A stretch of 64,000 nucleotides of DNA. Origin: an uncultured archaeon (GTDB lineage: Archaea; Thermoproteota; Nitrososphaeria; Nitrososphaerales; Gagatemarchaeaceae). Shown in pieces: positions 1-64,000 of the stretch. The stretch is taken from the NCBI GenBank assembly GCA_963817525.1, contig CAWFOU010000007.1:544001-608000 (forward strand), given 5' to 3'. The number at the start of each line of letters is the position of its first letter. Within the stretch, counting starts at the first letter, position 1. Under the pieces are notes generated by a model. It did no database searches, was not told where the DNA came from, and saw nothing but the letters and a program-made list of their open reading frames with translations. The translations under genes were made by a program, and so were the position numbers.

Positions 1-129
1 TGGCCGATGGGAGTGACATCCTCAACATCGCATGTGCAATAGGGAGACATTCGGTCTACTCGGCCAAGCAGGCCGTCGAGACTGGATTAGGTTGGAGACT
101 TGGCAATCCGACAGGTCCTCAGGGGGGCC

Positions 130-2460
130 CTAGGGAGCGAATGAGGGCGGGGCGTCCTGGGAACTGCTCCCCCACTTCGAGGGGGTGCTCCCGAGCGTGA
201 AGTTCAGCATCGCGCCGTCTTGCAGCGCGGTCCACGGGACCCAGAGACTCGAGGTCGGGGTCCCGTCCAGCTCTAGGCTCTGCACATACGGCTGCGAGGC
301 CCCGGTCCCGTCGACCTGCAAGGTGTGCCCTCCGGAGAGGTTCACGGTCATCGAGGGGAAGAGCGGGCTCCCGACCACGAACCCTCCTACCCCCGCAATC
401 TCGGGGTAGAGACCCATCACCGCGAAGATGTACCACGAGGACATCTCTCCGCCGTCGTCGTTCCCCGGCATCCCTTCCGGCGAGTCGTACCAGAACTGGG
501 TCTCGATCTGCCGGACCACGCTCTGCGTCTCTGCGGGGGCCTGCGCAAAGTCGAACTCCCACGGTACCTCCACGGTCGGCTCGTTCCCTATCCAGATTCC
601 AAGGCTGTCAGGGCCCGCGTTGAGCTGCGAGACGGAGAGTTCGAGGCGACCCAGAGCAGTGGAGTTGCCCCCCATCGCGGAGAAGAGCCCTCGCAGGTCG
701 TAGGTCACCAGCCAGGTGTACTGTGCCGCGTCCCCCTCCTCGAAGCCGTTCTGGCTGGTAGGGCTGAAACCGGCGGCCCATGTCCCGTTGGCGTCGCGGG
801 GCTGGACGTAGCCGCTGGTCGCGTTGAAGACGTTCACCCAGTTTGCGGAGCGCTGAAGGTACTCGTCGTAGACTGCCGTGTTCCCGAGCTCCTTCGCGAA
901 CTGCGCGATGGCAAAGTCGTCGGTGGCGTACTCCAGGGTGACCGAGGCCGTCGGGAGGCTCGGATAGATGTCGGCCGGGACGTATCCCAGCTTGACGTAG
1001 TACGAGTAGCCCTCGCGCTCGTTGGCCTGCCCGTTCAGCATCGCCTCGAAGGCCGCCCCCGTGTCGAAGTCCGTCGCCCCAAAGGCGTACGCCTCGGCGA
1101 CGTCCGCGTCCGCGGAGTCGCCGGTTTCCCCGTGCGAGTCCACGTTGGCCTGCTCCCACCGCGGAAGGGAGCCGTCGCCCTGCTGGGCGTCGTTCACGAG
1201 CGACTGGATGATGTCGCTAACGGCGGATGGGTCGAGGATCGAGAGCAGCTGGATCTGCGTGCGGTAGTCATCCCAGCCGGCGATGTTCTCGTACTGGAGG
1301 TGCCCCGGCGGGACGGTGTGGACCTTCCCGTCGAAGCCGATGTACTGACCGTTGTCGTCGTTGAAGACGTTGGGTTGGAAGAAGATGTGGTAGAGAGCCG
1401 TGTAGAAGGTCGCGGTCTCGTTGTAGGTGCCTCCAGAGACGAGGATGGAGTTCAACCGCGCGTTCCAGGCATCGGCAGCGCTCTGGGCGACGGCCTCCAG
1501 GTTGAAGCCGGCGTACTCGTCGGAGAGGTTCACCCGCGCGTTCGCCACGCTGACGAACGATAGGGCGACCTGGAGGTTCACCACGTGTTCGGACATCGTG
1601 TCGAAGACGAGGTAAGCGCCAGCGTGCTGGCCGCTGCTCGAGGTCGAGCCCTCACTGATCGAGCTCCCGTTCCAAGTCCCGTAGCTGTTGAAGGGCCTGT
1701 CGAACTTTGCGACGAAGTATACCTGATACGGCTGGTATCCGCATCCCACGACGCTGACCGCGGTCCCGGTGACCTCGTCCTGGGACGGGAGGACATTCAC
1801 CTCCGAGTATGAGTTACCGTTGATGCTCCCCCCTGCGTTGATGATCAGCGTCGAGAGGGTCGACGGAGGATAGATGAAGCGGCCCACGCCCGTGTGGGGC
1901 GTTGCGCTCAACTCGGCAGTTACGTTGGGCCCATCGAGGTGAACCTCGTAGTAGCCTGGACGCGCCGTCTCATTGGCGTGCGAGAATGGCGAATAGTAAT
2001 AGGAGGCGTTCAGCGCGGGAGAGACAGAAAACTGCCCGACGTAGGGCATGAACGGAAAGTCCTGGTAGACCTCGCACCCCCTCCCGCTGAAATGCGTCAG
2101 GCTCAGGCCTTTGATCGTCGAGTCCCCGTAGAAGTAACCCCCTGGAGGGTTGGTGGGGGTGTCGGGGCTCCACTGGACCATCCCCATAGGGTAGGCAGCC
2201 CCAGGGAAGACGTCTCCTCCGCAGGCACCCCCGCAGGGAGGGCTCGGGCTGTTGCCCGTCCCGATGAACGGGTTGACATACTGTGTAAGGTTCTCGAGGG
2301 GGGCGCCGCTCGACGTGGTGGAGCCTCCGGGCGCAGGATAGACGACCGACATCGCGGGCCCGAGGGAGCTGCTCACTGACTGCACGAAGACCACCCCGAT
2401 TAGGAGGACCGCAACGAGCGCCGCGAAGAGAACAGCCGTGCGCTGACCGATTCTGCGCAT
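130..2460 (-). CDS. GH92 family alpha-1,2-mannosidase, secreted or membrane-anchored
   Basis: YVNPFIGT, FPGAAYPMGMVQWSPDT, TLEYATDDF and PGNDDGGEMSSWY motifs; N-terminal TM; probable ATG at 2460. Confidence 0.9.
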   Translation of the reverse strand: MRRIGQRTAVLFAALVAVLLIGVVFVQSVSSSLGPAMSVVYPAPGGSTTSSGAPLENLTQYVNPFIGTGNSPSPPCGGACGGDVFPGAAYPMGMVQWSPDTPTNPPGGYFYGDSTIKGLSLTHFSGRGCEVYQDFPFMPYVGQFSVSPALNASYYYSPFSHANETARPGYYEVHLDGPNVTAELSATPHTGVGRFIYPPSTLSTLIINAGGSINGNSYSEVNVLPSQDEVTGTAVSVVGCGYQPYQVYFVAKFDRPFNSYGTWNGSSISEGSTSSSGQHAGAYLVFDTMSEHVVNLQVALSFVSVANARVNLSDEYAGFNLEAVAQSAADAWNARLNSILVSGGTYNETATFYTALYHIFFQPNVFNDDNGQYIGFDGKVHTVPPGHLQYENIAGWDDYRTQIQLLSILDPSAVSDIIQSLVNDAQQGDGSLPRWEQANVDSHGETGDSADADVAEAYAFGATDFDTGAAFEAMLNGQANEREGYSYYVKLGYVPADIYPSLPTASVTLEYATDDFAIAQFAKELGNTAVYDEYLQRSANWVNVFNATSGYVQPRDANGTWAAGFSPTSQNGFEEGDAAQYTWLVTYDLRGLFSAMGGNSTALGRLELSVSQLNAGPDSLGIWIGNEPTVEVPWEFDFAQAPAETQSVVRQIETQFWYDSPEGMPGNDDGGEMSSWYIFAVMGLYPEIAGVGGFVVGSPLFPSMTVNLSGGHTLQVDGTGASQPYVQSLELDGTPTSSLWVPWTALQDGAMLNFTLGSTPSKWGSSSQDAPPSFAP

Positions 2461-2663
2461 GTGACCTCTGCATGGAAGGGGGAGGTCGCGATATTTAGCT
2501 CTAGAAAAAAGTGGGAAGATCGCGCCCTCGTTTTGGCCACCTCGAGCGGCTCCCGCAGCGAGCTGGCTACGCGCCCTCGAGGACATGCAGGTTTATCCGA
2601 GCACTGTGGAATACGTCCTCAGATAGTACTGCCCATCCTTGGGGCGAGCGCTTGAGCCGGGGA

Positions 2664-3440
2664 TCAGGGGTTGAGGTCGCATATCACGGCGTTGCAATCC
2701 ACCGGCGTGACCTGTATGCCGATCATGCCGCTCACCTGCGAGTAGACCTGTCCCTCCCCTATGTAGCAGCCGGCGCGGTATCCATGGAGAGCGAAATAAG
2801 GTCCGGTCTCGTTCGATTGCACGAACGAATAACCCACGGCGAACGGGAAGTCGACCCCGCACACCACTGGACCGAGGTATCCAACGTCCAGGAAGTAGAA
2901 GCCCTTCGCGTCTGCGTCGGCTATCACCACGAACGCGACCGTCTTCTGCATCGGATGGGTCGCCCCACCGATGGTGATGCTGGTCTGGTTGGGCACAATA
3001 ACCACGTGGGCCGAGACGTTGGTGTACGACTCGCCGTTGCGGACGAAGTAGGTCTGGACGGTCAACCCTCCTGTGCAGTCCGAGCAGAGGCCGATGGTCG
3101 TGCTGTGCGTGGAGTTGGTCGTGAAGAAGGTCACGCAGATCTGTCCCACGCTCTTCGCAGGCATTGTCAGAATCCCGAGCGAACCGTTTGTGGACTGAGA
3201 ATTCTTCGTAGAGTCCAGACCGGAGTAGGGAGTCACGTCAGAGCAGCCCTGGATTTCCGGCGCGGTCACAGTCGAGTTCCCCGTTATCGAGCTTTCAGCA
3301 CCTGCCCGGAGTGAGGCTGTGCTCACAACTGGGTTTGCCCGAGGAGGAGGATAAAGCGCGATCCCGACGGCCACCAGAGCTATGAGCCCGATAGCCGCAC
3401 CAACGAGCCACATTCTCCGCCTTGGACGGGCGTCGGACAT
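2664..3440 (-). CDS. Hypothetical secreted protein
   Basis: N-terminal TM, Cys pairs, S/T-rich. Confidence 0.7.
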   Translation of the reverse strand: MSDARPRRRMWLVGAAIGLIALVAVGIALYPPPRANPVVSTASLRAGAESSITGNSTVTAPEIQGCSDVTPYSGLDSTKNSQSTNGSLGILTMPAKSVGQICVTFFTTNSTHSTTIGLCSDCTGGLTVQTYFVRNGESYTNVSAHVVIVPNQTSITIGGATHPMQKTVAFVVIADADAKGFYFLDVGYLGPVVCGVDFPFAVGYSFVQSNETGPYFALHGYRAGCYIGEGQVYSQVSGMIGIQVTPVDCNAVICDLNP

Positions 3441-3772
3441 CCAGAGTCCCTGGAGAATCTATCTCGAGACGCGAAATAATAAGTCTCCCATGACGCGGCC
3501 GACTCGCGGCCTCGTCTGTCTCCTTCCGTAGACTCTAACGATTTCGGGATGGCCTTCGCGCCCGTGCCGACCAAGGCCTTGGCCTCCTGAGGCCCAACAC
3601 GCTCATCACCGACTCCTTGAAGTCGAGTAGCTCCTGCAGCTGCTTGTCACTCGCCGAGAGCCTCTCCTTCATCTCCAGTTTTTCGAGCTTCTCGTGGTCC
3701 AGGTCCGCCCTAAGCATCTCGATGCGCGCGAGAGTTCATTAGGGGTGCCTGTGTTCGAAGGAAGATGAGACA

Positions 3773-4114
3773 TTGAGCCTTCCAGAAGGGGGTTTCAACT
3801 TCCTTGACCAGCTCTCGGCGCTGCGATTTGGGAAAGACTCGCGGCTCCTCGTGGAGTGGTCCGACATCATCGAGAGGAAGGCCAAGGAGGCGGGCGGCTT
3901 CTCGTCCATCAGGTTCAAGGGCTCCGTCAACGACAAGGACGAGTTCGTCCTTGACATGGACGCGCCGACTCCCGACGCCACCCTTCGCGTGCTCCAGGCG
4001 ATAGAGAGTTGCCTCGACCTCATGCCCGGGGAGGCAAAGGAGTTCTACGCCGCCCTGATGGACGCAGTGGCTTCCGACGCGGAGAAGAGAGACGAGGCTG
4101 AAAAGAGCTCGTGA
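3773..4114 (+). CDS. Hypothetical protein
   Basis: 113-aa ORF with protein-like composition. Confidence 0.6.
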   Translation: MSLPEGGFNFLDQLSALRFGKDSRLLVEWSDIIERKAKEAGGFSSIRFKGSVNDKDEFVLDMDAPTPDATLRVLQAIESCLDLMPGEAKEFYAALMDAVASDAEKRDEAEKSS

Positions 4115-4176
4115 CTCGGCGAGCCAAGCCAGCCCTCGACCAGAGCCTGCGCGATGGCCCGCTAAGGTAAGCAGCG

Positions 4177-4209
4177 GGTGAATAGATTAACTGAATCCTA
4201 GCTATTCGT
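4177..4209 (+). repeat. 33-bp perfect direct repeat, copy 1 (ggtgaatagattaactgaatcctagctattcgt)
   Basis: Identical to 8060-8092. Confidence 0.9.
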
Positions 4210-4391
4210 GAAAAAATAGATTTCGCCGCTGTCCGGGCTCGAGCACTCCCACTTACCGCCCGGGCACAGGGGGCGTCCAAACAAGAAGCATGCCGACGAA
4301 AGCGGGCGTCCCGAGGCCCAGGCGAGGCTTTTGTGCTGAACGAAAACGAAGAGAGGAGGCCCCCTTGGAAGGGGGTGCTGGTTGTTGCCTC

Positions 4392-6848
4392 CTAGGAGGT
4401 GGGCTTCCTGCCGCGCATGGCAAGATAGCCCGAGACGATGATGAAGATCACGGCGACTGCCGCGACTCCATAGAGCGCTGTGGAGTTGGACGATGATGTG
4501 ACTGTTGTCGTTGAGACTAAGGTGGAGACCGCGGTTGTGGTTGAGACTGAGACGGCCACCGTGCTGACGGAAGTTGTTGTGGTAGTGCTGACGACCGTAG
4601 TGGTCGATGCGGAAGACGACGGGAAGCTCGTCAAGGTCAACGCCAGGATGTCGCCGGGCGTCGATCCTGGACATGTCGAGATGGCCTCAAAGCTGCAAGT
4701 CCCCATAGGTACGAGGATGTACTCCTGGCCGCTGTCGGACGCGCCTATCGCCACGCCCACGTCCATCGGTGCCCCGATGTAGTAGTCCCTCACGAGCTGG
4801 CCCGTCTGCGCGTTGAGCATCAGGATGTCTCCCGACGACAGAGTCAGGTAGACGACGTTGCCGCTCACGTCGGTCTGGCCGCGGTATCCTTGGCAACATG
4901 GAACTGCGTGCTCCCAGACTATCTTGCCCGTCAAGGCGTTGATGCCCCACGTCGTGGCGTTGTCGGTGATGGTCCCGCAAGAGGGGCACGGCTGACCGCC
5001 GATGCCTGCGTCATTCTTGTTCGCGTACGTGCTCGAGTTTATTGGAACGTATCCAGAATAGGATGGGACGAGGTGCGACGTAGCGAAGATCATGTTCGTC
5101 GCTGGGTCGTATGACTGTTCGTCCTCGAAGCCCGCTAGTTCGGACGGCCACATCAGGAACGGAGGCTGTGGGCCTGTTACGCAGGTGAGGGTGAAGGTTG
5201 GCGCGCAGTTGGTCATGGCGGATGCGAAGTCGAAGTCCATCTGAGACTCGTTGAGCGGGTTGAACATGTAGCAGACGGGGCACCTGCTCGACCCGGGCGC
5301 TTCTGTCCCCGCGGGCGGGTCCCACGCCCAGATGAGGTTGCCGGTGACGGCGTTCATCTCGTACAGGTAGCCGTTCTTGCACGTCTTGAGGAGGACCTCG
5401 GTGTTGACGCCGCTGATGGTCTCGTTGGCCATCCCCCAGTACCACGAGCAGTCGTAGTCCCACAGCTCGTGCGCGTTGGCCTGGAAGGCCCATATCCAAG
5501 CGCCCGTCGTTACGTTGAGCGCCATGAACGAGCCAGACCAGAGGTCCGGTCCAGGGGTGCACGCGCTGGCGTACGGGTCCTTGTTGTTGGTGCCCACGAA
5601 GACCATCCCCGCAGACTGGCCGGAGCCGACTATCCATTGTCCGCCCCATCCTTCGCCCGTCGAGCCGGTGGAGGCGCCGCCGTCCATTGCCTGGCACGAT
5701 GGCGATTGGTCGACATATCCCCAGTCGTTGTAGAGTGTCGCGTTGAGCTGGGTCGGCGAAAGGGCCTTCCAGTTGACGACGATGTCGTTGTTCACGTTCT
5801 GGAGGACGCCGCCCGCGACCTCTTCCGGCGTGGTGTACCCGTTGGTGGAGCCGTTCTCGCCTGGGTAGAAAGTGGCTGCGGCACTCATGTTGTCGATCAT
5901 CTGGATGTCGAAGTAGGGGTCAGCTGCGACCCCACTGAGGGGTTGCGGAGGCGTGGTGAACGTGATCCACTTCATGGTCGGCGGGTTGGTGTCGAGGTTC
6001 CACCCTGCGAAGAAGCCCCTGGCGGTGTTCGTCGCGCTGTTCCCGCTCATGCCGCTGACGAGGATTCCATCCTGCTGGTTGATGGCTATGTTGGAGTTGC
6101 CTTCAGTGTCATAGATGCTCGTCGGGCTGTTGCCCGGCACCATGCTGAGACCGGTGTAGGTGCTGAAGTTCAGCTCCTCGGTGCCCTTGAGGGCGTTGAG
6201 GGCATAGACGTCGTTGTTGCCAGCTTGGAACCAGAACGTCGGCCCGCTCACTCCGCTCCCGAAGGTCGCGGTCGTGAACGTCTCGGTGCCGTCGTGCGAG
6301 TGGATGACGATTGGACCCTCGCCCTTTCCATTGGTCGCGTTGAGGGTGAGGGGCGTGTGGAATGTCCAGAGGACGTCACCGTTGGCGAGGTTGAAGGTGA
6401 TGACCTCGTCAAACTGGGTTATCACGATGGCTGTGCCGTTGACTATGAGAGGGTCTACGCCGACGCCGGTGGTGCTGAGCTCAAAGGCGGACGAGAGCGC
6501 AGTCGGCACCGCCGGCAGCGGGTAGATCCAGCTCAGCCCCAAGTACTGGACGTTCGAGCTGTTGATCTGGTTCTGTGGATTGTAGTCCTGGCCGAAGGCG
6601 TTGCCGTTCGGGAACCCCCAGTTGGCCTCCGCCTGCGCAGTTGCAGGCTGGGCCGCGACGGGTGCCGCGGCCGAGGTCGTTGCCGTGTTGGGGGCGGCTG
6701 CTGCGGGGCTCAGAATGACCGACGCGCCTATCCCTGAGACGATGAAAAGGAGGCTGAGCGCGATTGCGCGGATTGACTTGTTGCTAAGTGCCTTCTTCAT
6801 GCTTTTCGTAAACTCGTTTCCCGTTCCCTTCGCGGCAGACTTCGGCAT
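4392..6848 (-). CDS. PQQ-dependent dehydrogenase-like beta-propeller surface protein
   Basis: Signal peptide; HELWDYDC and KNGYLYEMNAVTG motifs with repeated TG..W blades; S/T linker and C-terminal TM. Confidence 0.75.
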   Translation of the reverse strand: MPKSAAKGTGNEFTKSMKKALSNKSIRAIALSLLFIVSGIGASVILSPAAAAPNTATTSAAAPVAAQPATAQAEANWGFPNGNAFGQDYNPQNQINSSNVQYLGLSWIYPLPAVPTALSSAFELSTTGVGVDPLIVNGTAIVITQFDEVITFNLANGDVLWTFHTPLTLNATNGKGEGPIVIHSHDGTETFTTATFGSGVSGPTFWFQAGNNDVYALNALKGTEELNFSTYTGLSMVPGNSPTSIYDTEGNSNIAINQQDGILVSGMSGNSATNTARGFFAGWNLDTNPPTMKWITFTTPPQPLSGVAADPYFDIQMIDNMSAAATFYPGENGSTNGYTTPEEVAGGVLQNVNNDIVVNWKALSPTQLNATLYNDWGYVDQSPSCQAMDGGASTGSTGEGWGGQWIVGSGQSAGMVFVGTNNKDPYASACTPGPDLWSGSFMALNVTTGAWIWAFQANAHELWDYDCSWYWGMANETISGVNTEVLLKTCKNGYLYEMNAVTGNLIWAWDPPAGTEAPGSSRCPVCYMFNPLNESQMDFDFASAMTNCAPTFTLTCVTGPQPPFLMWPSELAGFEDEQSYDPATNMIFATSHLVPSYSGYVPINSSTYANKNDAGIGGQPCPSCGTITDNATTWGINALTGKIVWEHAVPCCQGYRGQTDVSGNVVYLTLSSGDILMLNAQTGQLVRDYYIGAPMDVGVAIGASDSGQEYILVPMGTCSFEAISTCPGSTPGDILALTLTSFPSSSASTTTVVSTTTTTSVSTVAVSVSTTTAVSTLVSTTTVTSSSNSTALYGVAAVAVIFIIVSGYLAMRGRKPTS

Positions 6849-6967
6849 ACGTCTAGAACGAGCTAACTAGAAACCTAATATCTGGGCACCCCGTGATAGT
6901 TGGCGATTCGGAAAGATGAGCATAGAAACATACCATTCCCGAAATTGCTCTTGGTCAATGTGACACA

Positions 6968-7936
6968 ATGGCTCTGGACAGCGTAGACGTCAAGATTCTG
7001 GAACAGCTATATCGAGGTGCGTGCCGAATAGACTTTCAGCCCGACCTGAGGGGCTTCTCCGGGAGAATCGCGAAGAACCTCGCACTTAATGAAGAGACGG
7101 TCAGAAAGCGCGTTAAGAGGTTGGAATCTGCGGGAGTAATACGGGGGTGGCGAATCTTCGTTTATCCAGATGTGTTCCGCCTGGAGACTTACTGCGTCTG
7201 GATTACGGTCCATCCACGGATGCGATTCGAGGAAGCGGTCCGCAAAATTAGGCTTGTTCCTAATATTATGTCCATCAGCCGACAAATGGGCAACATACTT
7301 GCCGTCGCAATACTCTGCAAAAACCATGAAGAGGTCAGGGAGCGGACAGAACTCATTTGTGAATTAATGGGAGGCGAGGAACTGAGGAGTTATCTTTGGG
7401 CGGAGCCCAGAGTGAAGTGCGAACTGAAATCCGTCGATTGGCAAATCATCGACGCGCTCAAGTCAGATCCGCTTGCGAGCCATAGCATCGTGGCAGAAAG
7501 GCTTGCCCTATCGAGTAGAACTGTCACGAGAAGGATAGCGAGGCTCATTGAGAGTAACCTTTTCTTCTTTTACCTTGACATCGATTTCAGCCGCTTAGAC
7601 GGCGCGTCGTGCGTGAGTCTTTTTCTAGATTACAGTGATGAAGGATTCAAGGACCGAATCGAAAGAAGCATCTTCAAAAAGTTCGAAGACTTCGTTCTGG
7701 TGGCTGGATGGGGAAACCCGAACCATGGCTATTTCGAGTTTCTCGTTCCCAATGCCTCTTTTGCCCAGGAGATCGAGGAGTGGGCAGGAGCTCTCAGAGG
7801 GGTAATAGAAGCGAAGGTGAACTTCGTGTTTAATCGGCTGATGTTTTACGATGCGCCGGACGGAATCAAGGCCAACATGGTCAAGGAGGCTCCGACTTTG
7901 CGGGGGGCTCCTCATTACAGGGCTACACCCAATTAG
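6968..7936 (+). CDS. Lrp/AsnC-family regulator with tandem HTH
   Basis: LDSVDVKIL...TVRKRVKRL and a second DWQIIDAL...TVTRRIARL. Confidence 0.8.
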   Translation: MALDSVDVKILEQLYRGACRIDFQPDLRGFSGRIAKNLALNEETVRKRVKRLESAGVIRGWRIFVYPDVFRLETYCVWITVHPRMRFEEAVRKIRLVPNIMSISRQMGNILAVAILCKNHEEVRERTELICELMGGEELRSYLWAEPRVKCELKSVDWQIIDALKSDPLASHSIVAERLALSSRTVTRRIARLIESNLFFFYLDIDFSRLDGASCVSLFLDYSDEGFKDRIERSIFKKFEDFVLVAGWGNPNHGYFEFLVPNASFAQEIEEWAGALRGVIEAKVNFVFNRLMFYDAPDGIKANMVKEAPTLRGAPHYRATPN

Positions 7937-8059
7937 GTGCGGATTGCGGACCGGTTATCTTCTCGTTTCACGAAACCTTCTTCGCCGACGAACGTGTCCG
8001 GCGACAACAATAAGATAAAGACAGTGGAGCGGTCCGCAGGTAACGGCCGCCGGCAAGTT

Positions 8060-8092
8060 GGTGAATAGATTAACTGAATCCTAGCTATTCGT
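8060..8092 (+). repeat. 33-bp perfect direct repeat, copy 2
   Basis: Identical to 4177-4209. Confidence 0.9.
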
Positions 8093-8135
8093 AACAATGT
8101 GGCGTGCTGAACTGGGGCGGGCCGCAGGGCGGACC

Positions 8136-8552
8136 TTAGGAGGTTCTTCTCGGTATAGAGTCGACGACCTCGATTCCCTCGACGGCCGCGAAAGCCCGGT
8201 CATGCGTCGCTATCTTCCTGACACCGTAGAGTTTCATCGTCGCCAATATAGCGCAGTCTCGACCCCCCAAGCCATCGCCCGCATGTTCCGGCACCATCCC
8301 CAGTGCAAGGTCAGAGACGCGACCGTCTAGGTCGAAGAGGGTGAGCGTTGAAAGGTTGAGGATCGCGCTGGTCAGCTCGGCGAACTCCTCCTTGGGAAGA
8401 GATCGCAGGTAGTGAGCCACCTCGAGAAGCGTCACGTAGTTCATGGCGATTCCTTCTCGGATTGCGCCTCTCATCGTCTTCGTCACGTGCTCGTGCTCCG
8501 GGAGGCTTGAATCCAGCCAGTATATCCAGTAGTTCGAGTCGACGTAGATCAA
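8136..8552 (-). CDS. vapC: VapC/PIN toxin
   Basis: IYVDSN, LLEV, RDCAI and THD PIN residues. Confidence 0.85.
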   Translation of the reverse strand: MIYVDSNYWIYWLDSSLPEHEHVTKTMRGAIREGIAMNYVTLLEVAHYLRSLPKEEFAELTSAILNLSTLTLFDLDGRVSDLALGMVPEHAGDGLGGRDCAILATMKLYGVRKIATHDRAFAAVEGIEVVDSIPRRTS

Positions 8553-8837
8553 TCAAGGCCCGCCCCAGATCTCCTTGAGCCGAAGCGGGTCTGCGGCTGC
8601 GGCCTTGGCGCGGCTCTTCTTCAGCATGCCTTGTGTGCGCTTGATGAATTCGTCCGGTCCTACGCTTTTCGTCAATATGACTGCCGAACCGCCGCTCACG
8701 CCGCTCTTCTCGAGCCTGACTCTGATCCTGCTCCCCTCATTCAATCCGAGTTCCTTGCGCACGTCTTCGGGAATCACTATCCTCCCCTTCGAGTCCATCG
8801 TTGCCTCGTTCAAAGCAAATCCCACTGGTATTCCCAC
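8553..8837 (-). CDS. AbrB/MazE-type antitoxin
   Basis: MDSKGRIVIPEDVRKELGL; directly upstream of PIN gene. Confidence 0.85.
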   Translation of the reverse strand: MGIPVGFALNEATMDSKGRIVIPEDVRKELGLNEGSRIRVRLEKSGVSGGSAVILTKSVGPDEFIKRTQGMLKKSRAKAAAADPLRLKEIWGGP

Positions 8838-8871
8838 AGCCTCGTATTTAAGCGCCCCGCTTCACGCGCGG

Positions 8872-8900
8872 GGGTTCATCTCGCCGCCGCCGAGACTTTC
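8872..8900 (-). repeat. Degenerate copy of the 23S processing-stem 3' arm
   Basis: gggttcatctcgccgccgccg, 18/21 to the native core gggttcattgcgcctccgccg. Confidence 0.6.
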
Positions 8901-9627
8901 GCGCGTTGGTCTATCGCGGAGGACGGGTACCTCGGCTTTGCACGAAAAAGACCGAAAGTCCCGAGAATAGTCGTATATCCATAAAGGGAATCTGCAAAGA
9001 GGGCGACCAGACTGACAGGAGGCGAAGACGCATCTCCGATGATCGCTTGAAGGGTTCCGTCAGATACGCCAGGGTTGTTCCCCTAGGGCCCGGTAGGACG
9101 CTTCAAATCGAGTGGCATGAGGAATTCTACCTCGGGACAAAGACCGCGGAGGAGATAACGTTCTCGATGGAGGCCAGGATGAGACGGATCTTGCAAGAGG
9201 CCGGAGTCATCAGGTAGACTTGAATCTGTTTGCCGGTTCCAGAGAAATGGCCGAACCCCTAGTCGCCCCCTCAGCCGCGGTCCGGCAATCCTCGAGGTCA
9301 TCGTCTGTAGTCCTAATCGCGAGCCCCATGTCAGCCTGCCGCTTTAACGCCGGGCAGTGCTCCCCCGGCCAGATATGAAAACTCGTCATGCACCAGCTGA
9401 ATTCCTCGTCGGAAGGGTTGCGCCTGGGAGGTGCCTTGGTCTTGACAATCGCTGTCGCCAAAGAACCATTGGGAGGTTGAGATTCAACCGTGTTCAACAC
9501 CCGTCTGCGATAGCCCTTGTGTTATCGCTCTTCTTTGATGGAATTCGCTAGATCATTGTGCGAAGCCTCGAGACGGGAAGGCAATGGAGCGTCAAATTAT
9601 TAAGCTCCCGGAAGCGCAACAGAGCAC

Positions 9628-10623
9628 GTGGAGACGCCAAGCGACGGAAAGAAGGCAGGACACGAGTTCCCGCGGGTATCCGTAGACGACGCTTCCGCCG
9701 ACCTGAGGGCGATGAAGGTCCGTGGCGGGAGCCGGGTCGCCAGGTACGCCGTGCAGGCCCTCAGGGACTATGCCAAAGATTCCAGCGGAGCGAAGAGCCC
9801 GAAAGCATACCTGGACCCCATACTCAAGGCGGGAGAGAAGCTCAAGTCGGCGAGGCCGACGGCCTTCGCGCTGACCAACGGCGTCAACTACGTCCTCAAC
9901 GCGGGAGCGAGGAGCCTCGAATCGGGAGGCCCCGTCGAGGAGATAAGGAACGCGGCGGTGAACGCCGCGAACGACTTTATCGCATACACCCTGGACGCGG
10001 TGAGGATCATAGGGGAGATTGGCGCCGAACGCATCAAGAACGGCGACACCATCATCACCCACTCGGACAGCGAGGCCGCGATGAGCGTCATGAGGAGGGC
10101 GCACGACATCGGGAAGGGGATCAGGGTCTACTGCACCGAGACGAGGCCGAACTACCAGGGACGCAGGACTGCCGCGACGCTCGCCGCCTACGGCATAGAC
10201 ACCACGCTGATCTGCGACTCAGCTTGCAGGGTGAAGATGGGAGACGCGGACAAGGCGATAGTGGGGTGCGACGCGATCTCCGGGAACGGAGCGCTGGTGA
10301 GCAAGATTGGCGTCTCTCAGGTGGCCATGCTCGCGCAGGAGGCGCGGGTGAACTTCATCGTCGCCGCCGAGACCTACAAGGTGGACTTTAGGACGCTGAC
10401 CGGGAAGCTGATCGATGCCGAGCAAAGGGACCCCACCGAGATCGCCGCGAAGGAGTGGATGGAGCGCAACCCCAAGGTGAAGTTCAGCAACCACGTCTTC
10501 GATTTCACCCCGCCCGAGTACATCGACTTCTACGTGACTGAGAAGGGCATCATGCCGCCGGCGGGGATCTTCACGCTGATGCAAGAGCTGCGCGACGAGT
10601 ACGGCCCGCGCTCCTTCGTGTAA
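9628..10623 (+). CDS. eIF-2B alpha-like / ribose-1,5-bisphosphate isomerase family
   Basis: MKVRGG, SARPTA, ETRP.YQG, VSKIG and FDFTPP motifs. Confidence 0.85.
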   Translation: METPSDGKKAGHEFPRVSVDDASADLRAMKVRGGSRVARYAVQALRDYAKDSSGAKSPKAYLDPILKAGEKLKSARPTAFALTNGVNYVLNAGARSLESGGPVEEIRNAAVNAANDFIAYTLDAVRIIGEIGAERIKNGDTIITHSDSEAAMSVMRRAHDIGKGIRVYCTETRPNYQGRRTAATLAAYGIDTTLICDSACRVKMGDADKAIVGCDAISGNGALVSKIGVSQVAMLAQEARVNFIVAAETYKVDFRTLTGKLIDAEQRDPTEIAAKEWMERNPKVKFSNHVFDFTPPEYIDFYVTEKGIMPPAGIFTLMQELRDEYGPRSFV

Positions 10624-10690
10624 TCGTTATCGCCGCCCTATCGGCGTGCCGCTGCAATGTCTGGGCTGGCCCGGGGCATTCGGCAAAGGT

Positions 10691-10915
10691 CTAGGGCTCG
10701 TTCGCGAGGATGTCCTCCCACGTCCTGTTGCCCTCTACCCAGTTGTGGTTGGCCTCGTCGATCATCGAGCGGAACACGGCGATGAGCTCTAGTACCGAGA
10801 CCGTGCGCTTCCCAAACTCCCTCGCGTTCAGCTCCTTCGCGTACTTGTAGGCCTCCCTCCACATCCTCGTCTTGAGCTCGTAAACTATCTTGCTGTCGTA
10901 GTCAGATTTGTGCAA
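10691..10915 (-). CDS. Hypothetical protein
   Basis: Short ORF with protein-like composition. Confidence 0.45.
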   Translation of the reverse strand: MHKSDYDSKIVYELKTRMWREAYKYAKELNAREFGKRTVSVLELIAVFRSMIDEANHNWVEGNRTWEDILANEP

Positions 10916-11129
10916 GGGTCTCGTGAACTACTGAAAAGTGAAGGGAGCCCCTTGGTTATTTGGAGTGTGAATTTCTGCTATATATTAGCCAGCCCCTTCC
11001 GGTAGAGGGGGAGAGCCTGCTCGCGTGTTGGGCTACAATCAGCCGGGGGCCACCAAAACATGGGGACACAGACCCGACTTTAGCTTGGGGAGAATCCTTA
11101 AGTAAACCACTTGGTTAACTATTGCCGAG

Positions 11130-11564
11130 ATGTCTAACCTGCAAACCGAGAAAGCGATGAAGAAGGGGGAGCCGATGGCTGTAGTCCAGGAAAAGGTGCT
11201 GTCGAGGACGATCAAGGAGATAACGCCGTTCGGCGTGAAGCTCGAGCTCAACACGGAGGGTGTTGTCACCGGGGAGCTTTACACGGCCCAGCACATGGAG
11301 ACGGTCAACCTCTTCCAGAAGACCGACGGCACCTTCGAGAGCGAGGCCAGAGCCATAGAGACGACGAAGGAGGGCGACGTCCTGGTGATATCGTACAAGG
11401 GGACTGGAAGGCAGACCGGGCTGACCACGCTGTGGGGGGAGAGCGAGGGGATCATAATGACCCAGTCCAAGAGGCTCGCGCAGCTGAACAACTCGCGGCT
11501 AAGAGCCGAAGTGAACGCTGACTATGCGACCGGGGTCGTCCAGGTAAAGTACTACGAGCCGTAG
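11130..11564 (+). CDS. Hypothetical protein
   Basis: Beta-rich ORF, host-like codon bias. Confidence 0.7.
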   Translation: MSNLQTEKAMKKGEPMAVVQEKVLSRTIKEITPFGVKLELNTEGVVTGELYTAQHMETVNLFQKTDGTFESEARAIETTKEGDVLVISYKGTGRQTGLTTLWGESEGIIMTQSKRLAQLNNSRLRAEVNADYATGVVQVKYYEP

Positions 11565-11666
11565 TTGACCGGGCGACTCGAACCAGGGAGACAGCGTCCC
11601 CGGCTCTGGGAGACCGGGACGCTCGACCCAATGATTAAATGTGAAGGGGCGGAGTGAGCAGGCGGA

Positions 11667-12098
11667 TTGCCAAGGAAGGCTTCGGGATTCGAGGAAAGGC
11701 GCTCCCTCTCTCCCGGCCGCCCCGGAAGGTCAATCTCAAGAGGGTCCTCGGAAAAATCTTTGAGGGGTAGGAGACGGAGTTCCTCTGCCAGTCTCGACCT
11801 CGTGTTCTCGGCGCTGTCGAGCCCGACCCGACGAGAAATCCTCGACATGCTTTCGCGGGGGGAGTCCTCGGTGTCCAAGCTCGCGGCGCCGTTCCAGATG
11901 TCCCTCCCCGCGATATCGAAACACCTACGAGTGCTCGAAAAGGCCCAGGTGATAACCAAGGTGAAGGACGGGCGGGTCTACCTCTGCAGGCTGGAGCCGG
12001 AGACGCTCCAAAGGGCCGCAAGCTGGATCAACTCCTATGGCGCGCTGTGGGAGAGGCAGCTCGACTCGCTCAGCGACTATCTCGAGAAAGGGGAGTGA
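11667..12098 (+). CDS. ArsR/SmtB regulator (true start probably downstream)
   Basis: FSALSSPTRREIL and SLPAISKHLRVLE. Confidence 0.85.
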   Translation: MPRKASGFEERRSLSPGRPGRSISRGSSEKSLRGRRRSSSASLDLVFSALSSPTRREILDMLSRGESSVSKLAAPFQMSLPAISKHLRVLEKAQVITKVKDGRVYLCRLEPETLQRAASWINSYGALWERQLDSLSDYLEKGE

Positions 12099-12104
12099 AA
12101 GGCG

Positions 12105-12539
12105 TTGGAGAGCGGTCATACGGAGACGATCCGAGTTCGCAAGGTCGTCCCTGCGCCAAAGGAGCGGGTATTCAGGGCGTGGACCGAGCCCTCTCAGGTG
12201 AAGCGCTGGTGGACGATAGGCGACGGGTGGAAGACCTCGTCCGTCGATGTCGACCTGAGGGTGGGAGGGCGGTTCACCGTCCGCAACGAGCAGGCCGGCG
12301 GGGACCCCCTGCTCATAACGGGAGAGTTCGTCGTGGTGCAACCTCCCGACAAGCTTGTCTACACGTGGCGTTTCCAGTTGCCAAAGCCCGAGGACACGCT
12401 GGTAACGGTCGAGTTCCGTGGCCTGGGCGACGCTACCGAGGTGTTCGTGACCCACGAGTACTCCTCGAAAGATATGGGACCCAGCGCGGTGGCGGGATGG
12501 AATGCGGCCCTTGAGGGGCTTGCCTCTCTGCTCAGATGA
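12105..12539 (+). CDS. SRPBCC/AHSA1-domain protein
   Basis: ERVFRAWTEP, DLRVGG, LVYTW; paired with ArsR gene. Confidence 0.85.
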   Translation: MESGHTETIRVRKVVPAPKERVFRAWTEPSQVKRWWTIGDGWKTSSVDVDLRVGGRFTVRNEQAGGDPLLITGEFVVVQPPDKLVYTWRFQLPKPEDTLVTVEFRGLGDATEVFVTHEYSSKDMGPSAVAGWNAALEGLASLLR

Positions 12540-12577
12540 TTTGGTTTAGGGGAAGTATCCGCCACAGAGCATTCCAT

Positions 12578-13048
12578 TCACGCGTTGGGCTTCGCTCGCC
12601 TCGGCCTTTTCGTCCGGTCTGACCCGTCGTCCCGAGGGGCCTCCCGGGGCCTCGTGGCCTGGTATCTGTCGATGATCCGTCGCGCAGAGAATGCTAGCGT
12701 CGGCTGGGACCCGGTGTAGTAGGCGACCTTCTTGATCTCCCTGCTCGGCTTGGGCACGCCCTTCGCCTTCGCGAGGAACACCTTGTGGGCGTTCCGGAAT
12801 ATGCCCCCTCGGGGGCCCGCGTTGGTCTGCCCGAGGAACTCGAAGAGGTACACCGCGTCGGTCGCGTCCAGGCCTGTCTCCTCCTTGAGCTCTCTTATCG
12901 CCGCGTCCCCGTCGGACTCGTCGGGGCGGGCGCCCCCTCCCGGTAGGGTGAAGAGGTGGCCGTCCTTGCTGACGACAAGGATCCCGCTGGCACTCTCAAC
13001 GATGGCGGTGCCCCTCCTCCTCACGTAGACCATCGCGGGTGCCCGCAA
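12578..13048 (-). CDS. Nudix hydrolase
   Basis: Nudix box PGGG...AAIRELKEETGL. Confidence 0.85.
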   Translation of the reverse strand: MRAPAMVYVRRRGTAIVESASGILVVSKDGHLFTLPGGGARPDESDGDAAIRELKEETGLDATDAVYLFEFLGQTNAGPRGGIFRNAHKVFLAKAKGVPKPSREIKKVAYYTGSQPTLAFSARRIIDRYQATRPREAPRDDGSDRTKRPRRAKPNA

Positions 13049-13071
13049 GGCATCCCGATATAATCGTCAAG

Positions 13072-13112
13072 GCCTGCATGGCAGTTTCCTTGCGCCCCGC
13101 CGGGGCGTTTCA
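13072..13112 (-). repeat. Degenerate copy of the 23S processing-stem 3' arm
   Basis: gcctgcatggcagtttccttgcgccccgccggggcgtttca. Confidence 0.65.
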
Positions 13113-13730
13113 CCGATTCCTAGCCCTGAGCTGGTTCAGCGCGCCTCCGAGAGTCCTGGCTCCCGTCTGCCTCAGTATCTCCCACTCATAGTCTCTCATC
13201 AGCGGGGTCTCAATCCCTCTTTTCTTTGCGTCCATCAGGTACGTGATCCCGTCGTTCCCGCGCGACGCCGTGGGCACGCTGTGGATGGCCAATTCAGCCA
13301 GCGTCTTCGCCGAGAGGGGGTCTATGTTTTGCCCGATCTTGGTGTACAACATGGTTCGAACTCCCGAGAGGTCATGGATCGTCTCCACGATGACGTCGTT
13401 GAGGCCGATGACGCCCGGGCGGCGATATCTCTGTCGACCGGTCTGGTGGGTCTCTCTTCGCCAGAGCATGTCTGCCACCGAGTCTGGAGCGATGTCGTCC
13501 CTGATGACCAGGATCTCTGCATTGACTCGGGACCCTCCGCTGACGACCGGGACCAGGGTCGGGGCGTATCCTCTGGTCTTGCTTTTCCGCGCAAATTCCA
13601 CGTTGAACGGGGTCTCCACGTTCTTGATGCGCCTGACGGTGACCGACGCGATCTCAGGTCCGGGAGAAACAATCAACGAGCCAAAGGCAAGGATCCCGGT
13701 GTTGGCCGGACCCTGGTCTGTCGGCGTCAT
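13110..13730 (-). CDS. Gamma-glutamylcyclotransferase/ChaC-like protein
   Basis: ILAFGSLI and LWRRE motifs; ATGA overlap with upstream ORF. Confidence 0.55.
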   Translation of the reverse strand: MTPTDQGPANTGILAFGSLIVSPGPEIASVTVRRIKNVETPFNVEFARKSKTRGYAPTLVPVVSGGSRVNAEILVIRDDIAPDSVADMLWRRETHQTGRQRYRRPGVIGLNDVIVETIHDLSGVRTMLYTKIGQNIDPLSAKTLAELAIHSVPTASRGNDGITYLMDAKKRGIETPLMRDYEWEILRQTGARTLGGALNQLRARNR

Positions 13731-14029
13731 GGGTCGGTGTACCAGCCGTCCGGGGAGCCCGCAAAGTTCTCCGGGCACGTGGTCACGCGGCCGAGCCTGA
13801 ACTGGAGCCAGACCTTGTCCGCCCTCCTCGTTATCTTGACCACCTCGCCTTCCCACGCTTTCTGGGGGGTCCTCATCTCCTTGTCCACCTTGACGAAGAC
13901 CGCCGGAGTGTTGTCCGCCAGCCTCTCGGGGTTCATCACGCCGCCGCGAAGCATCTCGTAGGGATACGAGGAGACGTTGCCGACCCCGTCCCAGTGGTTC
14001 GACCGGCTGGTGATCAGGACGTATCTCAA
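13727..14029 (-). CDS. Hypothetical protein
   Basis: 100-aa ORF coupled to downstream gene. Confidence 0.6.
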   Translation of the reverse strand: MRYVLITSRSNHWDGVGNVSSYPYEMLRGGVMNPERLADNTPAVFVKVDKEMRTPQKAWEGEVVKITRRADKVWLQFRLGRVTTCPENFAGSPDGWYTDP

Positions 14030-14391
14030 GGTGGGAGTGCCGTCGCGGCCGGCCGGGTAGATAACGCTTCGAGCCGCGCGAGCTAGCTCTTCGACCTGTT
14101 GCTTTCTCGCTGAGCCGACTTCTTGAGTCGGTTAAGTTCGGCGAGTTTTTCCTTGTACTCCTTCTTCTTCTTCTTGTTTCCTTGCACGCGCGCCTGGTCG
14201 TATAGCTTCCTCAGGTTCTCCTCCTCTGACGCGCTGTCGGACAACTTTGGAATTAGGGCGGCGAAGCCGTAGTTATGTCTTTCAGGTTCGGTCTGTTCCC
14301 TGTTCTTGCCGCCTCGGCCGACATGAACCCGACTGAGCGGTGAGACGGAGGGTCATACGTTATAAGCCAGCATCCCCTCGAAACACCAAGA

Positions 14392-14643
14392 ATGTCGTGG
14401 CTGAGAGACAAGAAGCTTGTGCTAGCCAAGAAGGCTAGAAAGGGAGACACCAACTACCTCCACGCCCAACTTCTCCTGGCCGGGGGGAAGGTGGTCAGCG
14501 ACGAGATAGTGGGCAGGTCTCATTCATACTATTTCGACTGCGGCTGCGTCAGGTCTTATTCGGTCAGCGTCGAGTCCGTTGCATCTGAGAGCGTCTCAGC
14601 TTGTAAGGTGCACAAAGACCTTCTGAGCCGCCACAACAGATGA
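14392..14643 (+). CDS. Hypothetical Cys/His-containing protein
   Basis: DCGC and CKVH motifs; TATA-like element upstream. Confidence 0.55.
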   Translation: MSWLRDKKLVLAKKARKGDTNYLHAQLLLAGGKVVSDEIVGRSHSYYFDCGCVRSYSVSVESVASESVSACKVHKDLLSRHNR

Positions 14644-14717
14644 AGCCTTGGTCACCTGGACCGTCAAGCCCGAAATATATATACTATATATAGGGTCGAG
14701 TTCTGCGCGTCTCCGTT

Positions 14718-15275
14718 ATGCCCCAAACGAAGGCGATAGTGAGCATCGAGAACGTCGTAGCTTCTGCCTCGATAAACCAGAGGGTCGACCTGAACGAGAT
14801 AACAAAGAAATTTGTTGACGTGGAGTACCACCCCGACCAGTTCCCCGGGCTGGTCTTCAGACTGAAGAGCCCGAAGACGGCCACCCTGATCTTCAGCTCC
14901 GGGAAGATGGTGTGCACGGGCGCGAAGTCTGAGAAGCAGTCGAGAGAGGCTGTGAACGAGGTCGTCAGGAGGCTGAAGAAGGGCGGAATCTCCATCAAGA
15001 ACGAGGCGGAGATAACGATACAGAACATGGTGGCTTCGGCGAACCTCGGTGGGAAGGTCCACCTGGAGGAGGCGGCCAGGACGCTGCCAAAGTCGATGTA
15101 CGAGCCCGAGCAGTTCCCTGGCCTGATACACAGGATGGCCGACCCCAAGACCGTGATACTCCTCTTCGCCTCTGGGAAGCTGGTCTGCACCGGAGCCAAG
15201 AAGGAGGCCGACGTCTACAGGTCCGTGAACAACCTACACGTGATGCTCGAAGAAAAGAACCTAATGGTCTACTGA
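14718..15275 (+). CDS. tbp: TATA-box binding protein
   Basis: Two TBP repeats (NVVAS/NMVAS, FPGL, SGK.VCTGAK). Confidence 0.97.
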   Translation: MPQTKAIVSIENVVASASINQRVDLNEITKKFVDVEYHPDQFPGLVFRLKSPKTATLIFSSGKMVCTGAKSEKQSREAVNEVVRRLKKGGISIKNEAEITIQNMVASANLGGKVHLEEAARTLPKSMYEPEQFPGLIHRMADPKTVILLFASGKLVCTGAKKEADVYRSVNNLHVMLEEKNLMVY

Positions 15276-15317
15276 CCGCTTCGCGAGCCGGTGACGTTCA
15301 CTTGGTTTCGGACAGCG

Positions 15318-15692
15318 TTAAAGCCCCTGCAGCAGGATTTCTTTCGCTTCGTTGATGTCCTTCATCTTTTCTGCCGACCCCCCGGGTCTGTCCGGGTGCC
15401 ACACCATGGCCATCTTCTTGTACGCCTCCTTGATCTCGTCCTCGGTCGCGCCGGCCCTGACGCCCAAGACCTGGGCGGCCCTCGGGATCTCTTTGACGGC
15501 GCCTAGGTCAAACGGATTGCGACGGTCGTCGTCCTGTCCCGGCCTTCGACGATTATTGTAGGGGTCTCTTTCACGCTGCCTTCTGACCCGCTCCTCGTCG
15601 GCGCGCCATAGTTGCTCGTAGATCATTCTGCGTCGTTCCTCCGTGCGCGCCCAATCCTCTGCTTCCGTCTCCTCCTGTGCTTGCGTCCGCAT
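15318..15692 (-). CDS. J-domain protein
   Basis: [15 protein letters not shown]. Confidence 0.8.
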
Positions 15693-15836
15693 CCCCCAGG
15701 TTCGGCCTTGTGTGGGTATTTAAACCGCAGATTCGCTATGTTTAGAGTCGCCGAAGGGGCTGCCTGCGATGGATAGATTGGGGCCGGGGGATTACCAGAG
15801 CAACCCCCTGTCGGAGGCCGTTCACCCCTTGGACCT

Positions 15837-16676
15837 TCAGGACTCGGACTGAACGCCCGAAGCCGGTTGAGCGACCTCGAAGGTCAGGCGGAGACTCTTG
15901 TGTGGCTCGTCGTAGGCGGAGTCTGTGAGGCGCACCACACTTCCGAAAACGGACTCGATGATCCCGGCCGTGGCACCGTTCAGAAAGTTGCTTCGCGGCA
16001 GCCCGCTCACGACCGCGTTCGGGGGCTCACCTATCTTGACCATGACTGCCCCCTCCTTCTCCAGCCTCGGGGCGTCGAACTCGAAGATCCCCCAGCCGGT
16101 GGTCCTCAGCCAGGACACCACGAGCGCAAGGAACTCTTCCGGTGCCGATCCTGGGAGCACCTCGCGGAGCTGGCGGAGGCTCTCAATAGTGTACTGCCTC
16201 CCCACCTCGAACATCAACGAGGCCCCCGCCGAGCCGAACGTCTCCAGCAGCCTCCTCTCGACGCCGAGGAGCGGCTCCAGGCTCATTATCAGGCCCCTGA
16301 CCTTCTCGGTGATCATCACGGGGAAGAGGAACTGGTCCACCGCGACCCCCGTCATGCTCACCGCCTCAACTCGCCTGACGAACTCGAGCCGCTTGAGGTC
16401 TTTGATGACGTGCTCCAGCGTGGACCGCGTCCGGGTGAAGTTCGCGAACGTGGTCCAGACGAACGCGCCCGGGGAGACGTTGTAGTATCCTCCGGACGGG
16501 GCGAGGTTCACGCCGTTGAGCGCCAGAACGTTGGCGAGCTTCGCAAGGGCGCCGACCTCGTCCTCGCCAGCGACGAGCAGCTCGTGCCACCTGTCGTCCC
16601 CCGATTTGGGGCCCTGAGGGCTGATTCCGACCACGCGCGGGTAGAGCTGGCTCAACCTGGCGGACCGGCTTCGCAC
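15837..16676 (-). CDS. ACT plus V4R-like sensory protein
   Basis: ACT-like DEVGALAKLANVLA; V4R-like GWG and FLNG..AG. Confidence 0.65.
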   Translation of the reverse strand: MRSRSARLSQLYPRVVGISPQGPKSGDDRWHELLVAGEDEVGALAKLANVLALNGVNLAPSGGYYNVSPGAFVWTTFANFTRTRSTLEHVIKDLKRLEFVRRVEAVSMTGVAVDQFLFPVMITEKVRGLIMSLEPLLGVERRLLETFGSAGASLMFEVGRQYTIESLRQLREVLPGSAPEEFLALVVSWLRTTGWGIFEFDAPRLEKEGAVMVKIGEPPNAVVSGLPRSNFLNGATAGIIESVFGSVVRLTDSAYDEPHKSLRLTFEVAQPASGVQSES

Positions 16677-16701
16677 GCGCTAGAATACCCTACGTATACA
16701 A

Positions 16702-17340
16702 GTGGTGTCACTCGTCCCACAAACGAATATATGGGGCGAGGTTCCGTTCGGGGGCATTGCCAAGAGCGTGACCCGGACGCTGCGCCTCGAGGAGGACCTC
16801 GACAGGGCGATTGTGAAGAGGGCCTCGAGCGATCGGGTCTCCGTGAACTTCCTTGTGAGCACGAGCCTGAGGAAGCTTGTGGATTGGGACATCCCGGTCG
16901 TGGAGTTCGGGATGGTGGTCGTGCCGGACCTCCTCCTCGCAAAGTTCTCCAGCGACAAGGACGAGGCGACGTTCGAGAGGTTCGGCAGGGAGCTGACGAG
17001 GGAGTTCACTGACCCGATGGTCACCTATGCGATTGGCGAGTTCACTGTGGCTTCGTGCGTCGAGTTCTTCAGAAGGGTCGCGCTCTATAGCGGGAGGTTC
17101 AAGTTCGACTTCGTGGAGGGCCGCGACAGCCGGAGCTACGTCATGATCATAAAACACGACCGCGGCCGCGCCTGGTCGAGGTACTACCTCGGTGTGCTGG
17201 ACGAGGTCTTCAACGTCCTTCTCGGCCAGGAGGCGAAGATCGCTTACACAGACTCGCTGTGCATCTGCCAGCTCAAGGTGCCGCAGCCAGAGAACCTGGT
17301 CGCTGGACGGGTGGCGCCATCACGATCTTCTGTGACCTGA
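16702..17340 (+). CDS. Ribbon-helix-helix N-terminal regulator-like protein
   Basis: TRTLRLEEDLD...SVNFLV. Confidence 0.6.
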   Translation: MVSLVPQTNIWGEVPFGGIAKSVTRTLRLEEDLDRAIVKRASSDRVSVNFLVSTSLRKLVDWDIPVVEFGMVVVPDLLLAKFSSDKDEATFERFGRELTREFTDPMVTYAIGEFTVASCVEFFRRVALYSGRFKFDFVEGRDSRSYVMIIKHDRGRAWSRYYLGVLDEVFNVLLGQEAKIAYTDSLCICQLKVPQPENLVAGRVAPSRSSVT

Positions 17341-17836
17341 ACATCATGCTCTGGTGGACGTCGAAGAGGGCTGCGATTTGCGAAGGGTCGAGGGACCAGA
17401 AGCCCTCGGCTCTGTGGCAGCATAGGACGTTGCCGGTCTTGGAGAGGTCTTCGGACATCCCCTCGAGGGACATCTTTACGTCGAACCTGTCGTAGATAAG
17501 GTGGGCGAAGTCCCCCATCAGCACGGTGTGCGGACCTCCAACCTCGCCCAGGAACTCGGCCCTGAATGACGCCAGCACGCGTTCCTTGCTGTAGTCAGGT
17601 CTGCAGAACCCCCGCACATTCACGATCCTCGGACGCATGCCCCCGCGCCAAGCGCGTCCTCGGGTTTGGCTCGCGAAGTGGGAGGCGTCCGCGGCCGGAT
17701 GGGCGCTCAGAACCTTCAGGCGGTCGCATCTGACGTCGTTCTCCTCCAGGCAGGAGTCAATCTTCTTGTTCCGGTCCCGCATGTCCGTGTAGATGATTCC
17801 AACGTGCAAGAACCCGTCCCCGGCCCCTGCCCTCAT
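17273..17836 (-). CDS. Hypothetical protein, possibly MEDS-like
   Basis: HVGIIYTD...VLCCH; adjacent to regulator genes. Confidence 0.4.
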   Translation of the reverse strand: MRAGAGDGFLHVGIIYTDMRDRNKKIDSCLEENDVRCDRLKVLSAHPAADASHFASQTRGRAWRGGMRPRIVNVRGFCRPDYSKERVLASFRAEFLGEVGGPHTVLMGDFAHLIYDRFDVKMSLEGMSEDLSKTGNVLCCHRAEGFWSLDPSQIAALFDVHQSMMFRSQKIVMAPPVQRPGSLAAAP

Positions 17837-17887
17837 GTCTGAGAGGAGTTTCCTAGTTCATATTGAATGTTGCGAGTCCCGCGCAAG

Positions 17888-17914
17888 AGGGTTAGTTGAG
17901 CCTCCGCCGGGTCA
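17888..17914 (-). repeat. Copy of the 23S processing-stem 3' arm
   Basis: agggttagttgagcctccgccggg. Confidence 0.7.
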
Positions 17915-17954
17915 CCTGAAGGTGTGAACCTGGAACAACTTAGCGCAAGAAGCG

Positions 17955-18218
17955 CTATCGAGAAGAGACTTTGCTTTCGACCTGGCTGAGCCTTGCCTTG
18001 ATCTCCGCGATTTCCCGCACTTCGGGGAATCGCTTCTCCAAAGAACTGATCCTCTCATCGACGCGTCTTATCTCGGACTGGACGCCATCGAAACGCGCAT
18101 CCAGCACCTTCTCAAGATGCCCGACCTCATCGCTTACGATGCCGCGGACTTTGGATTCGAGGGTCGGGATGAGCAGCCTCTCCACCCAGCCGGGAATCTT
18201 CTCGGCCGCTTTTGACAC
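17955..18218 (-). CDS. Small coiled-coil hypothetical protein
   Basis: Heptad pattern; lies between two repeats. Confidence 0.65.
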   Translation of the reverse strand: MSKAAEKIPGWVERLLIPTLESKVRGIVSDEVGHLEKVLDARFDGVQSEIRRVDERISSLEKRFPEVREIAEIKARLSQVESKVSSR

Positions 18219-18253
18219 GGGCGTTTGATGTTGGCCTCTTATTTAAGAGCAAA

Positions 18254-18291
18254 TGCGCCGCCGTCGGGCATCTCACTCGCAGGTTGGGGCT
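18254..18291 (-). repeat. Degenerate copy of the 23S 3' end and arm
   Basis: tgcgccgccgtcgggcatctcactcgcaggttgggg vs native tgcgcctccgccggggcatttcattcacacgttgag. Confidence 0.55.
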
Positions 18292-18292
18292 G

Positions 18293-18601
18293 TCAGAGTT
18301 CTAAGCTGATCCGGGCGAGGTAGGCGTAATGCTCCTTCGTCTCGGGGGCGTGCGGTAGCTCATCGAGTCTGCGACCCGCTGGTTGGGGCGTCTCCAGCCC
18401 GTCAGATTTGAGATGCGCTTGGAACTCCGGGTCGGTCAGTTCAAAGACTTGAACGACCTCGTCTTTCCTCGCGTCGACTATCTCGACGCCGGAGATCGGG
18501 TGGAAGCCCCTCGCCTCGAGCGGCTGCATCCTGTCCCACATCTCCTTCACCGCGCCCTGGATCGTCTCCCCCCTCCCGTCGATCTTGATTGTCTCTGGCA
18601 T
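18293..18601 (-). CDS. Hypothetical protein
   Basis: Likely start at MPETIKID. Confidence 0.55.
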   Translation of the reverse strand: MPETIKIDGRGETIQGAVKEMWDRMQPLEARGFHPISGVEIVDARKDEVVQVFELTDPEFQAHLKSDGLETPQPAGRRLDELPHAPETKEHYAYLARISLEL

Positions 18602-18663
18602 CGTGCCTGGAAGGGGTCGACCTCGGCCGCTACTTACCCCTGAGATGTGGCGGGTGCGTTGGC

Positions 18664-19773
18664 TTAGGGAAAGTAGACCGCTGTCAACGAGATCGTCGTG
18701 TTCGTGCTTGGCACGATCACTGTCTCGAGCCATGTCGACCCATCGTTTTGCCAATGGCCAAAGGTCTCCGACCCATAGGAGGCCGCTGATATTTGGTAGA
18801 ACTGGTCGTTGTTCACCGTGAATGAGCACGGTGAGTAGCAGCTTTGGAGCGGGACGGAGTAGTATTGCCAGAGAGTGACGTAGTAGCCGGTTATCGCGCT
18901 TCCATAAGAGTTGATGGTCGAGATGTCGATCGTCGATGTCCCGCTGCCGCCCGCGCCCCCAACCGAAAAATCCTTGACGATCTCGGTGGCATATGTGACG
19001 GACTGGAAGCTAGCTCCCCAGTCAATGTAGAACGTCGCTTCGAAGGTGCCTCTTGCCACCACCTGGTACTCCGTGCCCCAAGGGCAATATGGATAGAGAA
19101 TGCTCGACGGGGACCTTGGAGTCACGGTCCCGCCCTGGATGATGAGGTTGGTCGAGCATCCAACGTTTGCGCTGGGCGGGTTGACTGTCATTGCCACTAT
19201 CGGAAGGGGAGCCGAGCACGCGGTACTTGTTGATGTGCTATTCACTACTGTGGTCGTCCCAGATGCGGTCGCTGTTACGGTGTTCGTTACTATCGTGCTG
19301 GAAGCCATGCTCGTAGTCACCGTGGTGAGGCAGGAGATTGGCGCGAGTTGGATGACACCGGGAATCGTGTACCAGATGTCTGACTGACCCTGATTGGCCA
19401 GGGTGACATCGAATTTTAGGTCATCACCAAGGGAGGCGTTCTCCACACTTATCGAAAGCACTCTCAACTGGTTGGGACTCAGCGCGGCAGCTGAAGACGT
19501 GTTCGAGGGAGTCCCCACGACACCGGAGGTGGTCGTCATGTTGGTGCTTATGCTCGAAGTGCTCACGGTGGTCGTGTTAGTGGCGATGCTCGGATTGCTG
19601 ATGGTGCTCGGGATTGCGCTGGTGGCGCTTGCAGTCCCGCTTGCTCCCGGCGTTCGGGTGGCCGTCAGATATGAAGCGGCGACTCCTCCCAGGAGAACGA
19701 TTGCAATGATGATGATCGCTGCTGCAACTCGCCCGATGCCCTGCCGCCCTTGGCCGATCATCTGACTGTCCAT
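18664..19773 (-). CDS. S/T-rich secreted or surface protein
   Basis: N-terminal TM, S/T linkers, beta-rich domains. Confidence 0.75.
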   Translation of the reverse strand: MDSQMIGQGRQGIGRVAAAIIIIAIVLLGGVAASYLTATRTPGASGTASATSAIPSTISNPSIATNTTTVSTSSISTNMTTTSGVVGTPSNTSSAAALSPNQLRVLSISVENASLGDDLKFDVTLANQGQSDIWYTIPGVIQLAPISCLTTVTTSMASSTIVTNTVTATASGTTTVVNSTSTSTACSAPLPIVAMTVNPPSANVGCSTNLIIQGGTVTPRSPSSILYPYCPWGTEYQVVARGTFEATFYIDWGASFQSVTYATEIVKDFSVGGAGGSGTSTIDISTINSYGSAITGYYVTLWQYYSVPLQSCYSPCSFTVNNDQFYQISAASYGSETFGHWQNDGSTWLETVIVPSTNTTISLTAVYFP

Positions 19774-19860
19774 CGTGAAGTGACGGGACCAGCTAATACA
19801 CCTTCCGCGTCTATGATCCTTGCTCGAAGAGCTCCGCCAAGTTGCTAGAATGAAGGGATT

Positions 19861-19896
19861 GCCGTACGTAAGGGTTCGTTGCGCCTCGGCCGGGAC
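19861..19896 (-). repeat. Copy of the 23S processing-stem 3' arm
   Basis: gccgtacgtaagggttcgttgcgcctcggccggg. Confidence 0.8.
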
Positions 19897-19920
19897 AGTA
19901 ACCTGTTTGCGTCTTGGGCG

Positions 19921-20331
19921 CTATTTCATGCCCTTGATGGTGGCTACGTCCTCGTCGAACGACCGCTCAAGCATCTGCTTGACCGCCTTCATTGTGCTTT
20001 CGTCGCTTGCTCCGGCCATCTTGTACTCGCCCACCACGGTTATGGCGGTCTTGTTGCCCTTCCGGGTGTAGTAACTGAAGACCTTGGAACCGGCCGTTGG
20101 GCCTTCGAGGTGCTCCTGAACGATCCCCAGGGGAGGGTACATGGTTATCCTTAGCTTCGACCTCACCGCCTTTCCGTCGACTTCCCTCTCGCTCGTAAGC
20201 GTGAGGACGTTTCCCTGCAGCTCCCTGCTTATGACCTTCGCGGAGTGCTTGTGCGTCTCGCTCGGCAGGTATTCCCACAGCCTTTCAAGAGGCATGTTGA
20301 ACTCGCTCCCCTCGTCCATTATGTAGACCAT
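19921..20331 (-). CDS. SRPBCC-like hypothetical protein
   Basis: MPLERLWEYL start; fills the space between two repeats. Confidence 0.65.
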   Translation of the reverse strand: MVYIMDEGSEFNMPLERLWEYLPSETHKHSAKVISRELQGNVLTLTSEREVDGKAVRSKLRITMYPPLGIVQEHLEGPTAGSKVFSYYTRKGNKTAITVVGEYKMAGASDESTMKAVKQMLERSFDEDVATIKGMK

Positions 20332-20371
20332 TGTCGTTCAACACCACTTGTTGTTGGGTTGCTTAAAGGCG

Positions 20372-20409
20372 TTCGCCATGCATAAAGGTTCATCGCGCCT
20401 CCGCCGGGG
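20372..20409 (-). repeat. Copy of the 23S processing-stem 3' arm
   Basis: ttcgccatgcataaaggttcatcgcgcctccgccgggg. Confidence 0.8.
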
Positions 20410-20470
20410 AGTTTGGATCCCCTACTTCAGTTCCGGCAGGCGAATTCCTGGCGACCTGATCCGCTCCCCG

Positions 20471-20995
20471 TCAAGGGATAACCGCGTATTCGCTCTTGAC
20501 CAGTCCACTTGGATAGGCATGGGTGGCAATATGCTGAATGTGGATTTCTCGCGGCAGTTTTCCGAACAGCGGAATTCCGTTTCCCAAGAGGATCGGCACT
20601 CGGGTGATGGTTAGGTCTTGGATCAGGCCTTCTTCCATGAATGCCCTTATCGTCGCTCCTCCGTCAACGTAGATGTGTTTGACACCACGTTCGGCGAGTC
20701 GAGCCACGACTTGCGAAGGCGGACCGGTCATGACCTCGCATATGGCCCCTGCAGGGACTTGTACTTCCCTCATTTTTGTGCTCAGAACGATGACACGTCT
20801 ATTTCCATATGGCCAAGCATCGAAGGTCATTACTGTCTCGAACGTCTTACGCCCAATGACGACGGCGTCTACAGTGGCCATGAACTCAAGATATCCGTGA
20901 GGCTCGCCTCCATCGGCCGGCAACCAGTCAAGCCCCCCATCTTCCCGCGCGATGAAGCCGTCGACGCTTGTAGCGATGAAGACCGATGCTTTCAT
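20471..20995 (-). CDS. Dihydrofolate reductase / RibD C-terminal family
   Basis: IATSVDGFIA, GRKTFE, YVDGG and PILLG.GIPLF. Confidence 0.9.
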   Translation of the reverse strand: MKASVFIATSVDGFIAREDGGLDWLPADGGEPHGYLEFMATVDAVVIGRKTFETVMTFDAWPYGNRRVIVLSTKMREVQVPAGAICEVMTGPPSQVVARLAERGVKHIYVDGGATIRAFMEEGLIQDLTITRVPILLGNGIPLFGKLPREIHIQHIATHAYPSGLVKSEYAVIP

Positions 20996-21184
20996 TCTGC
21001 CGTGGGAGGGTCGCTGTCTAGTTCAGGATTGCGGTCATTCCTCTTCAATTCCAAATCGCCGGCCCGTGGTAGGCTTGGAAGGGAATACTCCGGAGGCTTG
21101 AAATCCACACCTTCAAGCGATTTGAACACCTCAGGACATAGGACGTCGTTGTCGCCCTTGTAGCCGATCTCGAGAGTGATTTTC

Positions 21185-21216
21185 CGCCATGCATAAGGGA
21201 TTCATTGCGCCTCCGC
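21185..21216 (-). repeat. Copy of the 23S processing-stem 3' arm
   Basis: cgccatgcataagggattcattgcgcctccgc. Confidence 0.8.
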
Positions 21217-21244
21217 AGGCTTCGAGGTTCTTGCCCAGGGCAGG

Positions 21245-22474
21245 TCAACAGGTTCCCCCACCCCCATTGACGAGGGCGCTGTCCACGCTGCCCGGGCTGC
21301 TCGCTACGGGGAAGGCGATGAGAGCCCCGACAAAAGCCCCGTACTGGCCCCCTGCCGAAGGCGTCTGGAGCGATGCTCCATAGAGCGTCACCATGAGCTG
21401 GTTGGTGCTTGGGTCGAAAGCCACGAACTGGCCTTCTGCTGGGAGAGAGTACATGTTCACCAGCGCCCCCGTCGAGCCGTCATAGACCAGTACGTAGGGC
21501 CACGCCAGCGAGACCGCGGCGACTTCGTTCAGGGAGGGGATCACCACCATGTTGCTGAAGATGCCGCATTCGAGGGGGTTGACCTCGAACACGACGTTGC
21601 CGTTGGTGGCGTTGAGGGCGACGAGCTGGTCGCCAGAGACGTACGCCAAGCCCGCGGACGGATTCACCACGACCGTGGGAGCGGAGGAAGAGTGCAGTCG
21701 AAGAGTGGCTACCACCTCCCCGCTCGTCCCGTTCACCGCCGAGGCGATGGAGTCGCATGGGGTGTAGGTGCACCCGGCGGCAAAGACCATGCCCGTCTCC
21801 GGGTCCACCGCGATGCTGGTGATCGGATATCCGAGGGAGACGCTCACGACGACCGCCCCGGTCAGGACATCGACGCCTTCGAGTCTAGGCCCTAATGCGA
21901 TGCCGTAGATTACGTGGGTGGAGGAGTCCATTGCCAGCGGTCCATAAAGCTGTGCGGGGAGGACCCTTACGACCTCGTTCGTGATGCTGCCCGTCTTCCC
22001 GGGCTCGCCGTTCCCCGCCCCGCCCGAGCTGGCTACGCTCGTGTTGACCTCCGCGAGTCCTGCCGCCGTGATATTCGCAACCCCGACGTAGACGATGTTC
22101 GTGCTGGGGTCGATTGCGATTCCGTTGCTGGAATAGGGCAAGGTGGTGATGTACGGCCCCGAGAACGGGAGCAACTCAAAGGTGGTAAGGTTGTCCGAGA
22201 ACGGGCTCGCAACGTAGACCACGTTGTCGTTTGGGTTCACCGCGAAATACTCGGGCTGTCCACGGATGGTCGCATACCCGCTCTCGATGTCCGACGCATT
22301 GATCGGTACCCCAACGGTTAGCGTGGAGGTGACCGTCCTGTCAACGGTCGCGCTGGAGACAACGGTCGTTGTCGAGGTCGCGAATTTTGTCTGCGAGCCG
22401 CCGGCTAGATACCCCACGCCCAAGCTCGCCACGACCAGAATCGCGATGACCGCCGCTGTTGCCTCCTTCCTCAT
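21245..22474 (-). CDS. YVTN/YncE-like beta-propeller surface protein
   Basis: Repeated AVNP/IDP..N.VYV blades; paralog of 28872-30056. Confidence 0.8.
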   Translation of the reverse strand: MRKEATAAVIAILVVASLGVGYLAGGSQTKFATSTTTVVSSATVDRTVTSTLTVGVPINASDIESGYATIRGQPEYFAVNPNDNVVYVASPFSDNLTTFELLPFSGPYITTLPYSSNGIAIDPSTNIVYVGVANITAAGLAEVNTSVASSGGAGNGEPGKTGSITNEVVRVLPAQLYGPLAMDSSTHVIYGIALGPRLEGVDVLTGAVVVSVSLGYPITSIAVDPETGMVFAAGCTYTPCDSIASAVNGTSGEVVATLRLHSSSAPTVVVNPSAGLAYVSGDQLVALNATNGNVVFEVNPLECGIFSNMVVIPSLNEVAAVSLAWPYVLVYDGSTGALVNMYSLPAEGQFVAFDPSTNQLMVTLYGASLQTPSAGGQYGAFVGALIAFPVASSPGSVDSALVNGGGGTC

Positions 22475-22540
22475 GGCTTCCTCAGGATTCGAGTGCGGTG
22501 GTGGCTATTGAACATGATAGAACAAACCTCAATGTGAGAA

Positions 22541-23680
22541 GTGATGAAGTTGCCGTACAAGGATGGGCGCACGAGGAGTCGCAGCAGACTTTTCTACAAG
22601 AACCGCATCGCTCCCTTCGGTTTGAGGTCTGCCGATACCTCCAAATCAGCACGAAGCCGCCTGAGGTGGGCTGCCTACATGGTGGTCGGCATGGTCTTAG
22701 TGGCCGCCCTTGCCGTCGGGGTCAATGCCTACCTCAAGACCAGCAGCATCTCCCTCTCCGTCGCGACCAATCAGTCAATCTCAGTCCAGGGGAGCCTGAT
22801 AACGCCGCCCGCTAGCCTCCCCGGCGCGCCGCCCATTCTGACCGCGGGGCCTATCGGCGCAAGGCTGACGGACATCAACGTCCCGCTCAACGCCACCGAG
22901 CTCGCCGTCATCAACGACGCCCCGGACTCCTATTTTGTGACCGCCGCCCAGAAGTATCTCAACGGCACCCTCGGCATGGCGGTCGGCATCCCGATCCGTC
23001 CCGCGCCGTCCTTCATCGTCAACGGAAAGCCGACCGTGATATACCTTGGCGCGATCTCGTGCCCGGACTGCGCGGAGAACCGCTGGGCGATGGCGCTCGC
23101 CCTGAGCAGGTTCGGCTCCTTCAATCAACTCTTCAAAGGCTACAGCTCGCTGGAGGACGGTGACGTCCCGACCCTCTACTGGGCGCCGGCCCAGTACAAC
23201 GCCACGCAGGGCGTCGATTTTGGGAACTTCTACACGAGCAAGTACGTCAACTTTCTCTCGATTGATTATGCCTCGCCGATAACGCAGGGATACACCATTC
23301 CGCCCCTAACCTACTTCCAACACGAGGCAGAGGCGCTGCGGAACCCCATCTACTCCGACGCGACGAACATCCTGATAGGGCTGAACGACTACGTCGGCAC
23401 CCCGGACACAGTCTGGGGTAGCTATAGCGTCCCCGGCGCGGATGCGATGGACTTTGGGGCCCCGCCCCCTCAACAATACTTCCTCGCGGCGCTTCCGATG
23501 GTCGCGTTCACCCACGACCAAATCCTGGCGATGTTGGCGAGCCCCCGCACCGACTTCGCTTGGACGGAGTACGCGGCGGCCGACTACTACGTCGCCCTGG
23601 TCTGCGCGAGCGGCGACGTCCCCGCCCCTGTATGCAGCCTCCCTTCGGTCTCGACCATGGTCTCCGAGATTCGGGCCTGA
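22541..23680 (+). CDS. DUF929-like thioredoxin-fold membrane protein
   Basis: GKPTVIYLGA.SCPDCAENRW..ALALSRFG. Confidence 0.75.
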   Translation: MMKLPYKDGRTRSRSRLFYKNRIAPFGLRSADTSKSARSRLRWAAYMVVGMVLVAALAVGVNAYLKTSSISLSVATNQSISVQGSLITPPASLPGAPPILTAGPIGARLTDINVPLNATELAVINDAPDSYFVTAAQKYLNGTLGMAVGIPIRPAPSFIVNGKPTVIYLGAISCPDCAENRWAMALALSRFGSFNQLFKGYSSLEDGDVPTLYWAPAQYNATQGVDFGNFYTSKYVNFLSIDYASPITQGYTIPPLTYFQHEAEALRNPIYSDATNILIGLNDYVGTPDTVWGSYSVPGADAMDFGAPPPQQYFLAALPMVAFTHDQILAMLASPRTDFAWTEYAAADYYVALVCASGDVPAPVCSLPSVSTMVSEIRA

Positions 23681-23967
23681 CCCGAAAAGTCCGAGGCCCA
23701 TCGTCGAACCCTGTAGACGCGGTCGTGGTGCTCGTGGTCCTCGAGAACCACGGTCTTTCTTGCCTCGTCTACTGAGAACAACAAGACATGGCTGCCGACG
23801 TGCACCCGCCTCTTGCCGGCGAGCGGGAAGCTGAGGGGCTTGTAGGCGTGGGGGTCGCGAGCTATCTCTTCGATCTTCTTCGCTATCGCTTCCATTCGTT
23901 TGGCGTCTTTCTTGGCCAGCTTCCTGAACGTCCTATCGAGGCGGTCCCTGATCTCTATGTCATACAT
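23587..23967 (-). CDS. RelE/ParE-family toxin with C-terminal extension
   Basis: PHAYKPL..PLAGKRRVHVGSHVL...HHDRVY. Confidence 0.8.
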   Translation of the reverse strand: MYDIEIRDRLDRTFRKLAKKDAKRMEAIAKKIEEIARDPHAYKPLSFPLAGKRRVHVGSHVLLFSVDEARKTVVLEDHEHHDRVYRVRRWASDFSGQARISETMVETEGRLHTGAGTSPLAQTRAT

Positions 23968-24210
23968 TCATTTCAGTCCGTATCTCTTCCGCAGCTCGGC
24001 GGTGCTTCCCACCCTGATTATGGGCTCCTTCTGAATTTCCATGAGCTTGCGGATGTATTCGGCACTGAACTCCGACTCCAAGACGATTTCCTTGTACTGC
24101 TTCGCCATCTTGTTGATTGCCTGGGACTTGTCCCTCAGCCCGTACTGCGCCTTTAGGAGATTGATGACCTTGTTGGCTTCCTCGTCAATCTCCACGATCG
24201 CCTTGACCAT
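23968..24210 (-). CDS. DUF2683-like antitoxin
   Basis: KVINLLKAQYGLRDKSQAIN; directly upstream of RelE gene. Confidence 0.75.
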   Translation of the reverse strand: MVKAIVEIDEEANKVINLLKAQYGLRDKSQAINKMAKQYKEIVLESEFSAEYIRKLMEIQKEPIIRVGSTAELRKRYGLK

Positions 24211-24278
24211 ATTAATATGATGTTAATACGCGAACTATTTAGCGGTTGTGCGTCGAGCGTGATCTACGCGGTGCGCAG

Positions 24279-24300
24279 AGGGTTAGTTGCGCCTCCGCCG
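24279..24300 (-). repeat. Copy of the 23S processing-stem 3' arm
   Basis: agggttagttgcgcctccgccg; same variant as 17888. Confidence 0.75.
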
Positions 24301-24303
24301 CTT

Positions 24304-24823
24304 CTACGGGGTCGCCGTGGTGGTGACGGTAGAAGTGACCACAGGCAGCGCGCTGAACGTGCAACTGGTCACGGTGACGGTTTGGGCGTAGCTGGTCGAG
24401 GTCGCAGTCACCGTGGTCGTGGAGGCCGGGGGCGCTGGCCCGACCGTGATCGTAGTGGTTTCTGTCGTAATGACCGGCATGTAGGTACAGTCGGTGGTCG
24501 GAATGGCGTAACTCGTCGTAGCCTGCGATGCTTGGGTCGTGAGGGTGGTCGTCACCGTGACGGTCGCGACCGCGGTATTCGACGAAATCCCTGCGCCGCC
24601 AGACGCGCTTGAGACTGAGGTCGGCGTTCCCTAGAGAATTCGACGACGATGTTGTTTGGACTGGGGGTCCAAACCCGCCAACATTTGACACAGTGGACCC
24701 GCAGATGGGGGGACAAGTGAACGTTTTCGTCGGCGTGCTAACAGCCTCTGTCTCCAAGATACCCGCGACGGCCACCCCGACGACAATCAGGACCGCGATT
24801 ACGGCAAGCGCGAGTCTGTTCAA
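24304..24823 (-). pseudogene. T-rich secreted protein, frameshifted near 24630
   Basis: Signal peptide and the SNTAVATV...TTTATP tail are in different frames; paralog at 49155. Confidence 0.65.
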
Positions 24824-24896
24824 GCATCGGCACTTGACTGAGCAGAGCTGTCAGAATCATAAATGGGTTTGTCCGAACGCCTTAGGCTCCGGTAAT

Positions 24897-24987
24897 TTGA
24901 GAAAATGCGGGCATTGTAGCCGTGCATAAGGGTCATTGCGCCTCCGCCGGGGCGCTTCTCTCTCATGTCGGCCGATGGTTAGGACGG
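24897..24987 (-). repeat. Long copy of the 23S 3' end, arm and downstream flank
   Basis: ttgagaaaatgcgggc...gccgtgcataagggtcattgcgcctccgccggggc aligns to 30122-30176; weaker match continues to about 30211. Confidence 0.85.
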
Positions 24988-25003
24988 AAAGGCGACCACG
25001 CCC

Positions 25004-26995
25004 TTGCCGATGTCGTGTTTATCTAGTGTAGACGGCCATTACCCCCGCTTGGCCAACCCCAGGGGATCGCCCGCTGCGAGGCGAGGCCTTGTGCTCGGGC
25101 TCCTCGTGATCGCCCAGTTCGTTGTCATCCTGGATTTCTCGATAGTCCAGATCGCCTTGCCCACGATACGGGGCCAGCTCCACATCTCGATAGCCGACAG
25201 TCAGTGGATCGTGAGCGCGTTCGGCATCACCATCGCAGGCCTCCTCCTGCTGAGCGCCCGCGCCGCCGACTCCTACGGGCGCCGAAGGGTCTTCAGCATC
25301 GGGCTCCTGATCTTCGCCCTCTCTTCTCTCTCCGGGGGACTGGCTCCCTCGGAGGTAGTCCTGCTCGTCTCGAGGGCGGTTCAGGGGGTGGGCGCTGCCA
25401 TGGCCTCGTCCACTGCGCTCTCCCTCCTGCAGATCAACTTCCCCGAAGGGCCCGAGAGGAACCGGGCCCTGAGCGTCTTCGCGGCTGTGTCGTCCGCAGG
25501 GTTCGCGGCAGGGGTGGTCCTGGGAGGCGCGCTGACGGCGGCCTTCGGGTGGAGGGCGGTCTTCTTCATCAACGTGCCCATCGGGCTGGTCGCTGCCTTC
25601 CTAGCGCCCAGGATAGTCGCGGAGAGCAAGGTGGAGGGAACGGGAAAGCACCTCGACCTTCCGGGGGCCTTGGCCGTCACGGCTGGTCTGGCCCTCCTCG
25701 TCTACGCCCTCACCGAGGCTGCGAACACGGGCCTCCTCTCCTCTGGGAGCCTGATCCCGCTGGGTCTCTCCGCATTCGCGCTCGTCGCCTTCCTCCTCGT
25801 CGAGCGCCGCTCCAAAGCGCCCTTGCTCCCTCTCTCCTTCCTGCGCCGCAGGGCGGTGCTCGGTGCGAACGTCCTCGCCCTGGTGCGGACCGCCGCCCAG
25901 GTGCCCATCGTGTTCCTTCTCACGATCTATCTCCAGCAGGTGCGGGGCTACTCGGCGCTCGACGCGGGGCTGGCCTTCGTGCCTCAGGCCTTGGTCTTCA
26001 TGTTCGCCGGTGGCTACCTCGCGAGCAGGCTGGTCCTCCGGTTTGGGACGCGTCCCGTGCTCATGGCTGGGATGGCGATAATGGCCCTCGGGTCTCTCAC
26101 CCTCTTGAGGCTGACAGTCGACACCTCCTTCCTTCTCGGCCTCCTCCCCTCGATGCTCCTCGTCGCGTTCGGCGGGGCCATCTCTTTCACGGCCGTAAGC
26201 ATGGTCGCGCTGGCGGGAGCGTCCCCCGGCGAGGCGGGGCTCGCCTCGGGTCTTGTGAACACGTCGACCCAGGTCGGCGGGCCGATAGGCCTGGCCGTCG
26301 CGGTGACAATAGCCGGAGCGGCGGGCTCGGCGACCGAATCCGCGCTCGTCACTGGGTTCGGGTACGCGTTCCTGGGAGGCGCAGTGCTCTCCGCACTCGG
26401 AGTACTCGTCGCCGCCTCCATGGGACACCCAAGGGCGGTCGTCGCCCCGAGCGAAACGGCGCGTTTGCGGGCGCACGAGCCAATCGTCTCGACGATGCCC
26501 CCGCCGTCCCAGCACACCCCCGCCGCGGCCCCTCTCCACCCCAGCACGCTCAGGAGGATCTTGGTCGCTGTGGACGGCTCCCAGAACGGGGAGCGGGCAG
26601 CGGCAACGGCAATCCAGCTCGCCAAGGACTACACGGCCGAGCTCATCGTCCTGCGCGTGGTCAAGACGCCTATCAGCTATCTCCCGGCAACCCCGACTGG
26701 GAGCGGCGGGCCCTCGGTCATCAGGGACTACTACGACCACGCCCAGAAGGATGCGAGCGAGTACGTCGACGGAGTGGTCGCGAGGGCGAGGGAAGAGGGA
26801 GTGGAGGCGAGGGGCGAGGCGGTCAGGACAACGGTGTCGCCCGCCGGCGCCATCGTTGGGAGGGCGAGGTCGGAGCACGCCGACCTGATAATCATTGGGT
26901 CCAGAGGCCTCGACAGGCCGCGCAGGCTCCTCCTTGGGAGCGTGTCCGCTGGCGTGGCAGCGAACCCCAAGATAGCCACACTGGTGGTAAAGTAG
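25004..26995 (+). CDS. DHA2-type MFS transporter fused to a universal stress protein domain
   Basis: DFSIVQIALP, DSYGRRR, WRAVFFINVPIG; then RILVAVDGS and GSRG...LLGSVS. Confidence 0.85.
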   Translation: MPMSCLSSVDGHYPRLANPRGSPAARRGLVLGLLVIAQFVVILDFSIVQIALPTIRGQLHISIADSQWIVSAFGITIAGLLLLSARAADSYGRRRVFSIGLLIFALSSLSGGLAPSEVVLLVSRAVQGVGAAMASSTALSLLQINFPEGPERNRALSVFAAVSSAGFAAGVVLGGALTAAFGWRAVFFINVPIGLVAAFLAPRIVAESKVEGTGKHLDLPGALAVTAGLALLVYALTEAANTGLLSSGSLIPLGLSAFALVAFLLVERRSKAPLLPLSFLRRRAVLGANVLALVRTAAQVPIVFLLTIYLQQVRGYSALDAGLAFVPQALVFMFAGGYLASRLVLRFGTRPVLMAGMAIMALGSLTLLRLTVDTSFLLGLLPSMLLVAFGGAISFTAVSMVALAGASPGEAGLASGLVNTSTQVGGPIGLAVAVTIAGAAGSATESALVTGFGYAFLGGAVLSALGVLVAASMGHPRAVVAPSETARLRAHEPIVSTMPPPSQHTPAAAPLHPSTLRRILVAVDGSQNGERAAATAIQLAKDYTAELIVLRVVKTPISYLPATPTGSGGPSVIRDYYDHAQKDASEYVDGVVARAREEGVEARGEAVRTTVSPAGAIVGRARSEHADLIIIGSRGLDRPRRLLLGSVSAGVAANPKIATLVVK

Positions 26996-27047
26996 GGTTC
27001 GTTGCGCCTCCGCCGGGGCGATTCATCTGCATGTTGGGCAATAGGTA
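26993..27047 (-). repeat. Copy of the 23S arm and 3' end; supplies the MFS stop codon
   Basis: tagggttcgttgcgcctccgccggggcgattcat...ataggta. Confidence 0.85.
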
Positions 27048-27084
27048 AGTGTTTTTACCGGATGTTATGCAGAACATCTGTACA

Positions 27085-27354
27085 ATGTCGGAGTCTGAAA
27101 AGAAATATCTGATCAACATAGATTTTCCGGAGCGCTCCCGAATTCACCTCAACCCGAATCTATTCCAACTGGACTCTCGGTGTCGGACAGGCAAAAAGAT
27201 TCCAAGCGACGGAGGAACGGTCTATGCTTCACAGGCGGAGGCCCAACGCTACTTAGCCCTAAAGGGGAGTCTGAGGTTCCGGGGAAGGGAAGTGACGAAT
27301 TTGCAGACCTGTAAGCTTTGCTCGAAGCTCCCCGAATATGGACTGAAAGTCTGA
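27085..27354 (+). CDS. Hypothetical protein, low GC
   Basis: Only ORF between two repeats; C-terminal CxxC. Confidence 0.55.
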   Translation: MSESEKKYLINIDFPERSRIHLNPNLFQLDSRCRTGKKIPSDGGTVYASQAEAQRYLALKGSLRFRGREVTNLQTCKLCSKLPEYGLKV

Positions 27355-27369
27355 TGATTCCTGAACAGG

Positions 27370-27429
27370 GGGTTCATTGCGCCTTCGCCCGGGCATTTCA
27401 CTCGTATGCTGCCTTAGGGTAGTGGACGG
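27370..27429 (-). repeat. Copy of the 23S arm and 3' end
   Basis: gggttcattgcgccttcgcccgggcatttca...ggtagtggacgg. Confidence 0.85.
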
Positions 27430-27448
27430 TCTACGTGGTCTTTCGTGC

Positions 27449-28123
27449 CTAATTGGACTTTTGAGAATTCGACCACTGTTCACAGATTGAATGAAGAAGA
27501 CTCAGAGCTTCGCTATCGCCTTCGACAGTCTTCCTTATTGTCCGGTAGTTGTTGCCGAACAAGAAAGGCACTTCCAGACACTTGATTCCTTTCATGTCGC
27601 ACCTCTCCTTGAATGCGTTCCGCTGATTCGTTAATCCGTCACGATTAGAACCAGATAAGAGAATCAGTTCGACCCTCTTCATCGCATCGCTGCTCAAGAG
27701 TCGCTCAAAATGAGATTGGAATTCCTCATCAGGGAGACCCGTACGTATTTGCCGTTTCCCAGATCTTGGACTTGGTATCGACCTTGGAGACACATCCGCG
27801 AAAGCGATTGGTGAAGTTCGATATTTCCTGCATTGGTCCTTCAATTCTCTACTCGTCAAAACCTCAATCCCGTTGAGTTCTCCCACCAGTTTGTACGACA
27901 TGTTCCAGAATGAGGAACGTCTTTTCTTTTGGCTTCCGTCAAAGTTGTATCTCCCGACATCCTCACGAACTGGATTGGAGTCGTTCGGTTCTCTTCCCAT
28001 TATCAAAAACAAAGGGAAGGTGCTTTCCCCACTGTTCCCATAGAGCATTAGCAACGGGTGAAAAGTCAAATTTCGAACGGAACCTGGCACGGCACTCGCC
28101 AATGAATAAGCGTTGGTTCGCAT
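27449..28123 (-). CDS. Hypothetical protein, low GC
   Basis: 224-aa ORF in an AT-richer segment. Confidence 0.65.
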   Translation of the reverse strand: MRTNAYSLASAVPGSVRNLTFHPLLMLYGNSGESTFPLFLIMGREPNDSNPVREDVGRYNFDGSQKKRRSSFWNMSYKLVGELNGIEVLTSRELKDQCRKYRTSPIAFADVSPRSIPSPRSGKRQIRTGLPDEEFQSHFERLLSSDAMKRVELILLSGSNRDGLTNQRNAFKERCDMKGIKCLEVPFLFGNNYRTIRKTVEGDSEALSLLHSICEQWSNSQKSN

Positions 28124-28147
28124 CCAAGGAAGAATTTATCTATAACT

Positions 28148-28378
28148 ATGGCTATGGCCATGGCTGTTCCGGCGACAATGAGCACCACGATTCAAACGAG
28201 CAAGAGGACAGCCCAGCAGCTTCGCGAGATTATGAAGAAGACCGGGGCGAAGACGTACGACGAGATAATCAGGGAGCTGATCAAGGAGAGGGAGTCAAGC
28301 CCAAGCTCGCTCTTTGGGTCGAACCCCCACCTGAAGCCGTTCACCGCAAAGGAAGAGGCAGAGTTCCACGACCTCTGA
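28148..28378 (+). CDS. VapB-type antitoxin
   Basis: STTIQTS...KTYDEIIRELI; upstream of PIN gene. Confidence 0.75.
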   Translation: MAMAMAVPATMSTTIQTSKRTAQQLREIMKKTGAKTYDEIIRELIKERESSPSSLFGSNPHLKPFTAKEEAEFHDL

Positions 28379-28778
28379 ATACGTCATCGACAGCTACGCG
28401 TGGATCGAGTACTTCGCCGGGTCGGCGAAAGGCAAGTCCGCGACAAGATACATCGAGTCCAGCGGCCCGGCCACCCCGACCATCGTCATAGCCGAACTCA
28501 GCCGGAAACTGCTCAGGGAGACCCTTGCAGGCCGCGAGACTGCCGAGGGCAGATCGGAAAGACTCCTGTTCGTAAGGTCATCGACGGTGGTCATGGACCT
28601 GACCGATGGGATAGCGACCGTGGCAGGAGAGATAGACGCCGAGAGGAAGGAGAAGGTGAGGGATTGGGGCCTCGCCGACTCGATCGTGTTGGCCACCGCT
28701 CGGGAGTTGGGTGCTAAGGTCGTGACCGGAGACAAGCACTTCAAGGACCTTGGGGCAGAGGCCGTCTTTCTTGCATGA
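28368..28778 (+). CDS. vapC: VapC/PIN toxin with ACG at the expected start
   Basis: Open frame YVIDSYAWIEYF...GLADSIVLA...VTGDKHF. Confidence 0.75.
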   Translation, partial: TTSEYVIDSYAWIEYFAGSAKGKSATRYIESSGPATPTIVIAELSRKLLRETLAGRETAEGRSERLLFVRSSTVVMDLTDGIATVAGEIDAERKEKVRDWGLADSIVLATARELGAKVVTGDKHFKDLGAEAVFLA

Positions 28779-28782
28779 CTAG

Positions 28783-28822
28783 GCCGTGCATAGGGTTCAT
28801 TGCGCCTCCGCCGGGGCATTTC
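28783..28822 (-). repeat. Near-perfect copy of the 23S processing-stem 3' arm
   Basis: 39/40 identical to 30141-30180. Confidence 0.95.
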
Positions 28823-28871
28823 GCTTTCAAGAAGGTGGCGCCGGATTTCGCTTCGGCGGGCCGGTGAGTGG

Positions 28872-30056
28872 TCAGACGGGGAGGCAGGTTTGGCCAGCGC
28901 CTATCGTTGTGGCATTGACGTTGCCGAGGATGTTGGAATCTGGAAACGCCAAGAACTGGCCCGAAGATGTGGTCAGGTAGAGCTCGTGGCTGTCGGGATT
29001 GTACGCGACTGACTGAAGATAGGCGTTGGATTGCGACAAGCTCGAATAGGAATACATGTTGACGAGAGCGCCTGACGTCCCGTTGTAGACGAGCAGGTAA
29101 TCGTAGTTTTGTGGGACCATCAGCACCTGGTCGAGCGACGGGATGACGCCCATGTCGATGAAGGGGCCGCACGTCTCCGGATTGACCAGGAAGACTCTGG
29201 CCCCAGTCGTCCCGTTGAGGGCGACCAACTCGGATCCCCCCGAGGCGTACACGATGTTCGTCGGCACATCGTAGGTCATGGTGGAATAGTACGCGGAGCT
29301 CAGCGAGACGGTGGCCACGACTGCGCGGCTTGTCCCGTTCACTATGGAGACCATCGAGTCGCAGGCAAGGCCCTCTTGATGGCATCCTTCGGCGTAGATT
29401 ATGTTGGTCTCGGGATTCAACGCCAAGTTGTAGGGCGGGAATCCCAATGATACGTTCGCGACCACCGAGCCGGTCCGAACGTCCAGGCCGATGAGGCTAC
29501 CGTTAGCGCCAAACTGGCCGAAGAGGCCACCAGAGGTGTATACGGTGTCCGTCGATGGGTTGAACGCCAGCTCTCCGACGGAAGAGTTGAGGTGCAGCTC
29601 TCCGACGAGCACATTCGTGGAGCCGTTCACCTCTGCGATCCCGCCCTCGACTGAGACCAAGACCATTCCCGTGATCGGGTCGACGACGACTCCGGAGCTG
29701 CCAGAGGGCAGGGTGACGTTGGCAACCACGAAGTGCGACGAAGCGTCGATTACAATCAAGGAGGATCCGACTGCGTCGTATACTCTGCCCGCGCTAGGAT
29801 TGACTGCCAAGTAGCCCGGAACGCGACCGACGGTAAGATTCGCGGTTTCGATGGCTGAGACGGAGATCGGCTGCCCAGGCCCAGGCGCAAGGGTGGTTGT
29901 GGAAGTTATGGTCGACGTAATCGTTTCTTGAGCTGTTACGGTTGACGTCGAAGTGATGGTCACTGTCGAGGTCCGGCCGCCGCCCGCGAAGTAGCCCGCG
30001 CCCAAGCTGATTACCATCAAGAGGGCCACAGCGACTCCGAGCGCCTCTTTCCTCAT
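28872..30056 (-). CDS. YVTN/YncE-like beta-propeller surface protein
   Basis: Likely start MRKEALG by analogy with paralog MRKEATA. Confidence 0.8.
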   Translation of the reverse strand: MRKEALGVAVALLMVISLGAGYFAGGGRTSTVTITSTSTVTAQETITSTITSTTTLAPGPGQPISVSAIETANLTVGRVPGYLAVNPSAGRVYDAVGSSLIVIDASSHFVVANVTLPSGSSGVVVDPITGMVLVSVEGGIAEVNGSTNVLVGELHLNSSVGELAFNPSTDTVYTSGGLFGQFGANGSLIGLDVRTGSVVANVSLGFPPYNLALNPETNIIYAEGCHQEGLACDSMVSIVNGTSRAVVATVSLSSAYYSTMTYDVPTNIVYASGGSELVALNGTTGARVFLVNPETCGPFIDMGVIPSLDQVLMVPQNYDYLLVYNGTSGALVNMYSYSSLSQSNAYLQSVAYNPDSHELYLTTSSGQFLAFPDSNILGNVNATTIGAGQTCLPV

Positions 30057-30140
30057 AGTCTCTCTAGGAAATGGTCCGGCCTCAAAACCTCTTTGGAAAA
30101 TTGTTCCAGCCTCCGCTAGCATTGAGAAAATGCGGGCTTC

Positions 30141-30184
30141 GCCGTACATAGGGTTCATTGCGCCTCCGCCGGGGCATTTCATTC
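30141..30184 (-). other. Native 3' arm of the 23S bulge-helix-bulge processing stem
   Basis: CCCCGGCGGAG-GCGC-AAT-GAACCC pairs with GGGTTC-GCGC-AAG-CATCCGCCGGGG at 33841-33890 (minus strand). Confidence 0.9.
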
Positions 30185-33840
<3,656 letters not shown>

Positions 33841-34071
33841 GAATGATTAACATCCCCGGCGGATGCTTGCGCGAACCCAATGCACGGCTTCATCACGGAG
33901 GCGCCACTATCCGCGCTCGCAATTTCCGTGGCGCGTGGTGGCCCGTCCTTGTTCCGCTTGCCCTTCGCATGTCATTCAGCATGACATGCTGCATACTTCT
34001 GACACCGGCCTTGCTAGACAGCATTTATTCCTTTGCAGTGCGAGAACATCCTTGCTCCCGACGGTATACTA

Positions 34072-35569
<1,498 letters not shown>

Positions 35570-35774
35570 CGATTATATCGGGAGCAAGAATATTCTCGCA
35601 TAACTGCGGAATCTTACTGTTTAGCAAAGCCAATGTCAGATCTAACATTTCGGTTAGATCTCCACATTTGTACGCGCATCTGGAGGTCGTGCGTCTCAAA
35701 GCAAGGGCTCCGCCCGTCCGCTCCACGCAGACGCCGCCAAGCTATGCGCAAAAGTCCGTATCTTCGCCGTCCGG

Positions 35775-35790
35775 ATATAAACCTTCCATT
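35775..35790 (-). promoter_or_regulatory. Probable rRNA operon BRE/TATA
   Basis: Minus-strand AATGGAAGG-TTTATA upstream of the 16S leader. Confidence 0.55.
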
Positions 35791-35800
35791 CTGGCGCGAG

Positions 35801-36385
35801 TTAGAGACCGTAGACCTTGGGGTTCAGCCAGGGGAAGAGGGCCATCGAGACGCACTGCTCGGTCATCTGCACGCGCGAGAGGCGCCTCCCGCTAAGGTGG
35901 TAGACTATGCCGTGCTCCTCACGGATCTTGCCGGCCCCCGTGAGCTCGTGGGCGTAGCGGTCGAGCTCCTCGTGGCTCTCCTTCAGCTTCGAGGCGAACT
36001 TCCCAGGGATGGGGAACCCGGAGGAGCACCCGAAGGAGAGGTGGCCTGCCGAGTCGACGACGGCCGCGACCTGCAGGTTGAGGTGGTGCCCTGGCCAGCC
36101 CTTGCCCAGCTCCACGAGGCCGGCCTCCACGCCGACGCCATAGTCGGGTCTGGCGGTCTCGAGCGCGAAGATGGCCCTCTCCTGCGCCCCCTCCACCGTC
36201 TCCTCCAGCGTCAGCGGCTGGGACCTGACCAGCGCGGTGGTGTCGACCGCCTTGAGCACAACCGTCCCAAATGCGTGGGAGAAGGCGAGCCTGGTGCCCT
36301 TCATCTTGGCCGGGTTGGCCGACCCCAAAGCGACCCGGGTGCGCCTCGCAGGCTTCATCTGGATGGCCGAAGCTCCGTTCGGCAC
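35801..36385 (-). CDS. Inosine/xanthosine triphosphatase (YjjX/DUF84)
   Basis: GSANPAK, SQP, GAQERA and GVEAG. Confidence 0.85.
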   Translation of the reverse strand: MPNGASAIQMKPARRTRVALGSANPAKMKGTRLAFSHAFGTVVLKAVDTTALVRSQPLTLEETVEGAQERAIFALETARPDYGVGVEAGLVELGKGWPGHHLNLQVAAVVDSAGHLSFGCSSGFPIPGKFASKLKESHEELDRYAHELTGAGKIREEHGIVYHLSGRRLSRVQMTEQCVSMALFPWLNPKVYGL

Positions 36386-36415
36386 TTTTTATAGTTCTGC
36401 GAGGACGCAAGCCGC

Positions 36416-41391
<4,976 letters not shown>

Positions 41392-41511
41392 TTTTCGACG
41401 GTGGCCGCTATAAGGCTATGGCAGGTGCAATATGGAACCACATGTCTAGAACGCGCGGGGCGCACCCGGCAGACGAAAGGCTTTTTGACCGCGCGCGGGC
41501 CTCGGACCCTT

Positions 41512-41657
41512 GCGAGAGTAGCTAAGCCTGGTCAACGGCGGCGGGGCCGATTCGGCGCCGATACTCAAGATCAGATGTCGCTCCAGGGCCTACAGCGACG
41601 CAAGGAGAAATCCGCTCGTTTAGGCGTTCGTGGGTTCGAATCCCACCTCTCGCACCA
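41512..41657 (+). tRNA. tRNA-Leu(CAA) with introns at about 30/31 (41545-41562) and 37/38 (41570-41609)
   Basis: Acceptor GCGAGAG/CTCTCGC+ACCA; T arm GTGGG-TTCGAAT-CCCAC; anticodon arm GCGGA-CTCAAGA-TCCGC after intron removal. Confidence 0.88.
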
Positions 41658-41673
41658 TAAAGAGCATCGAGGC

Positions 41674-42006
41674 CTAGTACACGAATGCCCTGACCGGCTT
41701 GGAAAGGAGGCCTCTCATGAACTCGACAAGGTCCTCCTTCACTTTGAACTCCTTCACGAGCAGCCGCCTGCCCGGGGCTGGGGCGTTCCCACCCTTCCTC
41801 TCGTACACCATCAGGGTGTAGGTGTCGTGGGGCGACCTCGTGGCGAAGACGAACTGGCCCCTCTTCCCCTGGTAGTCGCCGAAGGTCCTGATGCCGCTGT
41901 CGAGGTCGAGGAGGTCCACCTCCTCCACCAGCTTGGTGAAGGAGCCCACCTTCTTCTCGTAGAACAGTTCCCGGGACAACGGGCCCACGGGCGCCCTCCA
42001 CTCCAT
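41674..42006 (-). CDS. Hypothetical protein
   Basis: Likely start MEWRAP; host-like codon bias. Confidence 0.6.
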   Translation of the reverse strand: MEWRAPVGPLSRELFYEKKVGSFTKLVEEVDLLDLDSGIRTFGDYQGKRGQFVFATRSPHDTYTLMVYERKGGNAPAPGRRLLVKEFKVKEDLVEFMRGLLSKPVRAFVY

Positions 42007-42100
42007 ATGAGACTTGCGCTCGCGACAAAGGCTAACATACAAGCCGGGCCCGCCGTCATCGGCAAGACCTACAGTGACAACAGAGAGGCGGCGCAGCATC

Positions 42101-43297
42101 ATGCTCTTCGACACCATGAGCCAGAAGAAGGAGCCTCTGAAGGTCGTCCCAGGGGAGACCCTTCGGATGTTCGTGTGCGGGCCGACCGTCCAGAGCTTCA
42201 TACACGTGGGGAACGCGCGGACGCACGTCCTCTACGACGTGCTGGCGAGGTACCTGACGAGCCTCGGCGCCCGCGTGGACTTCCTCATGAACATCACCGA
42301 CGTGGACGACAGGATAACCGAGACCGCCAAGAGCGAGGGAGGGAGCCCCGCCGAGGTCGCGGACAAGTACACGCATGCGTTCTTCGAGGATATGCGAGCC
42401 CTGAAGGTCCAGTCCGTGACGAGCTTCGAGCGCGTCTCCGAATACGTCCAGGTGATGATAGACCAAATCACGATTCTCCTCGAGGATGGATACGCGTACC
42501 AGGCCGACGGGGTCGTCTACTTCGACACGTCCAAGTTCCCGGACTATGGTAAGCTCTCCCACCAGTCGAAGAGCGAGCTGTCGCTGAGGCCCCTGGAGCT
42601 CACCCCGAACAAGAGGAACCTCCTGGACTTTGCGCTCTGGCGGCCGGTCATCCTCGAGGAGGGTAAGTGGGACAGCCCGTGGGGGAGGGGGTCTCCGGGT
42701 TGGCACATCGAGGACACGGCCGTGACCCAGATGAGCTTCGGGCCGCAATACGACATCCACGGCGGCGCGTACGAGCTGATCTACCCGCACCATGAGGCCG
42801 AGATAGCGCAAGGGGAGTCCCTGACGGGTATGAGGCCGCTCGTGAGGTACTGGGTGCACACCGGGCTGCTCAACCTGAGCGGGCGGAAGATGTCAAAGTC
42901 AGCGGGGAACACCTTCCTGGTGAGGGAGCTCCTCAGGGAATACAGCGCCGACGAGCTGAGGCACTACCTCCTCTCGTGGCACTACAGGGACGACGTGGAG
43001 TTCAGCATCCCCCGGCTGAGGAAGGCGAGCAGGGCGTACCTGAGAGTTGCGGGCAAGGCCAGGAGGCTGAGGGCCTCCGCGAAGGCCGCGGGAGGCGCGG
43101 AGCGCTCCCCCGAGGAGGTGAGCAAGCGCCTCTCTCCGTTCTACTCGGCCATGGACGACGACATAGACACCCCCAGGGCGATAAGGTGGGTCGAGGAGGA
43201 GCTGGTCGGCGGGGGCTCGAAGGACGCGGCGCTGGACTATTCGGCGCTGCGCATAGTGTCTGACGTGCTTGGAGTGGACTACCTTGCCGAGCGGTGA
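42101..43297 (+). CDS. cysS: Cysteine-tRNA ligase
   Basis: CGPTV, HVGN, PGWHIE, PHHEAE and KMSKS. Confidence 0.93.
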   Translation: MLFDTMSQKKEPLKVVPGETLRMFVCGPTVQSFIHVGNARTHVLYDVLARYLTSLGARVDFLMNITDVDDRITETAKSEGGSPAEVADKYTHAFFEDMRALKVQSVTSFERVSEYVQVMIDQITILLEDGYAYQADGVVYFDTSKFPDYGKLSHQSKSELSLRPLELTPNKRNLLDFALWRPVILEEGKWDSPWGRGSPGWHIEDTAVTQMSFGPQYDIHGGAYELIYPHHEAEIAQGESLTGMRPLVRYWVHTGLLNLSGRKMSKSAGNTFLVRELLREYSADELRHYLLSWHYRDDVEFSIPRLRKASRAYLRVAGKARRLRASAKAAGGAERSPEEVSKRLSPFYSAMDDDIDTPRAIRWVEEELVGGGSKDAALDYSALRIVSDVLGVDYLAER

Positions 43298-44588
43298 TGA
43301 CAGGGAGTACGAGCTCAACGAGGTGGGCTGGTGGGGAAAGTGGGTCGACGAGACCGTCTGGGTCTCCAAGAACAGCTACGCCGTCTTCTCGGATGAATTC
43401 AAGGGCGAGGACTTCTACAACCGGGGCGGGTTCATTGGGGCGGAGAGGGTGCCCAGGGACGCCGTCGAGGCCATAGAGAAGGAGTTTGCGAAGAGGAAGA
43501 GGTCGAAGCCCTGCATCGTGGTGGAGGAAGGCAGGCCATGGAAGAAGGTGCGCGCGTCCTTGTCCAAGAGGGGTTATGCGGTGACAGACAGGATGCTGGT
43601 GATGGAGGGACGAAGGAAGGCCAAGCCCTCGGCGAACCCGGAGGTCGAGGTCGTGGTCGTGGGCCCTCGCCCGAAGGGCAAGGAGCTCCAGGAGTGGACC
43701 CGGGTCTATCTCCAGGCCTTCTACAGCGACCAGAGACTTGGCGACGTCGTCGGCAAGATAATGCGCAAGGCGGTCAAAGACAGGAAGGTCAGCGTGATCC
43801 TGGCGAGGGTGGGGAATGAGGCGGCCGGGTGTGCGGTCATGTACAGGTCGGCCGGCGCGGTGGCGGGGGCCTATTGCATCGGGACGGCCCCGAGCTTCAG
43901 GGGAAGGGGGGTGGCCGCGACGATGGTGGGGCTCATGCGCGACCTCGCCCAGGGGGAGAAGAGGCGGCTCATCCTGCAGACGCTGGCCTCCGACTCCGTG
44001 GAGGGGTTCTACCTCAAGCAGGGGTTCAGGCTGGCATACACCAAGACGTTCTTCGAGCACAGCCCCCGGAAGGCGTTGCCAGAGGATGGCGTGCCGTCCG
44101 GCGAGAGCTTCGGGGTCACCATAAACAGGGCCGCGGCCGCCGGGGTCACGGTGCCCTTCGTCGAGGTCTTCTCGGGGTTCGAGGCGGTCGACGCGGTGAG
44201 GGCCTTGTTCGGCCCGGACACGGAGGAGATAATCGGGAAACTGAAGATATCCCTGGATTCGCCCCGCGGCTACCTCCGGGTCGACGGCGAGACTGGCCAC
44301 GTGATAATCAACCCCGAGTACCTCAAGACAGGCCACGAGAGGCACCTCTACCTCGACGTGATACACGAGCTCGCCCACGTGCGGCAGTTCAGGGAGGGGA
44401 GGGAGCTCTACGACCGGAGGTATCCGTACTTCGAAAGGCCGACGGAGATAGAGGCCTACCAGGTCGCCGTGGAGGAGGCCCGGAGGATCGGCATGGGCAG
44501 GGAGGAGATAGTGGAGTACCTCAAGGTCGAATGGGTCACCGAGGATGAGTTCAAGAGGTTCGTCTCGATGATGCGCATCGAAGACTGA
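43269..44588 (+). CDS. GNAT acetyltransferase fused to a HExxH domain
   Basis: PSFRGRGVA and FYLKQGF; HELAH...EIEAY. Confidence 0.7.
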   Translation: MEWTTLPSGDDREYELNEVGWWGKWVDETVWVSKNSYAVFSDEFKGEDFYNRGGFIGAERVPRDAVEAIEKEFAKRKRSKPCIVVEEGRPWKKVRASLSKRGYAVTDRMLVMEGRRKAKPSANPEVEVVVVGPRPKGKELQEWTRVYLQAFYSDQRLGDVVGKIMRKAVKDRKVSVILARVGNEAAGCAVMYRSAGAVAGAYCIGTAPSFRGRGVAATMVGLMRDLAQGEKRRLILQTLASDSVEGFYLKQGFRLAYTKTFFEHSPRKALPEDGVPSGESFGVTINRAAAAGVTVPFVEVFSGFEAVDAVRALFGPDTEEIIGKLKISLDSPRGYLRVDGETGHVIINPEYLKTGHERHLYLDVIHELAHVRQFREGRELYDRRYPYFERPTEIEAYQVAVEEARRIGMGREEIVEYLKVEWVTEDEFKRFVSMMRIED

Positions 44589-44595
44589 GGTCGGG

Positions 44596-44943
44596 GTGAT
44601 GGTTTATACGCATCCGAGGTCTCAGACGGCCATGAAGGCGATTTACGTGGTCTACGCCAACTGGTGCCCTCACTGCGTCCCGACCACGGTGGAGCCGGTC
44701 CAGCGCCTAGGGGCGCAGGTAGGAGTCCCTGTCGTCCTTTACGACATCGACACCGAGGACGAGGAGAAGGCTGACGACTTGGTGAAGAAGTATGGCGACT
44801 GGACCCCGGACTATTTGATACCCCAGGTCTTCGTCGAGGAGGACGACGGGAAAATCCGGCACGTCCTGACGGGAGACCGGCGAGGAATCCAGTACACCAA
44901 GCGGGCGGTAGAGGGCCTGGCGCAGAAGATAAAGTCAGGTTAG
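44596..44943 (+). CDS. Thioredoxin/glutaredoxin-like protein
   Basis: WCPHC motif. Confidence 0.75.
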   Translation: MMVYTHPRSQTAMKAIYVVYANWCPHCVPTTVEPVQRLGAQVGVPVVLYDIDTEDEEKADDLVKKYGDWTPDYLIPQVFVEEDDGKIRHVLTGDRRGIQYTKRAVEGLAQKIKSG

Positions 44944-44950
44944 TGGGCCG

Positions 44951-45643
44951 CTAGGACACCAGCGTACCTACGCGCTCCCCGAGCAGGGCCTTGCGGACGT
45001 TCGCCGGGAAGAAGCCGTTGGTGACCACGAGTGGGAGCTTGTGCTTCGCGATGAACCTCACTGCTACCGGGTCGACGATGCTGTGGATCCCTGGCCTGTG
45101 GCTGGACCCCCCGAGTATCTTGACGAACTCCTGGTAGGGCAGGCTGTGCAGGAGCTTGGCGTCCTTGTCCGTCCTGGGGTCGGCGGTATAGACGCCGTCC
45201 TGGTCGGAGGCCTTCACCAGCAGGTCGGCGCGCCAGGCGTCGCCGAGGATCGCGGCCACCGTGTCCGTGGTTATCCCCGGCCTGAGCCCGCCCATCACCC
45301 CGACCTTGCTCTTCTCGAGCTCGATTGTCATGCCCTGGATGGTGGTGGAGACCCTCTTGACGCCTAGCTCCATCGCGACGAGCTTCGCGTTCAGCCTCGA
45401 GGCCTCGATGGCGATCATGTCCTGGAGCTCCCGGGGCATCCCCAGCTCCTTTGCCGAGCCTATGTAGGAACGGGCGACCTGGCCACCGCCGACGACCACC
45501 CCCACGGAGCGCCCCGCCTTCAAGGCCTCTTGGACAACCTCCGCGTAACCGCTGAGGAGCTTGGCCTTGGGGGGCGAGCCGAGGACAGACCCTCCTATCC
45601 GAAGGACGACCTTGTTGGCTCCTGAGGCTGGCATGCTGGCCAC
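44951..45643 (-). CDS. pyrH: UMP kinase
   Basis: RIGGS, VVGGG, PGITTD and DGVYTADP. Confidence 0.9.
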   Translation of the reverse strand: MASMPASGANKVVLRIGGSVLGSPPKAKLLSGYAEVVQEALKAGRSVGVVVGGGQVARSYIGSAKELGMPRELQDMIAIEASRLNAKLVAMELGVKRVSTTIQGMTIELEKSKVGVMGGLRPGITTDTVAAILGDAWRADLLVKASDQDGVYTADPRTDKDAKLLHSLPYQEFVKILGGSSHRPGIHSIVDPVAVRFIAKHKLPLVVTNGFFPANVRKALLGERVGTLVS

Positions 45644-45882
45644 GTGCCCGGGGTAGTTTTTATAAACTAGCGCAGTAAACTTTCCTGTCCCGAACTTTTT
45701 TTGATGGTGCTCTGGGGAGGGCGATTATCGGGAGTTTCTCCACGAAGGTAGTGCTGAAGCAGGGCCGGGCCGCGACGCAGGTTCTCAAAGAGGCGTTCAA
45801 CCTCAGCGACGACGTTATATCGTGAGTCTTCTTGAACCTCCAAGAGGAATATGGGAGTAGAAGTGCGAAAGCTATACTCTTC

Positions 45883-47988
45883 CTACTTACTGTATTTCTC
45901 TCGGCGAGAATGGCTTCGTAGTTGCAATGCCCCCACCGCCACCAGCCAAATTGCTGCAATGGACCCCACCCCCCCTCTCGTCAAGGGAAAGGGGATGCTA
46001 ACCCCCGTCGTAGTTGCTGAAGTCGTCGTGGTGACGGTGCTGTTCCCCTCGCTCGATGTTACCACAGTCACCACACCGGATGGTATCGAAGCAGTGATGT
46101 AGATCGTCGAATCGGGCTGGATCTGAATCAATGGAATCGTCGCCCAATACGACGGCCCCGGGTTGTTGGTCGCGTTGGGGTTATCGTAACCGACCCACAA
46201 GGTAAAGTTGTAGTAGCCACTCGTATACCCGGCGGTCCCGTTGAAATAGAGGGGAGCGAGTTGCATGTAACCGGTGCCGTTGACGTCACCCATGTTGATG
46301 CAATAGTGCAATGACTCCTCGTTCCCCTCGTTGAATGGTCCATCTTGGATCACGATGACCGTCCCATTGGTCACGACCGTTCCCCCCTGGTCCGTGACCA
46401 CCTTCATGTAGACGGCCCCTTCTGTGGCCGGATTGAGTTGCACGTTCATCAATGTACTGCAGTCAGGGATGAGTTCACCAAGCCTCGTCGAGGTGCTGGT
46501 TGATGATGACTGAGTTGTGGGAGAAATCACCCAGACCGCCGCCTGACAGGAAACATACACATCCCCGTTCGATGTGTCGACGGAGCTTCCACTAGGAAAT
46601 GTGCAGAGTGGGACGGTCGCAACTACAGTATTCGTCGCTCCAGAGATGATAGATATGGTGCTGTTTATGAGGCATGCGCCCGCTTGGCACACGTCTTGCG
46701 TCTGACTCGGGACGTATATGTCGCCATTCATTGGATTGAAAACGGGTTGCCCTGCGCTGACCCCTAAAGTCGTGGTCAGGGCATTGGTTGAACCGGATAT
46801 GACCGACACGCCGCTTCCGGTGGGCACATAGACAGCACCATTGGCAGAATCGACTACGGGGGTCCCAGGGCCGTCGCCGACAACGACGTTGGTGAGCAGG
46901 GAGTTCGTCGCCCCCGATATCACGGATGTGGTGTTTCCCCCCGTGTTTGATACGTAGATGTCTCCGTTCGCGGGGTCGAACATGGGTGGCGAAGGGGAGT
47001 CAAACGACTGAAATTGATTCGTGAGAGGAAGCGGGGCGTAGGGGGAAGGGTATTCAAAATTGAGAGTAATGTTACCGACCAGCACATTTGTTTCCGTCGA
47101 GATGACCAGCACATATCCTGGCACATCTCCCACAGGGCAACCGTTGTTGCAAGGAAGGGTGCCCGTCATGTAGATGTACCCGTTCGCGGGGTCGAACACC
47201 CCTCCGTTGACGCCGGGCATGACGCTTACGTTTGCCACCAGCGTGTTGGTCGCCCCGGATATGACAGAGGTATAGTTGGAATGGTAGTTAGGGACATAGA
47301 TGTCACCGTTTTGAGGGTCAAAGATAGGGGTGACGGGGTAAGAGCCAACGGGAACCATCGAGACGAGTGTCTCTCCGGATACGATCGCGACCGTGCTAGA
47401 CAAACACGGGGGTGACGGAGAATAAGATGTCGAACAACACGATATGGGAACAGATGAACACGTGATGGACACGTAAAGATCTCCGTTGGTCGGGTCGATG
47501 AATGGCCTAAACGGGGAACTCCCTACAGCGCCCAGTCGTAATACTGCGAGAACCGTGTTTGTGCTGCTGGATATCACTGAGAGCGAGGCGTTACCCTGGG
47601 CGTATTCACCAGCACCGGCGGGCGGTGGTTGGATACTTGGCATATACAAGTATCCGTTGGCCGGGTCGAAAACCATTCCCCCAGGGCTGGGGGCCAGAAG
47701 GACCTGCCTTGAATTGAATGTTGTGATGCTCCTTCCGCTCGAAGAGGAACTCGAGGTCCGTGCCGACGTAGCGCTCGTGGACGTGGAGGATGATGTATTT
47801 GCGGAGGATGACAAAGACGAGGTGGAAGTCTGGTTCGTGCTCGTGGCAGCGATGGGAGATGACGTGGACGCAACCTGCTTGGACGAGAATGAGGCGTAGA
47901 CGAAGATCGAAAGTACGATTAGCAGGGCCACGAAGAGGGCAGCCATCGGCGCACCGGACCCGTTGCCCTTTGGGCTTTTCGTATTCAT
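45883..47988 (-). CDS. YVTN-repeat beta-propeller surface protein
   Basis: Repeated FDPANG.IYV and SVISGATNT; terminal TMs. Confidence 0.8.
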   Translation of the reverse strand: MNTKSPKGNGSGAPMAALFVALLIVLSIFVYASFSSKQVASTSSPIAATSTNQTSTSSLSSSANTSSSTSTSATSARTSSSSSSGRSITTFNSRQVLLAPSPGGMVFDPANGYLYMPSIQPPPAGAGEYAQGNASLSVISSSTNTVLAVLRLGAVGSSPFRPFIDPTNGDLYVSITCSSVPISCCSTSYSPSPPCLSSTVAIVSGETLVSMVPVGSYPVTPIFDPQNGDIYVPNYHSNYTSVISGATNTLVANVSVMPGVNGGVFDPANGYIYMTGTLPCNNGCPVGDVPGYVLVISTETNVLVGNITLNFEYPSPYAPLPLTNQFQSFDSPSPPMFDPANGDIYVSNTGGNTTSVISGATNSLLTNVVVGDGPGTPVVDSANGAVYVPTGSGVSVISGSTNALTTTLGVSAGQPVFNPMNGDIYVPSQTQDVCQAGACLINSTISIISGATNTVVATVPLCTFPSGSSVDTSNGDVYVSCQAAVWVISPTTQSSSTSTSTRLGELIPDCSTLMNVQLNPATEGAVYMKVVTDQGGTVVTNGTVIVIQDGPFNEGNEESLHYCINMGDVNGTGYMQLAPLYFNGTAGYTSGYYNFTLWVGYDNPNATNNPGPSYWATIPLIQIQPDSTIYITASIPSGVVTVVTSSEGNSTVTTTTSATTTGVSIPFPLTRGGVGSIAAIWLVAVGALQLRSHSRREKYSK

Positions 47989-48205
47989 CGGGAAGCGTTT
48001 TGAGCGTCCAGTCCAAATTAAAGGCTGTGATGCTGTGTTCTACAGTCCCGCGGGATATAGGTCAGCCTCGACTTCCGGGGGCATGCAGAGAATCAAGGTA
48101 ACTGGATATAGCAGTAAGTTGGGGTGAGGTTTCATAAATTAGACTAGTGCACTTTCATCTCCACTACCTCAATCCGAGGCCCCGAATCAGCTGCAATAGA
48201 GCGGA

Positions 48206-48994
48206 CTACCCGGTGGCGTTTTGGTACTCAACCGTCTGGACAAGCCAAGCAGTCTGGAAGCCGCTCATCGAGACAATCGTACCACCTGGCACCATGGAGG
48301 AACCCAAGCATCCCTGAAGGAACGGCTGGTAGAATGGGAAATTAGCTACCCCGACGCTGATTTGCGACATATTGTATCCCACCGCAAGCGGGATCTGGGT
48401 CGGGCACGCGTCAAAGTAGCCCAGCAAGAACTGTCCGGTCGTGCCTGGCGACACCGAGACCGTGTAGGTGACGTTGAGGCCCACCGGTCCAGCCTTCGTA
48501 ACATTGATGGATGGTGGGCTGGAGCTCGCAGTGGCCGTTGTCGCATTGACGAGGGTGTACTGTTCCGGAATCGATAGGACACCGGAGAAAGACGGTTCGA
48601 GAATGCTCGCAGTAAAGGCTTGTACTTCGCATGAGGGCTGAACCGGCTGGCAGGTCATCTCTGGGTCGGACTGATAGGCGACTACGAAACTGGCATTGGT
48701 CTCGCCCAGCGGGATTACCAACACCCTCTCGCAAAGATAGAGGCTTGTCTGTGTCATCAACGGGAAGCTCGAGTTGGTGTTTGGTCCGCCTGTTTGCTGG
48801 GCGCTCGGGCAGTTGATCTCGCCCACTCCCTGCAGTGACTCGACCATAGTCGACACTTGCGTGGCGGTAGTGGTCTCGACTCGCGCAGGAGCGAAGTAGG
48901 ACGAGACAACGATTCCGGCCGAGACAATCACCGCGGCCAACACAACCGCTAGAGCGATTCGAGCATGGTTCCGCCCGGTGCCTGCCGGGGTCAT
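48206..48994 (-). CDS. Hypothetical secreted protein
   Basis: N-terminal TM; IPLAVGY resembles FPFAVGY of 2664-3440. Confidence 0.7.
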   Translation of the reverse strand: MTPAGTGRNHARIALAVVLAAVIVSAGIVVSSYFAPARVETTTATQVSTMVESLQGVGEINCPSAQQTGGPNTNSSFPLMTQTSLYLCERVLVIPLGETNASFVVAYQSDPEMTCQPVQPSCEVQAFTASILEPSFSGVLSIPEQYTLVNATTATASSSPPSINVTKAGPVGLNVTYTVSVSPGTTGQFLLGYFDACPTQIPLAVGYNMSQISVGVANFPFYQPFLQGCLGSSMVPGGTIVSMSGFQTAWLVQTVEYQNATG

Positions 48995-49036
48995 TTGGTC
49001 CGCAATTGCTCATCTCGTGATTAATACCTTTGTCCG

Positions 49037-49076
49037 AATCCCCGGCGGGGGCGCAATGAACCCGATACACGGCGAA
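49037..49076 (+). repeat. Copy of the 23S processing-stem 3' arm, opposite orientation
   Basis: ccccggcgggggcgcaatgaacccgatacacggcgaa. Confidence 0.85.
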
Positions 49077-49154
49077 TGTTCTCCCGCTTCTTCACCAACG
49101 TATGTTCCATCGGGTTCAATAGCGACCGGAACTCTCCGAATTTCTTGAGGCGCC

Positions 49155-49984
49155 TTGAACAGGACACTTATCGCGGCGATTGTCGCACTTCTGGTGGCGG
49201 TCAGCCTCGGAGCCGGCTACGTTGCGGGCCGCGGAGCCCAACAGACAACGACGATCACGACTTCACAGGCTCCCGCTTCCAACGAGATTGTCGGCCAGAC
49301 AGACGGCGTTGACCTTATAGGATGCAGCATCAGCAATGATACCTGCACCTTTCTCATTACAAACGTAGTTCAGATTGGGTCAAGCATTGGAATCACTTTG
49401 GACGAAACTAACCCGCCATGCATTACTCTAAGCTATAACACCGGTGGCTCGGTTGATTCATCCGTCACCGATGGCGCTACGAGTTGCACAGACTCACCCT
49501 CGAGCGCTACGAGTTGCACAGACTCACCCTCGAACTTCATTTCCTCAACGGGCGGCTCGATCACACTCACAGCCGTCTTTCCGGCGTTTGGACCCCCAAG
49601 CCCAAAGGTGGGTCAGAGCGTATATGGTTGCATCAGATACACCACGACGATTGGCTCCGTCACTGAGCCTGGCTGTCTCGCATTCCTGGGCGTCTTCACG
49701 ACGTCCTCCAATACCGCGGTCGCGACCGTGTCGGTGACGCAGACCCTCACTACGCAGGCCTCCCAGGCTTCGACGAGGTACGCTATTCCGACTAACTGTA
49801 CCTCAACGGCCCTACTGAAACGACCACCACAACAATCACAGTCGGACCAACGCCCCCGGCGTATACGATTACGGTGACCGTGACGACGACCGCGACGAAC
49901 TATACACAAACCGTCACGGTGACCAGTTGTACATACAGCGAGCCGACGGTCACTTCTACCGTGACGACCACGGTGGACCCGTAG
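49155..49984 (+). pseudogene. T-rich secreted protein, frameshifted near 49810
   Basis: Tail homologous to 24304-24580 continues in another frame to TAG at 49984. Confidence 0.65.
49474..49533 (+). repeat. 30-bp perfect tandem duplication
   Basis: gcgctacgagttgcacagactcaccctcga twice. Confidence 0.9.
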
Positions 49985-49989
49985 GAGAT

Positions 49990-50009
49990 GCGAAGGCGAA
50001 ATGAACCCT
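49990..50009 (+). repeat. Copy of the 23S arm core, opposite orientation
   Basis: gcgaaggcgaaatgaaccct, 18/20 to native. Confidence 0.7.
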
Positions 50010-50548
50010 TACAGCGTCAAGTGCAGTAGCGAGCTATGTCGAGCTGCGTCGGCAGGTAGGTTACCACGGTCGCGATGACGATGTCCGTTGACGCCCGCAG
50101 CGTGTACGTGACAGTGAAGTCCACCATCTCGGCGCAGCATGATTGATTTCAGTTACCTGTTGCCAGGTAGCTTATTGTGGTATGTCGCGCCGTGTGAGTC
50201 GAGTGCCTCACATCCCGATGACAAAGGCCGTCGAGTTGAGCGCGTAGCAGTGCCCGTAGGGAGAGCCCGTGTAGTGGTGCGCCACTTGGAAGTAGCAATT
50301 CGTCCCAGCAGGCTGGGCGGCCCCACCGGTGTAGGGAACCAGACCGTCAAGGTGTTGTTCAAGATGGGGGAGTTGAACTGACCAGTCCCGTTGAGCATCG
50401 GTGTCGGGAGCATGCCCGAACCGACCATGGTGACCGAGCACCCCGAAGGCGATCAACCTATACTATAGAACGGGCGCTCTCGGGTCTGTTGTTTGGTCAC
50501 AAGAAGTAAAATCAAAGCGTAAATCTAACGTTCGAAGGAGAACCGGAT

Positions 50549-51118
50549 ATGCGAAAAATGACCGCCCGGGAACGTGAGGGCATTCTCTTCGGCGCAGGCG
50601 CCGGGCTCACCCTGATTATCCTCCTTGTCTTGCAGTCACTCATCGGCAGCGGTCTTTTCAGCACGAGAACTGTGACTGTAACTGTAACCACCTCGGATGC
50701 CTACGAGCAGGTCTCCGACGCGTATGCTTCTCATCTCATGCAATTGAACGCCAGAAACATAAACGCAGTCGCAAGTGAGTACGAGAGCAATGCCACAGTT
50801 GAGTGGGTTGGGCCCGTAGAGGTGGGCGTTGGAAATTATTCTGGCACGGCAAACATCAAGATTATGCTAGGAAGCTCCATAGGCAAGTTCAACGGCAATT
50901 TCTCGCTGTCGAACGAGTATCAGTCGATAGGAGAAGTCAAGGGCAGCAACGCTTGGATGGTAAACTCAACGTTCAACTTTCATGGAAATAATCCAGTTGT
51001 AGGCAACGTAAACGGAACGGTTGTCGCCCAGGATTCGTACGCGCACGTTAACGATACGTGGCTCATTGCATGGGAGATTTGGAACTTTACCCAGTTTAAC
51101 GTGCCTCCACTAGGGTAA
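50549..51118 (+). CDS. Membrane-anchored NTF2/SnoaL-like protein
   Basis: TM, Y..NATVEW and W.I..E.W. Confidence 0.6.
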   Translation: MRKMTAREREGILFGAGAGLTLIILLVLQSLIGSGLFSTRTVTVTVTTSDAYEQVSDAYASHLMQLNARNINAVASEYESNATVEWVGPVEVGVGNYSGTANIKIMLGSSIGKFNGNFSLSNEYQSIGEVKGSNAWMVNSTFNFHGNNPVVGNVNGTVVAQDSYAHVNDTWLIAWEIWNFTQFNVPPLG

Positions 51119-51287
51119 CCCACCCTCTCCCCCTGGCCTGACACCGAACCCAGATTAGACTGAACCGAACGAGCCATGCTTTTATAAAGGTGAACGCCCC
51201 TCTGCCCTCACACTGATGCACTCACGAGGCAGCTGCGCAGCAGTTTCCAGCCAATCCGTTAGCTGACTCACCGGAGGTCATCCTCAT

Positions 51288-52550
51288 TTGCTAAGCACAA
51301 AGGCAGACTCTGTAAGATTATACAAGATTCGGAAGGTCATTTCCGAGCTATCGGGCAAGGAGGGCAGGGGGACGGAGCTGGTGTCCCTCTACATCCCGCC
51401 GAAGAAGCCCATGCACGAGGTCATAGCGTACCTCAGGAACGAGTGGGGGACGGCCGGGAACATAAAGTCGGACACGACTCGAAACCACGTCCAGGACGCC
51501 CTGACGAAGACCATGCAGAAGCTCAAGCTTTACAGGGACACCCCGGACAACGGGCTTGTGATCTTCTGCGGGGCCCTGATGACCAACGGCCCTGGCAGCG
51601 AGGTCATCGTCCTCCGCGAGGTCGTCCCCCCGAAGCCCGTGAAGTCTTTCCTCTACCAGTGCGACGACCACTTCCACGTGGAGTACCTCAAGGACATGCT
51701 GAGGGAGGAGAAGGTCTACGGCATCCTGGCGATAGACGCGAACGAGGCGGGGATCGGGATCCTCTCCGGGGAGTCGTTCGAGGTCGTGAACTCGATGACC
51801 TCGGGCATCTCAGGGAAGACGAGGAAGGGAGGGCAGAGCGCGAGGAGGTACGAGAGGGGGAGGGAGATGGAGCTCACGTACTTCTACCACCGGGTGGCGG
51901 ACCACGCGAACCGGATCCTGGTGGACGAATACAAGGTCACTGGGATGATCATCGGCGGCCCTGGCTTCACGAAGGAGGACTTCATGAAAACGGAGTTCCT
52001 GAACTACAACCTGCGCAAGAACACAGTCGCCATAATCGACACGGCGTACTCGGGGCGAGAGGGCGTCAGGGAGTTGGTAGACAAGGCGGCCGACAAGCTC
52101 CAGGACGTCAGGCTCTTCGAGGAGAAGAAGCTGGTGCAGAGGTTCCTGGGGGAGGTCAACAAGCCCAACGGCGTCGCCGTCTACGGCCTTCCTAGGATAA
52201 TCCAGGCGCTCGACAAGAGCAACGTGGAGACGATCCTGGTGGCCGACGACGTCGACACGCTGAGAATCACCGCGACGTGCAAGAACTGCCAGACGGTGAA
52301 GGAGAAGTTCGTCCCCAGCTCGAAGAAGACGCAGGCGACGCAGGAGCTGACGTCGGAGCCTTGCTCCAACTGCGGCTCGAAGGAGTTCGTGATAGACGAG
52401 ACCGACCTCGTCGACGTCCTCGAAGAGAGGGCCATCCAGGTGGGCGCGAAGGTCGAGGTGATATCCTCGGGGACGGAGGAGGGGGCGATGCTAAAGTCCT
52501 TCGGAGGGGTCGCGGCGTTCCTGCGGTACAAGCCCGCGGGCGCCTACTAG
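51288..52550 (+). CDS. prf1: Peptide chain release factor aRF1
   Basis: GRGTELVSLY, NIKS, YQCD and GGQS. Confidence 0.95.
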   Translation: MLSTKADSVRLYKIRKVISELSGKEGRGTELVSLYIPPKKPMHEVIAYLRNEWGTAGNIKSDTTRNHVQDALTKTMQKLKLYRDTPDNGLVIFCGALMTNGPGSEVIVLREVVPPKPVKSFLYQCDDHFHVEYLKDMLREEKVYGILAIDANEAGIGILSGESFEVVNSMTSGISGKTRKGGQSARRYERGREMELTYFYHRVADHANRILVDEYKVTGMIIGGPGFTKEDFMKTEFLNYNLRKNTVAIIDTAYSGREGVRELVDKAADKLQDVRLFEEKKLVQRFLGEVNKPNGVAVYGLPRIIQALDKSNVETILVADDVDTLRITATCKNCQTVKEKFVPSSKKTQATQELTSEPCSNCGSKEFVIDETDLVDVLEERAIQVGAKVEVISSGTEEGAMLKSFGGVAAFLRYKPAGAY

Positions 52551-52760
52551 GCGCGTCGGGGTCGGTTTGTGACAATCGACAATGTCACAGTGCTAACATG
52601 TCGATAAGAAATGATAGTAGAAAGGATAGTAACGCTCGGTTCACCGTAATCTGCGTCCACGACGTGGACGAATAGGCTTAACTAAAGGGGCCGAGCTGTT
52701 TGCTTCGTCCTGGTGTTTGATTCGTACAAAATTCAAAAGTTTGACTGAAATTTGTAAGAA

Positions 52761-53987
52761 GTGAGTGATATGGTAATACAAATTGGGTTAATTGGAAAAA
52801 CAAATGCAGGAAAGACAACACTTTTCAATTCTATGACCCTGAAGTCAGGTGCCATTAGCAGCTACGCGTTCACCACCAAGACTGCCGACACGGGCGTTGG
52901 CCAGGTGGACACCCTCTGCGTCCACAAGGAGTTCAAAGTCCAGGACAACCCGAAGAACTCAAAGTGCGAGGAGGGGTGGAGGTTCATCCCGATAGAGGTG
53001 ACCGACCTCCCAGGGCTCATCAAGGGGGCCTGGATGGGGAAGGGGCTCGGGAACCAGTTCCTCTCGGTGGCGGCGCAGTCGGACGCCCTACTGCACGTGG
53101 TCGACGCCTCGGGGAGCGTCGACAAGGACGGGAAGATAGCCGAGCCGGGCACTGGCGACCCCCTGGCCGACCTTGCCGACGTGGAGCTCGAGCTCGTCCT
53201 GTGGTACACCAAGCTCTTCTCCAGCAACATGGTGAAGATATCAAAGGCGGCGAAGCTCCCGGGAATGGGCCTTCCCGAGGCCATTGCCGAAGCGTTGCAG
53301 GGGATTGGCGTGAAGCGGGAGCACGTGGTCTACGCGCTCAACGAGGCGCTGCTCCAGGACAAGGAGGTGGACGCGTGGAACGAGAAGGAGGTGCAGAACT
53401 TCTGCTGGATACTCCGCGACACCTCCAAGCCGACCCTGATAATCGCGAACAAGATGGACCTGCCGAACTCCGCCGAGAACTTCAAGGCGCTCCGGGAGAA
53501 GTACAAGGACCTCATGGTCGTCCCGACGAGCGGGGAGGCGGAGCTCTCCCTCAGGAGGGCCGAGGTCAAGGGGCTGATAAAATACGTCCCGGGGGAGGAG
53601 CGCTTTGACCTGGTCAGGCCCCAGGAGCTGACGGATGCCCAGAAGACCGCCCTCGCGTACATCAGGAGGAAGGTGTTCGGGGAGTACCTCAGGACGGGGG
53701 TCCAGTTCGCCCTCAACATTGCGATATTCAAGCTCCTTCGCATGAACGCGGTCTATCCGGTCGCCGACTCTGAGAAGCTTACCGACAAGCATGGGAACAT
53801 CCTCCCCGACGTCTACCTGTTGCCTTCGGGCTCGACCGTAGAGGACCTGGCCAAGGCTGTCCACACCGATCTGTTCAAGGGCCTGCTGTACGGGGTAGAC
53901 GCGAGGACCGCCCTGCACCTCCCGGTGGACTATGTCCTCAGTGACAGGGACGTGCTCTCCATGGTCTCCACAGCCAAGAGAGGCTGA
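52761..53987 (+). CDS. ychF: YchF/Obg-family GTPase with TGS domain
   Basis: GKTNAGKTT, DLPGL, GLGNQFL and NKMD. Confidence 0.88.
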   Translation: MSDMVIQIGLIGKTNAGKTTLFNSMTLKSGAISSYAFTTKTADTGVGQVDTLCVHKEFKVQDNPKNSKCEEGWRFIPIEVTDLPGLIKGAWMGKGLGNQFLSVAAQSDALLHVVDASGSVDKDGKIAEPGTGDPLADLADVELELVLWYTKLFSSNMVKISKAAKLPGMGLPEAIAEALQGIGVKREHVVYALNEALLQDKEVDAWNEKEVQNFCWILRDTSKPTLIIANKMDLPNSAENFKALREKYKDLMVVPTSGEAELSLRRAEVKGLIKYVPGEERFDLVRPQELTDAQKTALAYIRRKVFGEYLRTGVQFALNIAIFKLLRMNAVYPVADSEKLTDKHGNILPDVYLLPSGSTVEDLAKAVHTDLFKGLLYGVDARTALHLPVDYVLSDRDVLSMVSTAKRG

Positions 53988-54059
53988 GGCGCCTCTCTTT
54001 TCCCGCGTCGCGGGACGAAACGATATAACCACTCGAAATGCTGGGCGCGAGGTGTCTGA

Positions 54060-54893
54060 ATGACGCAGCGCGAGCAAGCCGGACCCAAGGAGGCGCGGAG
54101 CGCCATCTGCTGCATCTCCGGCGGGGCGGACTCCGTGACGATGGCGTACTATGTGAAGAAGGTCATCAAGCCCGAGCACTTGCTGTTCATCTTCTGCAAC
54201 TACGGACAGAGGACGTACAGGTACGAGGAGTTCTGCATCAAGGAGATTTCGCGGCAGCTCAAGGCGCCCCTCAAGCTCATCGACCTGAAGTGGCTGGGCG
54301 GGATAAGCACGTCCCTCCTCACGCACGCCGAGAAGGAGATCCCTGAGACCAAGAGCGAGGACCTCTGGATCCCAGAGAAGGCGAGGGAGAGGATTCTAAA
54401 GTGGTGGGATCCGTGCAGGAACGCAATACTCCTGCTCGTCGGGCTAGCCCACGCGGAGTCCTTCTACATATCGACCCAGGAGCGGTTCGACGTCTACATC
54501 GGGATACGCAGGGAGACGCCCGTGGCGATGAATGACAACACCCCCGAGTTCCTCGAGGAGATCAACAGGCTGGGCGAGCAGGCCACGCACCACGGAGGCT
54601 ACAGGATGCTCGCCCCGCTCATCACCTACGACAAGGACAAGGTGGTCAAATTGGGAGATGAACTGGGAGTCCCTTGGCAATATACATACAGTTGCTATAC
54701 CGGTCATAGTTTCAAGACGATTGGGGGAAAGAAACTACCAGTTCACTGTGGGTGGTGCTCCAACGACCGAAGAAGGGCACTGGCCTTCAAGATGGCAGGA
54801 GTGTATGATGGGAGCTTATATTCGAAACGGCCATTGACAGACGTGGATTACGTGAAGACCGATGGCGTCTTTGTCCAGAAGCGAGCGCGTTAG
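54060..54893 (+). CDS. queC: QueC-like 7-cyano-7-deazaguanine synthase
   Basis: SGGADS, NYGQR, RNAIL, TYSCY and HCGWC. Confidence 0.8.
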   Translation: MTQREQAGPKEARSAICCISGGADSVTMAYYVKKVIKPEHLLFIFCNYGQRTYRYEEFCIKEISRQLKAPLKLIDLKWLGGISTSLLTHAEKEIPETKSEDLWIPEKARERILKWWDPCRNAILLLVGLAHAESFYISTQERFDVYIGIRRETPVAMNDNTPEFLEEINRLGEQATHHGGYRMLAPLITYDKDKVVKLGDELGVPWQYTYSCYTGHSFKTIGGKKLPVHCGWCSNDRRRALAFKMAGVYDGSLYSKRPLTDVDYVKTDGVFVQKRAR

Positions 54894-55599
54894 GAAGACC
54901 TGGCAGAATCCAGAAAGGCGAATCAAGCAATCGCTGGCGCTAAAGAAGTGCTGGCAAAGAGAGGACTACAGGGCTCGGTTGTCTGAACACCTGCGCCAGA
55001 TTTCTCCGAAGGGCTCGAAAGAGCTAGTCCGTCTCAGGCAATCAGGAGCCATCATTCTAAGCGACGAATCCCGCAAACGGATAAGAGAGTCTCAGCGAAT
55101 TCGTTTTCAGCGGCCTGAAGAGTTGAAGAAGCTTGCGAGGGCAAGATCTCTCGTGGTCATCGACTTCCAGCAGCGTGCTGAGGTGATGCGCGAGGCCTTC
55201 CTAAAGAAGTATGGTTCCTATCTGGAGCTTGCGAAAATGGGAATGAAGGCACCCAAAAGAAAGCCAAACAAACTGGAATTGGAGGTTGCGAAGAACTTGG
55301 GAGAGGACTGGGAGTATGTGGGAGACGGTAAGACGACGGTCGGAGGCTTGGTGCCAGACTTTGTTCACCGAACCCGAAAGGAGGTCCTGGAAGTTTTCGG
55401 CTGCTATTATCATGCGTGCCCCATTCATTTTCCTAACGCGCCTATGGGACCAAAGACTTCGCCGTCCTATAGGGAATCCGTCTATGCAGCAAGCGGTTAC
55501 AAGATGCAGTTTCTCTGGGAGCACGACGTCAAGAAGGGAAGAAAACTCGCGTTTGCAGAGAGCGGAGTCAAAGACCCCTCAATCTACGCGAAGGCCTAG
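54862..55599 (+). CDS. Vsr/DUF559-like (EDxHD-type) putative homing endonuclease with a QueC-like tail
   Basis: Basic helical N-terminus; PNKLE, PDF, LEVFGCYYH and LWEHD. Confidence 0.75.
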   Translation: MASLSRSERVRKTWQNPERRIKQSLALKKCWQREDYRARLSEHLRQISPKGSKELVRLRQSGAIILSDESRKRIRESQRIRFQRPEELKKLARARSLVVIDFQQRAEVMREAFLKKYGSYLELAKMGMKAPKRKPNKLELEVAKNLGEDWEYVGDGKTTVGGLVPDFVHRTRKEVLEVFGCYYHACPIHFPNAPMGPKTSPSYRESVYAASGYKMQFLWEHDVKKGRKLAFAESGVKDPSIYAKA

Positions 55600-55662
55600 C
55601 CGGGCGCTCATCCCTTGCGGAAGAGCGCGGCGCACTCAACCTAAATACCCTCTAGGTGTGGA

Positions 55663-58083
55663 GTGAAACGAGTTTTGGAGAACCAGGGGGAGCAAAAGCG
55701 GGCTACAGGTCCCGCGAACGCAGCCCCGCCCAACAGGCTAGAGTCGACCAGCTGGAACCCCGGCCTTGAGGAAGAGATGAGGAGGATATGGGGAATTGAA
55801 GATAATTTCAAGTTCAGGCCCAGTACCGATAAAAAACGCAATTTTGTGATGGACACGCCGCCCCCGTATCCGTCGGGGAAGCCCTGGCACCCGGGGGCGC
55901 TGACCCAGTACGCCCAGATAGACATGGTGGCGAGGGCCGCGAGGATGCGGGGTTTCAACGTCCTCTACCCGGTCGGCATCGACAGGAACGGGCTCCCGGT
56001 GGAGATAGCGACCGAGCGCAAGTACAGGATCCAGATGAGGAAGACGCCCCGGGAGGAGTTCATCGGGCTGTGCAAGCACGCCCTCGACGACATCGAGGCG
56101 TACATGGTCGACCTCCTGAAGAGGATGGGGATCTCCGGGGACTTCAAGGAGAAGTACCGCACCGACTCCGAGGAGTACAGGACGCTCACGCAGTGGTCGT
56201 TCATAGAGCTCTGGAACAAGGGGCTCATACACATCGCGACCAGGCCCAACAACTACTGCACCGACTGCGGGACGACGATAGCAGACGCGGAGATAGAGTA
56301 CGAGGACCTGCCGGCTTACCTTGTCACCAACAAGTTCACCGTCAAGGAGACGGGCGATGTCATCATGGTCTCGACGACGAGGCCGGAGCTGCTCTCCGCG
56401 TGCCAGCTGGTGGTCGTGAACCCGGCCGACGACCGCTACAAGCGCGTAGTCGGGAAGACCGCCGTCGTGCCAATCTATGGGAAGGAGGTCCCCATCAAGA
56501 CGCACAAGAGCGTCGACATGGAGTTCGGGACGGGCGTCCTCATGGTCTGCAGCTACGGAGACTACAATGACGTCCAAGTCTTCAGGCAGCTGGGCCTCAA
56601 GGAGATCCAGGCGATAGACATGGAGGGGAAGATGACGGCAGTCGCCGGCAAGTACGTGGGCATGGCCGTCAAGGATGCGCGGTCCCAGATAATCCAGGAC
56701 CTGCAGGACGCCAACGTCGCCGTCAAGGTGGAGCAGGTGCAGCACCGCACGCCCCTCTGCGAGAGGAGCCACACCCCCATCGAGATAATACCCATGGAGG
56801 AGTTCTACCTCAAGCAGCTCCAATTCGCCCCGACGCTGAAGAAGCTCGCGAGGCAGATAGAGTTCCACCCGCCGATGCACAGGCAGGTCCTCCTCGACTG
56901 GATCGACTCGCTCACCACGGACTACCCCATCTCCCGGAGGCGGTACTACGCGACGGAGATCCCGATCTGGTACTGCACCAAGTGCGAGACGCCGCACCTC
57001 CCCAAGCCCGGCAAGTACTACAGGCCCTGGAAGGACCCCGCCCCCTTCAGGAAGTGCTCGAAGTGTGCGAACACGAAGTTCGTGGGCGAGACGCGCACGT
57101 TCGACACCTGGATGGACTCGAGCATCTCAGCGCTCTACGTGACCAAGCTAACGAGGAACCAGAAGTTCTTCAAGGCGACCTACCCGACCACGCTCAGGCT
57201 CCAGGGCAAGGACATCGTCAGGACCTGGCTCTACTACTCGCTCCTGAGGTGCTACCTCCTCACGGGGAAGGCGCCCTGGAAGGAGGCATGGGTGGGCGGG
57301 CTCGGGCAGGACGCTCAGGGGAGGGCGATGCGCAAGAGCCTGGGCAACTTCATGGACCCGGAGCCGCTGCTCCAGAAGTACGGGACAGACACGTTCCGCT
57401 TCTGGGGCGCCGCGGAGGCTAACCTGGGCTACGACTTTAGGCTCTCGGAGGACAGGGTGGCGGGAGCGGGGAAGTTCCTCACAAAGCTCTGGAACACGGC
57501 CCGCTTCATTGCGTCGTTCCCGGAGCCGAAGAGCGCCAAGCTCACTCCCACCGACGTCTGGATACTCTCGGAGCTGAACCAGCTCATAGCGGATTGCGTC
57601 GCCGGGTACAAGGACGGCAACGGGTTCGTCCCCGCGACGAAGCTCAGGGAGTTCGTCTGGAACGTCTTCGCGGCGCACTACATCGAGATGGTCAAGGGAC
57701 GCGCCTATGGGGACGGGGTGAAGAAGGAGGAGTGCGACGCGGCGAGGTTCACCCTGCACCGCGTGATGAAGTCGATTCTGCTGCTCACGGCGCCCATCGC
57801 GCCCCACATGACCGACCACATCTGGAGGAGGCTCTACGGTCAGCGGAGCATACATTTGGAGAGGTTCCCGGATGCGGACAGGAACAAGGCGAGCAGGGGC
57901 GCCAGCCAGGCAATCATTGCGTTCGACGAGCAAATCTGGAAGACCAAGCGTGACAAGGGCGTGAGCCTGAAGGAGCCCGCCGAGGCGGTCGTGCCTACCA
58001 AGCTCAGGCCTTACGCCGCGGACTTGGGGAGGATGCACCACATCCAGAAGCCCCAGAAGGCCGCCAAGGCTGCTACCAGCTGA
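55663..58083 (+). CDS. valS: Valine-tRNA ligase
   Basis: DTPPPYPSG, TTRPEL, ISRRRYYATEIP, DTWMDS and QGKDI. Confidence 0.92.
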   Translation: MKRVLENQGEQKRATGPANAAPPNRLESTSWNPGLEEEMRRIWGIEDNFKFRPSTDKKRNFVMDTPPPYPSGKPWHPGALTQYAQIDMVARAARMRGFNVLYPVGIDRNGLPVEIATERKYRIQMRKTPREEFIGLCKHALDDIEAYMVDLLKRMGISGDFKEKYRTDSEEYRTLTQWSFIELWNKGLIHIATRPNNYCTDCGTTIADAEIEYEDLPAYLVTNKFTVKETGDVIMVSTTRPELLSACQLVVVNPADDRYKRVVGKTAVVPIYGKEVPIKTHKSVDMEFGTGVLMVCSYGDYNDVQVFRQLGLKEIQAIDMEGKMTAVAGKYVGMAVKDARSQIIQDLQDANVAVKVEQVQHRTPLCERSHTPIEIIPMEEFYLKQLQFAPTLKKLARQIEFHPPMHRQVLLDWIDSLTTDYPISRRRYYATEIPIWYCTKCETPHLPKPGKYYRPWKDPAPFRKCSKCANTKFVGETRTFDTWMDSSISALYVTKLTRNQKFFKATYPTTLRLQGKDIVRTWLYYSLLRCYLLTGKAPWKEAWVGGLGQDAQGRAMRKSLGNFMDPEPLLQKYGTDTFRFWGAAEANLGYDFRLSEDRVAGAGKFLTKLWNTARFIASFPEPKSAKLTPTDVWILSELNQLIADCVAGYKDGNGFVPATKLREFVWNVFAAHYIEMVKGRAYGDGVKKEECDAARFTLHRVMKSILLLTAPIAPHMTDHIWRRLYGQRSIHLERFPDADRNKASRGASQAIIAFDEQIWKTKRDKGVSLKEPAEAVVPTKLRPYAADLGRMHHIQKPQKAAKAATS

Positions 58084-58890
58084 CTAGGCGAACATCCTGG
58101 ACAGGGCCTTGTAGTCGTCGCCCGAGATCCTACCATCGAGGGCGTGTGCGTTCTCCTCGACGTGCTCGACGCTAGAAGCCTTGGGAATCGCGATGACGGA
58201 GTCCCTGTACGTGATCCAGTTCAGCATGAGCTGCGCCACGGTCATCCCGTATTTGTCGAGGAGCGCCTGAGGGATCTTCCTCGGTAGCCTCCCCGTGTCC
58301 AGGGGGCTGTACGCGATGACGGTGATCTTCTCCTTCTCGCAAAACGGGAGCAGGTCGGGCTCGATGGTGTGGTCGGTCAGGCTGTACCTCACCTGGTTGG
58401 AGGCGATCTCCGACCTTGGCAGGGCCTCCCTCGCATCTTGCGTCTCGGCCACCGAGAAGTTGCTGACGCCTATGTAGCGAATCTTGCCCCTGGACACGAG
58501 CTCCTCCATTGCTTTCATCGTCTCCCCTATGCGGACCTGATGGCTCGGCCAGTGCAATTGGTAGAGGTCGATTTGCTTGACGCCCAGCCGCCTTATGCTG
58601 GCCTCGCACGACTTTAGGACATCGTCGTAGCGAAAGTGCTCGGGCGACACCTTCGTGGCGATGAACGCGTCGTCTCCTGCGCCTGTGATGGCTTCGCCGA
58701 CGAGCTTCTCCGCGTTGCCGCGGCCGTACATCTCCGCCGTGTCTATGAGTGTCATTCCCAGCTCGAGGCCCTTCCGGAGGGCCTGAATCTCGAGGGCGCG
58801 CGCCTCGTCTTTGGCCTCGCCGATCAGCCACGTCCCCATGCCTATCACCGGGACCTTCTCCCGGGTCTTGCCGAGTTCGCGCTTCTCCAA
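58084..58890 (-). CDS. Aldo/keto reductase
   Basis: IDTAEMYG, DLYQLHWP, IGVSNF and AYSPL. Confidence 0.92.
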   Translation of the reverse strand: MEKRELGKTREKVPVIGMGTWLIGEAKDEARALEIQALRKGLELGMTLIDTAEMYGRGNAEKLVGEAITGAGDDAFIATKVSPEHFRYDDVLKSCEASIRRLGVKQIDLYQLHWPSHQVRIGETMKAMEELVSRGKIRYIGVSNFSVAETQDAREALPRSEIASNQVRYSLTDHTIEPDLLPFCEKEKITVIAYSPLDTGRLPRKIPQALLDKYGMTVAQLMLNWITYRDSVIAIPKASSVEHVEENAHALDGRISGDDYKALSRMFA

Positions 58891-58935
58891 AGGAAGACTC
58901 GGTGAAAGTGAAACCGGTTGGTATTATGTGTGAAT

Positions 58936-59173
58936 GGTGAGGGGCGGGCGTCCCTTAAAGGGAGATAAACCGACGCGGCAGGAGGGAAACTCGCGCCACG
59001 GTAGATTGTGGCAGGCCACACGGGCCTGCCCACAGTACGCGTGGCGAAGCCGCCGAAGACTATCCTAGGCCAGTTGCGATGCTCTAACCACGATATCAAG
59101 TTACATATCTGGTTGGTCTTTGGCTCCGAAACTACCAAGTGTCGGTCTGTCCGATGCCGAAATCGGACCTCCT
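58936..59173. ncRNA. Candidate structured non-coding RNA
   Basis: Several hairpins plus a long-range accgacgc/gtgtcggt pairing in an intergenic region. Confidence 0.4.
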
Positions 59174-59187
59174 GTTTACTTGGAACG

Positions 59188-59940
59188 TCACTTCACCACG
59201 AAGTGAAGTATTACCACTTGCCCCCACATGTCCTCGATGCCGACCGTGTACACGCCAGGGGTGAAGGGAGTCGTAACAGGACTGTCAATGGTCTGCTGCC
59301 CTTCGTAATTCAAGAAGACGCTGGCACGCTCCGAGTTATTCGACAGGTCCCAAGAACCGTTCGTGGTGAACGTGCCCAACACATAGTAGGGGCCCAGCGT
59401 CTCGTTAGGCTGTCCAGGGGCAGATTGGCCCGTGAGGTTCGCCTGCGCGCTATGTGGCCCGAATGTTACTTGCTCCACCCTCATCCCCGTGGTGCAGCCG
59501 AATACTGGGACGTGGACATCAGCTACGGAAGTAATGTTGCTTATCGTGTAGTCGCCCCTGAGCACGACGGCTTCCGCTTCCGCGGATACATTGAAACCAA
59601 CGCTTGACGTTCCCAGAAGCATCAAATCACAATCGGGCCACACGGCCAAGGGAATGCCCTTGAAGGGGAAACCATCTAAGACTGGCAACCTATTGGTGGT
59701 TGAGAGGGTATTGGATATGGAGACGTTGACCCGCAAAGCCTGACCCGGAGTTAGCTGCGAGGTATTTAGGGAAGCGGTCAGTTGAAGGCCGTCTGAGCCA
59801 AGGGCATTTCCCTGTACCGTTTCGTTCGCTTGAGACGTCGGAGAATAGAGGTTGTTTACCTCGTAAGCGGCGATGGTGGTGACAAGTAGCGTCACCACGA
59901 CGATAGGAATAATCCGGCGGGAGTATTCGGACATTTGCAA
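59188..59940 (-). CDS. Hypothetical secreted protein
   Basis: N-terminal TM; PGVYTV...D.WGQ C-terminus. Confidence 0.7.
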   Translation of the reverse strand: MQMSEYSRRIIPIVVVTLLVTTIAAYEVNNLYSPTSQANETVQGNALGSDGLQLTASLNTSQLTPGQALRVNVSISNTLSTTNRLPVLDGFPFKGIPLAVWPDCDLMLLGTSSVGFNVSAEAEAVVLRGDYTISNITSVADVHVPVFGCTTGMRVEQVTFGPHSAQANLTGQSAPGQPNETLGPYYVLGTFTTNGSWDLSNNSERASVFLNYEGQQTIDSPVTTPFTPGVYTVGIEDMWGQVVILHFVVK

Positions 59941-60062
59941 TCGACCTAATCAGATTCAACACACACTATATTGCTACGCCTTAGCAAGAGCTTTGCTACT
60001 AGTTATTTGACGACGTTCTCACAATATTGATAATTATTCTATCTTTATCTCCGCAATGACGG

Positions 60063-60401
60063 CTAGATAGTTTGCCTTAGAGTGACGATGCTCTGGTAGA
60101 GCGAGACAATTAGGGCCACGGCTATTGTGATTAGAGAGAAAACGTAAGACGGGGTCAGAGAAGAAGGGCGGAGGAGAGTCACAAGCAGGGTGAAAGAGGC
60201 GGCCAAGAAGGTCGAAAATGCCGCCCATAACGGGATGACCATCCTTCTGATTCGTAGCATGTTTTCGAAGACTACTCTGTCCGCGCTGTAACCCTCACTT
60301 CCCTCGCGGATGAGTCCCAAGCCAACCAGTTTTTTGAGATGATATTCGGCTACCGAAGATGAACTCAAATTGAGATCTTTGGAGGAGTAGGAAGCTGACA
60401 A
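60063..60401 (-). pseudogene. 5'-truncated HTH plus two-TM regulator
   Basis: LSSSSVAEYHLKKL lies at the extreme N-terminus; first helices are missing. Confidence 0.5.
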
Positions 60402-61039
60402 TGTTGAGCAATGGATCCCGATACACGGCGCTCGGCGTCGGGGTAGGATCGTACTACGCGAAAGTCGGGTTCATATCATCCGATGGGGTGAGAATGAGGT
60501 TGGTCGCAAGAGAGATGGCAGCCGGGGCAAAGCTCGTCACGATGTATCGGCGGGACCCGACCCCGCTCTACAGGTTCGGCAAGATAGAGAAGAGTAAGCT
60601 GGGCTTTTGGATTGATAACGCCGCCGATGTTTACGAGGTCAACGATGTCATTCTTCAAAGAGACTATGAAAGGAAACTATTGGCTAACGGCTCGAGATAC
60701 GAGATGGCCAGATTTGGGACGGAAATTGCTTACGCCATAATGAAAGAAGGATTTGGCGTCAAGGGGTTGGTTTTTTCTGAACCGTCGAGACCGGGAGCTG
60801 ACTTGCATACGAATGATGGGAGGATTGTGGCGGAGGCAAGGCTTGCACGAATCACCAAGACTCTGGGAATTGTGGAATTGAACAGCCAGCTGCGGAGGGA
60901 CATTACTCAGATGTTCTGGAAAGTGAAATACGACCTCAAGCATAGTTTTGCGGAAAGAGGTTATGCTGTATTTTCCTACCTCACACCTGATGCTTCCCTC
61001 AAAGCGCTCATAATAGCAATGCAGCAAATGAAGAAGTGA
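60401..61039 (+). CDS. Hypothetical protein, possibly PD-(D/E)XK-like, low GC
   Basis: GADL...VAEAR; ends at the tRNA 3' end. Confidence 0.5.
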   Translation: MLSNGSRYTALGVGVGSYYAKVGFISSDGVRMRLVAREMAAGAKLVTMYRRDPTPLYRFGKIEKSKLGFWIDNAADVYEVNDVILQRDYERKLLANGSRYEMARFGTEIAYAIMKEGFGVKGLVFSEPSRPGADLHTNDGRIVAEARLARITKTLGIVELNSQLRRDITQMFWKVKYDLKHSFAERGYAVFSYLTPDASLKALIIAMQQMKK

Positions 61040-61040
61040 G

Positions 61041-61172
61041 AGCCACGGGAGGGAGTGTCAATCACTGCATGCGGCGCTTTCCGCACGCAGATGATTTTTG
61101 ATCCCTCGACCTGCTGCTTGCTTGGCTTCTAGCCTACAAGGCAGCTGCTCTACCAGGCTGAGCTACCGTGGC
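61041..61172 (-). tRNA. tRNA-Thr(UGU) with introns at 37/38 (61119-61134) and about 59/60 (61055-61096)
   Basis: Acceptor GCCACGG/CCGTGGC; anticodon arm GCTGC-CTTGTAA-GCAGC; T stem GAGGG/CCCTC. Confidence 0.88.
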
Positions 61173-61319
61173 GCAGGATTCCCCCTGCCGAGGTCTGCTT
61201 ATCTCCTTTGTTGAACCGCTCTGCCGAGGAATCGGGCGGCCCCTGAAGTTCTTTCCCAGAGTCCTAGGGCACCCAAAATCCCATAAGGAACGAAGCTTGA
61301 TTGAAATCCTCGATGTCCT

Positions 61320-61937
61320 ATGACATGCGTCCTCAAGGATGCCACAGTTGCTGCTGCGGCTAGCCTGGTCATCTCGGCGGTATCATATTTTGTGACGGTC
61401 AAGGGCGTGCATCTTTGGCTCCCGCGGATTGACGCGGTGGGAACTGCCGTCGTCCACGGCTTCCCAATCCCATACGCGGCCTACTTCCCAACCAACGAAT
61501 CGTCCTACCTGTTTTACCCTCTGAACTTCGGCGGTGACTACCTGATTTGTTCCGCAGTCGCTTTTCTCGTGATGGCCGCTTTTACTGTCAGGAGGCTGAT
61601 TCTTGCTTCGATCTCGGGGCTCGCCGTGACCGCCCTGACCTTGCTTCTGCCATCGTTGGCCTTGGCTACCCCTGAGAATCTACCTTTGGAGTGTTCAGGC
61701 ACGCCGATGGGATTTCCGTTCGAGTACTTGTTTCGTCTCGAATGTTTTACGTCCGGTGCTGTTTCGTATCAGTTCAGCCCGCTGAGCGCGGTGGTGGACT
61801 ACGTGTTGTGGTTGGGGGTGAGCTTCTCCGCCATCGGCCTTTGCTTCCTGCTCCTCGCCTCGACAAGGAGGCACCGAATCTCGAGAGTTCAAATCCCTCC
61901 CGTGGCTCTCCACTCCGCCGTTAATGGTCAGTTGTGA
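61320..61937 (+). CDS. Hypothetical membrane protein with an internal duplication
   Basis: Two GFP..Y...DY halves. Confidence 0.65.
   Translation: MTCVLKDATVAAAASLVISAVSYFVTVKGVHLWLPRIDAVGTAVVHGFPIPYAAYFPTNESSYLFYPLNFGGDYLICSAVAFLVMAAFTVRRLILASISGLAVTALTLLLPSLALATPENLPLECSGTPMGFPFEYLFRLECFTSGAVSYQFSPLSAVVDYVLWLGVSFSAIGLCFLLLASTRRHRISRVQIPPVALHSAVNGQL
61881..61910 (+). repeat. Intron-less copy of the tRNA-Thr 3' end
   Basis: tcgagagttcaaatccctcccgtggctctc. Confidence 0.75.
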
Positions 61938-62016
61938 TGACTCGGAGGGTCGGGGTCGCCATGTTGAATCTCGGTGGTCCTCGGATTGGATTCAGCGTGC
62001 TTTCTGTCAGAGGAAT

Positions 62017-62463
62017 TCACTGCCAACTGCCTGTGAATTGCACCGAAGAGCCATCGCTAAATTGGATGGAGCCGTTAAGATGGTATCCTGGGATAGACAA
62101 GGCATTTCCCGACGAGGGCGAACACGAGACGTTCACCAAGCCCCCGGCCGGCACGCTGCTTGCCTTCGGCGAGAGGACGCCGGGCGAGTCATTTAGCGTG
62201 CAGCCAGTCGCCTCGACGGTCCCGCCCGAGTTCACCAGTGAAACGACGCATGTTCCCTGACTGGAGTTGCACGACACATTGCTCACGGTGACATGCGCGG
62301 GCGCACCCTGAATCGGGGGGACTGTCGAGCTGGAACTGCTAGAATAGCTGCTCGTAGCACCACCGGAACTCCCGGAAGTTGAAGGCGAGTGCAATAGCAG
62401 ATACGCTCCTCCAGCCCCCGCAAGCAGGATTACGACCAGGGCAGCGACGAGTTGGCCTTTCAT
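62017..62463 (-). CDS. Small secreted protein
   Basis: N-terminal TM, Ser linker, beta domain. Confidence 0.7.
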   Translation of the reverse strand: MKGQLVAALVVILLAGAGGAYLLLHSPSTSGSSGGATSSYSSSSSSTVPPIQGAPAHVTVSNVSCNSSQGTCVVSLVNSGGTVEATGCTLNDSPGVLSPKASSVPAGGLVNVSCSPSSGNALSIPGYHLNGSIQFSDGSSVQFTGSWQ

Positions 62464-62554
62464 CTGCGCTCGGTGCGGATGGATTTTCGGATGCGATAAG
62501 TCTTGGGATTTGGATCGTGCGAGGCTCCCGAAAGCGGCCTCTGCCCCATGGCTC

Positions 62555-62956
62555 TCACTTCCTCCCGATTTCGCGCGAGCGCAGGACGTCTGACGCGAGG
62601 AGCCTCAAAAAATCGTCGTACTCCTCGTCGTCGAACCTCACCTCTCGGACCAGCCCGGACTCCTCCGCTATCTTGTAGCTCAAGATGTGGTAGCAGTACT
62701 TGGCCTTGGCGCTCAGCACGCTGTAGAAGAAGGACTCGCAAGAACAGAATGGTTTGTCCGGGTCTATGAACTCGTCCGCGTTGCTCCCGACGACCGTGTA
62801 GACGTGCCGCCCGCTCGGAAGGAAAACGTGCCTCTTGACGCTGCCGTTGAAGGCCGCCTCGACCGCCTTCTCGAACATGTTCCGGTCCTTCGAGTAGCGG
62901 GCGAACCTCGACGCGAGCTGCTCCTTGGATTCTATGGCCTCTGCCACTTTAATCAA
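62555..62956 (-). CDS. SWIM zinc-finger protein
   Basis: CSCESF...CYH. Confidence 0.8.
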   Translation of the reverse strand: MIKVAEAIESKEQLASRFARYSKDRNMFEKAVEAAFNGSVKRHVFLPSGRHVYTVVGSNADEFIDPDKPFCSCESFFYSVLSAKAKYCYHILSYKIAEESGLVREVRFDDEEYDDFLRLLASDVLRSREIGRK

Positions 62957-64000
62957 CTCGTGAACTCGGTGAGCGAGTGTTGGTCCACCATGTTCCTGAG
63001 GTCGCTCAGGCGGACCCCCGCCCGGCGCAGCTCCCCGACCTCGCGGAGCAGCTCGGCAAACAGCAGCCTGACCTCCTTCTCTAGGACGAGGTAGTCGCTC
63101 GTGGGCGTCTCAAGGGTCTTGCTCTTCGAGTGTTGTGACAGGTCCTTGAGGATGCCGATTACCGAGACGTTCCTGAAAAAGAGGCCCCTCGAGACGAGCT
63201 TCTGGTGGACGTCCTTCAGCGCCGGGAGGAGCTCCTCGACCACCTTCTTGGGGTCGTCCGTGTCGTGCTTCAGCGTGACAATCCTGCCGAGCTGGGTGGC
63301 CTCTCCGCGGTCAACGACGGGCTCGTCGTCCAATCCCCCTGAGGCGTTGCGGAGGTAGACCGCGAGCTTCTTTCCGAGTATGTCCTCGAGCCTCTGGGCG
63401 GGGGCGCTCGAGAGGTCTGGGATGGTCGATATGCCGTTGTCCTCCAGCAGCTTCGCGGTCTTGGGGCCGACGCCGGAGATCTTCTCGATTGGGAGCGGAG
63501 ACAGGAAGGCTGCGGTCTCGTCGTCCTTCACGACCGTGAGCCCGTCCGGCTTCTGGAAGTCGGAGGCTATCTTAGCCACGACCTTGTTGGGACCGATTCC
63601 TATGGAGCAGGTCAGCCCCTCATCTCTCGCCACCTTCTCCTTGATGCTCAGGGCGAGGGACGTGGCAGTCGCGTAGCTTCCTCCGGTCCTCTTCGTGATG
63701 TCGAAGAACGCCTCGTCTATCCCGGTCTGCTCGAGTACATCTACCTCGTTCCTGACCGCTTCCATCACGCGCTCGGAGTACGTCTCGTACTTTTCGTGGT
63801 CCATGCGTATGAAGGCGGCTTCAAGTCCGTCCAGGCGGCGCTTCGCTAGAGTGATTGGGATCCCGGACTTGACGCCGTGCTCCCTTGCCTTGTAGTTCGC
63901 CGTGCTTACCACGCCGCTCTCCTCTGTCCTCCCGGAGAAGACGCACACCACGACAGGCCTGCCCTTCAGGGCGGGGTTCTCCACCTCCTCGACCTGGGCG
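62953..64000 (-). CDS. dinB: Y-family DNA polymerase IV (Dpo4/DinB), 5' end outside window
   Basis: TANYKAR, IDEAFFD, AKIASD..KPDG and GVGPKT. Confidence 0.93.
   Translation of the reverse strand, partial: AQVEEVENPALKGRPVVVCVFSGRTEESGVVSTANYKAREHGVKSGIPITLAKRRLDGLEAAFIRMDHEKYETYSERVMEAVRNEVDVLEQTGIDEAFFDITKRTGGSYATATSLALSIKEKVARDEGLTCSIGIGPNKVVAKIASDFQKPDGLTVVKDDETAAFLSPLPIEKISGVGPKTAKLLEDNGISTIPDLSSAPAQRLEDILGKKLAVYLRNASGGLDDEPVVDRGEATQLGRIVTLKHDTDDPKKVVEELLPALKDVHQKLVSRGLFFRNVSVIGILKDLSQHSKSKTLETPTSDYLVLEKEVRLLFAELLREVGELRRAGVRLSDLRNMVDQHSLTEFTS

Follow-up and report, generated by a model that had tools for sequence, protein, structure and literature searches.

Directly 3′ of the 23S rRNA gene of a soil archaeon belonging to the non-ammonia-oxidising Nitrososphaerota, a long, fast-changing chromosomal array of small gene units is punctuated by copies of a 24-nt sequence that is identical to the 3′ arm of the 23S processing stem. 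We propose, with a probability of roughly 0.45, that this array captures genes in an integron-like manner, by recombination at the rRNA processing arm, and is served by a dedicated trans-acting recombinase. Comparable arrays occur across the genus, the boundaries of their cassettes fall inside the repeated core, and relatives carry cassettes in permuted order, with lineage-specific content nearest the 23S gene. Our literature search found no description of such a cassette array at an rRNA arm; if the proposal is correct, it would represent a new integron-like mode of gene collection. The window analyzed here is a stretch of 64,000 nucleotides (from the assembly called G000 below), for which an initial annotation had suggested additive, integron-like gene capture at the 23S processing arm, and every comparative test that we ran agrees with that suggestion.

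The core, GGGTTCATTGCGCCTCCGCCGGGG, matches the window eight times with at most three mismatches, compared with no match in 100 dinucleotide shuffles, confirming that its recurrence is real. Seven of these matches lie on the plus strand (19872, 20386, 24929, 26995, 27370, 28793, and 30151) and one on the minus strand (49040). Allowing up to seven mismatches added five copies in the same orientation (8872, 13929, 17889, 21198, and 24280), giving 12 matches on one strand and 2 on the other. The copies that the initial annotation had placed at 18254 and 13072 are, by eye, real but degenerate, each with an indel, while its other coordinates agree with ours within 32 nt, the offset arising because its positions include flanking sequence. 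Gene calls by a codon model placed the core copies between genes or touching ORF ends, as had been claimed for the copies listed there, whereas the unlisted copy at 13929 lies within a called ORF and may be a chance match. The reference point for all copies is the native site in the rRNA operon, whose 23S and 16S positions are as originally annotated (strands of core copies here and below are given in the rRNA sense):

30151–30174, minus strand: native 24-nt core, CCCCGGCGGAGGCGCAATGAACCC on the rRNA strand; 3′ strand of the bulge-helix-bulge (BHB)-like part of the stem and presumed cassette entry site
30175–30204, minus strand: T part, made up of the final ~26 nt of the 23S and a 5-nt linker; in some array repeats a copy of it (T′) stands ahead of the core
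30135–30150, minus strand: G part, TATGTACGGCGAAGCC, outer-helix portion of the 3′ arm
33854–33888, minus strand: opposite (5′) strand of the 23S processing stem, with complementarity to both core and G part; single-copy in the genome
30179–33845, minus strand: 23S rRNA gene, 3667 nt long where the model has 2987 positions
34072–35569, minus strand: 16S rRNA gene of the sole rRNA operon in the assembly

The native core begins 5 nt beyond the 23S 3′ end, and co-folding of the native 3′ flank with the 5′ flank (about 33854–33888) gave a single long helix of −74.2 kcal/mol, in line with the pairing originally claimed for the two arms. By eye, the stem comprises 10 bp, an asymmetric loop, a 4-bp GCGC helix, a 3-nt AAU bulge, 6 bp, and the outer helix, a layout that is BHB-like and putatively cleaved. 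The core alone forms arrays; neither the 16S flank nor the 5′ arm nor other portions of the rRNA operon recur. The G part differs at each native site examined and moves with the first cassette, and the native T part varies by lineage while the core does not, a comparison in which the core statistics were partly ascertained via an exact 21-mer. The sharp conservation of the core may reflect nothing other than rRNA processing at the native site, a role through which it may be the sole segment identical between lineages. The 24-nt repeat has sharp edges and contains neither an attC-like hairpin, in keeping with the earlier view that the site is not attC, nor the dyad symmetry found in most recombinase core sites. 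Folding of 10 copies against shuffles yielded z-scores from −1.5 to +2.2, with 8 of the 10 positive, so that the copies tend toward less structure. The ATG within the repeat opened no long ORF in any of the 33 copies of one relative's array (5–127 aa).

Reading away from the 23S gene, the array in the window comprises the following features, together with one inverted copy beyond the operon:

28872–30182, minus strand: first cassette, encoding 436 aa that weakly match a beta-propeller (PQQ_2); the 409-aa protein at 21245–22474 is a paralogue
28793–28816, minus strand: core copy, 0 mismatches
27394–28792, no strand assigned: unit containing a low-GC stretch (0.49), a VapB-like gene, and PIN fragments
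27370–27393, minus strand: core copy, 2 mismatches, with T′
26995–27018, minus strand: core copy, 1 mismatch, with T′; the end of the MFS-Usp gene abuts it
25091–26995, plus strand: cassette gene, encoding an MFS transporter with a fused universal stress protein domain
24929–24952, minus strand: core copy, 2 mismatches, with T′ and an extended G/trailer part
24280–24303, minus strand: core copy, 5 mismatches
23587–24210, minus strand: toxin-antitoxin cassette, a DUF2683 protein and a ParE-family toxin
21245–23680, two genes: the 409-aa paralogue (minus strand) and a DUF929 protein (plus strand)
21198–21221, minus strand: core copy, 4 mismatches, 1-nt indel against the consensus flank
20471–20995, minus strand: cassette gene, a RibD_C/DHFR-like reductase
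20386–20409, minus strand: core copy, 2 mismatches
19872–19895, minus strand: core copy, 3 mismatches
18246–18290, minus strand: degenerate copy, a core with an indel plus a T′-like part, bordering an 87-aa cassette present also in G009 and G003
17889–17912, minus strand: core copy, 4 mismatches
1–17888, no strand assigned: old, decayed array part with GH92, PQQ propeller, IF-2B family, and other genes
13072–13110, minus strand: degenerate copy with a 1-nt deletion, in the decayed part
8872–8895, minus strand: degenerate core copy, 5 mismatches
49040–49063, plus strand: inverted core copy, 1 mismatch (minus strand in the sense of the motif as first annotated)

The formal start of the ORF at 28872–30182 lies within the native core copy, and the true start of its protein is probably downstream of the core. 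Several of these units have counterparts elsewhere: positions 28136–28821 share 84% identity with a cassette in G003:C119, and the DUF2683/ParE unit recurs in four other genomes, with cores on both sides where the locus reaches far enough. Within positions 1–17888, several units are core-bounded cassettes in the closest relative, where they are differently ordered. Comparison with that relative sets the far end of the array at G000:C7:536,001, 8 kb before the window start and thus outside the extent first annotated. Across the rRNA operon from the array, the copy at 49040 and positions 49704–50009, an inverted relative of the element at 24304–24585, form a secondary mini-cluster. The array locus lies about 45 kb from the likely origin, as marked by an orc1/cdc6 gene and a skew switch.

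Beyond the window, 19 of 22 further genomes from the genus carried the core, as did the one sister-genus genome, and none of 16 from other families did; a reversed pattern used as control gave no match anywhere. Two genomes from other families showed no repetition of the 23S trailer over the 20 kb and 4.4 kb, respectively, that follow the 23S. Arrays directly 3′ of the 23S run to as many as 39 to more than 50 copies in a single orientation. In G007, all 39 profile hits in the 80 kb around the rRNA operon form one run of uniform orientation that stops at the 3′ end of the 23S, with a median spacing of 905 nt, and in G000, 11 of 26 non-redundant hits fall within the 38 kb adjoining the 23S. The array units measure about 0.5–3 kb and carry one or two genes in either orientation (33 against 32 relative to the repeat), and many are toxin-antitoxin pairs or small enzymes. 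The 76 array proteins of G007 include PIN (5), MazE (4), methyltransferases (4), glyoxalase, and others, to which the window's cassettes add ParE with DUF2683, MFS-Usp, and RibD_C. Even spread across the genome, which would have suited a MITE/REP-like dispersed or regulatory repeat that merely resembles the rRNA trailer, was thus not observed. About half of the G000 copies do lie outside the main array, in small clusters, as such a repeat would have it, and secondary mini-arrays of 2–4 copies occur at sites lacking extended homology. Nevertheless, the strong clustering in one orientation, the absence of inverted termini and hairpins, and inter-repeat genes that are not syntenic among relatives and move with the repeats make this explanation extremely unlikely. 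The same holds for an assembly artefact at the rRNA end, as the arrays are present in many independent assemblies, some of them single-contig. Conserved gene order with repeats inserted between orthologues would have favoured a dispersed repeat, which the comparisons did not support.

The comparison between assemblies located the unit boundaries. Of 2294 inter-assembly HSP ends, 763 (33%) lie within 30 nt of a core, compared with 2.3% of random positions. Across 28 pairs of homologous units, the sequence that travelled with the cassette included 30 nt to the left of the downstream core and 16 nt to the right of the upstream one, and the flanks outside the unit differed; concordance of T scores had a rho of 0.48 (p 0.009) downstream and of −0.16 upstream. 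In the downstream core, derived bases common to a cassette pair were confined to positions 1–8; the best pair (95.7% identity) shared position 24 of the upstream core and had nothing but the core in common with its neighbours. Small core-bounded units recur intact in other genomes. Their order is not fixed: the array was collinear with that of none of 22 genomes of the genus, and permuted cassette order was seen in two comparisons of close relatives, G000 versus L021/L065/L027 and G007 versus L013/L070/L069, with 23S-proximal units unshared in the former. In G000, core mismatches increase away from the 23S (rho 0.84, p 3e-4, n 13); in G007 the increase is weak (rho 0.23), and one close-relative comparison violates strict polarity.

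We suggest that the recombination site would be the 24-bp core, natively the 3′ strand of the BHB-like processing stem, and that a cassette, read on the rRNA strand, would consist of the right part of the core, G, a body of one or two genes, often T′, and the left part of the core. Cassettes would be transiently circular, each with a single T′-core-G site, and would integrate through conservative recombination within the core, for the most part at the native site beside the 23S. There, the incoming G segment could restore the outer helix of the processing stem and T′ would mimic the 23S tail, so that, in this proposal, rRNA processing would remain intact upon entry. Exit and reshuffling would proceed by recombination between any two cores, and older sites would decay with distance from the 23S. 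Catalysis would fall to a dedicated recombinase that acts in trans and has so far escaped recognition, and not to general homologous recombination.

The main rival explanation, which we regard as somewhat unlikely, dispenses with this enzyme: host RadA-dependent homologous recombination would integrate excised circles on short T-core-G identity, and crossovers would fall only in the core, as no other stretch is identical between lineages and cassettes. The asymmetric core, the lineage-specific native T beside an invariant core (with its ascertainment via the 21-mer), and the array-linked recombinase sought in vain in every genome examined all speak for it. Furthermore, many cassettes share 65–110 nt with the native region, extending beyond the core, and 28 of 42 classifiable T′ tails match the 23S tail of their own host while 14 do not, which fits homology-dependent exchange as well. 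However, host recombination does not readily account for one conserved sequence alone being arrayed while the rest of the operon is not, for some cassettes in differing contexts that share only 16–24 nt with their neighbours, for mini-arrays at sites without extended homology, or for the absence of T′ from about half of the copies.

Integrons, especially sedentary chromosomal ones, encode the integrase IntI, with an attI site next to intI and folded attC sites with R and L boxes. The array resembles them (on integrons, see Ghaly et al. 2022, PMC9668308) in its length, its short cassettes of one or two genes, its single conserved site in one orientation, and its fixed primary site at one end. 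It further shares end-proximal content that differs between close relatives, shuffled order, a wealth of toxin-antitoxin pairs, small enzymes, and proteins of unknown function, and small recombinase-less clusters elsewhere, comparable to CALINs. In contrast to integrons, it has no IntI or any other integrase, its site is an unstructured, asymmetric 24 bp instead of a folded attC, its primary site lies within the rRNA operon instead of beside intI, and its host is an archaeal family. Cassette genes also have no common orientation, which makes a common promoter unlikely.

No recombinase was linked to the arrays in any genome examined. In agreement with the initial annotation, which had noted no integrase in cis, none of the seven PF00589 hits of G000 falls within the window, and the sole PF00589 gene of G007 adjoins tRNA-Leu outside the array and resembles an ordinary integrated element. 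Around cores, integrase-like ORFs occurred at 2 of 115 loci in genomes and 2 of 120 in metagenomes, about the chance rate. A serine recombinase was present in one of five relatives and not in G000, and IS110 occurred patchily among genomes. No circular form was detected by terminal overlap among 120 metagenome contigs carrying cores, and no viral contig carried the core 21-mer.

Integrative elements that target tRNA or tmRNA 3′ ends can form tandem genomic islands, in which successive insertions leave direct repeats. As in such elements (see Badel et al. 2021, PMC8371274; Krupovic et al. 2019, PMC6563490), the incoming DNA here brings a stable-RNA 3′ end with its flank and keeps the RNA gene intact; unlike in them, the targeted site is the trailer of the 23S with its processing stem, the units are 10–100 times smaller and lack integrase and replication genes, and the same units recur in other orders. 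Tandem accretion of integrase-bearing viruses or plasmids using the 23S 3′ end as att, followed by deletion to remnants, would explain the duplicated RNA-gene 3′ end and the integrase genes near cores at a G000:C8 mini-cluster (~0.6 kb away), L080 (likewise), and L037. We consider it very unlikely, given the small size of the units, their intact recurrence, the virus-free and chance-level findings above, and the absence of integrase from the 25 most frequent of 80 Pfam families matched by the G007 array proteins. Host-encoded enzymes offer another precedent, as pdif modules of Acinetobacter plasmids, and IMEX elements, which exploit XerCD at dif, are moved by a host enzyme encoded elsewhere. 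They likewise comprise small modules, often toxin-antitoxin or resistance genes, bounded by a short chromosomal-type site. The present core differs in having no XerC/XerD-like dyad, its copies are direct and not alternating, the locus is close to the likely origin (~45 kb) and not at the terminus, and the only Xer-like gene of G007 is the tRNA-linked integrase.

CRISPR arrays also consist of direct repeats with a leader end, away from which older repeats degenerate. The array parallels them in its repeats of similar length, its fixed leader-like end, and its distal decay, and differs in that its "spacers" are 0.5–3 kb genes whose units carry their own repeat halves. In a CRISPR- or casposon-like polar insertion, an integrase would make staggered cuts flanking the native core, and linear DNA, needing no site of its own, would be joined with duplication of the core each time. 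The sharp edges of the repeat, gain apparently mostly at the end by a fixed "leader," the rRNA operon, and near-perfect cores between unrelated flanks in G007 would suit this route. Yet Cas1 was found in only one of five genomes and not in G007, the cassettes move with their own G, T′, and core variants, and the same cassettes reappear in other orders, rendering this route very improbable.

Finally, the repeats could act at the RNA level, with read-through or cassette transcripts carrying BHB 3′-arm copies that pair with the pre-rRNA 5′ arm; transcript processing by the splicing endonuclease, a decoy function, trans-splicing, or even cassette movement via RNA could result. Consistent with this, the core edges coincide, by eye, with the BHB-like motif, and the low structure of the copies is what one strand of a long-range helix would show. 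The complementary 5′ arm is, however, single-copy, and reverse transcriptase was present in three of five genomes and missing from two with large arrays (both incomplete assemblies), which, together with the unbiased gene orientation, takes weight from an RNA route. We therefore hold an RNA-level role to be very improbable; the shuffling seen is at the DNA level, and the cores of G000 decay with distance, as if unselected.

The repeat has its native place at the 3' end of the 23S rRNA gene, within the only rRNA operon of the source assembly (GCA_963817525.1, here G000):

Window 34072-35569, minus strand: 16S rRNA gene of the single operon
Window 30179-33845, minus strand: 23S rRNA gene of the same operon
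Window 30151-30174, minus strand: native copy of the 24-nt core

No tRNA genes were found in the window. On the rRNA strand, the native core reads CCCCGGCGGAGGCGCAATGAACCC and starts 5 nt past the 23S end. The last 23S nucleotides, the core, and some 10 nt beyond it are predicted to form one long helix (-74.2 kcal/mol) with the 5' flank (~33854-33888) and the 23S 5' end. By eye, the core contributes to three helices of 10, 4 (GCGC), and 6 bp; a loop separates the first two, and a 3-nt AAU bulge the last two. Bulge-helix-bulge motifs, which are cut by the archaeal splicing endonuclease, combine two 3-nt bulges with a 4-bp helix; here, the AAU bulge lies on the 3' strand and the opposite side carries a 5-nt/1-nt loop, and the fold may be read, by eye, as a relaxed version of this motif. 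No repeat copies of the complementary 5' arm were found. The 23S match itself spans 3667 nt against a 2987-position model, which implies ~680 additional nucleotides as intron(s) or expansion; in G007, a comparison genome assembled as a single contig, the 23S insertions lie at other places, and one holds a 182-aa open reading frame.

The core repeat described in the initial annotation is real, as eight copies with at most three mismatches were found in the window and none in 100 shuffles. Seven of the eight share one orientation (19872-30151), and the remaining copy, at 49040, is inverted. Looser matching added copies at 8872, 13929, 17889, 21198, and 24280, and at up to seven mismatches the strand bias in the window was 12 to 2. 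Two copies that the annotation had placed at 18254 and 13072 are present, but by eye they are degenerate and carry indels. Conservation was profiled on 316 and 289 copies by seeding on one half of the core and measuring in the other, many of the loci having been gathered via an exact 21-mer, so that one copy per locus was ascertained. The conserved block of ~24 nt has sharp edges, with 1.1-1.5 bits per position inside and at most 0.5 just outside, rising to 0.6-0.8 solely at the one adjoining base. In part of the copies, the core is preceded by T', a mimic of the 23S tail and linker (T), and in most it is followed by a G part with the consensus CATGGC or CACGGC, corresponding to the outer helix of the stem. 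Across the native sites of 30 assemblies, T varies by lineage and G is distinct at each site, so that G belongs to the first cassette. Some 40 nt past the native G part (…GCCCGCATTTTCTCAA…, window 30103-30140) reappear, by eye, behind a few other cores, at window 24888-24920 and in the closest relative of G000; with its short T run, this sequence might be an rRNA operon terminator carried by some cassettes. A shared ribosome-binding site and start codon (GGAGG-N4-ATG on the rRNA strand) was rejected as an explanation of the core, the ATG opening only 5-127 codons in 33 of 33 G007 copies.

An even genome-wide spread, which the initial annotation had named as the mark of a generic dispersed element, was not observed. 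Eleven of the 26 non-redundant profile matches in G000 lie within C7:540-574 kb (the total being 30 matches less 4 on contig C13, which duplicates part of C1), and the others form six clusters of 1-4 copies each. One end of the array is fixed at the 23S 3' end. In G007, 39 profile matches in one orientation run over 1,529,676-1,591,798 and stop at the 23S 3' end, with a median core spacing of 905 nt (range 456-15,395 nt). Likewise, a further genome of the genus (G015) holds 53 forward core copies, whose main run, among the matches listed, covers 1.46-1.57 Mb and stops at its 23S. The G007 array contains one core-free 15-kb block (C1:1,546,176-1,561,328; L008) with 14 mostly metabolic genes, presumably those behind the AMP-binding, thiolase, SHMT, aminotransferase, and amidohydrolase matches, and this block may be one very large cassette or another type of insertion.

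Among the 22 other genomes of the genus, 19 had cores with at most three mismatches, as did the one genome from a sister genus; none were found in the single genome of the family's third genus or in 16 genomes representing other families of the order, and the reversed-pattern control gave no match in any genome scanned. The three core-negative genomes of the genus are 57-76% complete. In two genomes from other families, the 23S trailer was not repeated over 20 kb (G038) and 4.4 kb (G030) downstream of the 23S gene. According to record titles, the exact-match loci come from Nitrososphaerota/Thaumarchaeota MAGs, including 'Candidatus Gagatemarchaeum stordalenia'. Among the L108 and L034 loci, a 251-kb contig assigned to an Alphaproteobacteria bin has a single exact 21-mer, probably by chance since the T and G flanks are missing, and a 5.6-kb contig in an Acidimicrobiales bin has two, with G-like flanks; the latter contig is probably an archaeal array placed in the wrong bin. 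Four sequencing runs, all from one study, share 55-70% of the words of window 20400-30300.

Between the cores lie discrete cassettes, so that the array consists, as in integrons, of units bounded by a recombination site. Codon-model gene calls gave one gene in 18 units, two in 13, and more in five, with a median unit length of 905-1062 nt; the genes face both ways (33 '+' and 32 '-' in G007, 4 and 9 in the proximal part of the window). Pfam matches of 76 G007 array proteins include PIN (5), MazE (4), methyltransferases (4), luciferase-like, glyoxalase, and deacetylase families, among others. The window's cassettes encode a ParE and DUF2683 pair, a VapB-like gene with PIN fragments, MFS-Usp, a RibD_C reductase, two paralogous proteins of ~410-436 aa, a DUF929 protein, and several proteins without a family. 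The sequence of ~275-300 nt just behind core 24280 (window 24304-24585) recurs in G000 at 69-84% identity (window 49704-50009, C1:362552-362832, and C7:76709-76804) and in at least six other genomes of the genus; its open reading frames have no Pfam match, and a small gene, an RNA, and a mobile piece are all conceivable.

The junctions of the cassettes lie inside the 24-bp core. When assemblies were compared (135 sequences, 1.1 Mb), 763 of 2294 HSP ends lay no more than 30 nt from a core, a distance reached by 2.3% of random positions. Single window units recur inside other arrays at 66-89% identity. Window units 28136-28821 and 17952-18286, which are 10 kb apart here, are adjacent in G003:C119, and the toxin-antitoxin unit 23710-24244 has cores on both sides in two other genomes (G015 and G022) and on the single side covered by sequence in two more (G011 and G020). 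In 28 homologous unit pairs, each drawn from different assemblies, the sequence right of the upstream core and that left of the downstream core move with the cassette, while the outer flanks are unrelated. Within these pairs, T scores agreed at the downstream core (rho 0.48, p 0.009) and not at the upstream core (rho -0.16, p 0.42). Derived bases shared by a pair at the downstream core numbered eight at positions 1-8 and none at positions 9-24, and the best unit pair shared position 24 of the upstream core, which places the exchange point between about core positions 9 and 23, few pairs being informative.

Close relatives differ through gain, loss, and reshuffling of cassettes. The fixed gene order that the initial annotation had set against its own proposal was absent, the array being collinear with none of the 22 genomes of the genus. 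In the closest relative (L021/L065/L027; rRNA 95-97.5% identical over the longest matches), the far flank at C7:531.3-536.0 kb is shared and the counterpart of the first core is a core with 5 mismatches at C7:536,001, so that the G000 array measures ~38 kb and begins 8 kb before the window. Four distal units are common to both but differ in order, with good cores in the relative and mostly decayed cores in G000, and the ~9-12 kb adjoining the 23S gene are unshared in both. In a second pair of relatives, two adjoining units lie as A-B beside the native site of one genome and as B-A 46 kb away in G007, and a further shared unit occupies third place in one genome and first place in the other. Core mismatches in G000 grow with distance from the 23S gene (rho 0.84, p 3e-4, n=13), while the trend in G007 is slight (rho 0.23, p 0.17, n=38). 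The unshared proximal units and the decay gradient of G000 would fit newest-first insertion, against which stand the weak gradient of G007 and the unit that changes between first and third place. Proteins of the G007 array found no match in the G000 array except two flank-like genes near C7:542.6-543.9 kb, and the upstream side of the rRNA operon is collinear in the two genomes. Given this clustering, the missing synteny, and the folding described below, a MITE or REP element, dispersed among syntenic genes and bearing inverted termini or a palindrome, is not supported. In the window, an intein with a LAGLIDADG domain was seen in the 693-aa beta subunit of a 2-oxoacid:ferredoxin oxidoreductase (37314-39395, minus strand), whose G007 orthologue, at 322 aa, apparently lacks it.

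The cumulative GC skew of contig C7 peaks at 620,000-630,000, 14-22 kb past the window end, and coincides with one gene:

G000 C7:625,079-625,348: orc1/cdc6 gene, at the GC-skew maximum

This skew switch is probably a replication origin. At a distance of 45-90 kb, both the rRNA operon, by its transcription, and the array point away from it. A site of the Xer/dif type, the idea behind an IMEX-like explanation, was rejected on these grounds, as the skew switch ~45 kb away holds orc1/cdc6 and is thus probably the origin, and a location near an origin speaks against such a site. Xer/dif modules further use Xer recombinases and a 28-bp dif-like site with two inverted arms, located at the terminus on chromosomes, whereas the core has no self-complementarity. 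What pdif modules and IMEX have in common with this array is a short chromosomal site and, on the preferred reading, an enzyme encoded elsewhere.

The search for such an enzyme covered several families. Tyrosine recombinases (PF00589) matched seven times in G000 and not once within the window (C7:544,001-608,000). The single match in G007 lies 29 kb beyond the rRNA operon, adjoining tRNA-Leu(CAG) and next to an AAA/FtsK-like ATPase, and looks like an ordinary integrated element; no other Xer-like gene besides integrases of mobile elements was found in that genome. Serine recombinases were absent from G000 and present in one of five relatives. Cas1 occurred in one of five genomes, reverse transcriptase in three, and IS110, patchily, in four. 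TnpB is common, but none lay in the G007 array among the matches listed, nor was an integrase among the 25 most frequent of the 80 Pfam families matched by the 76 array proteins. Around cores, tblastn found integrase-like open reading frames at two of 115 loci from genomes and two of 120 from metagenomes, about the chance rate. A related integrase lies near a mini-cluster of cores on contig C8 of G000, and also in L080 and L037; as the G007 member of this Zn-ribbon family abuts tRNA-Leu and core adjacency is at the chance rate, it was rejected as an array-linked integrase. No viral contigs carrying the site were found. None of 120 metagenome contigs showed a terminal overlap of at least 20 nt, a weak negative because short-read contigs rarely show circles.

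In function, the nearest known systems are sedentary chromosomal integrons. These carry an IntI-type tyrosine recombinase next to the array, whereas no PF00589 match adjoins this one in G000 or G007, and their cassettes are mostly promoterless and co-oriented with a common promoter, unlike the two orientations seen here. An attC site is a folded imperfect palindrome with R''/L'' and L'/R' boxes and GTTRRRY; the core is unfolded and, by eye, has GTTCATT in the place of GTTRRRY. An attC-like hairpin was rejected, since 10 of 10 copies folded as single-stranded DNA no better than shuffles (z -1.5 to +2.2). In tRNA-type integrative elements, the att site repeats the 3' end of the RNA gene that is targeted, as T' does here in part of the copies, but such elements and tandem islands each encode their own integrase or are remnants of one that did, and no integrase was among the 25 most frequent families of the G007 array proteins. 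CRISPR arrays grow through Cas1-Cas2 with spacers of ~30-40 nt, in contrast to units of 905-1062 nt median length and a Cas1 in one of five genomes.

For cassette movement, we tentatively favor a dedicated recombinase acting in trans, at a probability of roughly 0.45. This reading is preferred because arrays exist for this one conserved sequence only, because cassettes sharing as little as 16-24 nt with their neighbors occur in new contexts, and because secondary clusters exist at places without extended homology. Cassettes would pass through circles, each with one T'-core-G site, and entry would be mostly at the native site, where retention of the G part may reflect the need for the first cassette to complete the processing stem. 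The same three observations weigh on the main rival, general homologous recombination on short identity, in whose favor are the missing candidate enzyme, the asymmetry of the site, and the T' tails, which mostly match the host's own 23S tail (28 versus 14); we regard it as rather unlikely. A capture mechanism tied to rRNA maturation itself, and categorically new, is in our judgment improbable. There, the 24-nt arm would be recognized via the maturation system or its RNA by-products rather than by a classical integrase; for example, the 5'-arm RNA, complementary and abundant, could base-pair with core DNA, as an R-loop or guide, and bring a host nuclease, topoisomerase, or recombinase to it, with entry limited to cassettes that restore the processing stem. 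If this were true, horizontal gene acquisition would be mechanically coupled to ribosome biogenesis, in a recombination system without known relative.

No description of such arrays was found in the literature searched, which comprised the main texts of openly accessible articles. In their main texts, PMC10640624 has no mention of integrase, mobile, repeat, or 23S, PMC8371274 and PMC6563490 have none of rRNA, and PMC9668308 has none of rRNA, Nitrososphaer, or Thaumarchaeo. If our account holds, a widespread family of acid-soil and peat archaea would possess its own cassette system, on the scale of bacterial superintegrons (tens of cassettes, 60-100 kb in relatives) and made of unrelated components. 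No earlier cassette platform would have an rRNA processing element as its site or lack a recognizable integrase. The system would explain a share of the flexible gene content in these uncultured archaea, and its defined 24-bp site would give a starting point in the search for a novel recombinase or for host recombination put to a new use. It would also be a natural test of how much foreign DNA is tolerated right behind an rRNA operon without harm to maturation, and the site could possibly serve as a simple one for genetic tools in Nitrososphaerota.

Several smaller clusters of cores were found elsewhere in G000. At C8:20,526-23,787 (L001 8527-11788), two cores bracket an MNT-like nucleotidyltransferase gene and a 109-aa gene; beside this mini-array lie a DnaJ-domain gene and the Zn-ribbon tyrosine integrase, which looks N-terminally truncated and is full length in L080. 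Three cores stand at C1:355,098-357,825 (L006), the third inverted, so that a 449-aa gene lies between inverted copies, and one piece of this locus is 89% identical, in inverted direction, to window 22402-22559. For the cluster at C1:779k, an empty-site comparison found the flanks contiguous in no relative, and C13, a collinear second copy of the C1:541-545k cluster, shows no cassette difference. Close to the far flank of the array, contig C2 is a second version of C7:522,375-530,983 (95-97% identical) with a 1.4-kb insert related to C7:900 kb, and past C7:530,983 it has no match in C7, which looks like strain-level variation or a two-strain bin (contamination 8.75%).
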